Source: Candidatus Latescibacterota bacterium
Lineage (GTDB): Bacteria; Latescibacterota; UBA2968; UBA8231
Assembly (NCBI GenBank): GCA_965200315.1
Contig: OZ241362.1
Coordinates: 4,416,001-4,480,000, forward strand
Reading direction: 5' to 3'
Length of the DNA stretch: 64,000 nt
Positions within the stretch are counted from its first letter, which is position 1. Every line of letters begins with the position of its first letter. Under the pieces are notes generated by a model. That model was not told where the DNA came from and did no database searches. It saw only the letters and a list, made by a program, of their open reading frames with translations. Both the position numbers and the translations under genes were made by a program. This document shows, one piece after another, positions 1 to 64,000 of this stretch.

Positions 1-255
1 GGAATAGCCTTTCGCAGCCTATGCCTATTTGGCGATATATGGAAGTCATGCCGCCCGCGGCGCAGTGTGCTGCGTATATGAGATCGCTATCGAGGCCGAT
101 CCATGAATAGAAAGGGTCTGAACCGTATAGGCTCTTGAATTCGGCCAGCGAGACTCCGGCCTCGTAGCTACCCCGTCCGAATTTTGGCCTGTATCCCTTG
201 CTGTTTCTGATATACGCCAAGAAGGTTTCGAGATATTTGGAGTCTTGGGGTTCCA

Positions 256-1449
256 TTACACCTCCAGCAGCAACCGCGCCGGATCCTCCAATAGTTCCTT
301 GATCCGCACCAAAAACGAGACCGACTGCTGGCCATCGACGAGCCGATGATCGTAAGACAGTGCCACGTACATCATTGGCCGAATCACCACTTGGCCTTCC
401 ACGGCCACGGGCCGATCCTGTATGGTGTGCATTCCCAGAATTCCACTTTGCGGCGCGTTTAGAATCGGCGTGGAAAGCAGCGAGCCGAAGACTCCGCCGT
501 TGGTGATGGTAAAGGTGCCGCCGCTTAGCTCGTCCATGGCCAGCTTGTTGTCGCGGGCGCTCAGTGCGAGCCGCTTGATGTTGCTTTCGAGCTGGGCGAT
601 GGACATCTGATCGGCGCGGTGCAAGACGGGGACGACTAGACCGCGCTCCGTGCTCACCGCGATCCCCAAATTGACGAAATCGTGATACACAATGTGGGCG
701 CCGTCGATCTGCGCGTTGATGGCTGGAAATTCGCCGAGCGCGAGGACCGCGGCTCGCGAAAAGAAGGACATCAGCCCGAGCGATGAGCCGTGGACTTGGG
801 CAAAGCGCTCCTTGTACTTGGCCCGGAGTTGCATCACCGCACTCATGTCGATTTCGTTGAAGGTCGTCAGCATAGCCGCATTGTGCTGGGCAGCGACCAA
901 GTGCTCGGCAATGCGCTGGCGCAGCCGGCTCATTGGCTCGCGGCGGGTGAGCTCGGGATCGGCGGACGCGGGTTCGGGCGGAGTGGATTCAGGCTCAGGT
1001 GAAGGAGCGGGTTCGGGTGCAGGGGGCGGTTGAATAGGTTCAGGCGCAGATAGGGACTCTAGATGGGCGAACACGTCCTTCTTCGTCAGCCGCCCGTCCT
1101 TGCCCGTCCCCTCAATCGCGGTCGGGTCTAGCTCCTGCTCTTCGACTAAGCGACGCACGGCGGGGCTTAGGACGGGTTCGGGGTTGGACGCCGGGGCCGA
1201 AGCGGCAGCTTGTGCTGTTTCATCTATCTCCGCGACTACTGCACCTATGGCTAGCGTGGCGTCGGTGGGTTGGAGGTGTTTGAGGGCTCCGCTGGCTGGG
1301 GACGGTAGCTCGACGTTGGCCTTGTCGGTCTCTAACACGCAGAGCGGCTCGTCCTGCTCGACGCGCTCGCCATCGCCCTTGAGCCATTCGAGAAGAATGA
1401 CCTCGCTGACCGATTCGCCCATGCTCGGTATTTCGACTTGTACTGACAT
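256..1449 (-). CDS. sucB: 2-oxoglutarate dehydrogenase E2, dihydrolipoyllysine-residue succinyltransferase
   Basis: N-terminal lipoyl domain (LETDKANVE), E3-binding domain (SPAVRRL...[12 protein letters not shown]), Pro-rich linker, catalytic YDHRLVDG; directly downstream of sucA. Confidence 0.97.
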
Positions 1450-1459
1450 GCAAATGCTC

Positions 1460-4252
1460 CTAACCAGATTGTCGCCGCTGATGCAGGACCACTTCGCGGC
1501 TGCGGCCTAGTGCTTGCTCGACGATTTCTCGTTGCTCGGTTTCGTGCAGGTGCCCGGAGCCAGTGGCCGGGCTAGCCGCTTCGTCGCGGCCCACGTAGTG
1601 CAACTCGCAGTGCGCGGGCAACAGCTTCTCTATGTGAGGCTGGACAAAGGACCAAGCGCCCATGTTCTGAGATTCTTCCTGCACCCAGTAGAACTGCTTG
1701 GCCGCGGGATAGCGGCTGAACGCAGCTTGGAGTTCAGCAGCCGGAAACGGATAGAGTTCTTCGACGCGCAGCAGTGCTACTTGGTCGCTGCCGTTTTGCT
1801 CGCTGCGGGCAGCGACTAAGTCGTAGTAAATTTTGCCGGTGCAGAGCACCACCCGGGCGACGGCGGCTGGATCGGCGACGTTTGCGTCGTCGATGATCCG
1901 CTGGAACGCCCCCTCGGAAAACTCTGCTAGTTCCGAGACGCATTGCTTGTGCCGCAGGAGGCTCTTGGGGGTCATCAGCACCAGTGGCTTGCGAAAGTTG
2001 CGGTGCATCTGCCGCCGCAAAATGTGAAAAAGTTGCGCGGGCGTGGTTGGATAAGCCACCTGCATGTTGTTTTTGGCGCACGATTGCAAGAAGCGCTCTA
2101 GCCGTGCGCTAGAGTGCTCTGGTCCCATGCCCTCGTACCCGTGTGGCAACAGCAGCACCAAGCCACTCATCCGCTGCCACTTGGCTTCGCCGCTGGAAAG
2201 GAATTGGTCGATGATCATTTGCGCACCGTTGACGAAATCGCCGAACTGGGCCTCCCACAAGACCAAGCGCCTCGGATCTGCCGAGCTGATTCCGTACTCA
2301 AAGCCGAGCACTGCTAGCTCGGACAGCATGGTGTTGATCGCGACGAAGTCGGCCTGATCCCGCTCCAAGCACTGCAAGGGGACGTGCTCTGCGCCTGTTT
2401 CCGTGTCGTGCCAGACGGCGTGGCGGTGGGCAAAGGTGCCGCGCTGGGTGTCTTGGCCAGTCAGGCGCACTGCCACGCCCTCCCGCAGCAACGAACCGAA
2501 GGCCATCACCTCGCTGCAGCCCCAGTCGATGGGTGCTTGGCCAGCGGCCATGGCGCGGCGCGCTTCGACCATCCGCTGGATTGTGCGGTGCGGGGAGAAC
2601 CCTTTGGGGACTTGGATCGCCCGCTCGACGATCCTCTGTAGGATTTTGGCATCGACCGCCGTGTGTGCGCTCCAGTCATCGGGTGCCCAAGTCAGGCCCT
2701 GCCAGACGCCCCCGAAGGACGAAATTTGCGGCTGGACTTGTAGGCGGCGGGCGATTTGCTGGGCTTCTTCGAGCCGGGTGCGGATTCGTGCGCGAATATC
2801 GTCGGCTTCCTCTTGGAAAAGTTTGTTTTGGGCAATGAGTTGGAAGGAATAGAGGTGGAGGATCGTCGGATGCTGGGCGATCTTCTTGTACATCAGCGGC
2901 TGGGTCAGGGTCGGGTCGTCGGCTTCGTTGTGGCCGTGGCGGCGATAACACCACAAGTCGATGATGACGTCCACCTTGAAGCGGTGCCTGAACTCCATCG
3001 CCACTTGCGCCGCTTGGATTACGGATTCGGGGTCGTCGGCGTTGACGTGAAAGACCGGGGCCTGAATCTCCTTGGCTACGTCGGTCGGATAGGGGGTAAA
3101 GCGCGTCTCGTCGGCTAGGGCCGTATAGCCGAGTTGGTTGTTGATGATGATGTGGACGGAGCCGCCGGTGCGGTAGCCGGGCAGTTCGGATAGATTGAGA
3201 GTCTCGGAGACGATGCCTTGGCCGGTAAAGGCGGCCTCGCCATGGATGAGCACCGGGACCACCCGCTCCCCTTCGTCGTCGTGCAAGTAGGCTTGCTTGG
3301 CATAGACAATGCCCTCAATGACCGGATCGACTAGCTCTAGGTGGCTAGGGTTGAAACTGAGCGAGAGATGGACCTTACGTCCCTCTTCGGTGACGTGGTC
3401 ATGGGAATAACCCTTGTGGTATTTGACGTCGCCCTCGTCGTCGCGGTCGGTGCGGTCGGCGCCCTCAAATTCGGCGAGGATTTCCTCGTAGGGCTTGTGC
3501 AAAAGGTGCGCCAGCACGTTGAGCCGGCCGCGGTGAGCCATGCCGATGACCATCTCTTCGACGCCCAGCTTAGAGCCGGTGCTGACTAGTTCGTCCAAGA
3601 GCGGCACCATGGACTCGGCCCCTTCGAGCGAGAAGCGCTTTTGCCCGACGTAACGCGTGTGCAAAAACTGCTCAAACTCCTCGGCGGCGATTAGTCGCGC
3701 GAGCACCCGACGCGTGGCTTCTTCGGACAAATTAGGGTTGTTGAGGCAAGGTTCGATCCGCTCTTGTAGCCAGTCGCGCTGCTCCTTGTCTGGGATATCC
3801 ATGTATTCGACGCCAATGGAGCGACAATACGTGGTTTTCAGCTTGCTCAATAGCCCCTTTAGCGTCCCGTCCGTGCGCCCGAGGAAGCCGCCGTCGCCCA
3901 CGGTCTTTTCGAGGTCTTCTTCGGCGAGGCCAAACTCCGTCAAATCCAACAATGGCAGGCTCTGGCGGTTGTAGCCCAGCGGGTCGAGCCGAGCGACGAA
4001 GTGGCCCATTTGTCGATAGGCCTGCACGAGGGCTTGGACGCCTTGGAGGACCAAAAGGCCCTCGTTGGCCTCTATGGATTGCTGCAAGGCGTCTTTGCTT
4101 GGCGCCTTGGTGGTCGCAGAGCGGGCGAAACCGAATTCAAAGCCGCGGAAGAAGTGTTGCCACTCTGCTGGGATCGCGCTGGGATCACGCTGGTACTGCT
4201 CGTAGAGACTTTCAATGTACTCGGCGTTTTCGCTGTGCGTAGCAAATGACAT
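1460..4252 (-). CDS. sucA: 2-oxoglutarate dehydrogenase E1 component
   Basis: [58 protein letters not shown]; ATG at 4252 follows GGAGG (ORF track starts at 4270). Confidence 0.97.
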
Positions 4253-4414
4253 AGGAACCTCCAGTTCCATGGACTGATTCTGAAGATAGACATTATATAC
4301 ACAGGTGCAAAAATAAGCTCGGCGAGCCGCCGCAATCCTCGAGGGTTTTTATAGCAGCACCTACATTTTGTCTAATCTAATTCCTTGAGAAACGTTGTTA
4401 AAACCCACGTTGGC

Positions 4415-4473
4415 AGTGGCTGGTGGCCAGTCCCCCACCTTATGGGGAAGAGAGTAATTGACCACTAACCACT
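4415..4473. repeat. Imperfect inverted heptamer repeat (STRR-like) hairpin upstream of sucA
   Basis: agtggctggtggccagt (4415-4431) versus attgaccactaaccact (4457-4473), with an inner tcccc/gggga stem. Confidence 0.45.
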
Positions 4474-4834
4474 AACCCTAAGTACACGCCAGTAGAATGG
4501 GTTGATATTGTTGGGCGTGTGTTAGGCTGCGGACCCTGTTGGTGTATGCACTGGATGGGTTGCTCAAGGCCTCGTCGAAAGCGGATTATGGCGGGTTGTT
4601 AGGGGCTGGGTTTTCTTGGATTGCCCCAGCGCACTGGATCAGCGTACAGACCAAGCCGCTACGCAGGTCGATACGGGGGCGCGTGAGGGATACAGCCCCT
4701 TGGATGGGGCCTTCTTTAGCGTATGAATAAGCACACTACGGCTCCTGTGTTTAGGGCACTTTATTTGTAATCAGCGCGAGTAAAAATAACCCTAAATCAG
4801 GGCCAGACCAAAACTTAGATTACTGTCGTGTTCT

Positions 4835-5005
4835 TAGCAGGCTGAGTTAAAACTTCCGTCAAGGTAATAGCCGAGGTAAATCCGGCGAAAAATCTCGGTA
4901 ATCCAGTACATCGTACTCAGGATGCGTTTCGATTAAATAGATGATGGGGGACGTATCCAATTCCAACGTCGTCACCTCGGCCAAGGCGTCGTCGAGTGGG
5001 ATCAC
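4835..5005 (-). pseudogene. PIN-domain (VapC-like) toxin, frameshifted and truncated
   Basis: GTG at 5005 gives IPLDDALAEVTTLELDTSPIIYLIETHPEYDVL; other frames continue ITEIFRRI and TSAITLTEVLTQP, then similarity stops. Confidence 0.75.
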
Positions 5006-5231
5006 GGTCGCTGGTCCCATTCTTCACGAAGACCATCGACATACGTTTGAGCAGCGATCCCTTGCCAAATTTCTTTGCCTAATCCACGTAGCTCCAGAAT
5101 ACTCAGTTTTTGGGGGGCAGTGGAGCGGTGAGGGCCAAATCATGAGCCGTCGTTTCCAACAGGCGCAAGCGCTCGCCGGTGGGCAACGGTTTGACATATT
5201 TTTCATAGACTTCCTCCAAGCGATCCGTCAT
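5002..5231 (-). pseudogene. Putative antitoxin partner of the PIN toxin, frameshifted
   Basis: MTDRLEEVYEKYVKPLPTGERLRLLE...LPPK, frameshift in the C6A5 run (5107-5117), then LSILELRGLGKEIWQGIAAQTYVDGLREEWDQRP*; GTGA overlap with the toxin start. Confidence 0.75.
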
Positions 5232-5293
5232 ACCATCTCCTTTTCCCGGTTCGAGTTTCAGCAAGGTCAGCGTTCCGAGCGCCAGCAAGTCAC

Positions 5294-6337
5294 CTACCCA
5301 TTAACCGCAACCCCCACCTTCGCCCCACTCGCCACAATCTGCGCCCACGTCTCGTCCTCTATGAAAATTCCCTCAACCTTCCGCTGCTGGGCCATCGCCC
5401 GCTCGCTGTCCCCGGGCATCAAGATCGCCTCGACTCCCGGTGAGGTGGCCGCGGATTTAACAAACTCGATGTACGTGTCGGCCTCGGCGAAATAAGCGTC
5501 TAACCCCACCAGTTTTTCCACGTCGAGCGCCAACAGCAGTGCCCCGTTGCGGAAGGGCCGATCTTGGCCTACGCAGCCGGCCCCAGCCAGCGCTCCGGCC
5601 AACAGCTCAACTCCCACGTTGAGGCCATAGCCCTTGTGGCCGAGACTGCCGCCCAAGGGCAGGATGGTGCCAGGCGGATCGGCATATAGGGTGTTGGGAT
5701 CGTTGGTCGGCTGGCCCGCGGCGTCGAGCAGCCAGCCGTCGGGCACTTGGGCACCGCGATTGCGCTGCACCCGCACCTTGCCCTCGGCCACAGCCGACGT
5801 GGTCATGTCGAGGACTACCGGCTGGCCGCTGCGCGACGGGAAGGCCATGGCGATTGGATTGGTGCCGTGCCGGGCTTCGCGCCCGCCCCACGGGGCCATG
5901 CGGCAGACCGGCGCGCCGTTGACGAACATCAGGGCAATAGCAGTCTCCTCGGCAATGCGCTCCACGTAGCTGCCGAGGCGGCCGATGTGATTGGCTTGGC
6001 GGACGGAAATAGCGGCCATGCCCACAGCCCGCGCCTTCTCCAGAGCCAGTTCCACGCCGCGGCTCATCGCGACCTGCCCAAAGCCCCAATGCGCGTCGAG
6101 CACGGCGAGCGTCGGGGCCTCGTGAACGAGTTCGACGGCCGCATCTGGCACGATGTCGCCGGCTTCGACTTGGCCCAAGTACTGGGGGATGCGGATAATT
6201 CCGTGGGAGTCGTGGCCAACGAGATTGGCCTCGACGAGCAATTCGGCGACCACGCGCGCCTCGCTGGGGCGCATTCCAGCCGCGGCAAAAATGGAGGCGG
6301 TGGTTTCAGTCAGCTTGGTATGGGAAAAGACCGGCAT
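5294..6337 (-). CDS. Ldh_2 family (malate/L-lactate/hydroxycarboxylate) oxidoreductase
   Basis: GHDSHG, NHIGRLGSY, GTNPIAMAFP, LDMTTS, GHKGYGL motifs. Confidence 0.92.
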   Translation of the reverse strand: MPVFSHTKLTETTASIFAAAGMRPSEARVVAELLVEANLVGHDSHGIIRIPQYLGQVEAGDIVPDAAVELVHEAPTLAVLDAHWGFGQVAMSRGVELALEKARAVGMAAISVRQANHIGRLGSYVERIAEETAIALMFVNGAPVCRMAPWGGREARHGTNPIAMAFPSRSGQPVVLDMTTSAVAEGKVRVQRNRGAQVPDGWLLDAAGQPTNDPNTLYADPPGTILPLGGSLGHKGYGLNVGVELLAGALAGAGCVGQDRPFRNGALLLALDVEKLVGLDAYFAEADTYIEFVKSAATSPGVEAILMPGDSERAMAQQRKVEGIFIEDETWAQIVASGAKVGVAVNG

Positions 6338-6363
6338 GAAGTCTCCTTTGGCATGGGGAGTTT

Positions 6364-6786
6364 TTACTCAGTCGGCGCACCAGCTGCGATCCACGCGCGG
6401 ATGATCTCCACCTGCTCTGCGGACAACGGCGAGCCCGGCGGCATCTGCTGACTGACGATTTCGTCGTCGCCGCGCACCTTTATCAGCAGGTACGAGCCAG
6501 CAGGATTTCCCGGATCGACCAGCTTGAAATCGGGCCGCTGGCCACTGTCAACGCCGACGATGTCATCGGCAAAATCGCCCTCCAGCGACAAACCGGCCGC
6601 GGGAGCCCCGCTGCTGTGGCAACCCGAAAGGACGCAACTAACCGCGAAGACCTCGCTGACCTCGGCGAGGGTAGCTTCCGTGCGCCTGCCTTCGCTCTCG
6701 TCTGGCCCTACCGTCGAGTCCTCGCCCCCGCAACCGGCCCACGACAGAACCGCGACCAACAGCATACATTGCGTGATTTTCGTCAT
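6364..6786 (-). CDS. Lipoprotein with cytochrome c-like domain (CxxxxCH)
   Basis: Lipobox WAGC; SCVLSGCH; LVDPGNPAGSYL; QMPPG...LSAEQVEIIRAWIAAGA. Confidence 0.7.
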   Translation of the reverse strand: MTKITQCMLLVAVLSWAGCGGEDSTVGPDESEGRRTEATLAEVSEVFAVSCVLSGCHSSGAPAAGLSLEGDFADDIVGVDSGQRPDFKLVDPGNPAGSYLLIKVRGDDEIVSQQMPPGSPLSAEQVEIIRAWIAAGAPTE

Positions 6787-6802
6787 GTTCTCCTCCTAAA
6801 GT

Positions 6803-7825
6803 CTAGCCCGCCTCGCGCACCCGGCGCAGCAGCTCGTCGCCGCTGGCGCATTCGACGATCCAAGCGCCCACGCGCACCAAATCCTCGCGCACCCAGCCTT
6901 CCAGCAATTTTCCCAAGCTCGCCGCCACCTCGTCGCCAAATTGCCGCGCCGCCAAGCCGCACAACAACGCCCGCTCTCCTTCGATGCGACCCTGTGCCAG
7001 CCCTTCGACGCGACCCTGCGCTAACCCCTGTGCTCGGCCTTCGGCCCGGTGCCTCGACAGCCGCGCCGAACCCTCTGGTCCAGCCGTGCCCAACTGCTTG
7101 GTCAGGCCCTTGGCCACGCGCAACAAGGCGGCGGTCGTGGCCTCCGACCAGCCCTCCCGCTCGTTCAGTGCCGAGTGGATCTCGGCCGCTGTCCAGCCCG
7201 CAAACGCCCGACTCTCCTCCACCTGCCGATAGTATCCCGCCTCCCACACGCGAATCGTCAGCCCCGGCGCACCCGCACGGCGATATGGCGTAAACGCCTC
7301 TGGGACCTCCACCCACAGCTCGGGGAATCCCCATGCCTGATACTTCTGCAACTTGCTCTTCCGAATGTCCGTCGTGTGGTCCACTTCCAAAACCACATCC
7401 GGCAGGGAGTGAATGCCCAACTTCAGCCCTAGGTGATCCGGCAGCCAAGCCTCGTGTGGACGCAAATATATGAACTGATCGGGCCGCAAAATGGCCTCGT
7501 AACGGTCCTCGGCGTCTGGCCGCCAGATGCTCGTGGTGCCAAACGCCATAAAATGTGCGCCGCACTCGTCGGCGAGTTGCTGAGTAAGCTGGGCCAGATA
7601 CTGGGCCGGCAGCTCGTGATCGGCACTAACGATGTTCGCGTCGTCGGCCACAATCAGGGTTTCGGTCGGGCCGTCCCAGTATTCAAAGCGACCTTCGTAC
7701 GTTTCGATATCAGCCGCCGATACGTGCTTGGCGTGGCAGCCGGGGAACACTAGCCGCTGACCATCGAGCGTGTACAGCACCGGCCCTTCGTCCGCTAAAA
7801 TCTCTGCGACACTTTTTTCTGTCAT
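6803..7825 (-). CDS. Uma2-family PD-(D/E)xK endonuclease-like protein with repeat tail and small helical C-terminal domain
   Basis: PDQFIY, LPDVVLEVD, KLQKYQAWGFPELWVE; tail AEGRAQGLAQGRVEGLAQGRIEGERALL...ARQFG. Confidence 0.85.
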   Translation of the reverse strand: MTEKSVAEILADEGPVLYTLDGQRLVFPGCHAKHVSAADIETYEGRFEYWDGPTETLIVADDANIVSADHELPAQYLAQLTQQLADECGAHFMAFGTTSIWRPDAEDRYEAILRPDQFIYLRPHEAWLPDHLGLKLGIHSLPDVVLEVDHTTDIRKSKLQKYQAWGFPELWVEVPEAFTPYRRAGAPGLTIRVWEAGYYRQVEESRAFAGWTAAEIHSALNEREGWSEATTAALLRVAKGLTKQLGTAGPEGSARLSRHRAEGRAQGLAQGRVEGLAQGRIEGERALLCGLAARQFGDEVAASLGKLLEGWVREDLVRVGAWIVECASGDELLRRVREAG

Positions 7826-7991
7826 GGAACCTTCCTCCTTTTTTGCGACACCTCCTATCCCACTGCCACTGCCTAATTAATGCCTTGTATGGCACCTGTC
7901 AAAATGCGGCGGCAGGGTTTAATAGGCGCAGCCGAGGCATTATATTAACGAGTTTATTCACCCGCTCGTTCACCATACTTCAGGAGTACGC

Positions 7992-9533
7992 ATGAATCTA
8001 AGCTGGATTGACTACGCTATCGTCTTCGTCTATGTCGGTGCTACGATCGTCGCCGGTACGTTGGCCCGAGGGGCCATCAAGGGCATCTCCGACTTCCTCG
8101 TGGCCGGCCGCGGCCTCAAAACCCACATGGCCGTCGCCACGATGGTCTCGACCGGGCTGGGGCTGGTCACGGTCATGTACATGGCCGAAGAGGGCTTTAA
8201 GTACGGTTTCGTGCCCTTCGTCTTTGGACTCATGGCACTGATCACCACCCTAATCATCGGCCGCACCGGCTTTATCGTCAGCCGCCTGCGCCATTTGCAG
8301 GTGATGACCGTGCCCGAATTCTACGAACTCAAATACACGCGCGGCGTGCGCCTGCTCGGCGGCATCATCCTCACCTTGGCTGGCACCCTCAACATGGGGC
8401 TGTTTCCCATCCTCGGCAGCAAGTTCATCGTCGGCTTCACCGGCCTCGACAAGGAATACGTCAACTACGTCATGATCGGCATGTTGGTCATCGTCGTCTT
8501 CTACACGCTGATGGGCGGCATGGTCTCGGTGGTGCTGACGGACTTCGCGCAGTTTGTGCTGCTGGCACTGGGGTTTTTCTTCGGCACGTACATCATTCTC
8601 AATCACCCGCAGCTCGGCTGGGACAACCTCGTCCATGCCGTGCAAGTCCACAAAGGCGATGTCGGCTTTGACCCCATAGCCAATCCCGGCTACGGCATCT
8701 CAATGATCTTATTTCTATTCTGCGTCGGCTTGGTCGGTGTGGTCTGGCAACCCGAAATGATGCGGCCGCTGAGTGCCGAAAGCCCCAAGGTGGCCCGCCG
8801 CGTGTTCTGGATTTCCTCTGCCACCGTCATGGGGCGGGCGATGGTGCCGATGTTTTGGGGCATTGCGGCGCTGGCCTATTTTGGCGACCCCGGACTCGAC
8901 CCCCACTACGCGATGCCGGAAATGCTCGGCAAAATCCTGCCCATCGGCATAGCCGGCCTGCTCATGGCCGGGATGTTCGCGGCCTTTATGTCCACCCACG
9001 ACAGCTACCTGCTCGCTTGGAGCGGCGTCATCGTCCGCGACGTGGTCTCGCCGCTCAAGGCCATGCTCGCCAAGGCGAGCGGCGAGCGCGAGGAAGACGG
9101 CACTTGGGGCGGGCTGTCGAGCGAGCGCGAGATATACTGGACCCGGGCCATCGTCGTCATCCTCGCCGCCTTTTTGGCCATCTTCGGCGCGTTCTACCAG
9201 CTTCCCGAGACGGCCTTCCGCTTTATGTACGTCACCGGCAGCATCTACTTCTCCGGCTGCGTCGGCACCGTGGCCTTGGGGCTGTATTGGAAAAAGGCCA
9301 ATACCCCGGGGGCCTACTGCGCCTTGATACTGGGTGCGCTGGTGCCGCTCAACTTCCTCATTATGACCGAAAACCAGCACTTGGTGCCCGAGTTTTTGTT
9401 GCCGTTGGTCGAAAACTCCAACCTCGTCGGGCTTACCAGCCTAGCCTTGGGCGGCCTCGCCATGCTGGTCGTGGCCTCGTTCACCCAGCGCTCGCACCCG
9501 CCGCGCCCCCTAGACTTTAGCAACATGGAGTAG
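7992..9533 (+). CDS. Sodium:solute symporter (SSS) family transporter
   Basis: DFLVAGRGL, MTVPEFYELKY, YTLMGGMVSVVLTD, AAFMSTHDSYL; many TM segments; RBS AGGAG. Confidence 0.93.
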   Translation: MNLSWIDYAIVFVYVGATIVAGTLARGAIKGISDFLVAGRGLKTHMAVATMVSTGLGLVTVMYMAEEGFKYGFVPFVFGLMALITTLIIGRTGFIVSRLRHLQVMTVPEFYELKYTRGVRLLGGIILTLAGTLNMGLFPILGSKFIVGFTGLDKEYVNYVMIGMLVIVVFYTLMGGMVSVVLTDFAQFVLLALGFFFGTYIILNHPQLGWDNLVHAVQVHKGDVGFDPIANPGYGISMILFLFCVGLVGVVWQPEMMRPLSAESPKVARRVFWISSATVMGRAMVPMFWGIAALAYFGDPGLDPHYAMPEMLGKILPIGIAGLLMAGMFAAFMSTHDSYLLAWSGVIVRDVVSPLKAMLAKASGEREEDGTWGGLSSEREIYWTRAIVVILAAFLAIFGAFYQLPETAFRFMYVTGSIYFSGCVGTVALGLYWKKANTPGAYCALILGALVPLNFLIMTENQHLVPEFLLPLVENSNLVGLTSLALGGLAMLVVASFTQRSHPPRPLDFSNME

Positions 9534-9537
9534 TGCA

Positions 9538-9717
9538 ATGGATGTCGAAACTTGGAAAGCCCTATGGCAATTCGTCTTTATCGCCGCCAGCGTCCTCTTT
9601 TACGTCATTGTCATCGCCGTCGCCTACAAGGGCTTTGGCGATGTGGCCCAGATGATCCGCAACATGGCCGCCGGCCGCGGGGCCAGTGAAGCCGCCGCTG
9701 ACGCCGAGCGCACGTGA
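9538..9717 (+). CDS. 59-aa single-TM small membrane protein (absent from ORF track)
   Basis: MDVETWKALWQFVFIAASVLFYVIVIAVAYKGFGDVAQMIRNM...ERT*; fills the gap exactly, GGAG upstream, GTGA overlap with next gene. Confidence 0.8.
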   Translation: MDVETWKALWQFVFIAASVLFYVIVIAVAYKGFGDVAQMIRNMAAGRGASEAAADAERT

Positions 9718-11315
9718 CGCGGTGCGTCCTCTTAGGGGTCGCTTTCGCGTGCCTGTGGGCCGCGCTGGGCCGCGCCGAGGTGCAGTTTGTGGAGGTGGCG
9801 GCCGAGGCCGGGGTCGCTTTTCGCCATCAAAATGGAGCCAAGGGGCAAAAGTACCCCATGGAAACTATGGGCTCGGGCACGGCCTTTTTCGACTCCGATG
9901 GCGACGGATGGCTCGACCTGTATTTCGTCAACAGCGCCGGGCCGGGTGCGCTCTACCGCAACGCGAGTGCCGGTCAGTTCGCCGATGTAACCGACGCGGC
10001 CGGCGTGGCCCATGCGGGCTACGGGCTGGGCTGTGCCGCAGCCGACTACGACGGCGACGGCGACTTGGACTTGTACATCACCGCGTACGGCCCCAACATC
10101 CTCTACCGCAACGGGGGCAGCGGCCAGTTCGCCGATGTAACCGACCAAGCCGGCGTGGCCGGGCCAGTGCTAGCCAATCCGGCGATGAGTACGGGCGCGG
10201 CCTTTGCCGACTACGATTTGGACGGCGACTTAGATTTTTTCGTGGCCAATTACGCCAAGTTTCGCCCCGAAATACACGAGCCCTGCATCCGCTCCGGCGG
10301 GATTGCTGTGTACTGCGGGCCGGAGGCCTTTGAGCCGCAACGCGACGTGTTTTATCGCAACGACGGCGACGCGACTTTTGCCGATGTCGCCGAGGAAGCC
10401 GGATTGCTGCCGGACGCCGCCAAGGAATTAGGGGCCTTTTTCATCGACTACGATGCAGACGGCGACTTAGACTTGTACGCGGCTGGCGACCGCACCCCCA
10501 ACTTGCTCTACCGCAACGACGGCGGCCGCTTTGCCGAGATCGGTGCTTTGGCCGGAGTCGCCTACAACGACGCGGGCAAGCCGCTGGCGGGCATGGGGGT
10601 TGACGTGGGTGACTACGACGGCGATGGCCGATTCGACTTCTTCGTCACCAACTACCAGTGGGAGACCAACAGCCTGTACCGCAACCTCGGCAATGGGTTT
10701 TTCGCCGATGTAACCTTTCAGGCTGGGCTGGGGGTTCCCAGCTTGCAGTTCCTCGCGTGGGGCACCCTTTTCATCGACTACGACAACGACGGCGACCGCG
10801 ACCTGTTTGTGGCCAACGGCCACCTCGACGACAACATCCACCTGTTCGACGCGGTGACGTACGCGCAGCAAAACCAACTCTTCCGCAATCAGGGCCAAGG
10901 GCGCTTTGCCGACGTGAGCAATCAGGTGGGCCCCGGCCTGCTGTTGCAGCAAGTCAGCCGCGGTGCGGCCATGGGCGATTACGACAACGACGGCGACCGC
11001 GACATCTCAGTAGCCAACAACAACCAACCAGCCGCGCTCTTGCGCAACGACGGCGGCAACGCCCAGCACTATTTGAGCTTGCGGTTGGTCGGAGACTCCG
11101 TTGGCGCCGAGGTCCGCGTCGCCGCGGGCGATTGGGTGCGCTGGGACGTGGTGCGCGTCGGGTCGAGCTATATGTGCCAAAGCGCAATGCGCCCTTTTTT
11201 CGGCTTGGGAAACCGCACCCACGTTGATGAAGTGGAAATCCACTGGCCCAGCGGTGCTGTGCAGCGCTTGCAAGACATTGCAGCCGACCAAATTCTAACG
11301 GTACACGAGCCTTGA
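9714..11315 (+). CDS. CRTAC1/ASPIC-UnbV family FG-GAP repeat secreted protein
   Basis: Signal peptide; repeated DYDGDGDLDL(Y/F); ETMGSG, AGMGVD, SRGAAMGDYDNDGD; C-terminal GSSYMCQS...GLG...IHWPSG. Confidence 0.93.
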   Translation: MTRCVLLGVAFACLWAALGRAEVQFVEVAAEAGVAFRHQNGAKGQKYPMETMGSGTAFFDSDGDGWLDLYFVNSAGPGALYRNASAGQFADVTDAAGVAHAGYGLGCAAADYDGDGDLDLYITAYGPNILYRNGGSGQFADVTDQAGVAGPVLANPAMSTGAAFADYDLDGDLDFFVANYAKFRPEIHEPCIRSGGIAVYCGPEAFEPQRDVFYRNDGDATFADVAEEAGLLPDAAKELGAFFIDYDADGDLDLYAAGDRTPNLLYRNDGGRFAEIGALAGVAYNDAGKPLAGMGVDVGDYDGDGRFDFFVTNYQWETNSLYRNLGNGFFADVTFQAGLGVPSLQFLAWGTLFIDYDNDGDRDLFVANGHLDDNIHLFDAVTYAQQNQLFRNQGQGRFADVSNQVGPGLLLQQVSRGAAMGDYDNDGDRDISVANNNQPAALLRNDGGNAQHYLSLRLVGDSVGAEVRVAAGDWVRWDVVRVGSSYMCQSAMRPFFGLGNRTHVDEVEIHWPSGAVQRLQDIAADQILTVHEP

Positions 11316-11385
11316 TCGCAGCGGCGTTGCACGAGCACACCCTAGGTATTGTATTATACCCCGTCACAAAAAAGGAGACCTCATC

Positions 11386-12201
11386 ATGCAAGCCCTTTCT
11401 ACTTTTGACGATGCACACCACGAGCAGTTCATGGATCAAGGCTACGTGCGGCTGGGCAATGTCCTGTCCCCAAGCGAATTGGCCGCCTTGCAGCAGCGCA
11501 TTGACGACATCATGCTGGGCCGCGTCCGCTACGAGCACATGCGCTTGCAGGTCGTCGAAGAGGACGGCGAAGTGCGCCGTACCATGGGCAACGAGGTGCA
11601 GACGCTCGCGTACCGGCGCATCGACGACCTAGAGCAAGACCCGCTCTTCCTCGCCTATATACAAACCCCCCTCTTCCACCAGATCGCCCGTCGCTACATC
11701 GGCGAGGAGGTCTCGGTCTTTCGCTCGATGTTTATGAACAAACCGCCCGAGCTTCGCCGCGAACTGCCCTGGCATCAAGACGTGGGGATTGGCTGGGGCA
11801 TCGACACCAATCCCATCGTCACGGTGTGGACGGCACTCGACGACGCGACCACAGCCACGGGCTGCATGCAGATCGTGCCGGGCAGCAACAAGCACGGCAT
11901 CATCAACGAGCGGCACTTTCTCCCCGCCGAGCAAGAGCCCCAATACACGCCCCCAGAGGCGGTGATCGACTTGGAAGCCGAGGCCGGGGAGGCCATTCTG
12001 CTGCACAATTTCCTCCTACATCGCTCGGGCCCCAACTCCACCGCGTCGGCCCGCCGCGCTTTCAGCGCGACCTATATGGATGCCGAGACTCGTACCCGAG
12101 ACACCGGCCAAACCTTTCCAGTGGTCTTCGGCACACAGGCACTGGAGCCGGCGACGGTCGATGGCAAACCGGCCGAGTTGGTTGCCAAATTTTACGGCTG
12201 A
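11386..12201 (+). CDS. Phytanoyl-CoA dioxygenase (PhyH) family Fe(II)/2OG oxygenase
   Basis: PWHQD, VWTALDDAT..TGCMQIVPGS, LLHRSGPN...RRA. Confidence 0.92.
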   Translation: MQALSTFDDAHHEQFMDQGYVRLGNVLSPSELAALQQRIDDIMLGRVRYEHMRLQVVEEDGEVRRTMGNEVQTLAYRRIDDLEQDPLFLAYIQTPLFHQIARRYIGEEVSVFRSMFMNKPPELRRELPWHQDVGIGWGIDTNPIVTVWTALDDATTATGCMQIVPGSNKHGIINERHFLPAEQEPQYTPPEAVIDLEAEAGEAILLHNFLLHRSGPNSTASARRAFSATYMDAETRTRDTGQTFPVVFGTQALEPATVDGKPAELVAKFYG

Positions 12202-12228
12202 TTCTTCAGCACTCTATAGCACTATATA

Positions 12229-14193
12229 ATGTCTATAAAACCCGAGCGGACAGCACCCAAGGAGGCAGACGGAATACCGGCTTTTACCGTCAAATCCGTG
12301 CTGGTTGGATGCGCCGGGGCCTTCAGCGTGTCGGCCGGGGCCGCCTACGGGACCCTCTATCTACACGGCTCCTTTATGGCCTTGGGCACCAGCATGCCCG
12401 GGGCGGTGTTCATCCTCTTCCTACTGACCCTCTTTATCAATCCCCTGCTCAAGCTCGTGCATCCGCGCTTGGGACTCAATCGGCGCGAACTGCTAGTCGT
12501 CTATGCTATGATGGTGATGGCCTCGCCGATCCCGACCCTCTTCGTCGGCAAATTCCTCAGTGCCATTAGCTACCCCTTCTACTATGCCACCGCTGAAAAC
12601 GAGTGGCGGCAACTGATCCACCCCTACATCCCCGATTGGCTGATGGTCCACGACGTGGAGACCGTCCGCAAATTTTACGAGGGCAGTGGACGCGATGAAC
12701 CCATTCCTTGGGAAGTATGGCGCAGCGTCATCGCGATGTGGACGCCCTTTATCTGCGCCCTCTTCCTGATGATGATTTCCTTCATGGCGATCCTGCGCAA
12801 ACAGTGGATTGAGCACGAGCGGCTGATCTATCCCCTGATGCAGGTGCCGCTGGCTATGACCGAGGAGGGCGAAGACGACCAAAAGCTAAGCCCCTTTTTC
12901 AAAAATCCCGTCATGTGGGCCGGTTTTGCCATCCCCGCGCTGTGGGGCACGTTGCACGGGCTGTACAACTACTTTCCCGAGACCATCCCCATCGCCCAGA
13001 ACGTCGATCCCGTGCGCATGGACGTACCGGTTTTCCGCCGCACGGCCGACCTGTATGTTGCGCTGCGCTTCAACATCATTGGTTTCTTCTACTTTCTCAA
13101 GACCGACATCGCCTTCAGCCTGTGGTTTTTCAACCTGCTCTCTTTTGCGGTGCGCGGCATTTTTGGCATTCTCGGCGTGATCAGCAGCGAGACGGGGGGG
13201 GCCGGCCACGCGGTACGCGATCCCTTTTTGGCCTACCAGTCGATGGGCGCGATTCTCGTGCTCTTTTTGGGCGGCATTTGGACGGCGCGCAAGCATCTGC
13301 GAGGTGTGTGGCGCAAGGCTTTCAAAGGCGACGATAGCATTGACGACAGCGACGAAATCCTCTCCTATCGCGCGGCCCTGCTTGTGCTGGCGGTTTCTTG
13401 TCTGGTGATAGTAGGTTGGCTGGGGCTGGCCGGGCTTCCTCCGATCTTCGGACTGGCCATTCTCTTCTTAGGCGTCGTCATCATCTTTGGCTATTCGCGG
13501 GTGGTGGCCGAGGGCGGACTTTCGGATGGCTCACCGCCGGTGGTGCCAGCGGGGATTTTAGTGTCCGCAGTGGGTTCGTCGGTCATCGGTGCCCAAGGTC
13601 TAGTCGTGCTGGCAACGACCTTCCTGTGGACCACTGGGCGCAATTTCGTCATGGTCTCCTGCGCCAATAGTCTGCGGCTGGGCGAGGAGTTGGGGCGCAA
13701 CCGCCGACCGCTCTTTTGGGTCATCGTCTTGGCGCTAGTCGTGGCCGTGGGCGCGGCCGTGTGGATGGTGATGCTGCTCAGCCACAAATACGGAGCAATC
13801 AACCTGTGGATTTGGAGCGGTGGCAACTACAGCTATATAGAAAAAGTCCTCCGCACGCCGACCGATTTCTACGGCTGGGGCTGGGTCAATATGGGGATTG
13901 GCGTGGCCATTATGACCGGATTGATGGTCGCACGTTGGCTCTACGTGTGGTGGCCGCTGCATCCGCTGGGCTACGTGATCGGGCCGATCTGGATCATGGA
14001 CCACTTGTGGTTCAATATGTTCATCGCTTGGGGGATCAAGGTGCTCGTGCTCAAATACGGGGGCGTGCGGCTCTACCTGAAGACGCGACCTTTTTTCATG
14101 GGGATGATCCTCGGCTATTTCACGCCCGGCGGGTTTTACCTGATCGTCGATCACTTCACCGGCATGACTTGGAACGTGATATTCTGGGGTTGA
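12229..14193 (+). CDS. Polytopic membrane protein, DUF6785/DUF6784-type putative (peptide) transporter
   Basis: ELLVVYAMM, LRKQWIEHERLIYPL, RVVAEGG, WWPLHPLGY, LKYGG...RPFFMGMILG; many TM helices. Confidence 0.8.
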   Translation: MSIKPERTAPKEADGIPAFTVKSVLVGCAGAFSVSAGAAYGTLYLHGSFMALGTSMPGAVFILFLLTLFINPLLKLVHPRLGLNRRELLVVYAMMVMASPIPTLFVGKFLSAISYPFYYATAENEWRQLIHPYIPDWLMVHDVETVRKFYEGSGRDEPIPWEVWRSVIAMWTPFICALFLMMISFMAILRKQWIEHERLIYPLMQVPLAMTEEGEDDQKLSPFFKNPVMWAGFAIPALWGTLHGLYNYFPETIPIAQNVDPVRMDVPVFRRTADLYVALRFNIIGFFYFLKTDIAFSLWFFNLLSFAVRGIFGILGVISSETGGAGHAVRDPFLAYQSMGAILVLFLGGIWTARKHLRGVWRKAFKGDDSIDDSDEILSYRAALLVLAVSCLVIVGWLGLAGLPPIFGLAILFLGVVIIFGYSRVVAEGGLSDGSPPVVPAGILVSAVGSSVIGAQGLVVLATTFLWTTGRNFVMVSCANSLRLGEELGRNRRPLFWVIVLALVVAVGAAVWMVMLLSHKYGAINLWIWSGGNYSYIEKVLRTPTDFYGWGWVNMGIGVAIMTGLMVARWLYVWWPLHPLGYVIGPIWIMDHLWFNMFIAWGIKVLVLKYGGVRLYLKTRPFFMGMILGYFTPGGFYLIVDHFTGMTWNVIFWG

Positions 14194-14200
14194 TTCTCAT

Positions 14201-14231
14201 TTGACAGGCACTTGTTATTTTGCGTTATATT
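14201..14231 (+). promoter_or_regulatory. Sigma70-like promoter upstream of the FlgD-Ig gene trio
   Basis: Perfect TTGACA at 14201 and TATATT at 14226 (19-bp spacer, long), then AGGAG RBS. Confidence 0.45.
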
Positions 14232-14267
14232 CGCCGTGAGATTTTCTGCTTTTAGGAGATGGCCGGT

Positions 14268-16322
14268 ATGAAATCCAAGCTCTGTTTGGCAGCGGCGTGT
14301 ATGGCCATAGTCCAAGTCTGCACGGCTGGAGCGCAAGTGTCGCAATTCCGTCTCGGCGGCGCTGATGGCCTCGATTGGGAAGAGCAGACCCTGATCAATT
14401 TGATGGTCGATAACCTCGCGATCCCCGGCTCGATCCAGCCGCTGGAGCTCAAGCCCGACGTCAATGTGGTGACCCGGCTACGCCACTGGACGCGCTATCG
14501 GCAGCCGATTGACATCAGCTATCAAGAGGGGATGCCCCGCATCTGGCGGGCAATCGGCGACGTCTCCCGGCCCGGGCACGTCTCCAACCCGATGGAATTT
14601 ATCGACGGGGATCTCAACACCTTTTACGAAGGGCGCGACTTTCAGGGCAGTGGCGGACTGGGAGGCATCTGGGGCGAGTTCTACACGCTCGATATGGGCA
14701 TGCAGATTCCCGCCGATCACTTCAAGTTGGTGCCGCCCGAGGGCAACGACCCCTTCTTCCAAGAACCGTACCGACCCAACTACAAATTTGAAGCCTACGA
14801 GTTGACGGCCAGCAACGACAAGGTCTTCGTAGAAAGCCAACAACCCCCGCAATTTCGCTCGGGTGTCTCCGTCGCCAACACGCCGTCGGCTTACTATCTG
14901 CCGCTAGACAAACTGTTGGCTAAGGTTGATCAGAACTTCGACGCCGTTATCGAGATCGACTTTCCGCTTCAGTATCTGCGCTTCTTCCGCATGCGAGTAG
15001 TACCTGATCTGCCTCATAAGTTCTCGCGCTACGCGCTGGCCGAGCTAGAGGTTTACGGCCGCGGTTTTGTTCCCCGGGCGCGCTGGCTATCCCAAGTGAT
15101 CGATATGGGCGATCTAATCAATGTCGGCGAAGTGAACTTCGGCTTGAGTACCTATCGGCGCGACGGGGATCAATTGATCGAATCTCCCGCCGCCAAGGCC
15201 GGAGTCAATATCGAGATCAAGACCGGGCTGGACGACGGCCCCATCGCCTATCACTCGTACAACGACTTGGCCCAGCCCGTGGAAGTGGAAAAGGACGTCT
15301 ACGCCAAGCTCAAACCGCGCGTGTGGCCGTGGGATCCACCGGCCGTGGGTTGGCAGGGCGTCATTGCCGCCGACATCAATAACTGGAGCTTCTGGTCGCC
15401 ACCGATCCGGGTTTCAGGACAGCGGCCCCGCGTGCCTAAGGGGCGCTATATTCAGCTACAAATCCAGCTAGAGACCAAAGCCTTGTGGGAGTTCGCCCGT
15501 CTCGATTGGATCACCATCGAGACCTCCCCGTTGTTGGCCGACCGGATCTTGGGCGAGGTCGCTGCGGTTGACCAATTGCGCCCCGACGGCAAAGTGCCAC
15601 AAGTGCCCGCAGGCGCACTGACCAAGTTCATCCTCGACTTGCGCGCTGAGTTTTCCGCCGCCGGCCAGCAGGGATTTGACGCGGTGCGGCTCGGCATGCC
15701 TTCTACGGGCCGGGTGCTGGGGCTGGAGATGGGCGATCCGCTGGCGACTGTGGAGCCGGACAGCATCGTCGACGAAGTGGACGAGTTGGCGGTTTATTTG
15801 CCGCAGATGATCGGGCCGGACACCAACGACGGTATTCGGTTGCACCTAGAAACGACCGTGTATGGTGCGTCTGACCAGTTGCGCGCCGAGGTCTTTGCGC
15901 GGCAGGGCGATTCGCTGCCCCAAAGCGTGGAAGGTGGCGACGCCAGCGACGAATTGGGCACTGACCAGTTGCGGGTATTAGTCAGTTCCGGTTCTCTCGA
16001 ATCCGTGCTGTCCGACGTGGCGATTACCCCCCCAGTCTTCACGCCCCAAGGAGACACTATCAACGACCAAGTGGCCATTGAATACACCTTATTCAGCGTG
16101 CTCGATGCGGTCGAAGTGGACGTCGAGTTGCTGACTTTGGCCGGTCAGCGGGTGCGGAGCCTATCGGGTGGAGTGCAGGGTGCTGGGCATCACGCACTGC
16201 AATGGGATGGCCGCGATGAGGCCAATCAACTCGTCGCGCCAGGCGTGTATCTGGCGCGCATTGGGGCCAACACCGACCGAGGCCGGGAGGTGCGCTTCGG
16301 GGCGGTGGCCGTAGCCTACTAA
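14268..16322 (+). CDS. Secreted protein with C-terminal FlgD Ig-like domain (paralogue 1)
   Basis: Signal peptide; discoidin-like FYTLDMG segment; WSFWSPP; FTPQGDTIND...WDGRDEANQLVAPGVY; ends AVAY. Confidence 0.85.
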   Translation: MKSKLCLAAACMAIVQVCTAGAQVSQFRLGGADGLDWEEQTLINLMVDNLAIPGSIQPLELKPDVNVVTRLRHWTRYRQPIDISYQEGMPRIWRAIGDVSRPGHVSNPMEFIDGDLNTFYEGRDFQGSGGLGGIWGEFYTLDMGMQIPADHFKLVPPEGNDPFFQEPYRPNYKFEAYELTASNDKVFVESQQPPQFRSGVSVANTPSAYYLPLDKLLAKVDQNFDAVIEIDFPLQYLRFFRMRVVPDLPHKFSRYALAELEVYGRGFVPRARWLSQVIDMGDLINVGEVNFGLSTYRRDGDQLIESPAAKAGVNIEIKTGLDDGPIAYHSYNDLAQPVEVEKDVYAKLKPRVWPWDPPAVGWQGVIAADINNWSFWSPPIRVSGQRPRVPKGRYIQLQIQLETKALWEFARLDWITIETSPLLADRILGEVAAVDQLRPDGKVPQVPAGALTKFILDLRAEFSAAGQQGFDAVRLGMPSTGRVLGLEMGDPLATVEPDSIVDEVDELAVYLPQMIGPDTNDGIRLHLETTVYGASDQLRAEVFARQGDSLPQSVEGGDASDELGTDQLRVLVSSGSLESVLSDVAITPPVFTPQGDTINDQVAIEYTLFSVLDAVEVDVELLTLAGQRVRSLSGGVQGAGHHALQWDGRDEANQLVAPGVYLARIGANTDRGREVRFGAVAVAY

Positions 16323-16339
16323 GCATGGAGTTTCAATCA

Positions 16340-18283
16340 ATGGGCTTGCGCACGACAATTTCTCGCTTGGCGACCCTGTGCATAGCTGCTGTGGTCCTCG
16401 CTCCACAACCAGCAGTTGCGGAAGTCCGCCAGTGGGTGGTGGGTGGGGACGAAGGAGCCGCTTGGCGGGAACACGAGTTGCTTTCCACCGCGATGAGTTT
16501 CGACGTGCCGGGTGCCATCCAACTCGTAGCCTTTACCTCTAAGGACAACGTCATTCCGAGTCTGACTTGGGTTGATGGGTTTCCGAGTGGCTACGTGGAG
16601 GAACGCGCCCAAGCACTGATTTGGGACAACGTAGCGGTCGTGCGCCCCCTGTTGGAGATCGTCGATGGCATCGACACGACCTCCACCCACCTCGCGTTTA
16701 AACGCTTTGGCATCGCCCAAGACGGCACCAAGTTTTTCTTTGATTTAGGGACCCGCTTTCCCGCCAATCGAATTGCGTTTTTTCCGCGCTTAGAGGGCAT
16801 CAGTTCAGAGGGGCGTCCCTTCAGCGAAGACTACATCCGCGGCTACGTGCTCAAAGTCAATGACGGCGCGAGCTTCAACGAGCGGGACGAGCCGATCTAT
16901 ACCCCCATAAAGCGCGTCGACTTTACCCGCGAGAACACGACGCAGATCGACTTCCCCCTGCAATTCGTCCGCTACATTGAATTAGAAGTCACCTCGGCTA
17001 GCCCGTTTGAACTGGCCGAATTTCAACTCTTCGGTACGGGATTCGCGCCGGCCGGCTCCTATCGGTCAAAGATCATCGACCTCGGAGAGCCAGCTAATCT
17101 CAGCCGCATGGAATGGACGCTGGAAAAGCTGCGTCAGAGCGGCGACGAGCTAATCGTCGAGCCAGCCGCCGATGCCGATTTGACGGTGGTGATGCGCACC
17201 GGCCTAGACGACAACCCCCGGGTCTATTACGAGTACGTCGATCTCTTTACCCGCGAGCGGCAGGTCGTCTCCGAAGACGAGTACAAGGCCCTCGACGAAA
17301 GTGTGCGCGGCCCGATTGACGACGACCAAGTCAACTGGAGTTTGTGGTCGCCCCCCTTCCTTGAGTCCGGCCAGCCCATCCAGCTACCCAGCCCAAGGCG
17401 CTACTTCCAGTTTGAGGTGCGAATCGAAAGCGGCGCGATTCTCGACGGCTTGCGGCTCACCTCCCTGCGCGTCGAACACACGATCCCGCCCGTGGCCCAG
17501 CTCTTGGTGGCTGAGGTTTCCGAGTTAGACGTCCCCCGTCCCCCCGGCGATGTGCCCATTGTAACCGCCGGGGACTTTACGACGTTTGCCTACGATGTCG
17601 TAGCCCAAATCGAGGAGGCGGACACCGGCTTTGACGCCCTGCGCATCCTCACACCCCAATCGACGCCCGTGTTTCGGCAATTCTTCACCGGAGAAGATGG
17701 GGTCGAGGTCACACCCGACAGCGTGCAAGCAGACCTAGGCAGTCTGACTATTTTCTTTCCTTCGCAACGGCCAGCGATCGGCATTCACCGCATGCGCGCC
17801 GTATTCGACTCGCAGATTTTCATCCAAGGCACCTCGGTCGAAGCTGAGGTCTTTGACTCGCAGGCCGAGGACGGCGTGCCGCAGCGAGTGCAGCCCGGCG
17901 ACGCCAACCCAGAAGTGCTGACCAATGCTCTGCGGGTGCTGACAACGGCCGCTTCGGCCAGCCAGTTGGTGTCCTCCTTGGCAGTAAGTAGTCCGGTCTT
18001 TACCCCCAATGGAGACGGTATCAACGACCAAGTAGAATTGATCTACAGCCTGTTGCAGTTGGTCAAGCCGGTCGCAGTGGCAGTTGAAATTCTCGATTTG
18101 GCCGGTCGCCCCGTGCGTACCGTCCTCAAAGCCGAAAGCACGAGCGGAGCCTATGCAGTGGCTTGGAACGGGCGCGACGATCGAGGACAGGTCGTTCCGC
18201 CGGGCCTGTACCTCGCCGTGGTCCAAGTCCACACTGAGCGCGAGACACTTGTGCGTTCTAGCAGCATGGGCGTGGCGTATTGA
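16340..18283 (+). CDS. Secreted protein with C-terminal FlgD Ig-like domain (paralogue 2)
   Basis: Signal peptide; FFDLGTRFPANRIAFFP; WSLWSPP; SPRRYFQF; FTPNGDGIND...WNGRDDRGQVVPPGLY; ends GVAY; start placed after GGAG (track 16325). Confidence 0.85.
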   Translation: MGLRTTISRLATLCIAAVVLAPQPAVAEVRQWVVGGDEGAAWREHELLSTAMSFDVPGAIQLVAFTSKDNVIPSLTWVDGFPSGYVEERAQALIWDNVAVVRPLLEIVDGIDTTSTHLAFKRFGIAQDGTKFFFDLGTRFPANRIAFFPRLEGISSEGRPFSEDYIRGYVLKVNDGASFNERDEPIYTPIKRVDFTRENTTQIDFPLQFVRYIELEVTSASPFELAEFQLFGTGFAPAGSYRSKIIDLGEPANLSRMEWTLEKLRQSGDELIVEPAADADLTVVMRTGLDDNPRVYYEYVDLFTRERQVVSEDEYKALDESVRGPIDDDQVNWSLWSPPFLESGQPIQLPSPRRYFQFEVRIESGAILDGLRLTSLRVEHTIPPVAQLLVAEVSELDVPRPPGDVPIVTAGDFTTFAYDVVAQIEEADTGFDALRILTPQSTPVFRQFFTGEDGVEVTPDSVQADLGSLTIFFPSQRPAIGIHRMRAVFDSQIFIQGTSVEAEVFDSQAEDGVPQRVQPGDANPEVLTNALRVLTTAASASQLVSSLAVSSPVFTPNGDGINDQVELIYSLLQLVKPVAVAVEILDLAGRPVRTVLKAESTSGAYAVAWNGRDDRGQVVPPGLYLAVVQVHTERETLVRSSSMGVAY

Positions 18284-18299
18284 GAAAGGAGCGGTATCT

Positions 18300-20588
18300 A
18301 TGAACCGACTATGGCTTTGTTTGCTGACGCTGGTTTTGCCAGCGAGTTTTGTCCATTCTCAAGAGGTTTTTGAAATAAACACCAAGGCGCAGTGGGAGAC
18401 GTGGACCTACCCGATCGGGGCTGTTGACTTGCGAGAGGATGGATCGATCCGGCCGGTCAAATTCGAGCAGCCCTTCAACGCCGCCCCGAGTTCCCCTCTG
18501 TTCACGCATGAGCTAAAGAAGGTCAAAGAGCAGCGCGGCGGGGTGTGGAAGGCCGGGTCCAACGCGGCTGATGCCCACCTGATCATCGACGACGACACCG
18601 CGACCTATTGGAAGCCCAATCAAGACGACCCGCTCGACACTTGGTGGATCGAAATCGATTTGGGCCGCATGGTGGCCGTCAAGGAAGTTCGCCTGCACTT
18701 CCCCGACGAGGAAGGTGCCCGCCCGCTGCGGGCACTCCGGGTCTTTGGATCCGACGGCAAATTTCAATCCATTACCGATGACGTCTTTCTCTTCAACCTC
18801 ATCGGCGGCACGACCAAGCGCAACGAAGAGACCCTCTTGTCGTATCCAGTGGCCTTTGGCGAAGCAACCAAACGGGTGTTGAGCTTTGGCCAACCTGCCG
18901 AGGGCGCCTCCACAACCTTCGCGCCCACCCAATACATCCGCATCATAGCCGACGTCAAGAGTGAGGACGCGGCCCTTGCCGAGGTCGAAGTCATCTCGTT
19001 TGGACAGAACATCGCCCAAGGGACCGTGGCGCGGGGAGGCATAATCGACGATCAGGGCAAGGAGCGTGCGCCGGCCATGATCGACGGCAATGTCAATACC
19101 TTCTGGGAGGAACTCAACTGGAGTGAGACCGGCCAGTTCATCGCCCAGTGGCGCTGGGATTTGGGTGCTGTCTTTTGGGTCAACCGCGTCATCTTCGTAG
19201 CGTTTCAGGAGACCACCACTTGGGGTCGGCCGCGCATCTTGCGCCACCGGCTGCTGGGGTCGGCCGGCGAGCTCAAGCCCTCCGGCGATATCGATTTCGA
19301 CGTACTTTTCGACTTCCCTGCGCCAGGTGATTGGAACAATCCCGAACCAATCACCTATCTCATGCACCCGTACCGGCCCCTGCGCTATCTCGAAATGATC
19401 TTCGGCGGCAGCAGCAGCGGCGCGATGGCCGAAGCCGTCGTCGTACCCACCGGCTATGTCGCTGAAGTGGAATTGCGCTCGGACTTCCTCAAGGTAGACG
19501 ACAGCCCCAAGGTTTTCCGCACCCTCGAATGGGACGCCGACTTACCCCCGGGAACGCAAATTTTGGCGCAGACGCGCTCGGGTAGCGGTCTCGAAGAGGG
19601 CAATACGTATTACCACCGCAAGGGCCACGAAGTGACCGAGGACGAATACAACGCCTTGAAGAAACGGTGGAAAGGCGACATCGTGCCCTACATTCGGCCG
19701 ACCCAAGATTGGAGCGGCTGGAGCAACACCTACCTGTTCTCCGGTCAAGAGTTTCTCTCGCCCAGCCCGAGGCGCTACGTGCAGTTCAGGGTGTTACTCA
19801 AATCGGATAGCCCAGATGTGGCCCCCACCCTAAAAGGGCTGTGGCTCAACTACACGGATTCGTTCCTCAACGGGGCGCTCGGCCAAGTCACCCCCAACGA
19901 GGCCCAAGTGGGCCAGCCGGAAAACTTTACGTACGTGTTGCAGCCGGACTTCAAATCGGGCGACAAGGGCTTTAACCTCCTGCGGCTAAACACGCCATCG
20001 CAAGCGGCCGTCGAGAGCGTGGTCATCCGCGTTGCCGGTACCGAAGTCGCGCCGGTCTCCCTAGTGCTGTTGCCCGACTCGCTGGTAGTGGAACTGCCGC
20101 AAGTCGTCCGGCGGCAAGAGGTCGAAATTGATCTACAGGTCAACGTATTCTCCAATCCCTACCTCTTTTCTGCCTTTGTCGGCCACACCGACGAGATGGA
20201 GTTCTGGCAGCAGGTTGATCCGGCTGGGCGGGCGGCCACCACGGTATTTCTGCCCGAAGTGCCGGCGTCCGAGAGCCTGCTCGACAAAGTCGCTATTTCG
20301 CCCAAGGTCCTCACGCCCAACGGCGACGGAATCGGCGACCACGCCGAGATTCGCTTTGCGGTATTAAAGACAGACGCCCCGATAGCAGTCGATATCTATG
20401 CGCTCGACGGTCGGCAGGTAGGCTCGTTGGCGGGCGGCCGCAAAAGCGATGGCTTCCTCGTCTATGAGTGGAATGGCGAAGACGACGCAGGCCAGCGCGT
20501 ACCCCCGGGGATTTACGTGTGCCGCATCCAAATCAATGCCCAAGCCGAAGTCCAAAACTTGGCGCAGATCATCAACGTAGCTTACTAG
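18300..20588 (+). CDS. Secreted protein with two discoidin-like segments and C-terminal FlgD Ig-like domain (paralogue 3)
   Basis: MNRLWLCLL signal after AAGGAG; WIEIDLGRMV, WDLGAVFWV; WSGWS; SPSPRRYVQF; LTPNGDGIGD...WNGEDDAGQRVPPGIY; ends NVAY. Confidence 0.85.
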   Translation: MNRLWLCLLTLVLPASFVHSQEVFEINTKAQWETWTYPIGAVDLREDGSIRPVKFEQPFNAAPSSPLFTHELKKVKEQRGGVWKAGSNAADAHLIIDDDTATYWKPNQDDPLDTWWIEIDLGRMVAVKEVRLHFPDEEGARPLRALRVFGSDGKFQSITDDVFLFNLIGGTTKRNEETLLSYPVAFGEATKRVLSFGQPAEGASTTFAPTQYIRIIADVKSEDAALAEVEVISFGQNIAQGTVARGGIIDDQGKERAPAMIDGNVNTFWEELNWSETGQFIAQWRWDLGAVFWVNRVIFVAFQETTTWGRPRILRHRLLGSAGELKPSGDIDFDVLFDFPAPGDWNNPEPITYLMHPYRPLRYLEMIFGGSSSGAMAEAVVVPTGYVAEVELRSDFLKVDDSPKVFRTLEWDADLPPGTQILAQTRSGSGLEEGNTYYHRKGHEVTEDEYNALKKRWKGDIVPYIRPTQDWSGWSNTYLFSGQEFLSPSPRRYVQFRVLLKSDSPDVAPTLKGLWLNYTDSFLNGALGQVTPNEAQVGQPENFTYVLQPDFKSGDKGFNLLRLNTPSQAAVESVVIRVAGTEVAPVSLVLLPDSLVVELPQVVRRQEVEIDLQVNVFSNPYLFSAFVGHTDEMEFWQQVDPAGRAATTVFLPEVPASESLLDKVAISPKVLTPNGDGIGDHAEIRFAVLKTDAPIAVDIYALDGRQVGSLAGGRKSDGFLVYEWNGEDDAGQRVPPGIYVCRIQINAQAEVQNLAQIINVAY

Positions 20589-20646
20589 CTAAATTGCAGC
20601 TAGCTCCTAGCCCATTCGGCAAAGCCTCTTGAGGGAGGGGTATTTT

Positions 20647-23280
20647 ATGTATTTGTCTCGCATCCGACCGGCATTGTGTGCAGCACTCGCGTTGCTGGCG
20701 CTAGACTGGAGCATCGCTCTAGCTCAGTTGACTACAGGCTATCGGCCCATAGCCGAGCCAGGGATCTACGGGGTGCGTATCCATCCCGGTGCGCTAGCGC
20801 CCAACCGCCGCAAGTTCTACCTTCCGCAAAATCTCTTCTACGAATACGGCTGGCGGGGCTGGGAGTACAGCAACTACGCCCGCGACGAGTACGAGCGCTA
20901 CGTGGACATACAACTAGAGGGAAACCGCCACTACGACGCCTTCGGCAACTACATCGCCCGCGGCTGGACGATTTACGACTGGACCGAGAACAACCCTCTG
21001 CGCCAAGGCAGCGGCATCTTCAAAAGCCCGCGCTACAGTAGTTGGTTCGACCGCGTGGTGATCTCGTCTGCCCACAAGGGCCAGTTTCACACCGCGCTAA
21101 CAGTCGGCGACGCCATTCGCACCACCCTGACCCCACTGACCTTCTCCAAGCCGACCTTTAACGGCATCCAGTGGGACTTCCTCTCCGACAAGTACGCATT
21201 CACGTTCCTCGGCTCGCGCATCAGCTCACCGGCCAACCCGGCCGGAACCCAGTCTGAGGCCGCTGCCCTCGTGGAAAACTCCACCCGCCTACTCGGCGGC
21301 CGGGGCGTGGCCCAAGTGGGCGACTTCGCCAAGGTTGGGGCGACGTGGGTCAGCGCCCACAACGCGCGGAGCACCCTCGACATGGGGGACAATTCGCTCA
21401 AGGGCGTCTTGACCACGCCGCAGAACACGGGCAGCGTCGAGACCGTGACGATCCTCATCTCAGACGATTCGCCTGAGTCGAGCGACAACGGTGCGCTACT
21501 GTTTTTCGACCGAGTGCTGATCGACGGCGAGATTCACCCGGAAATCACCCCCATTGTTCGCGGCGGAATCCGCACCGGTGGCAGCTTAGAGGCGAGGGGT
21601 GTGGACAACATCGAACTGATCTACGACATCCGCAACAGCTTCCGGCCCACCGAAAAGGTGCCGACCTATCAGGAGGCGAGCAAAATCGAGTTTGAGTTGA
21701 TTCTGGCCAACGACTACCGAGTGGCCGTCACGTCCAACGTGCAAACCGACCGCTTGGGCGACCCCGTCTTTTTGCCCGTGGCCCAAGCCGAAGGCGAAAT
21801 ATCCGACGGGTCGAACCAACAGTTTTTGCGCTTTGAGTACGGGTTGCCCACTGGCAGCGATGTAATCGGGGTTGACTTTGAGATTCTGAGCCGCGGCGGC
21901 CTAGACCTGCGCGCCGAGTTCGTGCGCAACCGACGCTTCCGGCGCTTCCCCAACCAAAACCTAGAGCAACATACCCTCGCCGAAGACAAGGGAGAGGCCG
22001 GTTATATCACCGCGTCTTATACCTCCTATCCGTGGTTTGCCTACGGCGAGATGTTCACCATGGACCCCGATTACAGCACGACCGCGTTCATGGCCAACTC
22101 GCTGGGCGGCATCGATTACAGCAGCGAAATTTTTCACCTCTTCGAGTTCGTCGATGACAACGACGACCAAGACCGCTTTGCCGACTGGCAGCGGGCTGGT
22201 CAATTCGGCACCGGAGTAGGTGCTTCAGGCGGCTCGGTGGGTTCCGACTTAGAGGTGTTCCCCGGGCTAGACGAGAACAACGACTTCGTCTCCGACTTCA
22301 ATCAAAACCGCAACTCGCGGCCCGACTACGACGAGCCTTTCTTGCGCTATGAAGTCGATCCTCCGGCCTTCCTCTTCGGCATGGACATGAACAACAACAC
22401 CCTGATCGACCGCTTTGAAGACGACCGTCAGCCCGACTATCCCTATGACCGCGATCACCGTGGCTACAACGCCTACGGCGGTCTGATGTTCAGCGAGGAC
22501 GCACAACTAACCCTTGGCCGATTGAGCGAGCGCCAGCTAAGCTCAGCGCGCAAGAGCAAGGCCAACTACGGCTTGTTCACCGTGCGCTGGAACTTCCCGG
22601 GCCTGCGAATCGCGCTCTTTGAGCACGCGAAACTCGTGTCGGACAACATCCCGGAAGACCGCCTGCGCTGGATAGACCCAACGGGCCGGACGGACTTTAC
22701 CGATCCACTCGACAACCAAAACACTTTCGTCAACAGCATCTACTTGCAGGCAAACTACAACCGCATCCGCAACTTCAGGGCGACTGCCAAGGTCAAACAC
22801 GAGATTTTCAACCAGCGCGATGAGCAGGCCGACAAGCGCGACCGCTCGTTTTTCGGGCTGATTACCAAGGCCGACTACACCATTCCCATTGGCGCGGACC
22901 TGACTGTCTGGCCCAAGTGGAAGAGTACCTTCAGGCGCGAGACTCCCACCGATCCGTCACTGGCCAATATCCGCGAGCTAGAGGAAACCCTGTTCTTGAT
23001 TTCGCGCTATGCGATTCTCGAACAGACTTGGATCGCGCTCGGTCTAGAGTTCAGTTGGTTTGAGAACTTGCACGACCGGCCGGCCGAGCTACAAGTCGGT
23101 TATGTCGAGGATTTTACCAGCCGCGTCTATTCGATTCTGTTCTCCAATACGTCGGCCTATTTGGGCTACCAGCTAACCTTAAATGCGGGCCTTCAGCTAG
23201 AGGAGCAAAACTTCGAGGCCGAGCAGCGCAACACCTCGCTCGGATTCATTCGCGTTTTCGCCAGCACTGGGCAAGAGTAA
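20647..23280 (+). CDS. Large exported protein, probable outer-membrane beta-barrel with acidic Ca-binding-like loops
   Basis: Signal peptide (SIALA); DDNDDQDRFAD, LDENNDFVSD, MDMNNNTLIDRFE; C-terminal third has alternating amphipathic beta-strands. Confidence 0.6.
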   Translation: MYLSRIRPALCAALALLALDWSIALAQLTTGYRPIAEPGIYGVRIHPGALAPNRRKFYLPQNLFYEYGWRGWEYSNYARDEYERYVDIQLEGNRHYDAFGNYIARGWTIYDWTENNPLRQGSGIFKSPRYSSWFDRVVISSAHKGQFHTALTVGDAIRTTLTPLTFSKPTFNGIQWDFLSDKYAFTFLGSRISSPANPAGTQSEAAALVENSTRLLGGRGVAQVGDFAKVGATWVSAHNARSTLDMGDNSLKGVLTTPQNTGSVETVTILISDDSPESSDNGALLFFDRVLIDGEIHPEITPIVRGGIRTGGSLEARGVDNIELIYDIRNSFRPTEKVPTYQEASKIEFELILANDYRVAVTSNVQTDRLGDPVFLPVAQAEGEISDGSNQQFLRFEYGLPTGSDVIGVDFEILSRGGLDLRAEFVRNRRFRRFPNQNLEQHTLAEDKGEAGYITASYTSYPWFAYGEMFTMDPDYSTTAFMANSLGGIDYSSEIFHLFEFVDDNDDQDRFADWQRAGQFGTGVGASGGSVGSDLEVFPGLDENNDFVSDFNQNRNSRPDYDEPFLRYEVDPPAFLFGMDMNNNTLIDRFEDDRQPDYPYDRDHRGYNAYGGLMFSEDAQLTLGRLSERQLSSARKSKANYGLFTVRWNFPGLRIALFEHAKLVSDNIPEDRLRWIDPTGRTDFTDPLDNQNTFVNSIYLQANYNRIRNFRATAKVKHEIFNQRDEQADKRDRSFFGLITKADYTIPIGADLTVWPKWKSTFRRETPTDPSLANIRELEETLFLISRYAILEQTWIALGLEFSWFENLHDRPAELQVGYVEDFTSRVYSILFSNTSAYLGYQLTLNAGLQLEEQNFEAEQRNTSLGFIRVFASTGQE

Positions 23281-23392
23281 GCGGAAACGGCGAAAAATTG
23301 AACTTGCTAAGCACTCTTAAAAGACGTAAAATTAAAAATTCTTAGAGGATGAATCGTCGATAGCCTCATCACTACTCTCACGGAGGAAATGT

Positions 23393-24319
23393 ATGAAAAA
23401 ATCCTTTTTCTTTATTTTCGTTTGCGCCGCAGCGTTTGCCTTAGTCAGCCCGGCTAACGCGCACGTCGGTGCTGAGTATTTCATCCCGGGCGTACCCAAT
23501 CCCAGTGCCATGACCATCGACGGTCTCGAAGACGATTGGGGCTGGCTGGACGAGGAATTCATCCTCACGACCGAGGGCATGTTCACTGCCGGGGGCGAGA
23601 CCATCGCAAAAGAAGACTACGACGTCAGCATTCTGATGGCGTGGAGCACGCCGCCAGACAACCGCTTCTACTTCTTCATCCGCGTTCAAGACGATACACT
23701 GCGTCTGCTCGAAGAAGACCAGAAGCGCTGGTGGAACGACGACTGCATCCAGATTACCTTCGACCCGGATCACTCGGGTGGCGACTTCTTGGGCGAAAAC
23801 GTCGATCAGGTCCTCAACGCCCAGCGCTATCACCTGCGCATCAAGCCGCTGCCGGGACAGCCCGTGGCGTACAACAGCCTGCTCGAATACATCGACCTAC
23901 CGCCGATTGGCTGGAGTTCCGATATGTTTGAGGGACAGGCCACTGGCGACATTTTCGAGATCGCTTGGACCGTCAATCCGCCGGATGCCGAGCATTTTTC
24001 GACCAACGTCTCGTACACCTTTGAGTTCCGCAACGCCTTTTGGGACATCCACGGTGTAACCCAAGACGAGGCGGTTCGGCACATATTCGAAAATGATCAA
24101 GTGACCCATATCGGCGTACGTCCGCTTGATGGCGATGGCGGCGAGACCGGTGCCAAGCACCAGCTCTATCCGCTGGGCGGCTCCACGGGCCAAGACCAGA
24201 AGGGCGACCAGATGCTCGACTACATCCTGTTGGAGGCCGACGAAGTCGAGGAAGAGACGGCCGTCGAAGCCACAAGTTGGGGTCGAGTCAAGAGCCATTT
24301 GAACAGCCAGCTCGACTAA
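23393..24319 (+). CDS. Secreted acidic CBM9/DOMON-like protein with C-terminal TAVEATSWGRVK motif
   Basis: Signal peptide (ANA-H); MTIDGLEDDW, NRFYFFIRVQDD, DDCIQITFDPDHSGG resemble CBM9-like sandwiches. Confidence 0.65.
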   Translation: MKKSFFFIFVCAAAFALVSPANAHVGAEYFIPGVPNPSAMTIDGLEDDWGWLDEEFILTTEGMFTAGGETIAKEDYDVSILMAWSTPPDNRFYFFIRVQDDTLRLLEEDQKRWWNDDCIQITFDPDHSGGDFLGENVDQVLNAQRYHLRIKPLPGQPVAYNSLLEYIDLPPIGWSSDMFEGQATGDIFEIAWTVNPPDAEHFSTNVSYTFEFRNAFWDIHGVTQDEAVRHIFENDQVTHIGVRPLDGDGGETGAKHQLYPLGGSTGQDQKGDQMLDYILLEADEVEEETAVEATSWGRVKSHLNSQLD

Positions 24320-24352
24320 GCACGGCTGAATTGTATCAGCGGTCTAGCAAAG

Positions 24353-24387
24353 CGAGGAGGGGCAGCCGCCCCTCCTCGTCTTGTATT
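24353..24387 (+). terminator. Stem-loop (terminator or mRNA stabiliser)
   Basis: Perfect 11-bp stem cgaggaggggc-agcc-gcccctcctcg followed by weak U-tract tcttgtatt. Confidence 0.65.
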
Positions 24388-24458
24388 AGGCGCGGGTATC
24401 TCTCTCCGTTGAAGGCGGGGAGCGGATTGAAACAACAAAGAAGCGAGGATAGCCAGCC

Positions 24459-25214
24459 ATGAAGACATTGGGCAGCTTGCTCCTATTGCTAATCGCGCTC
24501 GCCGGATGTGGCTTGAAGTTTGGGTATCGGCATTTTACCGGTCCGGTGGTGCCCACGGAAATCGCGGATGACAACTACTTGGTCGGCGACGATCACAGCA
24601 TCACTTTCGTCAAAGATCGTCTAGAGGTAGCGATGTTGCCCATGTCGACCGAGGCCCTGAACCGGCAATTCTCCGGCGTCTCAGCGGCCCCAGCGGGTTT
24701 TACCCTGCCCAATCCCTACGCCGTGGCGACCAATCCCTACACCTATGGCGATTGGACGCCGCCCGGTGAAGAGCAAGCACCGACGCGGTTTACCGTTTTT
24801 TTAGTCAAGGTCAAAAACTACGCCTATCCCAAAGTTCGCCTAAATCCGGCCAACATCGAATTGATCGCCCCCAACGGGCGTCGCTATGAGGCGCTCACTC
24901 TCCTCGCCCTGACCGAGTACTACTGGCCCTATGCCCAAGCCTATGGCGGCAATGCGCGCAAGGGCTTTAAGGCGCGGCGCGATCTCTTGCAGCGCACTCT
25001 GTTTGCCGACGACATGATCTTCAGCGGCCAAGAGCAAGAAGGGTACTTGGTCTTTCCCCCGCTCGACCGCGACGTCGAAGAATTTACGCTGTGGGTCCGC
25101 GAGATGGTGCTGAGATTCGACTTCCGCGACGCTCCTGTGGAGACCGTCGATATCCCCTACGACTTCCAGCGCGAAGTGTACTACGCCCGCACCCCACGTG
25201 AAAACAAGAGCTAA
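24459..25214 (+). CDS. Hypothetical lipoprotein
   Basis: Lipobox LAGC; 251-aa ORF with GAGG RBS, operonic with the PPIase gene. Confidence 0.8.
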   Translation: MKTLGSLLLLLIALAGCGLKFGYRHFTGPVVPTEIADDNYLVGDDHSITFVKDRLEVAMLPMSTEALNRQFSGVSAAPAGFTLPNPYAVATNPYTYGDWTPPGEEQAPTRFTVFLVKVKNYAYPKVRLNPANIELIAPNGRRYEALTLLALTEYYWPYAQAYGGNARKGFKARRDLLQRTLFADDMIFSGQEQEGYLVFPPLDRDVEEFTLWVREMVLRFDFRDAPVETVDIPYDFQREVYYARTPRENKS

Positions 25215-25215
25215 A

Positions 25216-26886
25216 ATGGCGGCGCGTACGATCGGTTGTTTGTCTCTGGTCATTATCGCTGCCTGTAGTTCCCCCCAAAGCGACAAAAGCGTCGTAGCCC
25301 GCGTCGGCGAAGTCGCTATTACCTTTGAAGATTTACAGCGCTTCAAAAGCGACATGCCCCCCCTCCTGCTCTCCACGCGGGAGGGCGTCGCTGCATTCAA
25401 AGAATATCTTCAAGCGATGATCGCCATGGAGCTCATGTTGCTAGAGGCGCAAAAGCGGCAAATCGCTAGCGACCCAGATTTTATAGAACAATGGGAACAG
25501 GCGCGCAGAGAAAAGCTCTTCCAAGAATTCGTCAAGCTAGAAATCCAAGACAAAATTGACCTGCCGCAAGAGGAAATAAAGCGGCAGTGGAGTGAGAGCA
25601 AGTGGAATCGGCTACTAAAACTCGCTCGCATCCGCTCGAGTACCGCCGACGAGGCCGCCCAAGTCCTGAGTGCCCTAGAGAGTGGGACCCCGTTTGAGGA
25701 ACTGTCCGGCCAACCCCTGATCCACCACCAGCAAGGGAGTCTGCAAGGGGCGTTGAACTCCTATGTTGGACGAAACAATATCGAAGAGTTCGGGGTCTCT
25801 TTCGATGTGGCGGAGGTACTCTTCGAGCTCGCTAAAGGCGAAATTAGCGAGCCGCTGAAGGTCGAAGCCGGCTACGACATCTATAAGGTGTTGGACGAAC
25901 GTCCCGCGCCAGCCAGCTATTACTTGGTCTTTTCCCAAGGGACACTAATGGCCGCCTTCGGCGAACGTCGGCGAGTGCTCATTGCCGAGCTGATGCGGGA
26001 ATACAATGTCGAACTAGATCCCCGTAGTATCTCCGAGTTAGCCACCCTCGTCGCCCAAGACAATGTGGAGGCTATCGACACGGAGGGCATTGTGGGCCGC
26101 TACAACGGTGGTCAGATAACGCTAGCTGATTTCCTAGCGCTCTACCCGAAAGTGCGTCGGGTCGCCTCAGTGGGCACTGACAGTAGCGGTATCGATGAAT
26201 TCGTTCGGCTCTATCTGGTGCCCGAGATGCTCTTCCCCGTGGCAATCGAACGCCGCGGCTTGGCGCAGGAGCCAGCGATAGCCGACTGGCTGCGGAGCAA
26301 AAAACGGGCGATGCTCATCGAAGAGCTGCGCCGCCGCGACGTGGAAGAGCACGTCGATCTGAGCGAAGATGTGCTTCGACGCTACTACGAGGCCAATCTG
26401 CATCGTTTCATGGAAGATCGAGAAGTGACCGTGCAGGAGATCCTAGTTGCCACCCAAGAAGAGGCCGAGGCGCTAGCGGTACGCATTCGAGCGGGTGAAG
26501 ACATGGCGACGTTAGCTACAAGGCACAGCATCCGCCAAGGCAACGACAAGGGCCGCTTCCACATCCACTCCTTTGAGCGGGTGGTTTTCGGCGAACTGTT
26601 GACAGAGGCCCTAGCCGCAGAGGTTGGTGTGCTCACTGGTCCGGTGGCCATCACTGGGACTCCACACCGCCAAGGTGGTTTCTCGCTGTTTGAGGTGCTG
26701 GAAAAGAGCCCCGAAAAGCCTAAGCCATACGACGGGGTGGTCAAACAAGTCCGCTACTGGTGGACCAAGAGGGAGGAAAATCGCCTCTATAACGAACTGA
26801 TTGACCGCCTGCAAAAAAAGCATGCCGCACAAATCTCCATCTACGAGGATCGCTTGGCGACCATGTATGACACGGCTCAGCTATAG
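25216..26886 (+). CDS. Parvulin/PpiC-type peptidyl-prolyl isomerase lipoprotein (SurA/PrsA-like, two rotamase-like domains)
   Basis: Lipobox IAAC; VVARVGEVAIT; LFELAKGEISEPLKVEAGYDIYKV; VQEILVATQEEAEALAVRIRAGEDMATLA. Confidence 0.85.
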   Translation: MAARTIGCLSLVIIAACSSPQSDKSVVARVGEVAITFEDLQRFKSDMPPLLLSTREGVAAFKEYLQAMIAMELMLLEAQKRQIASDPDFIEQWEQARREKLFQEFVKLEIQDKIDLPQEEIKRQWSESKWNRLLKLARIRSSTADEAAQVLSALESGTPFEELSGQPLIHHQQGSLQGALNSYVGRNNIEEFGVSFDVAEVLFELAKGEISEPLKVEAGYDIYKVLDERPAPASYYLVFSQGTLMAAFGERRRVLIAELMREYNVELDPRSISELATLVAQDNVEAIDTEGIVGRYNGGQITLADFLALYPKVRRVASVGTDSSGIDEFVRLYLVPEMLFPVAIERRGLAQEPAIADWLRSKKRAMLIEELRRRDVEEHVDLSEDVLRRYYEANLHRFMEDREVTVQEILVATQEEAEALAVRIRAGEDMATLATRHSIRQGNDKGRFHIHSFERVVFGELLTEALAAEVGVLTGPVAITGTPHRQGGFSLFEVLEKSPEKPKPYDGVVKQVRYWWTKREENRLYNELIDRLQKKHAAQISIYEDRLATMYDTAQL

Positions 26887-28225
26887 GGCACTGGGTTTTT
26901 TCGCCTGCGCATTGCTTTGCGCTTGCGACGGCGACGGCGACCACTTAGCAGCAGCCAAGCGTCTAGCGACAGAAGGCAAATACACCGATGCCGTCGCCGC
27001 GTGCCACCAAGCACTCGCAGCCAATAGCCAGCACCTTGAAGCCCTCTTGCTCTTGGCTCGCCTCAATCTGGTTCAAGGCCATCTAGCGCCGGCGGCGCAA
27101 CTGGCCGAGCAGGCCGTTCAGCTAGCCCCCGACTACGCCGATGCCTATCTACTTTTGGGCGATATCTACATCCGGCAGCGGCGCAACGCCGATGCTGCAA
27201 TAATCTATCAAGAGGGTCTGCACACCGTCCCCGAGCGGGAGGATTTCTACCGCAAACTCGCCATAGCCTACGCCGACGACGGGCACTACAGTGAAGCCAT
27301 AGAGGCCCTCCAACAAGCCCTGCAACACTCCGACGACGCAGCCATTCACTACAATTTGGGCGTGGTCTATGAGCGGCAGGCGCACTACGACGAGGCTAGC
27401 CGCGCATTTGCCCGCACCACTGAGATAGACACCGCCTATGGCGACGCTTATTTTCGGCTGGGGCAAATCCAAGGCAAGCAGGGCCTATTCGAGGAGGCCG
27501 CGGCTAACTTCGCGCGCATGATCACCCTAGACCCAAACTACGCCCCGCCCTATACTGGGCTTGGCCAAGTCCGCATGCAGCAAGGTCGCTCAGACGAAGC
27601 CGAGCGCCTCTTTAAGCAAGCCATTGCCCTTGACCCCTTTGAAGGCGAAGCCTACCACCGACTCGGTACGCTCTTTTTGCGGCGGGGAGACCAAGAACGG
27701 GGCGAGAAGCTCTTGGCCATGTTCAAACGCATCCAACCCGTCAGCGCCGATATCGAGCGTTTCCGCTATATCCTCAACCTCTACCCCGACGACGCCAACG
27801 CGCACTACAACCTAGGAGTGCTCTACGGAGGGCTTGGTCGCTACGCCGAGGCCGGCGTCGAGTACGCTGCGGCATTGCGCATCAACGACCAAGATCTCAG
27901 TGCCCGCAACAACTTGGCCAATGTTCTCCTGCGGCAGCGACGCATCGACGAAGCGATCCACCACTACGAGATCGCGCTGGCGCTCAATCCGCGCTATGCC
28001 CAAGGCTTTAACAATCTGGGCTCGGCTTATCTGATGAACGGCGATTTGCAGCAAGCCATCCAAGCTTTTGCCAAGGCGCTCAAGCTAGCACCGGACAACG
28101 CCGATACGCACTTCAATCTTGCCCGTCTTTACAAAAGCCAAGGGCTGGATGCGCGGGCCGCCGCTGAGATGAAGATCTACAATCAGCTTGTACAGGCCGC
28201 TAAAAAAAAAGAACACAGTGAGTGA
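26867..28225 (+). CDS. Tetratricopeptide repeat lipoprotein
   Basis: Lipobox LCAC; many TPRs (HYNLGVVY, AYFRLG, ARNNLANV, FNNLGSAY). Confidence 0.92.
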   Translation: MTRLSYRALGFFACALLCACDGDGDHLAAAKRLATEGKYTDAVAACHQALAANSQHLEALLLLARLNLVQGHLAPAAQLAEQAVQLAPDYADAYLLLGDIYIRQRRNADAAIIYQEGLHTVPEREDFYRKLAIAYADDGHYSEAIEALQQALQHSDDAAIHYNLGVVYERQAHYDEASRAFARTTEIDTAYGDAYFRLGQIQGKQGLFEEAAANFARMITLDPNYAPPYTGLGQVRMQQGRSDEAERLFKQAIALDPFEGEAYHRLGTLFLRRGDQERGEKLLAMFKRIQPVSADIERFRYILNLYPDDANAHYNLGVLYGGLGRYAEAGVEYAAALRINDQDLSARNNLANVLLRQRRIDEAIHHYEIALALNPRYAQGFNNLGSAYLMNGDLQQAIQAFAKALKLAPDNADTHFNLARLYKSQGLDARAAAEMKIYNQLVQAAKKKEHSE

Positions 28226-29735
28226 AGACCAGCTAAACCACCAAAACCGCTTGCTGCTCTACGGCACCGTAACCATCTCCGGGGCGGCGGTGATGATGCT
28301 AGAGCTGTTGGGCACGCGCATCATTGGCCCCTTTTACGGGGTCAGCCTCTACGTGTGGTCGTCGCTCATATCCGTCGCTTTGATCGCCTTGGCACTGGGC
28401 TATTACCTCGGCGGCTTGGTCGCCGACAAACAGACGCGCTTCCGGCTTTCCTATGCCATAGCACTCGCCGGGCTGACGACGGCTGTGATTCCGCTCGTCA
28501 GCCGCCCGATCTTGCTGTGGACCAACGACCTGGGGCTGCGCGCTGGGGCTTTTACTAGTGCCCTGCTGCTCTTTGCCTTGCCGCTGACTTGCCTCGGGAT
28601 GGTGGGGCCACAGGTAATCGCACTGGCGGCACGGCGGCGGGCAGGCGTGGGCATGGCAGCCGGCTCGGTCTTTGCGGTCAGCACGGTCGGCAGCGTGGTG
28701 GGCACCTTGCTGCTGGGCTTTTTTCTGCTGCCGGCCTTTGGGTCGCGGGTGATTCTCTACGCAGTCAGCGCGGCCTTGATCCTGTTGGCAATCGTCGTCG
28801 CATGGTACGAGCGGCGATGGGGGCACTCAGCACTGGGGCTGGTCGTAGCCGCAGCGATCGCGACCGGCGCGGGACTGTGGCTACAGCCCGATCTGGGCCC
28901 GCCCGAATACGGAGATTATCGCCTAGTCCACCAAGCCGAAAGCCACTATGGCTGGGTGCGGGTCGTCGATGACCGCGACCGCCGGGTGCGGTGGATGCTG
29001 TCGGACGCTTCGGTCATCAGCGCAATCCGGCTCGACACGCGCGGGCCGGTGCTCAGCTACCAAAAAATCATCGCCGACCTGCCCCAATTACGCCCAGAGG
29101 GACGCAATGCGCTGCTGATCGGCCTCGGCGGAGGCTACATTGCCATGGCATTTGCAGCCCAAGGCATTGCCACCGACGCCCTAGAGCTAGACCCAGAGGT
29201 GGCAAAAGCCGCGCAGCAATACTTTCTCTACGAACCATCGGGTGCGCTGCGAGTCGGCGATGCCCGCTACGAAATCCGCCGCCTCGATCAGCAATACGAC
29301 TTCATCGTCCACGACTGTTTCACCGGCGGGTCCGTACCCAGCCACCTGCTGAGCGTCGAAATGCTCGGCGATCTCGACCGGCTCCTCAAAGGCGACGGCC
29401 TCTTGGCCGTGAACTTCGTCGGCTTTACCGAGGGACCCGAAGCCGATGCCGCGGCGGCCGTGTACCGAACACTCGGAGAGCTCTATCCGCACCGGTTGGC
29501 CCTCGTCACAATACCGGGCGCGGAGTTTAACGATTTTGTCTTTTTGGCTTCGCGGCAGCCGATTTCCCTAGCGGATGAAGCCAAGTGGCTCGCGGCACAC
29601 CAACATCCCATGCCCGCCGAGGGCGACCTCATCACCGACGACTTCAACCCACTCGAACGACTACAAGTGGCCAAGGCCGAGCGCTATCGCGCCCTTTTGC
29701 TGGAGCGCATGGGGCCGATGCTGCTGGCCTTCTGA
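28218..29735 (+). CDS. Fused membrane domain / spermidine synthase-like SAM-binding protein
   Basis: N-terminal TM bundle (MMLELLGTRIIGPFYGVSLYVW); ALLIGLGGG, ELDPEV, VGDAR, TDDFNPLE. Confidence 0.88.
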   Translation: MSEDQLNHQNRLLLYGTVTISGAAVMMLELLGTRIIGPFYGVSLYVWSSLISVALIALALGYYLGGLVADKQTRFRLSYAIALAGLTTAVIPLVSRPILLWTNDLGLRAGAFTSALLLFALPLTCLGMVGPQVIALAARRRAGVGMAAGSVFAVSTVGSVVGTLLLGFFLLPAFGSRVILYAVSAALILLAIVVAWYERRWGHSALGLVVAAAIATGAGLWLQPDLGPPEYGDYRLVHQAESHYGWVRVVDDRDRRVRWMLSDASVISAIRLDTRGPVLSYQKIIADLPQLRPEGRNALLIGLGGGYIAMAFAAQGIATDALELDPEVAKAAQQYFLYEPSGALRVGDARYEIRRLDQQYDFIVHDCFTGGSVPSHLLSVEMLGDLDRLLKGDGLLAVNFVGFTEGPEADAAAAVYRTLGELYPHRLALVTIPGAEFNDFVFLASRQPISLADEAKWLAAHQHPMPAEGDLITDDFNPLERLQVAKAERYRALLLERMGPMLLAF

Positions 29736-29751
29736 CAAAAGGAGCGTTGCC

Positions 29752-30270
29752 ATGCTAAAAATTCTCAAGGTTCCCGTAGAGCCATTGACCCCCTCGGCCT
29801 TTGCTCCTTTCGGGCAAATCATCTCCACCTTTGACGAGGCCAAACCCGAGGTCGTGGTGGGCGCACTCGTCGAACGCGCATACCCCGTACGGGCCGAAGT
29901 CAAAGACCCCACATCCGATCAGCTCGACCTATCCGAGGGCCGGCTGCGGGCGCACTTTGCCTTTCACGACGACGCCGGGCAGTCCTTCTATCCGAGTCGG
30001 CACTGCCCGACCGTCTTTTTCGTGGCCCCGATTCAGCCCATGATCGAGCCGGAAGATCTGCGCGCCTTTTACTCCGATGGCAGCACCGGCATCTGCATGC
30101 ACCTAAAGGTGTGGCACACCATGCCCGTGTGCCTGCGCGGCGAGGAGGTGTACCTAACCGTGCGCGGCAACCAGAACTATCACGACCACTCGGTCGACGT
30201 CCACTTCGACCAAGATCGCGGCTTGGCCCTGCTGCCCGACATGAGCAGCGTCCCCAACTGGCAGGAGTAG
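29752..30270 (+). CDS. Ureidoglycolate lyase-like cupin (copy 1)
   Basis: VEPLTPSAFAPFGQII, LRAFYSDG, VWHTMP; AAGGAG RBS. Confidence 0.7.
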   Translation: MLKILKVPVEPLTPSAFAPFGQIISTFDEAKPEVVVGALVERAYPVRAEVKDPTSDQLDLSEGRLRAHFAFHDDAGQSFYPSRHCPTVFFVAPIQPMIEPEDLRAFYSDGSTGICMHLKVWHTMPVCLRGEEVYLTVRGNQNYHDHSVDVHFDQDRGLALLPDMSSVPNWQE

Positions 30271-30273
30271 CCA

Positions 30274-31518
30274 ATGGACAAGGTGCGCCTAGCCCTCGTC
30301 GGCTGCGGCGGCATGGGCACCCGCCATCTGCACGGCCTCAAGCAGCTAGCCGACTCTCCCTTCGACGCAGTCGAACTAAGCGCGGTCTGCGACATCAGCG
30401 CGGAAAACGCCGAGATGGCCGCTGTCGAAGCCGAGAAGCTCCTCGGGATCCGCCCCAAGGTCTGTACCAACATGGAGGCGATGGTCCAGCAGGTGCCGGA
30501 CCTGGAGGCTGTGGATGTGGTGACCGATCCCTCGGTGCATCACACCGTCGTCTGCGAGGCCCTCGACTTGGGTTTGCACGTGCTAGTTGAAAAGCCGCTG
30601 GCCATCACCGTGCGAGCCTGTCAGCGAATCCTCGACGCAGCCGCGCGCAACGAGCGCATTGTCTCCGTAGCTGAAAATTTCCGCCGCGACCCGTCGGCCC
30701 GCATCGTGCGCCACCTGCTCGACACCGGTGCCATCGGCACGCCCTATATGGGATTGTATCACTCGCTCGGCGCGGGCAATTCCATTTTTATCACCCCTTG
30801 GCGGCACCGCCGGGAGTTGGGCGGCTTTATCCTCGACATGGCCGTCCACTTCACCCACATGATCCGCTACCAATTGGGGGATTTTGCCGAAGTCTATGCC
30901 GATGCGCGGATGATAGAGCCGGAGCGGCAAAAATCGTCAACCATGTCCATGGACTACGAGTTCTACAAAAGGCGCTTCGCTGCCATGCCCGAGCGCATAC
31001 CCGCCGCGGCCGAGGACACGACCCAAGCGATCTTCAAAATGGAGAGCGGCGCAACCCTAAACTGGATCGTCGGGATAGCCGGCCACGCGGGCGCGCACCG
31101 CGAGCTAATCATGGGCACCGACGGCAGCATTGACGGCTTTGGCGTACGCGGAGGACGCATAACGCTTGCGCGGCGCGATGCCGAGGCCCTGAGCCAAGAG
31201 GACATCCTCGCGTCTGCCGAGGGCGCGGGATTGGCATTCGACCCGCTGACTCGCTACCTCTTTCCGAGCGGCGTCTCGGGCGGCGATCCGCTCGTCGATC
31301 TGAAGCTAATCGCGTATGAGTTGCACGAAATGGCGGAAGCCGTTCGCGGCCAGCGCACCGTCGAAGTGGATGGCCGCTGCGGCTTGAAGGACGTGGCCGC
31401 GCTCTACGCGGTATTTGAGTCGTGGTGCGCCGGTGGCCCGGTTTCGCTCAGCGCGGTCGAATCCTGCCAATCGTACGCCTATCAAGCGGAGATAGACGCC
31501 GCCTTGGGCATCGACTAA
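30274..31518 (+). CDS. Gfo/Idh/MocA family oxidoreductase
   Basis: LVGCGGMG, HVLVEKPLA, ENFRRDP, DMAVH. Confidence 0.93.
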   Translation: MDKVRLALVGCGGMGTRHLHGLKQLADSPFDAVELSAVCDISAENAEMAAVEAEKLLGIRPKVCTNMEAMVQQVPDLEAVDVVTDPSVHHTVVCEALDLGLHVLVEKPLAITVRACQRILDAAARNERIVSVAENFRRDPSARIVRHLLDTGAIGTPYMGLYHSLGAGNSIFITPWRHRRELGGFILDMAVHFTHMIRYQLGDFAEVYADARMIEPERQKSSTMSMDYEFYKRRFAAMPERIPAAAEDTTQAIFKMESGATLNWIVGIAGHAGAHRELIMGTDGSIDGFGVRGGRITLARRDAEALSQEDILASAEGAGLAFDPLTRYLFPSGVSGGDPLVDLKLIAYELHEMAEAVRGQRTVEVDGRCGLKDVAALYAVFESWCAGGPVSLSAVESCQSYAYQAEIDAALGID

Positions 31519-31542
31519 TCACGCCAATGAAAGGAGATTGCC

Positions 31543-32085
31543 ATGTGGAACCTCGTCAAAATCCCAGTCGAACCGCTCGTACCCGAGACGTTTGCCCCCT
31601 TCGGCCACGTAATTCGCACCTTTGAGGAGCGCAAGCCGGACAAGGTCAAAGGCGGTTATGCCACCAATGCATACCCGGTCCTCGCCACGCCCGGCCCTGA
31701 GCCCAAAGATGACCCCGGCTGGTACGCGCCCCATCCCCAGCGCGTACCTATCTCCGAAGGGTTGGAGCGCGCCCATTTTGCCTTTCACACGGACGCTGGC
31801 CAGTCGTTTTACCCCAGCTTGCACTCGCCGAGCGTGTTTCTCGTCGGAGCGATCCAAGACGACATTCAAGCCGAGGAACTGCGCGCTTTTTACTCGGCGG
31901 GCGACGTGGGCGTCTGCTTGCACCTCGGGGTGTGGCACACCATGCCCATCTGCGTCGAGGGCCACGACGTGTATCAGACCACGCGCGGCGACCAAGACTA
32001 CCAAGCGCACTCCGTGGAAATCGATTTCGACCTAGAGCGCGGGCAGTCCATCGTGCCGGATATGGACAATTTCAAGGGGATTTGA
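31543..32085 (+). CDS. Ureidoglycolate lyase-like cupin (copy 2)
   Basis: VEPLVPETFAPFGHVI, LRAFYS, GVWHTMP; clear paralogue of 29752-30270. Confidence 0.7.
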   Translation: MWNLVKIPVEPLVPETFAPFGHVIRTFEERKPDKVKGGYATNAYPVLATPGPEPKDDPGWYAPHPQRVPISEGLERAHFAFHTDAGQSFYPSLHSPSVFLVGAIQDDIQAEELRAFYSAGDVGVCLHLGVWHTMPICVEGHDVYQTTRGDQDYQAHSVEIDFDLERGQSIVPDMDNFKGI

Positions 32086-32765
32086 GCAAATGCGACGGGT
32101 TGGTAAAGCCCCTATTTAGCGTACATTATGGCATGAATGCGCAAAAAGGAGCGCGACGATGGAAATGGTACTACGCATGGAAGACGTCGTCGATATGGAT
32201 GACGAGCATTTCTATGCCCTCTGCCAGAACAATCCAGACATGCGCCTAGAGCGCAACGCCGACGGAGATGTAGTTATCATGCCGCCCACCGGAGGAGATA
32301 CCAGTCGGCGCAACGCCGAGATTATTGTGCAATTGGGGGTATGGGCGAGGCGAGATGGGAGCGGGGTTTTATTCGACTCTTCCGGCGGCTTCCGCCTGCC
32401 CAACGGCACGGTGCGCTCGCTCGATGCGGCTTGGGTGGAGATGGGACGCTTGGAAGGCTTGAGTGCTGAGGAGCGCCGACATTTTTTGCCGCTATGTCCC
32501 GACTTTGTCGTCGAGCTGCGCTCGGAGAGCGACTCCCTCTATGCAGTGCAGGATAAGATGCGCGAGTACGCGGCGTGTGGAGCGCGATTGGGCTGGTTGA
32601 TTGACCCGTCGGAACAGCGGGTGGAAGTGTATCGCCACGGACAGCCTGTGGAAGCGTTGATCGGCATGAGCGCTGTTTCTGGCGAGCCGGTGCTGCCGAA
32701 GTTTGCGTTGGAACTGGACCATATATGGGCCGAATGAGGAGCTTAAGCAAATGCGACGAGTTGGT
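32085..32765 (+). repeat. 20-bp direct repeat (19/20) flanking a Uma2 gene
   Basis: agcaaatgcgacgggttggt (32085-32104) and agcaaatgcgacgagttggt (32746-32765). Confidence 0.85.
32159..32737 (+). CDS. Uma2 family endonuclease (DUF820)
   Basis: LERNADGDVVIMPPTGG, FDSSGGFRLPNG, LCPDFVVELRS, GARLGWLIDP. Confidence 0.95.
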   Translation: MEMVLRMEDVVDMDDEHFYALCQNNPDMRLERNADGDVVIMPPTGGDTSRRNAEIIVQLGVWARRDGSGVLFDSSGGFRLPNGTVRSLDAAWVEMGRLEGLSAEERRHFLPLCPDFVVELRSESDSLYAVQDKMREYAACGARLGWLIDPSEQRVEVYRHGQPVEALIGMSAVSGEPVLPKFALELDHIWAE

Positions 32766-33083
32766 TTTCAGATGCAGGTCAAAAAGGATCGAATCGCCGA
32801 GTACAAGGAAGAGCATCGCCAAGTGTGGCCCGAAGTCTGCGCGGCCCTCACGCGCCACGGCTGGCATCGCTACTCGCTCTTTATGAACGCAGACGGCCTC
32901 GTCTTCGGCTATTTTGAGACCGAGACGGATTTTGCCACGGCCCGCGACGGCTTTCTCGCCGAAGAGGCCACGCAGCGCTGGGGGGAAGCCAACGAGGGAT
33001 TAGTCGAAATACCGGAGGGCGGCCCCAAAGACGCGCTAATCGAACCGCAGCCGATCTCGTGGGAGCAGCCGGCGGTGGCATAG
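32751..33083 (+). CDS. rhaM: L-rhamnose mutarotase family protein; C-terminus apparently replaced
   Basis: MRRVGFQMQVK..EYKEEHRQVWPE..YSLF..LVFGYFE; expected terminal LxEVFHL strand missing after ...ALIE. Confidence 0.7.
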   Translation: MRRVGFQMQVKKDRIAEYKEEHRQVWPEVCAALTRHGWHRYSLFMNADGLVFGYFETETDFATARDGFLAEEATQRWGEANEGLVEIPEGGPKDALIEPQPISWEQPAVA

Positions 33084-33107
33084 CCGCAATCGCCGCGATG
33101 AACGCTT

Positions 33108-33515
33108 TTGGAGTCCCGGCCGCAGCCGGCCGCGTTTGACCTGATTATCTCGCGCAGTTCCAATACGTTCGCCGCGCTCTCGTCTGGGGCATTTGCCCTC
33201 GCCGAAAATTACCTATTCACCACCGAGGCCCTCGCCGATTTCTATCGCGCCCTGAGCACAGACGGCATCTTGCTAGTTGAGCACCAAGTGTACATACCGC
33301 GTCTGACCAGTGCCGCTTTAGAGTCGCTGCAAGAACTGGGGCTAGCCGCGGAAAGCCACCTCGCGGTGTACGACCTGCCCACGCAGCGACGGCAGGTCTT
33401 GGTTTTGGGACGGCATCCGCTGACGCGCACCTTAGTCGATACGACCTTGCCGGCCCTGTTTACCGCAGCCGACCCGGCGAGCCGCACCCTCCACCCAAAC
33501 CCCGCAGCCGAGTAG
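33108..33515 (+). pseudogene. Internal fragment of a spermidine synthase-like membrane methyltransferase
   Basis: FDLII..SNTFAALSSGAFALAENYLFTTEALADFYRALSTDGIL; lacks N-terminal membrane domain and a clear start. Confidence 0.7.
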
Positions 33516-33580
33516 TATGGAGCGATCGCAAACGCTGCCGCCGTAGGCAAGTCCTCAACCAACGAATAGGAAAATTGCAA

Positions 33581-34966
33581 ATGGCAGATTGTGTTCTCCA
33601 AACCTTGGTGCCAGACATCGAACGCTTGGCAGCAACCAAGGTCGCCAAGTATAGACTGCCTGGCTTGGCACTCGGCATTGTCCGCGATCGAGAACTCGCT
33701 TGGTTCGGCGGGTTCGGTGCAGCGGACCTCGATTCGGGCAAAAAACCTACTGAAAGCACAATTGCCCGCATCGCCTCCGTGACCAAGACGTTCACGACAA
33801 CTGCGATTATGCAGCTACGGGATGCAGGATAACTCAAGTTGGAAGCTCTACTGGTCCAGCACATTCCCGAATTTGCTTCAGCTCGCGCTATCCGCGGCGA
33901 TGTTGAAGGCGTGACGCTCCGACGATTGTTGACACACCGCTCTGGATTGGTCACCGAGTCGCCGACGCACGGTTGGAATGATCTCCACTTCCCAAGCCGC
34001 GAGAAGATGCTTGGCAAACTGCCGGAGACGGGGATTGTCATCCCGCCGGACTCCGCTTTCAAATACTCAAACCTTGCATTTGGATTGCTCGGCGAGGTGG
34101 TGTACCGGGTCACCGGCGCTCCATACATTGAATACGTCTACGCCAATATCATTGAGCCGCTCGGCCTAACATCCACGGTCTTCGACCTCACGGACGCATT
34201 GCGTCCTCACTTCTTTGTCGGTTATAACCCAGCGCCCTACCAAGACCGCCCTGAACGCGCTCCTTACGCCCATCTGAACGGGATTTCAGCGGCGGGTCAA
34301 CTGCATTCCACCGTTGGCGACTTGGCAAAGTGGGTATCGTTCCAATTCCAAACCGACGGCGGAGACCGCCGCGGGGCACAGGTACTCAAGGGATCAACAC
34401 TGGTGGAAATTCAACAACCGCAATACGCCGAGCCGGACTGGTCGGCCGGGCAATGTCTAGGCTGGCGAGCAACCCGCATCGGCGACCATATCTATCACAA
34501 TCACGGTGGCGGAATTCACGGCTTTGGAACGCAGGTATGGTTCAACGTTCCGCGAAAAACCGGCGTGGTTGTTCTCAGCAACATGTGGCCCCCGCCCGGG
34601 GGTCTTGAAATTGCACAGGAAGTACTTGAAATGATACTGAATGCCGACGAAGCGGTGCCGCTTGTACCAGAGCAACGAGTGCTTGAACCAACGCCAGAGG
34701 CATTGCGGCGTTTTGTCGGTTATTATCGCGCCGAGCCGGGCATTGAGGTGGACATTGAGGTGCGCGACGGCAGTCTGCGGCTTGCGGCTCACGGTGGGTC
34801 TGCGTATTCCCTACATGCCCCGGCAGTCCTCGAACCGACAGACAAGGAGGAGGAATGGCTTGTTCGCGAAGGTCGTGCCGCCGGAGAAATCGCCCGCTTT
34901 ACGTTTGACGACGATCGCGTACTTAGCTACGAGTTGGGAGCTTTTGTGTTCAAAAAGTTGGTGTGA
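33581..34966 (+). pseudogene. Serine hydrolase (class C beta-lactamase fold) with one in-frame TAA
   Basis: SxxK (ASVTK), LLTHRSG, YSN, HGGG all in one frame; DAG*LKL at 33830-33832. Confidence 0.85.
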
Positions 34967-35016
34967 CGAGGCGGCCCCTGCACCTGATTTACCCCTCCCA
35001 CAGTCCGCGCAGTTCC

Positions 35017-35799
35017 TCAGACGTCTCGTCCAGCCCGATGTCCCGGAACTGGCGCAGGCCAACCGGGCGGGGGGAAGCCAATTTCTGTGAGGATCGCCTT
35101 CAGTCTTTCCGGATAGTTTGTCAAAATTCCATTGACGCCGATCTCGATGTAAGCTCGCATATCTTCAGGGGTATCCGCATAGAAGACATGCACAACTCGT
35201 CCTGCCGCATGGGCCTTTTGGACAAACTCCCGAGTCGTGATGTCCCGTCCCGGCTGCATCGTCCGCAGCCCCATCTCTACCGATTTTCGGATATATTCCT
35301 CTGGTGTGCGATTTGCGCGAAAGATCCGGCACTCAATCCGCGAGTCAATTTCGGCAAAAATTCCAACACTTTCATCGCGGCATGCCAAAATAGAAGCCTC
35401 TACCATCTGAAACTCGCGCAATGCCTGTGCAACCTTGCGCTCATAGTGACCGTCGGGATTGCCCCCCTCTTTGAGGTGGACATTGAGTCTAACCTGCCCT
35501 TGTACGAGGTCTAATGCTTCCTCCCATGTTGGCACGCGCTCACCCCGAAACTGTTCACCAGACACGCTTCCGGCGTCGAGGGCTTTGATTTCAGCTAGTG
35601 TGAGTTCGGCAATCGCGCCCGTGCCATCTGTCGTTCGGTCTACGGTTGAGTCGTGCATGACAATTAGATGGTCATCCTTTGTCATGTGGAGATCTAGCTC
35701 AATCTCATCAACGCCAATTTTCAACGCCTTCTGAAAGGCGATCAACGTATTTTCGGGATAGTTTCCCGACGCACCCCGATGAGCAACATTAGCAACCAT
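35017..35799 (-). CDS. Glycerophosphodiester phosphodiesterase family protein
   Basis: AHRGAS..YPENTL, IELDLH, MHDSTVDRTT, GILTNYPE. Confidence 0.93.
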   Translation of the reverse strand: MVANVAHRGASGNYPENTLIAFQKALKIGVDEIELDLHMTKDDHLIVMHDSTVDRTTDGTGAIAELTLAEIKALDAGSVSGEQFRGERVPTWEEALDLVQGQVRLNVHLKEGGNPDGHYERKVAQALREFQMVEASILACRDESVGIFAEIDSRIECRIFRANRTPEEYIRKSVEMGLRTMQPGRDITTREFVQKAHAAGRVVHVFYADTPEDMRAYIEIGVNGILTNYPERLKAILTEIGFPPPGWPAPVPGHRAGRDV

Positions 35800-35851
35800 T
35801 TTTTATCCCTCCTTGATGAGCAACATTAGCAACCATTTTTTATTCCTCTTT
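35778..35851 (-). repeat. 37-bp tandem duplication of the RBS plus first 7 codons of the phosphodiesterase gene
   Basis: gatgagcaacattagcaaccattttttat(c/t)cctc(c/t)tt at 35778 and 35815, 35/37 identical. Confidence 0.92.
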
Positions 35852-35867
35852 GAATGGCCTCTCTCCC

Positions 35868-38534
35868 TTACGGCGTACCGCGGTACGGCACCATCACAAA
35901 CGCCCCACCCGTAGGCGAGTGCCGAGAGTTTTCGTACACAGTCACCAACACGCCAGCTTCCACATCAGTTGCTCTCTGCGTGCGTCCCGAAGGCCAGCGT
36001 ACGCGTACGACATCCGCTCGTTGATGCGCACCTAAGCCGACAATTAAGGTCGCGCTGTTTTGGGCCGAAAAGCCCTCGCCGGCCCGGTGCTCGCGCAACA
36101 GCGTCCTCCCGCCGACATCCACTTGCACTTGTACGCCATAGCCATCGCGCACGCTCCATTCGTGCGAAATCTCGGCGCGGTCGTTGCCCCCCACAAACCG
36201 CAACGCGAGGATGTGCCCCGCCTTGCTGCGGTTGGCAAACAGCTCGCAAAGCGGCTCATTGGCATTGACGACGGCCAAATCGATGCGCCCATCGCGGTCG
36301 AAGTCCAAGGTAGCAAAGGCGCGGCCATCCGCAGGCGAATCCGCCGCCGACAGGCCCGACACGTCGAGGAAGGCTCGGCCCGCTAGGTTGAGGAAGAGGC
36401 GGTTGCGCTGGTAGCCGCTGAGCGAGGCCCCGGCGTCGAGCCGCGCCCCCACGTTGTAGGCCCCATCGGTTCGGCCATGGCGCACGACCGTGCGCCAAAA
36501 CAGGCTTCAGGTATCCTCGAAGAGAGCGACTGCGGACGGCGGGGTGTAGTAGCCACTCAGGGCGTAGATATCGAGGTCGCCGTCGTTGTCAAAGTCCAGA
36601 AATTGACCGCCCCAACCCCAGCCGCCGTCCTCCACCGGCGAATCTGCAACAAGAGTGAAACCCTCACTGTCGTTCCGCAGGAGGGAGTTGCCCCGGGCCA
36701 AAGAAGCAAACGTCTTACCCGCCTGCCCGGCGGCTTCTGTGATGCGGCGACCAGCGTTGCTGTGCATGTTGGTCACGTACAGGTCTTGGCGGCCATCCCC
36801 GTCGTAATCAGCCCAGCTCGCGCCCATGCCAAAGCCCGGATCCGCAGCTCCGCTCGCAGCGGTGACATCGACGAGGGCACCGCCGTCATTGCGGAGCAAG
36901 TTGTTGGCGGCAAAGTCATTGGCGAGGTAGAGATCCGGGTCGCCATCGCGGTCGTAGTCAGCCCAAGTCGCCTGTAAGGTATTGCGCCACATGGCGGCGG
37001 TGGGCGCGAAGCGATTGTTGCCGAGATTGCACAGCAGGAAGTTGGGCGGCCCGGGCGCGTCGTGGATGAGGTGGCCGATGCGGTCGCGACTCAGGTCGTA
37101 GAGTGCGCGGGCGTGGTCCGCAGGCAGGAAGTCGGCCAACAGTGCGCCGCCCCAAGGCGCGTCGCGGTGCGCGGAGGGAGCCGCTTCGAGCAACATCCGC
37201 GCGGCATACGTGGAGAAGTACGTATCGAGCAGACCGTCGCCGTTGTAATCGGCCGCTGAGATCGAGGCCACGAGAAACGGCAAGACGCCATCGCCTAAGT
37301 CGCGAGGGACGAAGCGACCATTCTCGTTGACCATGTAGAGGCTGGGCGCAAGCGTGCGACCGAGGAAGACATCTGGATCGCCATCGTTGTCAAAGTCGGC
37401 GAAAAGCGCGGCGGCCGTGTGGTGCTCCACGTCGAAGCCGTATTGGGCTGCGCGCTCGGTGAACGTGCCGTCGCCGCCATTGTGCAACAGCATGTTCCGA
37501 CCTTGGCGCACGGCAATGTACAGGTCGTCGTACCCATCGTCGTCGATATCCACGACGCTGATGCCGGGATGGCGGTCAAAGGCTTGGCGGGTGAAATAGC
37601 GATGCGGCGCGACGAACGCGGAGTCGAGGAACGACTGGCTCACTAGTTCGGCGTGGCGCGAAAACCGAGTCCGAGCGCGGTCCTCGTCGCGTGGGATCGC
37701 CTCGTCGAGGACTTCGGCAAATAGCGAGTGCGCCCGCGTGAGCATCTCCAGCGACTCGGTTTCCCAGCGTCGAATCCGCCAAGTGGCATCTTCCTGCCGC
37801 TGCCAGTCGAGCACCAGCCGAGCCAGTATTTGTGCGCGCTTCCCGTCTTTTGTCTGCGCCGAGGCGTCAAAGCGCAAGTGGGCTTGGTAGATCGTCTCCG
37901 CGTCGAGAAAATGCCCGGTCTCAATGTGGAAGGCCGCATAGTCGCCGGAATCAACAGCCGCCCACAGCGGTCCCCAGAGCTGGAGATCGGCGCGGCGGGC
38001 CTGCTTGGTGGGTGCGACGTTCCAGCGCTGACGCTTAATACCCAGCGCCGGGACGACTTCGGTCGCCTCCCCGGTCTGCTCCACATCCGCAACATCAACC
38101 GCAGCGGCAAAAAGCGCACGAGCCGGTGCGGGGGGCAGTTGACCTTGGTACATCCCCAAGGCAAGAAGCGGCAGCGCCTCGCCGCTCAGGTGCTGCTGCA
38201 CCGCTTCGCTGCGGTCAATAGTCGCCAAGAGCCGGTTGCGTTCCTGCACCTTTTGCAGCGAGCAGACCGTGCCGTACCCCCCGAGGGCGGCAAGCGTGCC
38301 AAAGGCGAAAGCGACGAGTACAATGGGAGCTAGCGGCAGCCGAGGACAGCGCCAAACGAGCCAACCACCGCCAAAGAGCAAAGCTATCTGGAGGACGATG
38401 ATACCCTCGAGGCCAAGCGGATGCGCCGGAAAAAAATGGGCGAGCCCCAGCGGATTGAAGGCCAAGCCACTGAGCAGCAGGGCCGCACCGGCGAGGCGCC
38501 CGGCCGCGTGTTCAGCTCGTTCTTTGTCGCGCAT
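35868..38534 (-). CDS. Membrane-anchored ASPIC/UnbV FG-GAP protein with in-frame UGA (candidate selenoprotein, about 888 aa, Sec676)
   Basis: Track ORFs 36507-38561 and 35868-36485 share a frame and are separated by one TGA (36509-36507): FEDT-U-SLFWRTVV; FG-GAP repeats continue on both sides and the UnbV domain (AGEGFSAQNS..GLG..RWPSG) lies downstream. Confidence 0.75.
36474..36509 (-). promoter_or_regulatory. Candidate bacterial SECIS element
   Basis: UGA-AGCCUGUUU-UGGCGCAC-GGUC-GUGCGCCA-UGGC: perfect 8-bp stem, GG-initiated apical loop 17 nt after UGA, short lower GCC/GGC stem. Confidence 0.7.
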
Positions 38535-38541
38535 GGTATAT

Positions 38542-39759
38542 CTACGCGGCCATAGTCCCAAAGCGCACCATGGCCTCAGCCAACGGCAGGGCCGACACCC
38601 CGTTGGGCAAGGTCATAGTCTCAGCACCGGGATAAATGACCCACTTTTCGCTTGGGGTGAGGTCTTTACATCCTTCGTAAAACCCTCTGCCGGGGCGGGG
38701 GTCGGTGGTATTCATCTTCACTTCCACCGCGATGCTCGGGCGTCCACCACGCAGGAGAAGCAGGTCGATTTCCGCGCCAGCCGCCGTGCGCCAAAAGGCG
38801 AGGTCCCACCCAAGCGGCAGCACCGCAGAGAACTGCTCCACGACAAAGCCCTCCCAGCTATACCCAGCTACGGGATGCCCGAGAATCTGTTCGCGGCTGT
38901 GCAGGGCGAGCAGAGCGTGCAGGATGCCGGTGTCGCGGATGTACACTTTAGGCGATTTAACAAGGCGTTTCCCGATGTTCCGCAAGTAGGGTAGGAGACA
39001 CCGCACGAGGTACGTCTGCTGGATGGCATCGAGATAGCGCCCAGCCGTGGTGGCGCCGATGTCGAGACTGCGCGCCAGTTGACTGGCATTCCAGCACTGG
39101 CCGTGGTTGTGGCCCAGCATTTGCAGGAAGCGGTACATTCTCGCCGGCGGCAGTTCAAAGCCGATCAGCCGCAAATCGCGTTCGGTTATGTCGCGCACAT
39201 ATTGCTGACGCCAGAGGGCACTTTGCCCGCTCGTAGCGGCGAGCAGAGACATGGGAAAGCCCCCGCGTTCCCACAATACTTCCAACGAGCAAAGATCCGG
39301 GACGATCTCCTCAGCACTGAACGGCGTAAGTTCTATGGTCAGCAGCCGACCAGCTAGGCTTTCGGCGCTCTGGCGGCGCAGATCGGGCGTGGCCGAACCA
39401 AGCAGGAGAAACTGCCCGGGGCGGCGGTTCTGGTCGATGAGTACCCGCAAAATGGGAAACAACTCCGGCATGCGCTGTGCTTCGTCTATGACGACGAGTT
39501 CGCTCTGGTCAACCTGCAACGCCCGCAGGGGATCTTCTAAGATCAGCCGGTGCCGCGGATCCTCTAGGTCGAAAAAGCGGGGCGCGGGCAATATATCTAG
39601 CATGTTGACCAGCGTCGTTTTTCCGCACTGTCGCGGGCCGACCAAAGCGACGGCCGGGAACTGCGCCAGTGCCTCCAGTACTCTGTTTTTGGCCAAGCGA
39701 GGGACTATCACGAGGAACTTTCCAAGAGGGATAAAATTACCTTGTATATTAACCATCAA
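38542..39759 (-). CDS. AAA-family ATPase with DUF4143 domain
   Basis: Walker A GPRQCGKTT, Walker B VVIDEAQ, SESLAGR, KRLVKSPKVYIRDTG, EIDLLL; true start may be GTG 39711. Confidence 0.93.
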   Translation of the reverse strand: MMVNIQGNFIPLGKFLVIVPRLAKNRVLEALAQFPAVALVGPRQCGKTTLVNMLDILPAPRFFDLEDPRHRLILEDPLRALQVDQSELVVIDEAQRMPELFPILRVLIDQNRRPGQFLLLGSATPDLRRQSAESLAGRLLTIELTPFSAEEIVPDLCSLEVLWERGGFPMSLLAATSGQSALWRQQYVRDITERDLRLIGFELPPARMYRFLQMLGHNHGQCWNASQLARSLDIGATTAGRYLDAIQQTYLVRCLLPYLRNIGKRLVKSPKVYIRDTGILHALLALHSREQILGHPVAGYSWEGFVVEQFSAVLPLGWDLAFWRTAAGAEIDLLLLRGGRPSIAVEVKMNTTDPRPGRGFYEGCKDLTPSEKWVIYPGAETMTLPNGVSALPLAEAMVRFGTMAA

Positions 39760-39849
39760 ACGGTGAATTTACAAGGATAGATAGCGACTTCTTTGTCGCG
39801 GCGCGTGTGCGCAGTATATTTAGAATCCCTCCAAAAGAGGAGAACGCTT

Positions 39850-41091
39850 CTGTTCGCTGAAATCGCCCGGCATGCCCTCGATCGGGTGCCTTTGTCCATC
39901 ATCTTCGACGATTCCACAGTGCTGGTCAACCTCAACTATTTCTTCCTCCGCGATCGCACCATCGCCGAGGGCCGTCCCCAGCGCTGGGAGGACCTGCCGG
40001 TGGTCCATCCGGCGTCCTTTACCCGCGAATTTGCCGAGTGGTGCCTAGCAAGCGGCGTCCGCGGCAAGTTCTCGGTGGTGCCCTGCCCGGCGGCCCTAGG
40101 GCGCATCGACGAGGGGTTGCCCCTTTTCAGCAGAGCACAGCAAGACGAATGGCTGGCTATGTGCCGCGAGCTCATCGTCCCCGCCTTCGACATCACGCCC
40201 GAGATGCTCACCCACACGTTCGTATTAGATCCCAAAACCTTGCAGCCACTCCCCTCTAGAATATGGGAGCAATACGATTGGGCCGCGCTGCCCGAAGACC
40301 AAGAGGAGTTGGTCACCGAGTACATCGCCCAAGCGTGCCGCATTCTAGTCGCCGTGGGCCTGACGCCGCAAGGGGTAACCTCACCGGGCGGTTTTGGCGG
40401 CCGCACCCTGCCCTTTTACGCCCACTGTGCTGGCGAGGCCATACGCCAAGTCACGGGCAACCGAGTGCCTTACTTTTTTCAGCGGATCTCAAGGGACGAC
40501 ACGGTAGATACGCCCGTATGGTACCCCGATCGCCAAACCGGCCAAGCCACCGGAGAAATCATCGCCTCCACCGGCGACTGGACCGGCAGTTGGACCGGCT
40601 ACGGCGAGGTCAATGCCGACAAGTACATCACTCCCGACTTAGAGGGCGGCCGCCTACCGGCCCTCATCGACGCGGGCGAACCGGCTGTGCTCATCAGCCA
40701 TTGGCAGGGATTTTATGGGCTACACGATGAGGACCGACGCGGCTTTAACGCATTCAAGAAGGTGGTTAGCCGTCTCGCCGAGCGCGATCCGAGGGGAGAG
40801 CGCACTCAATGGCGCACCTGTAGCCAGATTACCACTTATGCCTGCGCCCGCGCCATGGCCGAGATTTCAGTAGAGGGCAACACCATTCGCCTCGATCTGC
40901 CGGTGCAGACCCCTGACCTGACTCTGCATCTGACGGATGGACAGGTGCGCTCAGTCCGAGTGGATGGCCGCCCATTGACGCGCGCTGCGAACCGTGCCGC
41001 CTTCAAAAGCGATACTTTCCTGTTAGAGGACGAAGCTACTTTAGTCGCCTTTGACCCGGCCCAACGCCGGGTGCTCGTAGAAGTGGAGTGA
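39850..41091 (+). CDS. Hypothetical protein, possible polysaccharide deacetylase-like barrel
   Basis: LSIIFDDS, GKFSVVP, ITPEMLTH, GVTSPGGFG, ISHWQG; start uncertain (CTG 39850 after AGGAG; track uses TTG 39793). Confidence 0.6.
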   Translation: MFAEIARHALDRVPLSIIFDDSTVLVNLNYFFLRDRTIAEGRPQRWEDLPVVHPASFTREFAEWCLASGVRGKFSVVPCPAALGRIDEGLPLFSRAQQDEWLAMCRELIVPAFDITPEMLTHTFVLDPKTLQPLPSRIWEQYDWAALPEDQEELVTEYIAQACRILVAVGLTPQGVTSPGGFGGRTLPFYAHCAGEAIRQVTGNRVPYFFQRISRDDTVDTPVWYPDRQTGQATGEIIASTGDWTGSWTGYGEVNADKYITPDLEGGRLPALIDAGEPAVLISHWQGFYGLHDEDRRGFNAFKKVVSRLAERDPRGERTQWRTCSQITTYACARAMAEISVEGNTIRLDLPVQTPDLTLHLTDGQVRSVRVDGRPLTRAANRAAFKSDTFLLEDEATLVAFDPAQRRVLVEVE

Positions 41092-41116
41092 CCCACTTAA
41101 CACGGAGACTGTACCC

Positions 41117-42190
41117 ATGAACTCACGCCCGCAAATACTCATCGCCTGCAACAAGCACGTGCGCGAGCAGTACCTCGCCGCAGCCGATTTCAAACGCCTC
41201 GAAGCCTTCGCCGACTGGGACTGGTTCGAATGCGAAGGCGGCGGCATTTACGACACCAACGCAGACCCTGAGATCGCCTGTGTGCTAGGCGAGCGGCTAG
41301 GTAGCTACGACGGCTTGGTCGTCTGCCACGGCTGCCCGACGATAGATGCCGCGATCTTGGATCAAGCCCCCGACCTGAAGATCATCGGAGAGTTGGAAGG
41401 GGACCGCTTTGCCAGCCGCGTCGACGTCGAAGCCGCTTGGGCGCGCGGCGTCTGCACGGTCGATACGACCAACGGCTCGTCGTATCCAGTGTCCGAGTGG
41501 GCCTTGGCGCTCATCATTATTGCTCTGCGCAACGCCGGAGCCCAATTCCGCCGCCTCATCGCCGGCGACGTGCGCCCTCGTCCGCACAGCGACTTTGGCT
41601 TTATTCACGGCGACCTGACCGGCAAGCGGGTCGGCCTTATTGGCTGCGGGCACATTGGCCGGCGGCTGATTCAGTTTTTGCGGCCCTTTGACGCGGAAAT
41701 TTGGGTGTACGACCCGTACTTGGCGCGGGAGATGGCCGACGCGGTCGGCTTCCTCAAAACCTCACTGGACAACGTGATGTCCCAGTGCGACGCCATCGTC
41801 TGCTTAGCCCCGCACACCCCGCGCACCGAGCGCATGATTGGTCAGCGGGAATTGGATCTGATCCGGCCGGGCGCGGTGTTCGTCAATGTGTCACGCGGCA
41901 AAGTGGTAGATTCAGACGCGCTAGTGAGGCGGCTCAAGCGGGGCGACATCGTCGCTGGTTTAGACGTGTTCGACCCGGATGTGGGCGAGGACAACGCCTA
42001 TGGCGACAAGGAGATTCTCCACTTGGAAAACGTCTTCGTCACCCCCCACATCGCCGGCGTAACCGTACAGAGCTACCCGCGCTTTTTCACGCTCATGGTC
42101 GATGAACTCGACCGCTTCTTCCACGGGCACGAGACCCTCTTCGACCTGACGCCGCGCTCCATCGCCAACCGCCGAGGCAGTGCGAGCTGA
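41117..42190 (+). CDS. D-isomer-specific 2-hydroxyacid dehydrogenase
   Basis: GLIGCGHIG, YDPY, VNVSRG, LDVFDP, TPHIAG. Confidence 0.93.
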   Translation: MNSRPQILIACNKHVREQYLAAADFKRLEAFADWDWFECEGGGIYDTNADPEIACVLGERLGSYDGLVVCHGCPTIDAAILDQAPDLKIIGELEGDRFASRVDVEAAWARGVCTVDTTNGSSYPVSEWALALIIIALRNAGAQFRRLIAGDVRPRPHSDFGFIHGDLTGKRVGLIGCGHIGRRLIQFLRPFDAEIWVYDPYLAREMADAVGFLKTSLDNVMSQCDAIVCLAPHTPRTERMIGQRELDLIRPGAVFVNVSRGKVVDSDALVRRLKRGDIVAGLDVFDPDVGEDNAYGDKEILHLENVFVTPHIAGVTVQSYPRFFTLMVDELDRFFHGHETLFDLTPRSIANRRGSAS

Positions 42191-42192
42191 CC

Positions 42193-42636
42193 ATGCTGAC
42201 CCCACTCCAAGTTGGCCAATTCCACGCCATGGGGTTTGTCAAGCTAAGGGCGTGCTTGACGTCGGACGAGGTAGCCCAGTTCGAGGCTGCGTACAACAGG
42301 CTGATCGCCGGGGCCTCGGCTTACGACTACTTTGAGGACAACCTCGGGCGGCCGAGCCGGGGTACGCGCCAGCAGGGGCGCTGTGCCGAGTTGGACGACG
42401 ATTTCGCCAGCTTTGTCGAGCACCCGCGCATCGCCGCGGCGCAGCAGGACATTTTCGGGCGACCGTGTCTGTTCCACGGCGGCGGGGAAGTCTGGCTGAA
42501 CAGGAGTGATACGCCGTGGCACAGCGACGTGCTGGGCGACCGAGGCCGAGATCCAGATTTCTACACCATTAAGGCGGCGATCTACCTCGACGAGTTGGAG
42601 GCGGATTCTGGATCGCTGAACGTGATTCCCACTTGA
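42193..42636 (+). pseudogene. PhyH-family dioxygenase, C-terminally truncated
   Basis: QFHAMGFV, PWHSD, IYLDEL..GSLNVIP then stop; GSH and distal His missing. Confidence 0.8.
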
Positions 42637-43340
42637 TCGGGCGGCGCGATGAGAGCCTGCACTGGGGAGGCTTCCCCTTTGAAATCGGCAACCGCTGGCG
42701 CGAGCAGCGCACGGGTCTCGAAGAGCGGGACGCAGTTCCCGGCATCCCCACATGGGCCACTTGGACGGGTGATCCCTTCTACGACTGCTACGCCCATGCC
42801 GAACCGGGCACCGAGGGGCTGTACAGCAGCGCCGGCTTCTGGCGGTTGGGCCAAGCGCTGACCCACGTTTGGGGCCGCGACCTCAAGGCCGTGGTCCAAG
42901 AGCGCCTATTCGACATCATTGGCATCCCGTACGAGCGCTGGGACTGGCTCACCGGCGGCGCAGTGAAAGAGCGGAAATACCTCTATCCCACCATTCCAGA
43001 CGCGTACACCTACCTCGACCCTCCCTACGAAATTGGCGGACAAGTCGTGCGCAGCGGTCCGGGTTGGGTGGTCATCAGCGCCGCGGATCTAGCGCGCTTC
43101 GGCCACCTCAATGCCACCCGAGGTATATGGAAGGGAGTGCGCGTCATCGACGCCGCTTGGCTGCGCGGCCACGGCGGGGGCAATAAGAGCGGGGCCAGCG
43201 GCGAGTGCGAGCACTTCACGGCCATGGGGGTGGTGACGACAATCGGGCTACCCGAGTACAGGCACGGAGTCGAGACCAAGAGCATCCTCCCCGACGACTT
43301 CTTCGTCTCAGAAGTCCAGCCGAGTTCCGAGAGGAGCTAG
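42633..43340 (+). pseudogene. C-terminal part of a beta-lactamase-fold serine hydrolase-like protein
   Basis: EPGTEGLYSS, RLFDIIGI, ISAADLARFGHL..RGIWKG; no N-terminal SxxK region. Confidence 0.65.
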
Positions 43341-43534
43341 CGGAAAAGCTCAGCGGGTCGGGCAATTGCTCAATGGGAGGGCGGAAAAGTCTCCGGCCAG
43401 CGCGGGTCGTAGTCGCTTGCAAAGAGCCTGCCAAAGGGACTTGATTGCGCTGCCCGGCTGGGGTTAATTGCACCTGTTGTAGCGCTGTGAGATCGGGACA
43501 CCGCAGTGCCAAGCAGGAGACGAGGAGGACGATC

Positions 43535-45115
43535 ATGAGTAAGACCCACGAGGTAATGTTCTACACCGACGGCCGCCATTCAAGCGCGTACTTGTACGAG
43601 CCGCCCATGGGGGCCAAGCAGTATCTAGAGCCCATTGACGAGCTAGTCGACCTCGGCATTGACACCATCACCTATGCCGTAGGCGACTGTAGCGTTTTGC
43701 TCTACGCCACCAAGGTGGGCGAGCGTTGGGGGCACAACGTCGATCTGACCGACCACGATATTTGGTGGCGGGCGGCGCACAACGCTAGGCTGATGATCGA
43801 ACAGGGCATTGACCCGCTCATGCTTGTGTGCCAGCGGGCGCAGCAGCGCGGTTTCCAGTTTCTGCCCAGCCTGCTGTTGAACATGATTCACACGCCGCAC
43901 GACCGCGTCACCAATTGCCGAGTGGCCGACTTCACCACTGAGCATCCCGAATGGCAGGTCGGCGACGAGCCCGAGTACCCCGAGGCCCGCTTCGACAACC
44001 CCAACCGGCTGTCCTTTGCCGTCCCCGAAGTTCGGGCGGACCGGCTGGCAGTAATCGCCGAACTGGTCGGGGATTACCCCGGCGACGGCATTGAGCTGAA
44101 CATGCACGACTACGCGCCGTTTATCGGCCGCGGGGAGGTCGCCGAGCACACCGAGACCCTGACCGAGTGGCTGCGAGAAATACGCCGGCTCTGCGATCAG
44201 GCGGCCGCAGAGCAGGGTCGTCCCAAGCGGTTGGTGGTCCGCATAGGCGCGACCCTCGACGGCAATAAGCGCATGGGGATGGACGTGGAGACTTGGATCG
44301 AGGAGGAGATCGTCGACGCGCTGATCTGCATGCAGGTCGTCGGTGGTTTTGCAAACGACACCACCGGATTGCGGGCCGTTGTTGCGGCCGCCGAAGGCGG
44401 GGGGGTGCGGGTGTTGGCGGGTATGGAATCGACCAACAACCCCGAGCTTTCCCGGCCGACAGTGCGGGCCGCTGCAGCCAATGCCTATGCCGCTGGGGTC
44501 CACGGCGTGTTCTTTCACACTTATTACCCGATGCCCAAGCGCTATCCGTATGATGACGAAGCGGCTGGAAGGCTGAGGTTTATGGGGCATCCAGACTTGC
44601 TGGACAATCTCGACAAGAGGTACCGGCTCGGCATCCCCAGCAATCCTAAGTCAGCCCCCATCCATGGCCTAGCCGAACAGCTACCGGCCGAACTGCCGTG
44701 CGGAGCTCCAGCGCGGTCGTTCACATTGGAAGTGAGCGACGACATGGCCAGCCGAGACCGAGCCGGTGAGTTGTGGCGCTGCGAGTTACGCCTGATGTTG
44801 CAGCACCTGACGTACGAGGACCGGATCAAGCTGAAGTGGAATGGCAGTGAAATACCCGAGACCGCGTGGCGCAAGGCCGACTGGACCTACCAGTTGCGCC
44901 CTAGGCCGGATTACGCGGTCAACGGGTACCGGCTACACATTGATCTCAAGCCGATCCAGTGCCTGCCCCAGAGGGGGATAAATACGGTGGAGGTAGAGGT
45001 CGTGGAGAAGGACGCCCAGCTCATTCACCCGGTGACCCTAGTGGATGTGGAGTTGGTGGTCGAATATCTGCCGCACCGCAATGCGCTGCGGGACGACGAG
45101 GAGTACTTTGCCTGA
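43535..45115 (+). CDS. Glycoside hydrolase-like TIM-barrel protein (GHL10/DUF187-like)
   Basis: YTDGRH, IDPLMLVCQRA, HPEW, LSFAVPEVR, DGIELN, GMDVETWIEE; GAGGAGG RBS before ATG 43535. Confidence 0.65.
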   Translation: MSKTHEVMFYTDGRHSSAYLYEPPMGAKQYLEPIDELVDLGIDTITYAVGDCSVLLYATKVGERWGHNVDLTDHDIWWRAAHNARLMIEQGIDPLMLVCQRAQQRGFQFLPSLLLNMIHTPHDRVTNCRVADFTTEHPEWQVGDEPEYPEARFDNPNRLSFAVPEVRADRLAVIAELVGDYPGDGIELNMHDYAPFIGRGEVAEHTETLTEWLREIRRLCDQAAAEQGRPKRLVVRIGATLDGNKRMGMDVETWIEEEIVDALICMQVVGGFANDTTGLRAVVAAAEGGGVRVLAGMESTNNPELSRPTVRAAAANAYAAGVHGVFFHTYYPMPKRYPYDDEAAGRLRFMGHPDLLDNLDKRYRLGIPSNPKSAPIHGLAEQLPAELPCGAPARSFTLEVSDDMASRDRAGELWRCELRLMLQHLTYEDRIKLKWNGSEIPETAWRKADWTYQLRPRPDYAVNGYRLHIDLKPIQCLPQRGINTVEVEVVEKDAQLIHPVTLVDVELVVEYLPHRNALRDDEEYFA

Positions 45116-45116
45116 T

Positions 45117-46685
45117 TTAGACGTGAGATTCAAATGGCGAAAAAAACGCCAGATCAGCGCCAAAGTTATCCATCGCCACCACCTCGTCGCCGCGCAGGCG
45201 GGCGCGGATCGAACGGGTCCGATGCCTCAGAATCAACTCTTCTTCGGCCAAGGCAAAGCGGATCTCAATCGGCGTGTGCAACGGCGGCTGGGCGAAGAAA
45301 AGGAACCCGCTGTCTATGCGCGGCGGCGCGGCCCCTGTTACCACTAGATCGGACGGCGTTGCCCAGCCGGGCAGGCGCACCCACAACGGCCCCGGCTGCT
45401 TGGCCTCAACGCGCAGGGCATCATGCGTATAAGGAGATTCGACGCGCACGGCCTCGGTCTCGTGGTCAAAGAGCAAATTGACCCGGTGACCCGCCGGGTC
45501 GCTGCACACCATCTCCCGGTACACCTCGCACAAAGACGCCACCGCTCCACCGACAATATCCATGTTGAAGCCAACGGTCTCGGCTTCCGCCGGCTCGTGG
45601 CCGTACGGCGCAGGAAAGCCGAAGGCCCCTTGGTGCCGTTGTGCCACGTCGCGCAGGCCGTCCGCGCCTTCGGGGTTGAGCGGTTCGTCAATAAAGGAAA
45701 TATCGCGCAGTTGCGACGGCAGTATATGGCCGCGCACAATGCGCTCGGCATCCTGAAAGTACTCGCTCCAGCCCCAGTGCCCCAAGATCAGGGCAGTCTC
45801 GACGATGTCGCCGGTATTGTTGACTTCGCCGCGGTCGGGCGGCGCATCGGGATGTGTGCTTTCGACGACCCAACCCAATGGGTCGCGCATAGCCCACAGG
45901 CCATTATCGTAAAAAGCCTTGACGCGCAGCAGGAGCGCCGCATCGCCCGTCAGATCGGCCAATTGCGCCAACGACGACATGACGCAGGTGACCGAGTGCG
46001 TGTGGTCGCCGAGCAGTTTTCGGTCGTGGCCGCCTTTTGCAGTGAAAAACTCACCCGTGATCTTCTCTGCCAATTCCAACGCCAACGCCAACGCCGGCCC
46101 ATAGCCCGTCGCCCGATAGTACTTGACCAAAGGCCCCAAGGCCCGAGCTTCTCCCGGAATGAACAAGCTCTCCCAAGCCTCCAGTCCCAACCTCTGTAGC
46201 GCCGGTCGATCCCAGCCTTCGTCCGCGCTCCAATAGCGGCGAAATGCCTCGATACTGGCTTCAGCTAGCTGGCGCGCCCGGTCCGAGTCGCGGTACTGCA
46301 CCAGCGGATAGAGCGCGTGGAAGCCCTCGCGGATATTGTGAGGGATGAAGTTGACCAGCGGACCGCCCAACTCGGCCCGATTGAGCGGCATGGCAATAGG
46401 GCCGCTGTACGAATAGAACGCTGCGGCCGCGTGTTTTTCAATGGCCGCTTCATCTACTGCAACGCCCGCGGCGTCCTCGGCGTTGAGCAAGGCGTTGAGG
46501 TGGCGGCCGGGCACGTGCGCTTCCGAATGCGCGGCACTGAAGCGCAGCTCGGCTTGGGGGCGCACACGCGAGCCGAAAAAGGGTATATCGTTGTCGTCGG
46601 CATTGAAGACACTCGACATGGTGCGGCAACCCAATTCAATGGCGCTGCGCACATCCGTGGTATTGACATCTTGCAAACGAGCCAT
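45117..46685 (-). CDS. Hypothetical protein, GH127-like (alpha/alpha) barrel
   Basis: HVPGRHLNAL, GDHTHS, GEVNNTGD, ERIVRGHIL, NLLFDHET, LWVRLPGWA. Confidence 0.6.
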   Translation of the reverse strand: MARLQDVNTTDVRSAIELGCRTMSSVFNADDNDIPFFGSRVRPQAELRFSAAHSEAHVPGRHLNALLNAEDAAGVAVDEAAIEKHAAAAFYSYSGPIAMPLNRAELGGPLVNFIPHNIREGFHALYPLVQYRDSDRARQLAEASIEAFRRYWSADEGWDRPALQRLGLEAWESLFIPGEARALGPLVKYYRATGYGPALALALELAEKITGEFFTAKGGHDRKLLGDHTHSVTCVMSSLAQLADLTGDAALLLRVKAFYDNGLWAMRDPLGWVVESTHPDAPPDRGEVNNTGDIVETALILGHWGWSEYFQDAERIVRGHILPSQLRDISFIDEPLNPEGADGLRDVAQRHQGAFGFPAPYGHEPAEAETVGFNMDIVGGAVASLCEVYREMVCSDPAGHRVNLLFDHETEAVRVESPYTHDALRVEAKQPGPLWVRLPGWATPSDLVVTGAAPPRIDSGFLFFAQPPLHTPIEIRFALAEEELILRHRTRSIRARLRGDEVVAMDNFGADLAFFSPFESHV

Positions 46686-46705
46686 GGTCGTCTCCTCGGT
46701 TGAAA

Positions 46706-47201
46706 TTATCGGCCAGTGAGGGACGTCGATTGACCGTCCCCGCGCAATCTAATCTCGTTCTCCCAGCGCCGATACATCTCGGGCCGGCGATAATGGCGGA
46801 AGAACATCAGCGTCTCCTTGCGACTCTCCGCAAGTGCCGATCTCGGAATCGGGAACGTGCGTCTTGCGATAGCAGCCGACGTACCCCTCGGGACCGCAGA
46901 CGACCTGCGTGTTATAGACGATGCCGCTGACGTCCCGTTCAAGAATACCGGCCAGCAGGGTAATCTGGCCGTTGTGTGCAATCTCTTCGAGTCTGCGGAG
47001 CGATTCTCCTGCGAGCGGCTCGGGCTCCGGCGTTGAGGTGTCGCCGGCATTGTACCCGCACACGCACAGCTCGGGAAAGCAGACGATATCGACATCTTGC
47101 GCCGCCGCGGCCTCAGCAAAGCGCTCGATAGTATCCAGATTGCGTTCGCGTTCCGCGACTCGGCAGTTCATCTGCACCGCGGCGATGCGTAGGTCTTGCA
47201 T
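46706..47201 (-). pseudogene. Carbon-nitrogen hydrolase (nitrilase family) with internal deletion
   Basis: RIAAVQM, CFPEL, YRKTHVP, then a frame switch at 46831-46838 directly into C-terminal ALAESR..FFRHYRRPEMY; catalytic Cys segment absent. Confidence 0.8.
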
Positions 47202-47277
47202 CGGATCGATTCCTCCTCTTCTATTAGTCATCCCTCGGATTGGCTCATCCTCATGCGCCGGCTCAACCTCCACCAAT

Positions 47278-47712
47278 TTAAGACAGTTCTCGCGTTTGCC
47301 CTACGGCCGGCGATATGTGCTGGCGTGGCCGCGTCGGCCCAAGAAGAAAGCGAGGATTGGTCCATGACGCTTAAGACGATCCGCGCCAAGTTTCCGATGG
47401 TCGCCCAAGTCTCGACTGATACGCTTCAATCCTATCTCGAAGAATCTCCGCAGCGGTAAAACCTCCTCCTGCTTGATGTCCGAGAACCCGAAGAATACGC
47501 CGTCAGCCATCTGCAAGGTGCCCTGCCAGCCCCCTCAAAAGACGAAGCTCTCAAAGTGCTGCAAGACGTATCATCGGACCAACGTATCGTTTTGTACTGT
47601 TCCGTGGGATACCGCTCGTCGGAACTTGCCCAGTTTCTGATGAAAAGAGGATATACGGATGTCTACAATCTAGAAGGATCGATCTTCGCTTGGGCAAACG
47701 AGGGGCGACCTC
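47278..47712 (+). pseudogene. Rhodanese-like domain protein with in-frame TAA
   Basis: IRAKFP..SPQR*NLLLLDVREPEEYAVSHL..VLYCSVGYRS..NLEGSIFAWANEGRP; TAA at 47457-47459; no clear start or own stop. Confidence 0.8.
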
Positions 47713-47801
47713 CCCTCAATCAGATGGCCAAGTTGGAGATCAGCCCCACGTTAGCTATAATACGCCCGCCGACGCTCCAACTACTCATCCGAGAGGCCAC
47801 C

Positions 47802-49178
47802 ATGTCCGACACCCCCATCTCCATCGGCACCAACCGCCAACTATTGCTCGACCGCCGCCTCATCGACGAGCTACAAGACGCCCGCCAAGTCCTCCACCAA
47901 CCCATGCGCCGCAACGCGGCCGTGCGCATCGACCATCCCTGGGAAGAAGGCGGCCTCGCCTACGCCGTGCTCTTCAAAGACGGCGACCGCTTCCGCGCCT
48001 GGTACCGCTGCATCCCCCACGCCGATAACAACAAAACCGACCGGGCCTGCACTGCCTACGCCGAAAGCAGCGACGGCATCACTTGGCACAAACCAGAGCT
48101 GGGTCTAATCGACTTCCAAGGATCGACGGCCAACAACTTAGTCATCGACGATCCCGACTTAGTCAACTTCTCCCCGTTCCTCGACCCACAAGCCCCAGCG
48201 CAAGAGCGCTACAAAGGGATCGGTCGGCGCGGTGCCATTTACACGGCAACCTCGCCTTGCGGTTTCCACTGGCGCAAAAATCCCGAACCCGTGCAGACCG
48301 AAGGTCCGTTCGACTCGCACAACATCGCCTTCCGCGACCCGTGGACCGGCCAGTACGTCATGTACACCCGAGGCACTCGCCGCGACGGCGAACTAGGCCA
48401 CGGTGCCACTCGCGCCTTTAAAGAAGGCGTGCGCTGGATCCGCCGCGCCACCTCCGACGACTTTGTCCACTGGAGTCCGCTAGAAGCCATCGACACCGGC
48501 GATGCGCCGTTGGAGCACATGTACACCAATTCCTGCGTGCCCTACAAGCGTTCCCCTCGCCTCTACCTGATGTTCCCCTCGCGCTTTGTCAACAGCCGCA
48601 GTCCCACGCCCGGCTGGCCGTATTCTGGGGTCAACGACGCCGTGATGATGAGCAGCCACGACGGCCTCCGCTTCGACCGCCTCTTCCCCGAAGCCTTCGT
48701 GCGCCCGGGGCCCGACCCCGGCAATTGGCACGACCGCAGCGTGTACATCATGCGCGGCCTGCTGCGCACTGGCCCCGCCGAACTGTCGCTCTACATGACC
48801 GAGCATTGGCGCATGCCCACCTCCTGCATCCGCCGCCTGACCATGCGCCTCGACGGCTTCGCCTCGGTGCAAGTGCCCTATCGCGGCGGCCAGTTCACCA
48901 CCAAACCCCTGATCTTCAGCGGCGATCAGTTGCGGCTCAACATGTCCACCTCCGCGGCCGGCAGCATCCGCGTCGAAGTCCAAGACGAAAACGGCAAGCC
49001 CTTCCCCGGCCTATCGCTGGCCGACTCAACCGAGCTTTTTCAGGATCAAACGGACTTAGCTGTGCAGTGGGAATCGGGCGCGGAGGTAGGCCCGTTGGCC
49101 GGGCGGCCAGTGCGTTTGCGCTTTGTCATGTACGATGCCGACCTGTACGCGCTGCGCTTTTGCCGCAAAGAAGAATAG
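47802..49178 (+). CDS. Five-bladed beta-propeller glycoside hydrolase-like (GH32/GH43-like) protein
   Basis: YAESSDGITWHKPELG, FDSHN, TSDDFVHWS, MRLDGFAS, FTTKPL, LRFVMYDADLYA; GAGG before ATG 47802 (track ORF is fused to the rhodanese remnant). Confidence 0.75.
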   Translation: MSDTPISIGTNRQLLLDRRLIDELQDARQVLHQPMRRNAAVRIDHPWEEGGLAYAVLFKDGDRFRAWYRCIPHADNNKTDRACTAYAESSDGITWHKPELGLIDFQGSTANNLVIDDPDLVNFSPFLDPQAPAQERYKGIGRRGAIYTATSPCGFHWRKNPEPVQTEGPFDSHNIAFRDPWTGQYVMYTRGTRRDGELGHGATRAFKEGVRWIRRATSDDFVHWSPLEAIDTGDAPLEHMYTNSCVPYKRSPRLYLMFPSRFVNSRSPTPGWPYSGVNDAVMMSSHDGLRFDRLFPEAFVRPGPDPGNWHDRSVYIMRGLLRTGPAELSLYMTEHWRMPTSCIRRLTMRLDGFASVQVPYRGGQFTTKPLIFSGDQLRLNMSTSAAGSIRVEVQDENGKPFPGLSLADSTELFQDQTDLAVQWESGAEVGPLAGRPVRLRFVMYDADLYALRFCRKEE

Positions 49179-49190
49179 GAGACAAAACCT

Positions 49191-50075
49191 ATGTACCAAT
49201 CCGTAGATGTCGCCGCCATTTCCTTTCGGCCTAAAAAATTCGCCCTAGCCGACAATGCCGACCGCTTGGAAGCCATGTTCCGCGCCGCGGCCAAAGGTGG
49301 TGTCCAACTGGCCTTGGCACCCGAAGGAGTGCTAGAAGGCTACGTGGTCATGGAACTGATCACCGGAGAGGAGCCGGAAGAACGGATGCGGGACGTGGCC
49401 GTCACCACGCGCGGCCCGGTCATGGGCCGCTTCCGCGAGCTGGCCCGCGAACTGGGAATATGCCTCGCCTTTGGGCTGGCCGAGCGCATCGGCAAGGACG
49501 TGTACAACTGCGCCGTCTTTATCGACCACCGGGGTCGCCTGTGTGGCAAGTACCACAAAATGCAGCTAGCCGAGGGCTACCATCCCTCTTGGTGGTACAA
49601 CCGTCTCGGTGCTCATGCCCGCGCCTTTGATACCCCGTTTGGCCGCGGCGGCTTCCTCATCTGCAACGACCGCTGGAATCCCGACATCGCCCGCATCCCA
49701 GTACTCGACGGGGCACAGTACCTGCTCATTCCCTCCTTCGGCTCCCGCTCCAAGGAGCAAGACCGCGCCGTATTGGCCCGGGCGCGAGAAAACGGCGTCG
49801 CCATTGTCGAGGCCAACGTCGGCGTCACCTTAGTCATTAGCAAAGGAGAAATCGTCGCTCTGTCGCGTCGGGTAAACGAAATCACCTACGCCACCATCGA
49901 AGTCCCGGCTCCAGCTTCGATGCACAACCGCGACGCGCAGGAACGCGAGTTTTTGCGCTGGCGGCAGACGGAAATGCGCCACCGCTACCAACAAGGGGAA
50001 GCCAAGCGCGCCCGCTGTGGGCCGCACGACCCCGACAAGGTCAGCCACGACCAAAGGGGCCGCTTGATTGGTTGA
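49191..50075 (+). CDS. Carbon-nitrogen hydrolase (nitrilase superfamily)
   Basis: E-K-C triad: APEG, KYHKM, LICNDR. Confidence 0.9.
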   Translation: MYQSVDVAAISFRPKKFALADNADRLEAMFRAAAKGGVQLALAPEGVLEGYVVMELITGEEPEERMRDVAVTTRGPVMGRFRELARELGICLAFGLAERIGKDVYNCAVFIDHRGRLCGKYHKMQLAEGYHPSWWYNRLGAHARAFDTPFGRGGFLICNDRWNPDIARIPVLDGAQYLLIPSFGSRSKEQDRAVLARARENGVAIVEANVGVTLVISKGEIVALSRRVNEITYATIEVPAPASMHNRDAQEREFLRWRQTEMRHRYQQGEAKRARCGPHDPDKVSHDQRGRLIG

Positions 50076-50216
50076 CCGGCTAAAAGGTAGTTAGTGGAAA
50101 GAGAAAAAGGCCAAACGGGCGGACGAGGCATAGCACGGTGCAAAGCTACACCTTGCGATGGACCTGTCGTCGTTCCGTGCTGCTAATCGGTGCCAACGGC
50201 AGTGCGATACATTTCC

Positions 50217-50996
50217 TTACTCCGCCCGCAGTCGTTCGAGCTGTTCGCGCAGGAGTTGTGCTTCCGCTTCGGCAGCGTCGCGGGCACGCTCGGCTAAGAG
50301 GCGGGCATTGCGTTCGGTGTCGTGCGCCTGCTCGGCTAAGAGGCGGGCATTGCGTTCGGCGTCGTGCGCCTGCTCGGCTAAGAGGCGGCTTTCGGCTTCC
50401 TCGTCAAGCGTCAGCAGGTAGCCGCCTTTGGCTGGATCGTACCAACGCAACTGACCCTGTTCCCAGCACAAGTCCAGCCCAAGTACACTGCTGTGCCCGC
50501 GATACCCGCCATCGGGATGCCTCGCAATGGCGATGGAACGATACCCGTCGCCGAGCAAGTGATCGCCCGCCAACGCCGCTTGATGATACGCGCCGCCCGT
50601 CGGATCAAACCGCCAATACTCAGGCACCCCATAGGCGGCATATCCATCGCGTTTGCTCGTGTCGTCGCGCCGCGCCGTTGAGTGCGACGCAACTTCCAAG
50701 ACAAAGTCCGGCGGTTTGCCCTGATCGTTGATGGCATAGCCGTTTTGAGCGATGAGGGTCGCCCGGTCCACCGCGAAGGCGATCAGCAGATCGGGAATCA
50801 AGATGCCGCTGCGCTGGCCGGTATCCCAGCCTACGGGGGCCTCGCTTATGACGATGGTCGTCTCGGACGCACCGAAGTGGCGGCTCAGCACCGGCAGGCA
50901 GCCGGGGCTGTGGAGATAGAGCGCATTCTGCATATCGTCCCTCAGCGGATAGTCCGGGAAGAGAGCCGGTAGAGATACAAGCGGTTTGGTAGGCAT
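50217..50996 (-). CDS. Uma2 family endonuclease with coiled-coil repeat tail
   Basis: IPDLLIAF, GKPPDFVLEVAS, KRDGYAAYGVPEYWRFDP, LRWYDP. Confidence 0.92.
   Translation of the reverse strand: MPTKPLVSLPALFPDYPLRDDMQNALYLHSPGCLPVLSRHFGASETTIVISEAPVGWDTGQRSGILIPDLLIAFAVDRATLIAQNGYAINDQGKPPDFVLEVASHSTARRDDTSKRDGYAAYGVPEYWRFDPTGGAYHQAALAGDHLLGDGYRSIAIARHPDGGYRGHSSVLGLDLCWEQGQLRWYDPAKGGYLLTLDEEAESRLLAEQAHDAERNARLLAEQAHDTERNARLLAERARDAAEAEAQLLREQLERLRAE
50288..50388 (-). repeat. 42-bp coding tandem repeat (about 2.4 copies)
   Basis: gctcggctaagaggcgggcattgcgttcgg(t/c)gtcgtgcgcct at 50288, 50330 and partial at 50372; encodes RLLAEQAHD(A/T)ERNA. Confidence 0.92.
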
Positions 50997-51189
50997 CGCG
51001 GGCCTCAAGGCAAGGAATTAGAAGCTGGTAGGTGTATGAGGAGGATTGAGCAATGTACTATGCGGATGTACAACAGGCAATCGCTTTGGGAATGGCGTCG
51101 ACAGGGTCTCTGTTTGGCGCGTCAATCCTCGCTAGAGCTTACGGCGAACGCCGCAGGGTCAAGTTTCATTGCATACTTGAAGACTCTAT

Positions 51190-52971
51190 CTACCGAGCAA
51201 ACGCTACCTTCTCAGCCACGCCCTCCCCCTGCACAATCCGGTAGCGAGCACCCGCCGCGAGGTTTTCTAACGCCTCTTCGCTCCCATCCGGCCAGCGAAT
51301 TTCTAGGCGGTCAACCTGCCCGGCTGCGCCCAAGCCAACGGTCAGAGTCGTCGAGCTGTGGCTCAAATAGGAAGACCCGGTGCGCACCATGAACACCTGC
51401 TCCTGTTCGCCCACCTGTGCGGTCACCTTCGCGCCGATGGCGTCGCGGTTGGGAGCCTTGCCCGTCAGGTCGAGTGCCACCGCACGGCCCGTCGGGCCGT
51501 CGTTGTGCAACAGGTGCGCCGGGCCGCCATTGGTCGTCAGCAGCACGTCCAAATCGCCGTCTGCATCGACATCGCCGACAGCTAGCCCGCGCGCCACCAG
51601 CAGCTTGTGAAACAGCCCGCCGGTCTGCTCCGATACCTCGACCATCCGCCCGTCGCCGTCATTCCAAAACAACTGCGGCACCTGCTGGTACTCGATCTCC
51701 TTCTGAGTCGAGTTGATCTCTGGCTCAATGTGCCCATTGGCCAAAATCAGGTCTTGGTAGCCGTCGAGATCGTAGTCGAAAAAGCGCAGCCCAAAGGTCA
51801 GCGGCCGCAGCGTCGCCTGCATCAGCCGAGCCTTGCCCGCGGCATCGACGAAGACCTCGCCACCGGCTTGGCGATAGAGCGAGAGCGCCTCGCGGCTAAA
51901 GTTGCCAATGGCGATGGAAAGCACGCCGTCGTTGGCGACCGAGGCAATATCTACGCCCATTCCCGCCCGCGCCCGGCCGGTCTCGTCGTAGCCAATGCCC
52001 GCAGCGAGACCCCGCTCCGCAAAGCGGCCCCCACCTAAGTTTTGCAACAGGAAATTGGGTTGGGTGTCGTTGGTGACGACCAAGTCGATGCGACCGTCGT
52101 CTTCAAAGTCGGTCATGGCTACGCCCATGGACTTGCCCTCGGGCAGGAGCAGGCCCGCTTCTTCGGTTATCTCCCGGAAGCGGCCCTCGCCCAGATTGCG
52201 GTAGAGCCTCGGCGGCGAGCCGGGGTACTGCTGAGGCGTGGCGTAGGATTTTCCCTTGCCGTCGAGCGTGGTGTATATGTCGGTGCTAGGCGACCAGCGC
52301 ACGTAGTTGGTGACCAACAGATCCAGCCAGCCATCGCCATCCACATCAACCCAAGCCGCGCCCGTGGACCACTCGGGATTCTCATTGCCCGCATCATCTC
52401 GCCAAACCGCGCCCGCCACGCCCGCTTCTTGGGCCACATCGACAAAGCGACCCGCGTCGTTGCGCAAGAGCAGGTTCGGCCCCAAGGTCGTCAAGTAAAT
52501 ATCTGGATCGCCATCGGCGTCGTAGTCGGCGATCGTCGGGCCCATGCCATAGACCGAAAAGTCTAGACCCGCGCGTTTTGTTGCATCGGCAAAGGTGTCG
52601 TTGCCGAGGTTGCGGTAGAGCTTGCCGGGGGCCTTTTCGCCACCCCATCCTTCGCTGTTGACCAATAGCACGTCCAGCCAGCCGTCGCCATCGTAATCAA
52701 AGAGCGCACAGCCGCTGCCCATGGTTTCCGGCATCCACTTGTCGCCGCGCGCACCGGTCTCGTGTCTGAATTCGAGACCAGCCTCTTGAGTCACATCGAC
52801 AAATCGCACCGCAGGGGCCTCTTTCCGCCCGCGCCCCACTGCATAGTCGGCGGTCGGTGCTTTGGTGTACTCGGGCGTCGGAGCGGGTTCCGAAGGCTCT
52901 TCTGGGCCGCAGGCGCCCCACAGCAGGGCACCGACCAAGAATCGCCAGCTCGCGCTATGAAATGTTGGCAT
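51190..52971 (-). CDS. CRTAC1/ASPIC-UnbV family FG-GAP lipoprotein
   Basis: Lipobox WGAC; PETMGSG, DYDGDGWLD, RAGMGVD, ARGLAVGDVDADGDLD, TGSSYLSHS, IRWPDG. Confidence 0.93.
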   Translation of the reverse strand: MPTFHSASWRFLVGALLWGACGPEEPSEPAPTPEYTKAPTADYAVGRGRKEAPAVRFVDVTQEAGLEFRHETGARGDKWMPETMGSGCALFDYDGDGWLDVLLVNSEGWGGEKAPGKLYRNLGNDTFADATKRAGLDFSVYGMGPTIADYDADGDPDIYLTTLGPNLLLRNDAGRFVDVAQEAGVAGAVWRDDAGNENPEWSTGAAWVDVDGDGWLDLLVTNYVRWSPSTDIYTTLDGKGKSYATPQQYPGSPPRLYRNLGEGRFREITEEAGLLLPEGKSMGVAMTDFEDDGRIDLVVTNDTQPNFLLQNLGGGRFAERGLAAGIGYDETGRARAGMGVDIASVANDGVLSIAIGNFSREALSLYRQAGGEVFVDAAGKARLMQATLRPLTFGLRFFDYDLDGYQDLILANGHIEPEINSTQKEIEYQQVPQLFWNDGDGRMVEVSEQTGGLFHKLLVARGLAVGDVDADGDLDVLLTTNGGPAHLLHNDGPTGRAVALDLTGKAPNRDAIGAKVTAQVGEQEQVFMVRTGSSYLSHSSTTLTVGLGAAGQVDRLEIRWPDGSEEALENLAAGARYRIVQGEGVAEKVAFAR

Positions 52972-53262
52972 AAAATTTGCGTCCTATTGAGTATTTTCTC
53001 GTCATATAGCAGTCCTACATCATTCCTGAGATAGGGAGCGCGGGCTGCTCGTCCGCGCTGACGGTGTGCCATCCTGCAAGCCGCGCAACTCAGGTAGGAT
53101 GGCTAGGGAGGACATCAGAAGCGCTCTTAAAACTCCCGGCGGACTGCTTGGCAGGGCGGCCGGGTAGCCTCCGCGGCCGGCGTTTTTCGCGGCCAGCGGT
53201 GTTCAGCCGCGGGAAAGACCGCGCTGCGTTTTGCAATGGCCGTTCCACAAAGGAGTTAGTCC

Positions 53263-53487
53263 ATGAATACCCTAGCCGAACACCGACGGGCTGTCTTGAC
53301 AGCCGATCAACCCGAAGCCGAACTGATCGCCGGCGATGTCGGAGTCGTGGTCTTCATTCACAACGAAGGGGTCGCGTCCGAGGTGGAGTTTCCCAACCAC
53401 GCCGTCCTCACCTTAGAGGCCGACCAAGTACGGGCGCTAGGCATGGAGGAAATTCTTCACGTTCGCCCTCAACGGACAAACTCCTAA
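53263..53487 (+). CDS. DUF4926-like small protein (possibly degenerate)
   Basis: EHRRAVLTAD.PE..LIAGDVGVVV.IH..G...EVEF...VLTL; AAGGAG RBS. Confidence 0.7.
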   Translation: MNTLAEHRRAVLTADQPEAELIAGDVGVVVFIHNEGVASEVEFPNHAVLTLEADQVRALGMEEILHVRPQRTNS

Positions 53488-56348
53488 CCACCCTCCCCCA
53501 GGGGATGAACGTGTATCTTAAGCGCCTCGCGGTTGGCGTGCGGGTGCGCTAGCCGGTAGCGGCGCGTCAACTCTTGAGCCGACTCGTCTATCTGGTAATA
53601 CTGGTAGGCACGCTCGGCGACGAGGGCCTCATCCTCGCGGCCGAGGGCACGCAGCGACAGCATCCGGTGGTAGTGGGCGACGCGGTCTTCCGAATCAATG
53701 GCCAGCACACCGTCGAGGGCCTCCAAAGCCTCGGCAAAGCGGCCATCGAGGTACAGCACCCGGCCCAAGTTGCGCCACGTAGCTCGATCCTCGGGAAAGT
53801 CGCGCAACACCCGGCGATACGCCTGCGCTGCGGCCTCGTAGCGTCCATCCTCTTGCAATACCACGCCCCAGACCCAAGCCGTCTGCCCGTCGCCACTAAC
53901 TAACGCCTCGCAGTCCTGCAAATGCGCGTAGGCTCGCTCCAAATGGCCGTCGCGCACGGCAACCTTGGCCAAGTTGCGGCAACCGTCTAGGCGCTCGGGT
54001 GCTAGCTGTTCCACCGTCGCAAAGGCCCGTGCGGCCCCTTGGGTATCGTCTTGGAGCAGCAAGCCGATGCCATAGTCGTTGAAGCGCATCCAGTCGCCGG
54101 CCTCCGGCGTACCCATAGCGGACGGCCCGCCCACCGCCAACGCCACCTCGCTGCGGGCGATCTCAGTCACCGGCAAATCCGGCACTTGGTCGAAGCGGCC
54201 GAAGCCCTCGCGGTTGTTGTTAAAGGCAAATTCCGTATAGGCGCGGTCGAACTTGCGCCACAAAAGCCGCGCCCGCAGCGTCAGCTTGCGCCCCGCGTAG
54301 TCTTCGGGCACCCGGAAGCTGTAGTGAGCCACATCCGCTGTACCCGGACCAATGGTGCGCACGTACACGGCCGTGACAATGTCTTGGGCGTTGCGCCGAT
54401 GAATGGCTTGGCCTTTTGCATCGACCATCAGGGCCTTGTAAAAGTGCGCCCCCGGATCGACGTGCCCGTCCTCTTGCACCGCCCCGTTCAACGCTAGCAC
54501 CGCGTCGTCGTCGCCGACCACCGCAACCTCTAGCCAGCCCTCGTTGGAGTCGTTGGTCCCGCCCGGGAAGGTGTGCCCAACGCCCTTGTTGCGCACCACC
54601 ACGTCGAATGTGTACTCGCCGCCGGGCACCAGCGCTGGCTGGCTCTTGTCTAGCGCGTAGTGCGCTCCTTGTTGGTGGTGCAGCGCGAACACATCGACGC
54701 TGAGTTTTTCGTCTTGCAGAAATTCCTCGATCCGCGCTATGGTCTCCTCGTCGCCGCGGATATAGGGCAAAGCCGTGTTGACCGCCAAAAAGCGGTGCGA
54801 CTTGACGTACCCATCCCGCGCCGACACGTCGCCGGCGACTGCTTCCTCCAGCGGCATGTGGCAGTCTTGGCAGACCTGCTTGACAGCAGGCAGATAGAAG
54901 GTCCGCGAGGCGTTGAGCGCCACGCCGCTGTCGTGCCAGTTGTCGTATTCGTCTTGGCCGCGCAGCCAGCGGTAGCCATTGACGCGCGAGTCGAGGCTGA
55001 CTTTGTGGCAGGTGGCGCAAAACTCAGAGGTGCGGAAGAAGGGCTTGAGCATCTGCTTCTTGTGGACGATGGGCCGCGCCTTCAGCGCCGTGTCGTGCAA
55101 GAAGCGGCCAGCGCCTTCTTTGGCCTCGGCGAACAGATAGGGGTCCTCCTGCTCGTCGGCGATGTTGTAGTTGCCGTTGCCGGTCTGGTCGTGAATTTCG
55201 TCGATCGCGTGGCAGCTCAGGCAGGTCAGCCCGGCTTGGGCCTGCGGCGAGGCGCGGTCGATCTCTTCGGTCATCTTGCCCGCCAGCATCAGCGCCGGAT
55301 CGTGGCAACCCGAGCACCACTTGGACTTGACTTTGCCCTCCTCGCCGGCCAAGCCCTTGTAATGGGCGATATGCGCGGCGACCTCGGCATTGCTCGCGGT
55401 CGAGTTGCTGCGCATGTGGTTGATCGTCGCCTCGTAGAAGGGGTTGTTGAACGAGGCAAAGCGGTGCGCTGACGTGGCCCACTGTTCGACGATGGCTGCG
55501 TGGCAGCGGGCGCAAGTCTCCGAGCCAATCGGCTCGTTGACCACAAAGCCATACTCAGCGAGGTCGCCGGCGAGTTTTTGCGGCTGCGACAGATCGCCGC
55601 GCGTGATGATCCGCGAGGGCAGAATGTCGCCGGTAGTAGTCGTAGTAGCCGCCGGGAAAAAGGGACTTTCAGCCGGGACGAAATTGGCCGGGACAAAGGC
55701 GTCGGGCGCATAGTCGGCGACCTGCCGCGCCTTGGAACCCGGCCCGGTGTGCTTGCCAGCGGCAAAGGCCTGCTCGGCCGCCGGCGTGTACTGCTCGCCG
55801 CTATAGGTCAACCCGTGTAGCACCACGGCCAGCGCCAACAGCCCGACCACCGCTACGGGCACGACTCGATAGGTCCGTGCGGCAGGCTTCCACAGCGAGA
55901 GGCGGCGGTGCGCCAAGTAAAAGAGGGGGACTAAAACCGCCGCGGCCACATGGCTCCAGTAGGCGACTGGGTTGCCGCGATTACTCGCCGCGCTGAGGAT
56001 GAATAGCCCGCTGATGGCCAGTAAGACGCCCAGCGCCAGTGTGGCAATGCCGGTGTAGATGGCCCGCTTGCGGCTTTTGCGCCACACGGCCGGTAGGTGC
56101 CAAGCCACAAAGCCCAGCGCCAGTACCACCAGCACCAGACCGACGCCCGTATGCGACAGCACCATACCTTGGTAAAACTTGGGCAGGGAAATGTCAGTAA
56201 CTGCGAAGTAGTCGAAATCGAGGGCGTCGGCCAACCGATTGATCAGCAAGTAGAGCGTATCGGCGACCATGAAGACGCCCAAGGCCACCACCACCAGCAA
56301 GGTCCGCTGCTGGCGAGCACTCAGGCGACTCGGGGTTTTCTTCTGCAT
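53484..56348 (-). CDS. Membrane-anchored multiheme c-type cytochrome with C-terminal TPRs
   Basis: About 5 N-terminal TM helices; five CxxCH (CARCH, CSGCH, CLSCH, CATCH, CQDCH); GHTFPGG; TPRs (RFNDYGIGLL, WRNLGRVLY). Confidence 0.9.
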   Translation of the reverse strand: MQKKTPSRLSARQQRTLLVVVALGVFMVADTLYLLINRLADALDFDYFAVTDISLPKFYQGMVLSHTGVGLVLVVLALGFVAWHLPAVWRKSRKRAIYTGIATLALGVLLAISGLFILSAASNRGNPVAYWSHVAAAVLVPLFYLAHRRLSLWKPAARTYRVVPVAVVGLLALAVVLHGLTYSGEQYTPAAEQAFAAGKHTGPGSKARQVADYAPDAFVPANFVPAESPFFPAATTTTTGDILPSRIITRGDLSQPQKLAGDLAEYGFVVNEPIGSETCARCHAAIVEQWATSAHRFASFNNPFYEATINHMRSNSTASNAEVAAHIAHYKGLAGEEGKVKSKWCSGCHDPALMLAGKMTEEIDRASPQAQAGLTCLSCHAIDEIHDQTGNGNYNIADEQEDPYLFAEAKEGAGRFLHDTALKARPIVHKKQMLKPFFRTSEFCATCHKVSLDSRVNGYRWLRGQDEYDNWHDSGVALNASRTFYLPAVKQVCQDCHMPLEEAVAGDVSARDGYVKSHRFLAVNTALPYIRGDEETIARIEEFLQDEKLSVDVFALHHQQGAHYALDKSQPALVPGGEYTFDVVVRNKGVGHTFPGGTNDSNEGWLEVAVVGDDDAVLALNGAVQEDGHVDPGAHFYKALMVDAKGQAIHRRNAQDIVTAVYVRTIGPGTADVAHYSFRVPEDYAGRKLTLRARLLWRKFDRAYTEFAFNNNREGFGRFDQVPDLPVTEIARSEVALAVGGPSAMGTPEAGDWMRFNDYGIGLLLQDDTQGAARAFATVEQLAPERLDGCRNLAKVAVRDGHLERAYAHLQDCEALVSGDGQTAWVWGVVLQEDGRYEAAAQAYRRVLRDFPEDRATWRNLGRVLYLDGRFAEALEALDGVLAIDSEDRVAHYHRMLSLRALGREDEALVAERAYQYYQIDESAQELTRRYRLAHPHANREALKIHVHPLGEGG

Positions 56349-56450
56349 GGCTTAACTAGGCAGAGCGCAGATGGCCGGCGGGATTGCCGGGTTTCCTCCA
56401 AAGATAGGCGGTACGTGCGATCTCTGGTAGGTGGCCACTCGCGGGTATGC

Positions 56451-57173
56451 TTATGTCCACGGCCCTTGTAGCCAGCCAACGACTTTTTCGACCGTGACCT
56501 GCACGTGCTCGCTAAAGACGTGGTCGGCCCCGTCGATGACGACGAGTTCGGCGTTGTTGCTGGCTTGGGCGAGGATGTCGTGCGAGTCGGCAATCGGCAC
56601 CACATCGTCCTCGCTGCCGTGTACCAGCAACCAAGGCACTGCAATCGCGGCTCCGCGTCGCACCACAGTGTCGATTTGGGCCATGTCGTCCATATAGGCT
56701 TGCGAGAGCGGACAGTCTGGTTCGTCCCACATGTAGCTCGCGTCGGGCACCTCCGCGCCGAACTCGCGCTCGGCAAAGGCGCGGGTATGCACCATGCCCG
56801 CTAAGGAGACGAGCCGGCGGATGCGCTCGTCGCGGCTGGTGCGCAAGACGCCGACCGCCCCGCCCATGCTGTGGCCGGCATAGCAGACCGAGTAGCCGTC
56901 CAAGGCACTGAGCACCGCGCCGAGATCTTCAACCTCTTTGGAAATCGTCGCGTCGGCAAAGCGGCCCTCGGACGCGCCGTTACCGGCAAAGGAAAAGCGC
57001 AGCGCGTGGATGCCAGCGGCCGCTAGCCCCTCGGCGAGTGCTACGACAAACGGGCGGTCCTTGTTGCCGGTCACGCCGTGCCCCAAGACAGCGATGTGCT
57101 GCGATCCCGCCGCGCCGGTGTGGAACGTGTAGTCCAGCACTTCGCCGGACGGGTTGCGAATGGTTCCGAACAT
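56451..57173 (-). CDS. Alpha/beta hydrolase
   Basis: HGVTG, GHSMGG nucleophile elbow, HGSEDDVV, GADH; GAGGAGG RBS before ATG 57173 (track extends into the repeat). Confidence 0.9.
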   Translation of the reverse strand: MFGTIRNPSGEVLDYTFHTGAAGSQHIAVLGHGVTGNKDRPFVVALAEGLAAAGIHALRFSFAGNGASEGRFADATISKEVEDLGAVLSALDGYSVCYAGHSMGGAVGVLRTSRDERIRRLVSLAGMVHTRAFAEREFGAEVPDASYMWDEPDCPLSQAYMDDMAQIDTVVRRGAAIAVPWLLVHGSEDDVVPIADSHDILAQASNNAELVVIDGADHVFSEHVQVTVEKVVGWLQGPWT

Positions 57174-57224
57174 GTTTGTATCCTCCTCAATAAGGGTCTT
57201 TTTTGTACATAACGAGCCGAAGAA

Positions 57225-57764
57225 GTTTTGGGACAGACACATAGGTCTGTCCCTACGGTTTCGTATGCGGTCGTTTCCGTGTGAATGATTTATGTCTTCG
57301 TAGGGGCGAACCGATGTGTTCGCCCTTTTATCCGTTTTTCCAATCGGGTCCTTCATAAAGGGTCCGGCGATGACTGGGGCCAAATCCGCCGCCAAATCGG
57401 CTTCGGCGATCACCCCTTGGAGCCCGAATATCGCTGCCCACGGCTGACAGGTCTCGAATATCGTTGGGGTGTTCATAAAGGTTTTGGGACAGACACATAG
57501 GTCTGTCCCTACGGTCTCGTATTTTGCCGGTCTCGTATGCGGTCGTTTCCGTGTGAATGATTTATGTCTTCGTAGGGGCGAACCGATGTGTTCGCCCTTT
57601 TATCCGTTTTTCCAATCGGGTCCTTCATGAAGGTCCGCCGCCAAATCCGGCGATGACTGGGGCCAAATCCACCGCCAAATCGGCTTCGGCGATCACCCCT
57701 TGGAGCCCGCCCGCGTCGCGGCTGACAGGTCTCGAATATCGTTGCAACACCCTCCGGGTGTTCA
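57225..57764. repeat. Tandem duplication (about 256 and 285 bp), each unit with two GTAG-type REP-like palindromes and a gene fragment
   Basis: gggacagacacataggtctgtccctac (57230, 57486) and gtaggggcgaaccgatgtgttcgccct (57300, 57572); units start gttttgggacag at 57225 and 57481. Confidence 0.88.
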
Positions 57765-58940
57765 TAGCCGCAAAAACTCCCACGTCTGCCGCGCCACCAC
57801 TAGCTCCTCATCGGTACGCAGCACGTAAATGGGCACTCGGCTCGACGCAGCGTGTAGGCGGCCCTCGCCTTGTACGCGCTCATTTTTAGTCGCATCCATC
57901 ACCACCCCCAGAAATTCCAACTCGCGTAGGATTTCACCGCGCACGACAGCCGAGTACTCGCCAATGCCGCCGGTAAAGCTAACCGCGTCCAGCCCGCCCA
58001 TCTCCACCGCAAACGCCCCCAGCCAATCGCGTGCGGCCGTCGCCAGCACGGCTATAGCCAAAGCACAACGCTCGTCGCCGCTTTCCGCGCCCGCTTCAAC
58101 GTCGCGCATGTCGCTGTGCCCGCATATCCCCACAAGGCCGCCCTCGCTGGCGCACTGCGCCAATACCTCGTCCCACGCTCGGCCTTCATTGCGCATCACC
58201 AAGTCGAGGGCATACGGGTCCAAGTCGCCGATGCGGTTGTTCTGCGGCAACCCCCCTTGCGGGCTTAGCCCGTGCGACGCCCCCTGCGAGACTCCGTCCT
58301 TTATCGCGCACAGCGACGAAGACCCGCCCAAGTGCATGTTGACGTGTTTGAGATCGGCGCGGCCTGCCAGTTCCACGACCTTCTCGGCGGCGTAGCGGTG
58401 GCTGGCCCCGTGGAAGCCGTAGCGCTGGATGCCGTACTGTGCGTACCAAGCGTAGGGTACTGCGTACATTTTGCGCCGCTGCGGCATCGCGCCGTGGAAC
58501 GCGGTCTCAAAGCACCCGACCCGCCGCGCTTGGGGGGCCACCCGCGCAAATTGCCGGATCGCCGCCACGTAAGCGGGATTGTGCGCCGGGGCCAGCGGAT
58601 AAAAGTCCTCCATGCGCCCGACGACGTCCTCGTCGAGCTCGACCACCCCGGAAATAGCGCGCGCGTGGACGGCCTTAAACCCCACGGCGTCCAACTCCTC
58701 CACCGAAGCCAACACCCCGCCCGCGGCCAAGCACCCGAGGGCCTCGTCAATCGCGCTGGCGTAGTTGGGCAGCTCTACGGCCTCCTCAACCTCGTCGGCT
58801 GCGCCGAACTGGAAGGTGTGGACCGCGCCTTGGCCGCCGATTCGATCCATGCCGCCCCGCGCCAAAACCACTTCCTCGGGCATGGCAAAGACCTTGTACT
58901 TAAACGAGGTACTGCCGAGATTGGAAACTAGGATTTTCAT
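57762..58940 (-). CDS. ackA: Acetate/propionate kinase
   Basis: NLGSTSFKY, LAPAHNP, FETAFH, RYGFHGASH, HLGGSSS, FTGGIGE, TDEELVVA. Confidence 0.93.
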   Translation of the reverse strand: MKILVSNLGSTSFKYKVFAMPEEVVLARGGMDRIGGQGAVHTFQFGAADEVEEAVELPNYASAIDEALGCLAAGGVLASVEELDAVGFKAVHARAISGVVELDEDVVGRMEDFYPLAPAHNPAYVAAIRQFARVAPQARRVGCFETAFHGAMPQRRKMYAVPYAWYAQYGIQRYGFHGASHRYAAEKVVELAGRADLKHVNMHLGGSSSLCAIKDGVSQGASHGLSPQGGLPQNNRIGDLDPYALDLVMRNEGRAWDEVLAQCASEGGLVGICGHSDMRDVEAGAESGDERCALAIAVLATAARDWLGAFAVEMGGLDAVSFTGGIGEYSAVVRGEILRELEFLGVVMDATKNERVQGEGRLHAASSRVPIYVLRTDEELVVARQTWEFLRL

Positions 58941-58993
58941 CTTAGACGCGATGGGTTAGTAGCTAGGGGGACCTGATCCCGAACCACTGCTTC

Positions 58994-60193
58994 TCATGGC
59001 CGCGCCGGGCTGCCGTCGGGCAAGCGCGTCTGTGTCCACCCGATGACCTCGTCTGCACAAGGATACTTGGCAGCCAAGTCCTCGTCGATGTCGATCCCCA
59101 ACCCCGGTCCATCGCTCGGATACATGTACCCGTTGCGCACCTCGGGCAGCCCCGGAAACATTTCGTACACGTGCTCGGCGAACCGGCACCACTCCTGTAT
59201 CCCGAAATTGGGTGCCCACAAGTCCAAGTGCAGGTTGGCCGCGTGTCCCACCGGCGAGGTGTCGCCCGGGCCGTGCCAAGCCGTGCGCACCCCGTACATC
59301 TGCCCGAAGGCCGCCACATTGCGCGCCGGGGTGATCCCGCCCATCTGGCTGACGTGCATGCGCATGAAGTCGATGAGCCGCCCCTCGATGAGCGGCGTCC
59401 ACTCAAGCGGATGATTGAACAGCTCGCCCATGGCCTGCGGCGTCGCGCACTGCTGGCGGATGTGGCGAAACCACTCAATGTCTTCGGGGGCTAGCGCGTC
59501 CTCCAAGAAGAACAGCTTGAACTCCTCCACGTCCTTGGCAAAGCCCACCGCCTCAACAGGGTGCAGCCGCTCGTGGATGTCGTGCAGCAGCTCCACTTCA
59601 AAGCCCAGCTCGGCGCGGATGTGCTCAAACATCCGCAAGTGGTTCAGCATGTACTCTTTGCGGTTGTAATACGCGCCTTCGGGCGCACCCTCGGGTTTGA
59701 CCAAGATCGATGCCTTGCCGCCGTAGCCGCCCATCTGGCAGCGGATGTAGCGATAGCCTTGCTCTTGGAACTGGCGGATGCTATCGACGACAGCCTCGGG
59801 CGTCTCGCCACCCGCGTGGCCGTACACCGCCGCGCCTTCGCGGCACTTGCCGCCCAAAAGCTGATAAACCGGCATCCCCGCCCGCTTGCCCTTGATGTCC
59901 CACAGTGCCTGATCGACGCCAGAAATGGCGTTGTTGAGCACCGGGCCGTTGCGCCAATAGCCGTTGACCATCAACATCTGCCAAGTCTCCTCAATGCGGT
60001 CCACGTCGCGGCCAATGAGGAAGGGCTTGAGGTGCTGTTCGATGGCCGTATGCACGGCGTGGAAGCGCTGGGTAAAGGTCGCGCAACCAAGTCCGTACAG
60101 ACCGTCGTCCGACGTGACGATCTTGACGATGACCAAGCGGGAGCCGGCCGGTTGGGTGAGAATGGTTTGGACGTCCTTAATCTGAACGGGCAT
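58994..60193 (-). CDS. Enolase-superfamily sugar-acid dehydratase (ManD/RspA-like, mannonate/gluconate subgroup)
   Basis: YWRNGPVLNNA, ALWDIKGK, LLHDIHER, FFLED, MGE, WHGPGD, PGLGID. Confidence 0.92.
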   Translation of the reverse strand: MPVQIKDVQTILTQPAGSRLVIVKIVTSDDGLYGLGCATFTQRFHAVHTAIEQHLKPFLIGRDVDRIEETWQMLMVNGYWRNGPVLNNAISGVDQALWDIKGKRAGMPVYQLLGGKCREGAAVYGHAGGETPEAVVDSIRQFQEQGYRYIRCQMGGYGGKASILVKPEGAPEGAYYNRKEYMLNHLRMFEHIRAELGFEVELLHDIHERLHPVEAVGFAKDVEEFKLFFLEDALAPEDIEWFRHIRQQCATPQAMGELFNHPLEWTPLIEGRLIDFMRMHVSQMGGITPARNVAAFGQMYGVRTAWHGPGDTSPVGHAANLHLDLWAPNFGIQEWCRFAEHVYEMFPGLPEVRNGYMYPSDGPGLGIDIDEDLAAKYPCADEVIGWTQTRLPDGSPARP

Positions 60194-60227
60194 GATGTCT
60201 CCTTGTTAGCGGTGAAAATCAAGGGGT

Positions 60228-60257
60228 ATTCTGCACACCGGCCCGCGTTTTTGTCAA
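60228..60257 (-). promoter_or_regulatory. Sigma70-like promoter for the dehydratase-ackA unit
   Basis: Minus strand TTGACA-N18-CAGAAT with TG just upstream of -10; AAGGAG RBS downstream. Confidence 0.5.
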
Positions 60258-60308
60258 GGGTGCGCCGTCCTTGTCGGGGCGGGCGGCGACGGTTAGCTTA
60301 GTCCCTTC

Positions 60309-61118
60309 ATGTACTGGCTACAAGCACTCATCTTAGGCCTAGTCCAAGGTCTGACTGAATTCCTGCCCATCAGCAGTACGGCGCACCTGCGAGTAGTGCC
60401 TCATTTTCTCGGCTGGGACGATCCAGGTGCGGCGTTTTCCGCGGTGATCCAACTGGGAACGCTTGCGGCCGTATTCGCGTATTTCACGGCCGATGTCAAA
60501 AGGCTGGTCGTCGCCGCGCTGCAAGGGGCACTACACCGCAACCTCAATCACAGCCCAGACTGCCGCATGGCGTGGTCCATTGCCGTGGGCACCATCCCCA
60601 TTGCCGTGCTCGGCCTCGGGGGGCGCGACTTTATCGAGACCGAGGCGCGTCAGCTTCCCCTCATCGGAGCGAGCTTGATCGTCCTCGCGCTGTTTTTGAT
60701 ACTGGCCGAGCGCGTGGGGCGGCGCGAGCGCACCATGCAGGCTCTGGGCTTCTGGTCGATCCAGTTCATTGGCCTGTGTCAAGCTCTCGCCCTGATTCCC
60801 GGGTGTTCGCGGTCTGGCTCAACCATCATGGGCGGGCTTTTCGTGGGGCTCCAGCGTGCCGATGCCGCCCGCTTCTCCTTCTTACTCGGCCTGCCAGCCA
60901 TTGGTGCCAGCGGTCTCCTGCAACTATTCGCCCTGCTTGAAGGAGGCCTAGGGGGTGCCGGGCTGCTGAATTTGGGGTTGGGGATCCTCGCGGCCGCGAT
61001 TAGCGGCTACCTGTCCATCGGTTTCTTACTCCGCTTCCTCCAGCGCCACGGCACGTACTCATTTGCCGCTTATCGCATCCTGCTCGGCGGTCTCATTTTC
61101 TACTCACTGTACGGCTAA
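60309..61118 (+). CDS. uppP: Undecaprenyl-diphosphate phosphatase (BacA)
   Basis: LGLVQGLTEFLPISSTAHL, ALIPGCSRSGSTI, AARFSFLL. Confidence 0.96.
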   Translation: MYWLQALILGLVQGLTEFLPISSTAHLRVVPHFLGWDDPGAAFSAVIQLGTLAAVFAYFTADVKRLVVAALQGALHRNLNHSPDCRMAWSIAVGTIPIAVLGLGGRDFIETEARQLPLIGASLIVLALFLILAERVGRRERTMQALGFWSIQFIGLCQALALIPGCSRSGSTIMGGLFVGLQRADAARFSFLLGLPAIGASGLLQLFALLEGGLGGAGLLNLGLGILAAAISGYLSIGFLLRFLQRHGTYSFAAYRILLGGLIFYSLYG

Positions 61119-61135
61119 TTCCAACGGAGCTATTC

Positions 61136-61912
61136 ATGTATCCCAACAACCTGAAAGCGCGTTTGCGCAGCGGTGAAATCATCCTCGGTACCAGCCTGTC
61201 GGCTCCCACCCCACACGTAGCCGGGTTGATCATCTCCACCGGCCCCGATTTTATCTGGGCCGACACCGAGCACATGCCCCACGCCACCGAAGCGCTCGAC
61301 TCAATTTTGGTGCTGGCGCGGATGCGCGGCGTCGCGCCCATGGTGCGCGTGGCGTGGAACGACCCGGCGCTAATTAAGAAGGCGTATGACGCGGGCGCTG
61401 TAGCCGTGATGGTGCCCCAAGTCGATACAGCCGCAGAGGCGGCCGCCGCAGTAGAGGCCGCCCGCTACGCGCCCGCAGGCCGGCGCGGTCTCTCGCCCAT
61501 GTGGACCCACATCGCCGGCGCGGACTGGAACGAAGTCATCAAAACCGCCAACGAGGAAACGCTCGTCGTCCTCCAGCTCGAAAGCCAACGGGCCTACGAC
61601 AACTTGGACGAAATCAGGCGCGTGCCCGGCATTGACGTGATTTTCGTCGGGCCGTTGGATCTGTCGGCGACCGTAGGGACGATCACCGACACCGGGTCGC
61701 GGCAAGTGCAGCAAATCATGCGCGACGTGCCGCAACAGCTAGCGGACACGGGAATCGCCGTGGGCACTACGCTGACGGACGTGTCCGATATCCAAGAGAA
61801 AATTCGCTGGGGCTATCGCTTCCTCAATGTCGGCAATGCCCTCCGCTACGGAGTACAAGTCCTCGCCGATCACCTAGCGACTTTGCGCACCGATCCACGC
61901 GGAGACGAATAG
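61136..61912 (+). CDS. HpcH/HpaI aldolase family protein
   Basis: DTEH, VRV, DAGAVAVMVPQV, RYAPAGRRG, QLES, FVGPLDLS. Confidence 0.93.
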   Translation: MYPNNLKARLRSGEIILGTSLSAPTPHVAGLIISTGPDFIWADTEHMPHATEALDSILVLARMRGVAPMVRVAWNDPALIKKAYDAGAVAVMVPQVDTAAEAAAAVEAARYAPAGRRGLSPMWTHIAGADWNEVIKTANEETLVVLQLESQRAYDNLDEIRRVPGIDVIFVGPLDLSATVGTITDTGSRQVQQIMRDVPQQLADTGIAVGTTLTDVSDIQEKIRWGYRFLNVGNALRYGVQVLADHLATLRTDPRGDE

Positions 61913-62016
61913 AGGTGGGTTGTGGTCGCCGCCGTGGAGATAAAAAATTTGGAATCGGCCGGGAATAATGGTACTTTAACGAGCAGTATCCACTCTTTTT
62001 TTAAGGAGGTGCCCTT

Positions 62017-62422
62017 ATGAAACAGCGGATGCTAATGGCCGGCGTTGCTCTCGCGTTCGCCAGCGCGGCTTGGGCGCAATGTCCTCACGGTGCCCCGCTT
62101 CTGGCACCGGACAACGTAAGGGTCAGCCTTGCCAGCCCCCAGTCCCAGTTCGTGCTAGTCGAGTGGGAGGAGGTCGAAGACGCGACCCGCTACGCGATCT
62201 ATTTGCAGGTTTTCGACCCCGATGAGATCGAAGTCGAAGCCGGTGGAGAGATCGTTGAGCCTGCCGAAACACAGCCCGACTTTGTGCCGTGGGGCCACGT
62301 GGAAGCCTTGCCCGATCGGGATCGGTACAGTATGGAATTCCGCCCGCTGGGTTGCCCCTCAGATAAGCACGGCTGTTGAGGCCGTGCCTTGGGGTCAAGT
62401 CAAAGCGACAGCCGCCGAGTAG
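62017..62422 (+). pseudogene. Secreted protein whose C-terminal TAVEAVPWGQVK motif is out of frame
   Basis: AAGGAGG RBS, signal peptide (AAWA-Q), Fn3-like APDNVRV..VEWEEV...YAIY; motif and TAG (62420) in a different frame from the ATG. Confidence 0.7.
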
Positions 62423-62448
62423 GACGCTTGCCTCATTAGCTGTTCTGA

Positions 62449-62482
62449 CCTCGCCGAGCGCACTGTTCGGCGGGGTTTTTTT
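62449..62482 (+). terminator. Rho-independent terminator
   Basis: cctcgccgagc-gcact-gttcggcgggg followed by T7. Confidence 0.85.
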
Positions 62483-62531
62483 GTGGCGCGAGTTCATCGA
62501 ATCCCATCCACCTCTAATACCGGAGCATACT

Positions 62532-63392
62532 GTGGAATCATTGCTAGCCAATCCTCGGTTGAGCCGCTTTGACCCGCTCGAGCGCATTCTGTGCTACGAC
62601 GATTTCGACGCCGGACTAAACGGCTGGACCGGACTGATCGGCAATTACGAAGACTCGCTCGACACCATGCTGCCCGATTACCAAGACCTGCGCCCCCCCA
62701 TGTTGAGCAACCTGACGATGTGGGACACGGGCACGGCTGGCTCGCTGGAAGGCACCTATGCCCTCAAGCTGGCCACCCGTCCGCAGACCGGCGGTCTGTC
62801 CGTAGGCATCAAGCGGCACACCTTTCGGGCGCTGGGCCAAGTGCAGTTGGAGTGCTATTTCGCGTTCAAGCCCGAAGCGTCCGAACTCAAGCTCGGCGAA
62901 ATGGATGTCCGCGCTTGGGGTGTGCTCTTCGACGTGCAGGACGGCAATCCCCAAGGGCGGCGCTGGATGCCTCACTTGCGCTACCTCAACGCCGAGAGCG
63001 GCCAGCGGCAAGGGCGCTGGCAGACTAAGCCCACCACTCGGTCGGTACAGCCCATTGGCCAAAGCGGCAACACGGTGTCGCATTTCCACTTGGGGCCAGA
63101 GGGCTGGGAGGATGTGCCAGCCGAGCCGCAGCTTTTGTGCTACAACGAAATCGCCACCAAAATGAACTGGCACTATCTGCGCGTCGGCTTGGACCTCAAA
63201 AGGCGGGCCTTCACCGGGTTTCAGTGCAACGACCAGACCTTTGGGCCGGAGGGAATGCACTGCATTGAGCTGCCGGCCATGGCCAATCTGTGGTGTATGC
63301 TCAACGCGGCCTTTTGGGTCGAAGCCGACATGGATAAACGGGCCTTTCTCTACATCGACTCTGTGTTGTTATCCGGGGAGTTTGTACAATGA
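62532..63392 (+). CDS. DUF6772-like protein
   Basis: LSRFDPLERILCYDDFDAGLNGW, WDTGTAGSLEGTYALKLAT, NEIATKMNWHY; GTG 62532 after GGAG; family name from recall. Confidence 0.65.
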   Translation: MESLLANPRLSRFDPLERILCYDDFDAGLNGWTGLIGNYEDSLDTMLPDYQDLRPPMLSNLTMWDTGTAGSLEGTYALKLATRPQTGGLSVGIKRHTFRALGQVQLECYFAFKPEASELKLGEMDVRAWGVLFDVQDGNPQGRRWMPHLRYLNAESGQRQGRWQTKPTTRSVQPIGQSGNTVSHFHLGPEGWEDVPAEPQLLCYNEIATKMNWHYLRVGLDLKRRAFTGFQCNDQTFGPEGMHCIELPAMANLWCMLNAAFWVEADMDKRAFLYIDSVLLSGEFVQ

Positions 63393-63730
63393 ATATGCGC
63401 CAGAGCCACACCGCCGTCGTAGAGCGCAATCAGCGCTGGGAGGGCGACTTTATCACCGAGCCGTACGAGGTGGGTTGGAGCCACGAGGCGATTTTCTTCG
63501 TGCGCCTACTCAAGATCGAAGGCTCCCCTAGGGTTTCCGTTTCCGCACGGGTGCAGATATCGCCCGACGGCATCCACTGGTGCGACGAAGGAGCGCGTAT
63601 CCTCTTCCCCGCACAGCAGGATACGCTGTCCTTTGTGCGGGTGTCGCACTACGGAGGTTGGTTGCGCTTGATCGGGGCGGTGGATGGCGGTCGCGCTTGG
63701 GCACTCGTCCATCTGGCACTCAAAGCGTAA
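63389..63730 (+). CDS. DUF6385-like small protein
   Basis: TAVVERN, TEPYEVGW.HEAIFFVR, VQISPDGIHWCDEG, HYGGWLR; ATGA overlap with upstream gene; family name from recall. Confidence 0.65.
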   Translation: MNMRQSHTAVVERNQRWEGDFITEPYEVGWSHEAIFFVRLLKIEGSPRVSVSARVQISPDGIHWCDEGARILFPAQQDTLSFVRVSHYGGWLRLIGAVDGGRAWALVHLALKA

Positions 63731-64000
63731 GGCAGGGCCGGCGGTATTGATTGAGAAGCCTTCTGAAACCCCCCCTTAGCCAACGAATTCCGCGAGCATG
63801 CCAAAACCCGCGGCGGCTCGCAGATTTTTGGCACGACGCACCAACCTTATTTCGTCGATGCTTTAGAGCCGCAAGAAGTCTGGATTCTGGAAAAAGGCGA
63901 AGACGGCTTTTCGACGATCCTATCGTCAACAACATGGTCGAAGCGGAGTTGCCGTTGGGCGGCCTCTGGTATAGCGACTATCTCGACGCGAGGTAATTGG

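Follow-up and report, generated by a model that had tools for sequence, protein, structure and literature searches.

A multi-copy envelope gene cassette of Latescibacterota with a possible role in nutrient capture and uptake

Bacteroidota PULs, built around SusC and SusD, occur as several diverged copies per genome, in each of which an outer-membrane barrel and a lipoprotein are accompanied by exported lectin-type proteins, an inner-membrane importer and catabolic genes that vary from copy to copy. The gene cassette described here is alike in these respects, but its barrel and lipoprotein have no family matches that would make them a TonB-dependent transporter or a SusD-like protein, its binding proteins come as a fixed trio whose tails are of the sorting type, and its fixed members include a PPIase, a TPR lipoprotein and an FG-GAP/ASPIC protein but no glycoside hydrolase. 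A further comparison is with T9SS type B cargo, its PorP/SprF-like partner and PorE. Type B substrates of Flavobacterium are reported to be often linked to PorP/SprF-like genes (PMC12618676), and PorP is reported to bind a type B protein and also the lipoprotein PorE, which has TPR and beta-propeller domains (PMC9143113). The cassette likewise places cargo-like genes beside an outer-membrane barrel gene, has TPR and propeller partners and carries a CHU_C-like C-terminal domain in most trio proteins. In contrast to the T9SS arrangement, its barrel has no PorP/SprF signature and includes an inserted beta-rich domain and EF-hand-like loops, three cargo proteins accompany each barrel, and the tails end in an invariant tyrosine and, in the window's proteins, score under the NCBIfam type B cut-off.

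The window, a stretch of 64,000 nucleotides from a Candidatus Latescibacterota bacterium, carries nine co-oriented genes (g1–g9) for exported or membrane proteins at 12229–28225, with intergenic gaps of 2 to 139 nt and overlaps between g7 and g8 and between g8 and g9 (Table 1). Signal peptides (g2–g6) and lipoboxes (g7, g8 and g9) were read by eye from the translations. Gene layout and Pfam and NCBIfam searches agree with the preliminary description of nine co-oriented envelope genes with named domains. The searches return no TonB-dependent receptor, ABC ATPase or T1–T6SS family in g1–g9 and, in line with the earlier view that the whole set represents no known system, no match to SusC/SusD, TonB, ushers, Omp85, LptD or PorP/SprF. 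No published description of the gene set was found, nor anything on the cassette's own parts.

Table 1. Features of the cassette in the window
Feature	Coordinates	Strand	Description
u2	9714..11315	+	Secreted FG-GAP/ASPIC-UnbV (beta-propeller type) protein
g1	12229..14193	+	Inner-membrane DUF6785+DUF6784 protein, predicted OPT/YSL transporter fold
g2	14259..16322	+	Exported lectin-like protein, type-B-like/FlgD-Ig C-terminal domain, end ...VAVAY
g3	16325..18283	+	Paralogue of g2 (32% identity), end ...MGVAY
g4	18300..20588	+	Third and largest paralogue, F5/8 type C (discoidin) domain(s), CHU_C-like tail, end ...INVAY; ORF opens at 18084, signal-peptide-like start at 18300
g5	20647..23280	+	Anchor gene of the cassette; 877 aa, predicted outer-membrane beta-barrel, unnamed family; ORF opens at 20629
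g5 Asp/Asn-rich segment	22144..22446	+	Residues about 500–600, EF-hand-like loops, family signature
g6	23393..24319	+	Secreted CBM9-like protein
Hairpin	24352..24379	+	GC-rich, between g6 and g7
g7	24459..25214	+	Lipoprotein of an unnamed family
g8	25198..26886	+	SurA/PrsA-like foldase, a lipoprotein having two PPIase domains of parvulin type
g9	26801..28225	+	TPR lipoprotein, likely start 26867

The gene set recurs around relatives of g5. Eighty loci were fetched, of which 47 have full 10-kb flanks and 33 shorter ones were left uncounted; with seven near-identical orthologues removed, 40 full-flank loci remain. Near the barrel relative these hold a g3-type protein (38 of 40), the g7 lipoprotein (37), a g2-type protein (34), the g8 PPIase (33), a g4-type protein (32), and the g9 TPR protein and the CBM9-like g6 (31 each), which bears out the co-occurrence expected by the preliminary description. 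Its list of members needs two amendments: an FG-GAP/ASPIC relative, which it left out, is a conserved member of the cassette (30 of 40 loci, no more than 10 kb from the barrel gene), and DUF6785, found in just 15, is an optional one. Cassette types differ in gene order while membership is conserved, and the same membership is retained at a barrel identity of only 44–69%, with differing gene orders and on both strands. The relatives number at least 411, and in the best 80 of them two genomes, OZ247580.1 and CBDCDC01, each account for at least five diverged loci; the barrels in OZ247580.1 are 98, 68, 64, 48 and 46% identical to g5. The downstream genes that had been read as sugar-type substrate-utilisation partners are not conserved beside the cassette in the 40 loci, nor is a fused MFS/spermidine-synthase gene (28188–29735).

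The proteins g2, g3 and g4 are mutual paralogues (26–32% identity, E 1e-25 to 1e-95) with FlgD_ig at the C-terminus by Pfam and F5_F8_type_C in g4 (4.8e-10), and exactly three paralogues are present in 35 of 47 loci. The earlier naming of three FlgD-Ig paralogues holds as to their number, but the tails resemble the T9SS type B sorting domain more closely than was stated. CHU_C, the T9SS type B signal domain, matches 40 of 50 trio-family proteins (best 6e-10), with 27.3 bits in g4, just above the curated cut-off of 27, and 24.2 bits in g3; at E<=1e-3, TIGR04131 matches 12 and the PorU C-terminus 27 of the same 50. This proximity suggests that one known system may share in delivering the trio. 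A terminal hydrophobic-x-hydrophobic-[AV]-Tyr is invariant and, in the fetched loci, limited to the trio family; it is missing from two other proteins there, which score 37.0 and 29.0 bits with the type A sorting-domain model TIGR04183 (cut-off 23) and show that T9SS-type tails do exist in these genomes. F5/8 type C is found in 19 of 50 trio members and a NedA-like domain in 15 of 50, and the trio profile matches galactose-binding/CBM32-type domains of a sialidase (2bzd_A, 3.7e-6), galactose oxidase and lectin-type binding modules (a fucolectin-related protein and AlyQ). In a midpoint-rooted tree of the 50 proteins, where a group is one side of a branch, the g4-type group comprises 17 rows (support 100) and the g2-type group 12 (support 99), and of the 21 g3-type rows 12 fall together (support 95) as the sister of the g2-type group. 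Branching order within these groups is parallel when the tree is judged by eye, and the cassette therefore appears to have been copied as a unit.

The g5 protein gives no Pfam or NCBIfam match even at E<=10, and its family comprises 966 clusters at E<=1e-3. AF2 models it with about 20 long antiparallel strands, the barrel parts having pLDDT 70–90, and its top Foldseek matches are the outer-membrane barrels MtrB, SlpA, LptD and ushers (E 4.6e-9 to 1e-5), which are likewise many-stranded and of similar size. What had been called a probable beta-barrel thus takes the form of a large outer-membrane barrel in the model, and none of the matches is a specific relative: all TM-scores are <=0.25, so g5 resembles barrels in general, and unlike those systems the cassette lacks MtrA/C, LptE, PapD-like chaperones and an SLH domain. 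A profile of 30 family members searched against PDB sequences found no outer-membrane protein, and 3 of 18 distant relatives have a sub-threshold SlpA_C match (best 2e-7, 30.2 bits against 35). The first ~150 residues and the Asp-rich segment model at pLDDT below 50, so plug or pore features of g5 cannot be judged. Invariant columns fall at D503–D509, D542–N554 and D580–D597, and the search patterns DDNDDQD and DRFE[DN]Dxx[PA]D were derived from this nearly invariant Asp/Asn-rich segment, which may bind calcium given a loop pattern that we take to be EF-hand-like.

The g7 lipoprotein may be seated on this barrel. A complex prediction pairing g5 128–877 with g7 18–251 scores 0.54 (median of three runs) against 0.00 for the best control, with at least 60% of contacts shared between runs and a partner pLDDT of at least 77. 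Of 157 solved complexes 116 attain the mark, as do 2 of 215 mismatches; scores of 0.60 or below were seen in just 18 of those 157 and in both of the passing mismatches. The verdict is weak support. The pairing of barrel and lipoprotein raised in the preliminary description thus stands clear of the control but lies in the weak band. For g7 no PDB or Pfam relative was found, and in the Atlas it matches nothing but clusters of unnamed lipoproteins of Latescibacterota and Gemmatimonadota; a conserved motif, G-Y-R-H-F-x-G-P, comes after the lipobox cysteine. Pfam identifies g8 by Rotamase_2 (5e-16) and Rotamase (3e-10), g9 matches TPR families in Pfam and NCBIfam, and u2, with a signal-peptide-like N-terminus, matches FG-GAP_3 (3e-49) and UnbV_ASPIC (1e-18). 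Where present, the FG-GAP/ASPIC gene mostly adjoins the TPR gene.

At the inner membrane, g1 belongs to DUF6785 (E 3e-123) and DUF6784 (8e-28), and its AF2 model (pLDDT 83.8, pTM 0.86) has the OPT/YSL transporter fold, matching the whole chain of barley YS1 (7wst_A, E 2.2e-8, TM 0.64/0.69) ahead of further matches at E>=0.02. The OPT Pfam model matches 2 of 24 g1 homologues but not g1 itself, which is about 10% identical to YS1. Members of the OPT family work as proton-coupled importers. In the 10-kb flanks of the barrel, 20 of 47 loci have DUF6785, 14 have a binding-protein-type ABC importer, none has both and 13 have neither; these counts are inflated by orthologous loci and correspond by eye to about eight DUF6785 types and about four independent ABC types. 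ABC genes lie 50 bp after g9 on the same strand in one type (L040), and g1 lies 34 bp after g5 in another (L013). A scan of 173 flanking proteins yields enzymes of the MR_MLE, GFO/IDH/MocA and xylose-isomerase-like families, sulfatases, a PL4 rhamnogalacturonan lyase, a GH130 with an FGGY kinase, and peptidases (M19, M28 and gamma-glutamyl-transpeptidase).

The genes co-occur elsewhere, the 877-aa protein models as a barrel and the whole set matches no known system, all of which supports the proposal of an envelope machine that is specific to the lineage and has its own chaperone. We put at about even the chance that the cassette is a modular, multi-copy, PUL-like capture-and-uptake unit of Latescibacterota assembled from non-Sus parts, in which a cell-surface complex probably binds sugar-bearing material and passes it to an inner-membrane importer by means of parts unlike those of known uptake systems. 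In such a unit g2, g3 and g4 would be exported, displayed at the surface by their type-B-like C-terminal domains and seated as a fixed trio on the g5 barrel alongside g7, and the CBM32-like lectin domains of the trio, with the CBM9-like g6, would bind glycan-bearing material. The g8, g9 and FG-GAP/ASPIC propeller proteins may act in assembly or periplasmic tethering. Captured substrate or its fragments would cross the outer membrane, possibly via g5 itself, and then the inner membrane by the cassette's own importer, here the OPT-fold g1 and elsewhere a binding-protein-dependent ABC importer. The Sus/PUL analogy of the preliminary description is backed by copy number, lectin domains, interchangeable importers and variable catabolic neighbours. 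That description left the choice between uptake and export or display undecided; the present evidence favours uptake without proving it. Against capture, no energy coupling is visible, with neither a Plug or TonB_dep_Rec domain in g5 by Pfam and NCBIfam nor a TonB/ExbBD gene seen among the 173 flanking proteins. A glycoside hydrolase is not a fixed member, and the catabolic neighbours are heterogeneous, some of them peptide-related, and so may mirror only genes common in these genomes. The inflated importer counts, the 13 loci lacking an importer and the weak-band score of g5 with g7 count on the same side, as do a PPIase and a TPR lipoprotein typical of envelope biogenesis and type-B-like tails that suggest secretion and anchoring of the trio with no need for import through g5.

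These tails are the basis of the main alternative, a T9SS-type-B-like cargo-plus-anchor module for attachment or surface motility that imports nothing, with the trio as adhesins that a type IX system secretes, g5 as their dedicated PorP/SprF-like partner in the outer membrane and the TPR lipoprotein and propeller protein as a PorE-like pair. The CHU_C, TIGR04131 and PorU matches all point this way, as do the placement of the trio genes directly upstream of the barrel gene in the commonest order, the usual adjacency of the TPR and FG-GAP genes, as in PorE, and the two type A proteins. PorP/SprF proteins are, however, far smaller than 877 aa, and g5 matches them at no threshold; the TIGR04131 scores of the window's trio (13.9–16.7 bits) lie far under the cut-off of 35, and the terminal [AV]-Tyr is confined to the trio family and not shared with type A tails. 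Adhesin display alone would also leave unexplained the five or more diverged copies per genome with their own importers and catabolic neighbours, and we consider this module rather unlikely. An export or envelope-biogenesis machine is improbable. In it g5 would serve as a secretion pore or as a SlpA-like tether holding a surface layer or polymer, g1 would export or flip, and the PPIase and TPR proteins would be assembly factors. Such a machine would suit a SurA-like foldase beside a TPR lipoprotein, the YfiO/BamD match (3e-37) of a divergent TPR partner in one locus (L072), the SlpA_C matches of distant g5 relatives, and the SlpA (8ae1_A, 9.5e-7; 8agd_A; 7zgx_A), LptD and usher structures among the top g5 matches, but the TM-scores of the latter are uniformly low and the nine genes include no SLH, coiled-coil, glycosyltransferase, Wzx/Wzy, ABC exporter or LPS-transport family. 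Moreover, the relative of g1 with a solved structure is an importer, the place of g1, where vacant, is filled by importing ABC systems, and a structural tether does not usually come in several diverged copies per genome. That unrelated envelope genes are clustered by chance in one lineage is barely credible: near-identical loci from close relatives (L001–L007) would be expected to share synteny anyway, but membership is maintained across diverged and reordered cassettes, far past inherited synteny, and this contradicts the absence of a functional unit.

Returning to the CBM9-like protein of the proposed capture unit, CBM9_1 falls below threshold in g6 by Pfam (16.8 bits against 23.4), and a profile of its family finds the CBM9 module of a T. 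maritima xylanase (1i82_A, E 3.5e-5). Its conserved C-terminal motif, TAVE-x-x-[ST]W[GA]x[IV]K, occurs among 3453 ORFs scanned in 49 g6-family ORFs and nine others, eight of which are the g6 of the window or seven more judged g6-like from their tails (five of about 300–350 aa and two short at locus ends); the remaining one is 199 aa. The strong hairpin noted after g6, which may set subunit stoichiometry as the preliminary description suggested, is real, with a 12-bp stem, a 4-nt loop and a weak U tract behind it, and a folding energy of -36.8 kcal/mol (z = -6.28) equalled in 0 of 200 shuffles. It matches no Rfam family, and it is conserved among close orthologues, with an unchanged stem and a varying loop in 8 of 8 loci (the window and L001–L007).

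The cassette, comprising genes g2–g9 together with an FG-GAP/ASPIC gene for a propeller protein and, as an optional member, the DUF6785 transporter gene g1, is a recurrent unit. Searching one genome per species for relatives of g5, the 877-aa barrel protein, yielded at least 411 coding relatives, of which the 80 best loci were retained (according to their taxon records, 65 from Latescibacterota, 13 from Gemmatimonadota, one from Handelsmaniibacteriota and one unassigned). Counted among these best 80 of at least 411, and hence as lower bounds, five loci occur in each of two genomes and three or four in many. Membership was scored by tblastn of the window proteins, counting the 47 loci whose flanks reach the full 10 kb and dropping 33 shorter ones; setting aside seven near-identical orthologues of the window leaves the 40 loci counted in the table. 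The envelope machine proposed in the preliminary description implies that these genes co-occur elsewhere, and they do: seven of the g2–g9 types are each listed in 31–38 of the 40 loci. Membership stays constant while gene order and strand vary among cassette types, so the association is not inherited synteny. Three sets of neighbours were considered as members and rejected, namely g10 (in 4 of 47 loci, each one a close orthologue), the PhyH gene (8 of 47) and the downstream ureidoglycolate-lyase-like, GFO and mutarotase genes (at most 14 of the 47 and 7 of the 40). The product of g10 matches NF037959 (E 1.8e-58), and the gene overlaps the end of the TPR gene g9.

Within the window, the genes g1–g9 are spaced 2–139 nt apart, with two pairs overlapping. 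Nearly all of the domain names originally assigned were recovered by Pfam and NCBIfam scans, and the signal peptides and lipoboxes of the set were read by eye from translations. Pfam at E<=10 adds nothing further for g1, g5, g6 and g7. The strong hairpin reported after g6 also stands, at -36.8 kcal/mol (z -6.28), with 0 of 200 shuffles folding as well; in eight of eight close orthologous loci the stem is unchanged while the loop varies. No Rfam family matches the hairpin, none reaches gathering score across 9000-31000, and in a promoter and terminator scan site counts did not exceed those of shuffles, with this hairpin as the sole exception.

Cassette genes and associated features, with the number of the 40 loci in which each was found; coordinates are those of the window unless a locus name (L) precedes them
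Feature	Coordinates	Strand	Content	Loci of 40
g1	12229-14193	+	DUF6785 (E 3e-123) and DUF6784	15
g2	14259-16322	+	C-terminal FlgD_ig-type domain	34
g3	16325-18283	+	C-terminal FlgD_ig-type domain	38
g4	18300-20588	+	C-terminal FlgD_ig-type domain and F5/8 type C domain	32
g5	20647-23280	+	877 aa; no family match even at E<=10	
g6	23393-24319	+	CBM9 match below threshold only	31
g6/g7 hairpin	24352-24379		hairpin	
g7	24459-25214	+	lipobox; no family	37
g8	25198-26886	+	two parvulin PPIase domains	33
g9	26801/26867-28225	+	TPR lipoprotein	31
Propeller gene	9714-11315		FG-GAP/ASPIC	30
g10	28188-29735	+	fused MFS/spermidine synthase	0
GFO/IDH/MocA gene			oxidoreductase	7
PhyH gene			PhyH	1
Paralogous pair	29575-30270, 31543-32085	+	ureidoglycolate-lyase family	
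Mutarotase gene	32703-33083		L-rhamnose mutarotase	
Uma2-family gene	32159-32737	+	putative endonuclease	
Uma2-family gene	50217-51008	-	putative endonuclease	
Uma2-family genes	L005:21239-22054, L076:16823-17443		putative endonucleases	
Extra-cassette gene	35868-38561	-	FG-GAP/ASPIC-UnbV	
Extra-cassette gene	51190-52971	-	FG-GAP/ASPIC-UnbV	
Extra-cassette gene	53484-56348	-	954-aa TPR protein	
Type A-tailed protein	L014:20795-22549	-	FG-GAP	
Type A-tailed protein	L003:50-784	+	WD40	
Insertion	L003:12631-13977, L004:12631-14257		213-aa ORF	
ORF of about 900 aa	L020:5088-7781	-	no Pfam match	
ORF of about 900 aa	L067:7266-9965	+	no Pfam match	
ORF of about 900 aa	L067:14159-16921	+	no Pfam match	
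TPR partner	L072:12639-15839	+	1066 aa, divergent cassette	

The N-terminus of g5 is signal-peptide-like in translation. Its AF2 model (mean pLDDT 63.7, pTM 0.59) contains about 20 long antiparallel strands (at least 9 residues, outside an inserted domain, pLDDT 70-90) within residues 173-238, 400-472 and 604-873, and a confident β-rich insert at residues 266-397. The regions under pLDDT 50 are the highly conserved N-terminal 150 or so residues and a nearly invariant stretch rich in Asp/Asn at about 500-600, which we take to be putative EF-hand-like calcium loops. Foldseek against the PDB returned 58 matches at E<=1e-3, and the rows listed are outer-membrane barrels (MtrB, SlpA, LptD, FimD, PapC, BtuB, SusC, porins) except for one of low probability. 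The signal-peptide-like start, the strand count and these matches bear out the initial view of the 877-aa protein as a probable β-barrel, and the matches suggest that the barrel is closed. As all TM-scores are 0.25 or lower, g5 is a barrel but no recognisable member of any solved family. Its profile finds only chance antibody matches among PDB sequences (E 0.38), and no Pfam or NCBIfam family matches, PorP/SprF included. A classical β-signal with a C-terminal aromatic was not found at the end of the protein (...FIRVFASTGQE); relatives end in ...FAGLQ and similar, with Phe 5–8 residues from the C-terminus. The family is large: 366 relatives were word-indexed, with 48-96% identity among the 120 listed, and the named relatives among the matches listed are each a 'hypothetical protein' encoded by MAGs of Latescibacteria or Handelsmanbacteria. 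A 30-member profile reaches 966 clusters at E<=1e-3, 690 at <=1e-10 and 307 at <=1e-30 in 1.84 billion representatives. Beside the cassettes of loci L020 and L067 lie ORFs of about 900 aa that may encode further unnamed outer-membrane proteins, and L067 also has a 920-aa ORF with a weak Omp85 match. An insertion of 1.3-1.6 kb separates the barrel gene from g6 in L003 and L004, both close orthologues; its 213-aa ORF has no Pfam match.

The proteins g2, g3 and g4 are true paralogues (26-32% identity), and exactly three genes of this trio type are present in 35 of 47 loci. All three end in a hydrophobic-x-hydrophobic-[A/V]-Tyr motif, as do 160 of 165 trio-family ORFs of related loci, fragments at locus ends aside. 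A profile search of PDB sequences matches the family near its N-terminus to galactose-binding/CBM32-type lectin domains (sialidase, galactose oxidase, a fucolectin-related protein and AlyQ; E 4e-6 to 1e-2) and at its C-terminus to FlgD (3.6e-8) and the PorU C-terminal domain (0.018); g4 alone finds only FlgD, at 0.011. Among 50 trio-family proteins, Pfam matches are to CHU_C, the T9SS type B signal domain (40, at E<=1e-3), FlgD_ig (39), F5/8 type C (19) and a NedA-like domain (15), and at E<=1e-3 the NCBIfam type B model TIGR04131 matches 12 and the type A model five. For CHU_C, g4 scores 27.3 bits against a cut-off of 27, g3 scores 24.2 and g2 has no match; for TIGR04131, with a cut-off of 35 bits, g3 scores 13.9, g4 16.7 and g2 again has no match. 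A FastTree phylogeny of 50 proteins, drawn from 18 of the 80 loci as well as the window, separates a g4-type group (17 rows, support 100) from a g2-type group (12 rows, support 99) whose sister comprises 12 g3-type rows (support 95), and six divergent cassettes carry two g3-like copies that branch before the g2/g3 split. By eye the branching order within the three groups looks parallel. This grouping and order indicate that the cassette duplicated as a unit and that its three subunits are not interchangeable.

The core of the cassette is built around three nameless protein families, g5, g6 and g7. The Pfam CBM9_1 match of g6 falls below threshold (16.8 bits, cut-off 23.4), and its family profile finds the CBM9 structure 1i82_A at E 3.5e-5. 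Its family ends in TAVE-x-x-[ST]W[GA]x[IV]K, a motif present among 3453 ORFs (1.5 Mb) in 49 g6-family ORFs and nine others; eight of the nine are the window's g6 and seven that look like g6 by their tails (five of about 300-350 aa, two short at locus ends), and the ninth is an unassigned ORF of 199 aa. A role as a general sorting signal was rejected, as the motif is nearly confined to g6-like proteins. The sole Pfam match of the lipoprotein g7 is a weak one to DUF4352 (E 0.16), with no SusD-type match; its profile finds nothing below E 0.2 in the PDB, and the family has no named relative in Pfam, the PDB or the ESM Atlas, where the query proteins retrieved only their own unnamed or DUF clusters. 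In complex prediction g5 (residues 128-877, the first 127 omitted for size) and g7 (18-251) scored 0.54 against 0.00 for the best control, a verdict of 'weak support'. Of 157 solved complexes 116 attain the mark, as do 2 of 215 mismatches; scores of 0.60 or lower belong to only 18 of the 157 and to both of the mismatches that passed. Contact agreement between runs was at least 60% and partner pLDDT at least 77. The foldase g8 scores above the cut-offs of both Rotamase_2 (60.0 bits against 27) and Rotamase (41.4 against 21.7).

The inner-membrane importer is a variable component. The model of g1 is confident (pLDDT 83.8, pTM 0.86), and its Foldseek matches are led by barley Yellow Stripe 1 (YS1) of the OPT family (7wst_A, E 2.2e-8, TM 0.64/0.69; 7wsr_A, E 2.7e-7; both within TM 0.63-0.69), all others having E of at least 0.02 and TM up to 0.17. 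The sequence of g1 itself gives chance matches only in the PDB and no match to Pfam OPT (PF03169), a model that matches 2 of 24 g1 homologues (best 5e-6) and is precomputed on 2 of the 120 homologues listed. Because the fold match is to YS1 only and the OPT model reaches a few of these homologues, DUF6785/DUF6784 is predicted to be a distant OPT-fold transporter family. Cassettes without DUF6785 often have binding-protein-dependent ABC importers, either SBP_bac_1 with two BPD_transp_1 permeases or Peripla_BP_1 with ABC_tran and BPD_transp_2. In the 47 full-flank loci, orthologous ones included, a complete DUF6785 gene is present in 20, an ABC system in 14, both in none and neither in 13, which by reading amounts to roughly eight independent DUF6785-bearing and four ABC-bearing types. 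A DUF6785 fragment lies at the locus edge in two or three of the 13.

Neighbouring genes also differ by cassette. We scanned 173 flanking proteins, 66 from ten chosen loci and 107 cluster representatives (those of the remaining 172 clusters that had more than one member or a length of 230 aa and over), and found MR_MLE, GFO/IDH/MocA and xylose-isomerase-like enzymes, aldo-keto reductases, sulfatases, a PL4 lyase, GH130 with an FGGY kinase, GHL10, and M19, M28 and gamma-glutamyl-transpeptidase peptidases. None is a TonB/ExbBD or SusC/D protein.

No single known system accounts for the whole set. The locus architecture is PUL-like and partly akin to T9SS type B sorting and to OPT transporters. 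It resembles Sus-like PULs in its copy number (at least five in each of two genomes), lectin-type domains, importers (34 of 47 loci) and variable enzymes, but differs in having neither a SusC-type transporter nor a SusD/RagB-type lipoprotein beside the barrel gene; Plug and TonB_dep_Rec match none of the nine proteins (Pfam; for g5 to E<=10). Nor do Usher or PapD families of the chaperone-usher pathway, and g5 aligns with FimD and PapC at TM 0.19-0.20. Unlike SlpA-type barrels, g5 has no match to SLH, coiled coil or SlpA_C; among 18 distant relatives SlpA_C appears below threshold in three and not at all in the other 15. We favour a model, evenly balanced in our judgement, in which the cassette is a PUL-like capture-and-uptake unit. 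The trio and g6 would bind glycan-bearing material at the cell surface while held on g5 together with g7; g8, g9 and the propeller protein would serve assembly or tethering, and substrate would then reach the inner-membrane importer, whose type depends on the cassette. The data establish membership, recurrence, copy number, folds and the either/or distribution of importers; what we infer is surface exposure, a physical complex, the class of substrate, which way transport runs and that substrate passes through g5. Chance co-location of the genes fits the data poorly and is scarcely credible, and an export or biogenesis machine, likewise a poor fit, is improbable.

The main rival, distinctly less probable than capture and uptake, is that the cassette is only a type IX module pairing type-B-like cargo with an anchor. 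Barrels of the PorP/SprF kind are the binding partners of type B proteins in Bacteroidota (PMC9143113, PMC12618676), and PorP in addition binds the lipoprotein PorE, whose domains are of TPR and propeller type (PMC9143113), in striking parallel to g5, g9 and the FG-GAP protein. However, the barrel beside the trio does not belong to the PorP/SprF family, and pairs of TPR and propeller proteins are not confined to cassettes. Further FG-GAP/ASPIC-UnbV genes lie elsewhere in the window, one of them adjoining the gene for a 954-aa TPR protein, so that the TPR and propeller pair counts as a separate module rather than one exclusive to the cassette. No T9SS core component (SprA/Sov, GldK-N/PorK-N, PorV) was found in the window or among the 173 flanking proteins. 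The tails of two unrelated proteins, an FG-GAP protein of L014 and a WD40 protein of L003, pass the curated type A model TIGR04183 (37.0 and 29.0 against 23 bits), which hints at type-IX-style secretion in these Latescibacterota. The two readings can be combined, with a T9SS delivering the trio and nutrient capture as the function. Rather unlikely, and somewhat more so than the type IX module, is a self-contained new outer-membrane uptake machine in which a large calcium-binding, non-TonB barrel docks three lectin subunits directly by their Tyr-ended Ig-like tails, has its own lipoprotein cap and imports glycans or glycopeptides without SusC/SusD or a type IX system.

Latescibacterota are widespread, uncultured bacteria thought to live by breaking down polymers, those of algae among them. 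The available portion of PMC4454575, a genomic study of the phylum, pictures substrates crossing the outer membrane via non-specific porins and does not mention the cassette. A self-contained uptake machine, if true, would be a third route to polymers for FCB-group bacteria beside TonB-dependent Sus complexes and plain porins. In a cassette that recurs within a genome as several divergent copies, an unnamed barrel family (at least 966 clusters), a fixed lectin-like trio and interchangeable importers are of interest, and together would constitute the phylum's own counterpart of the Bacteroidota PUL. On that reading, if correct, the cassette would be a genomic marker from which to predict the substrate range of these bacteria, DUF6785/DUF6784 proteins would probably act as OPT-fold transporters, and the trio would be a test case of whether type-B-like sorting tails function outside Bacteroidota and which partner they use. 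Full-text literature with coverage of few subscription journals yielded no description of the gene set and nothing on DUF6785, DUF6784, Latescibacter with FlgD, Latescibacter with type IX secretion or FlgD Ig-like with T9SS; for broader T9SS/Latescibacter/Gemmatimonad queries the term T9SS is absent among the matches listed.

Downstream in the window, two ureidoglycolate-lyase-family paralogues (53% identical) lie either side of a GFO/IDH/MocA oxidoreductase gene, with the L-rhamnose mutarotase gene beyond them. Genes for Uma2-family putative endonucleases recur near cassettes and elsewhere in the window. In the divergent cassette of L072, the TPR partner also matches YfiO/BamD (3e-37) and a Slam TPR domain.
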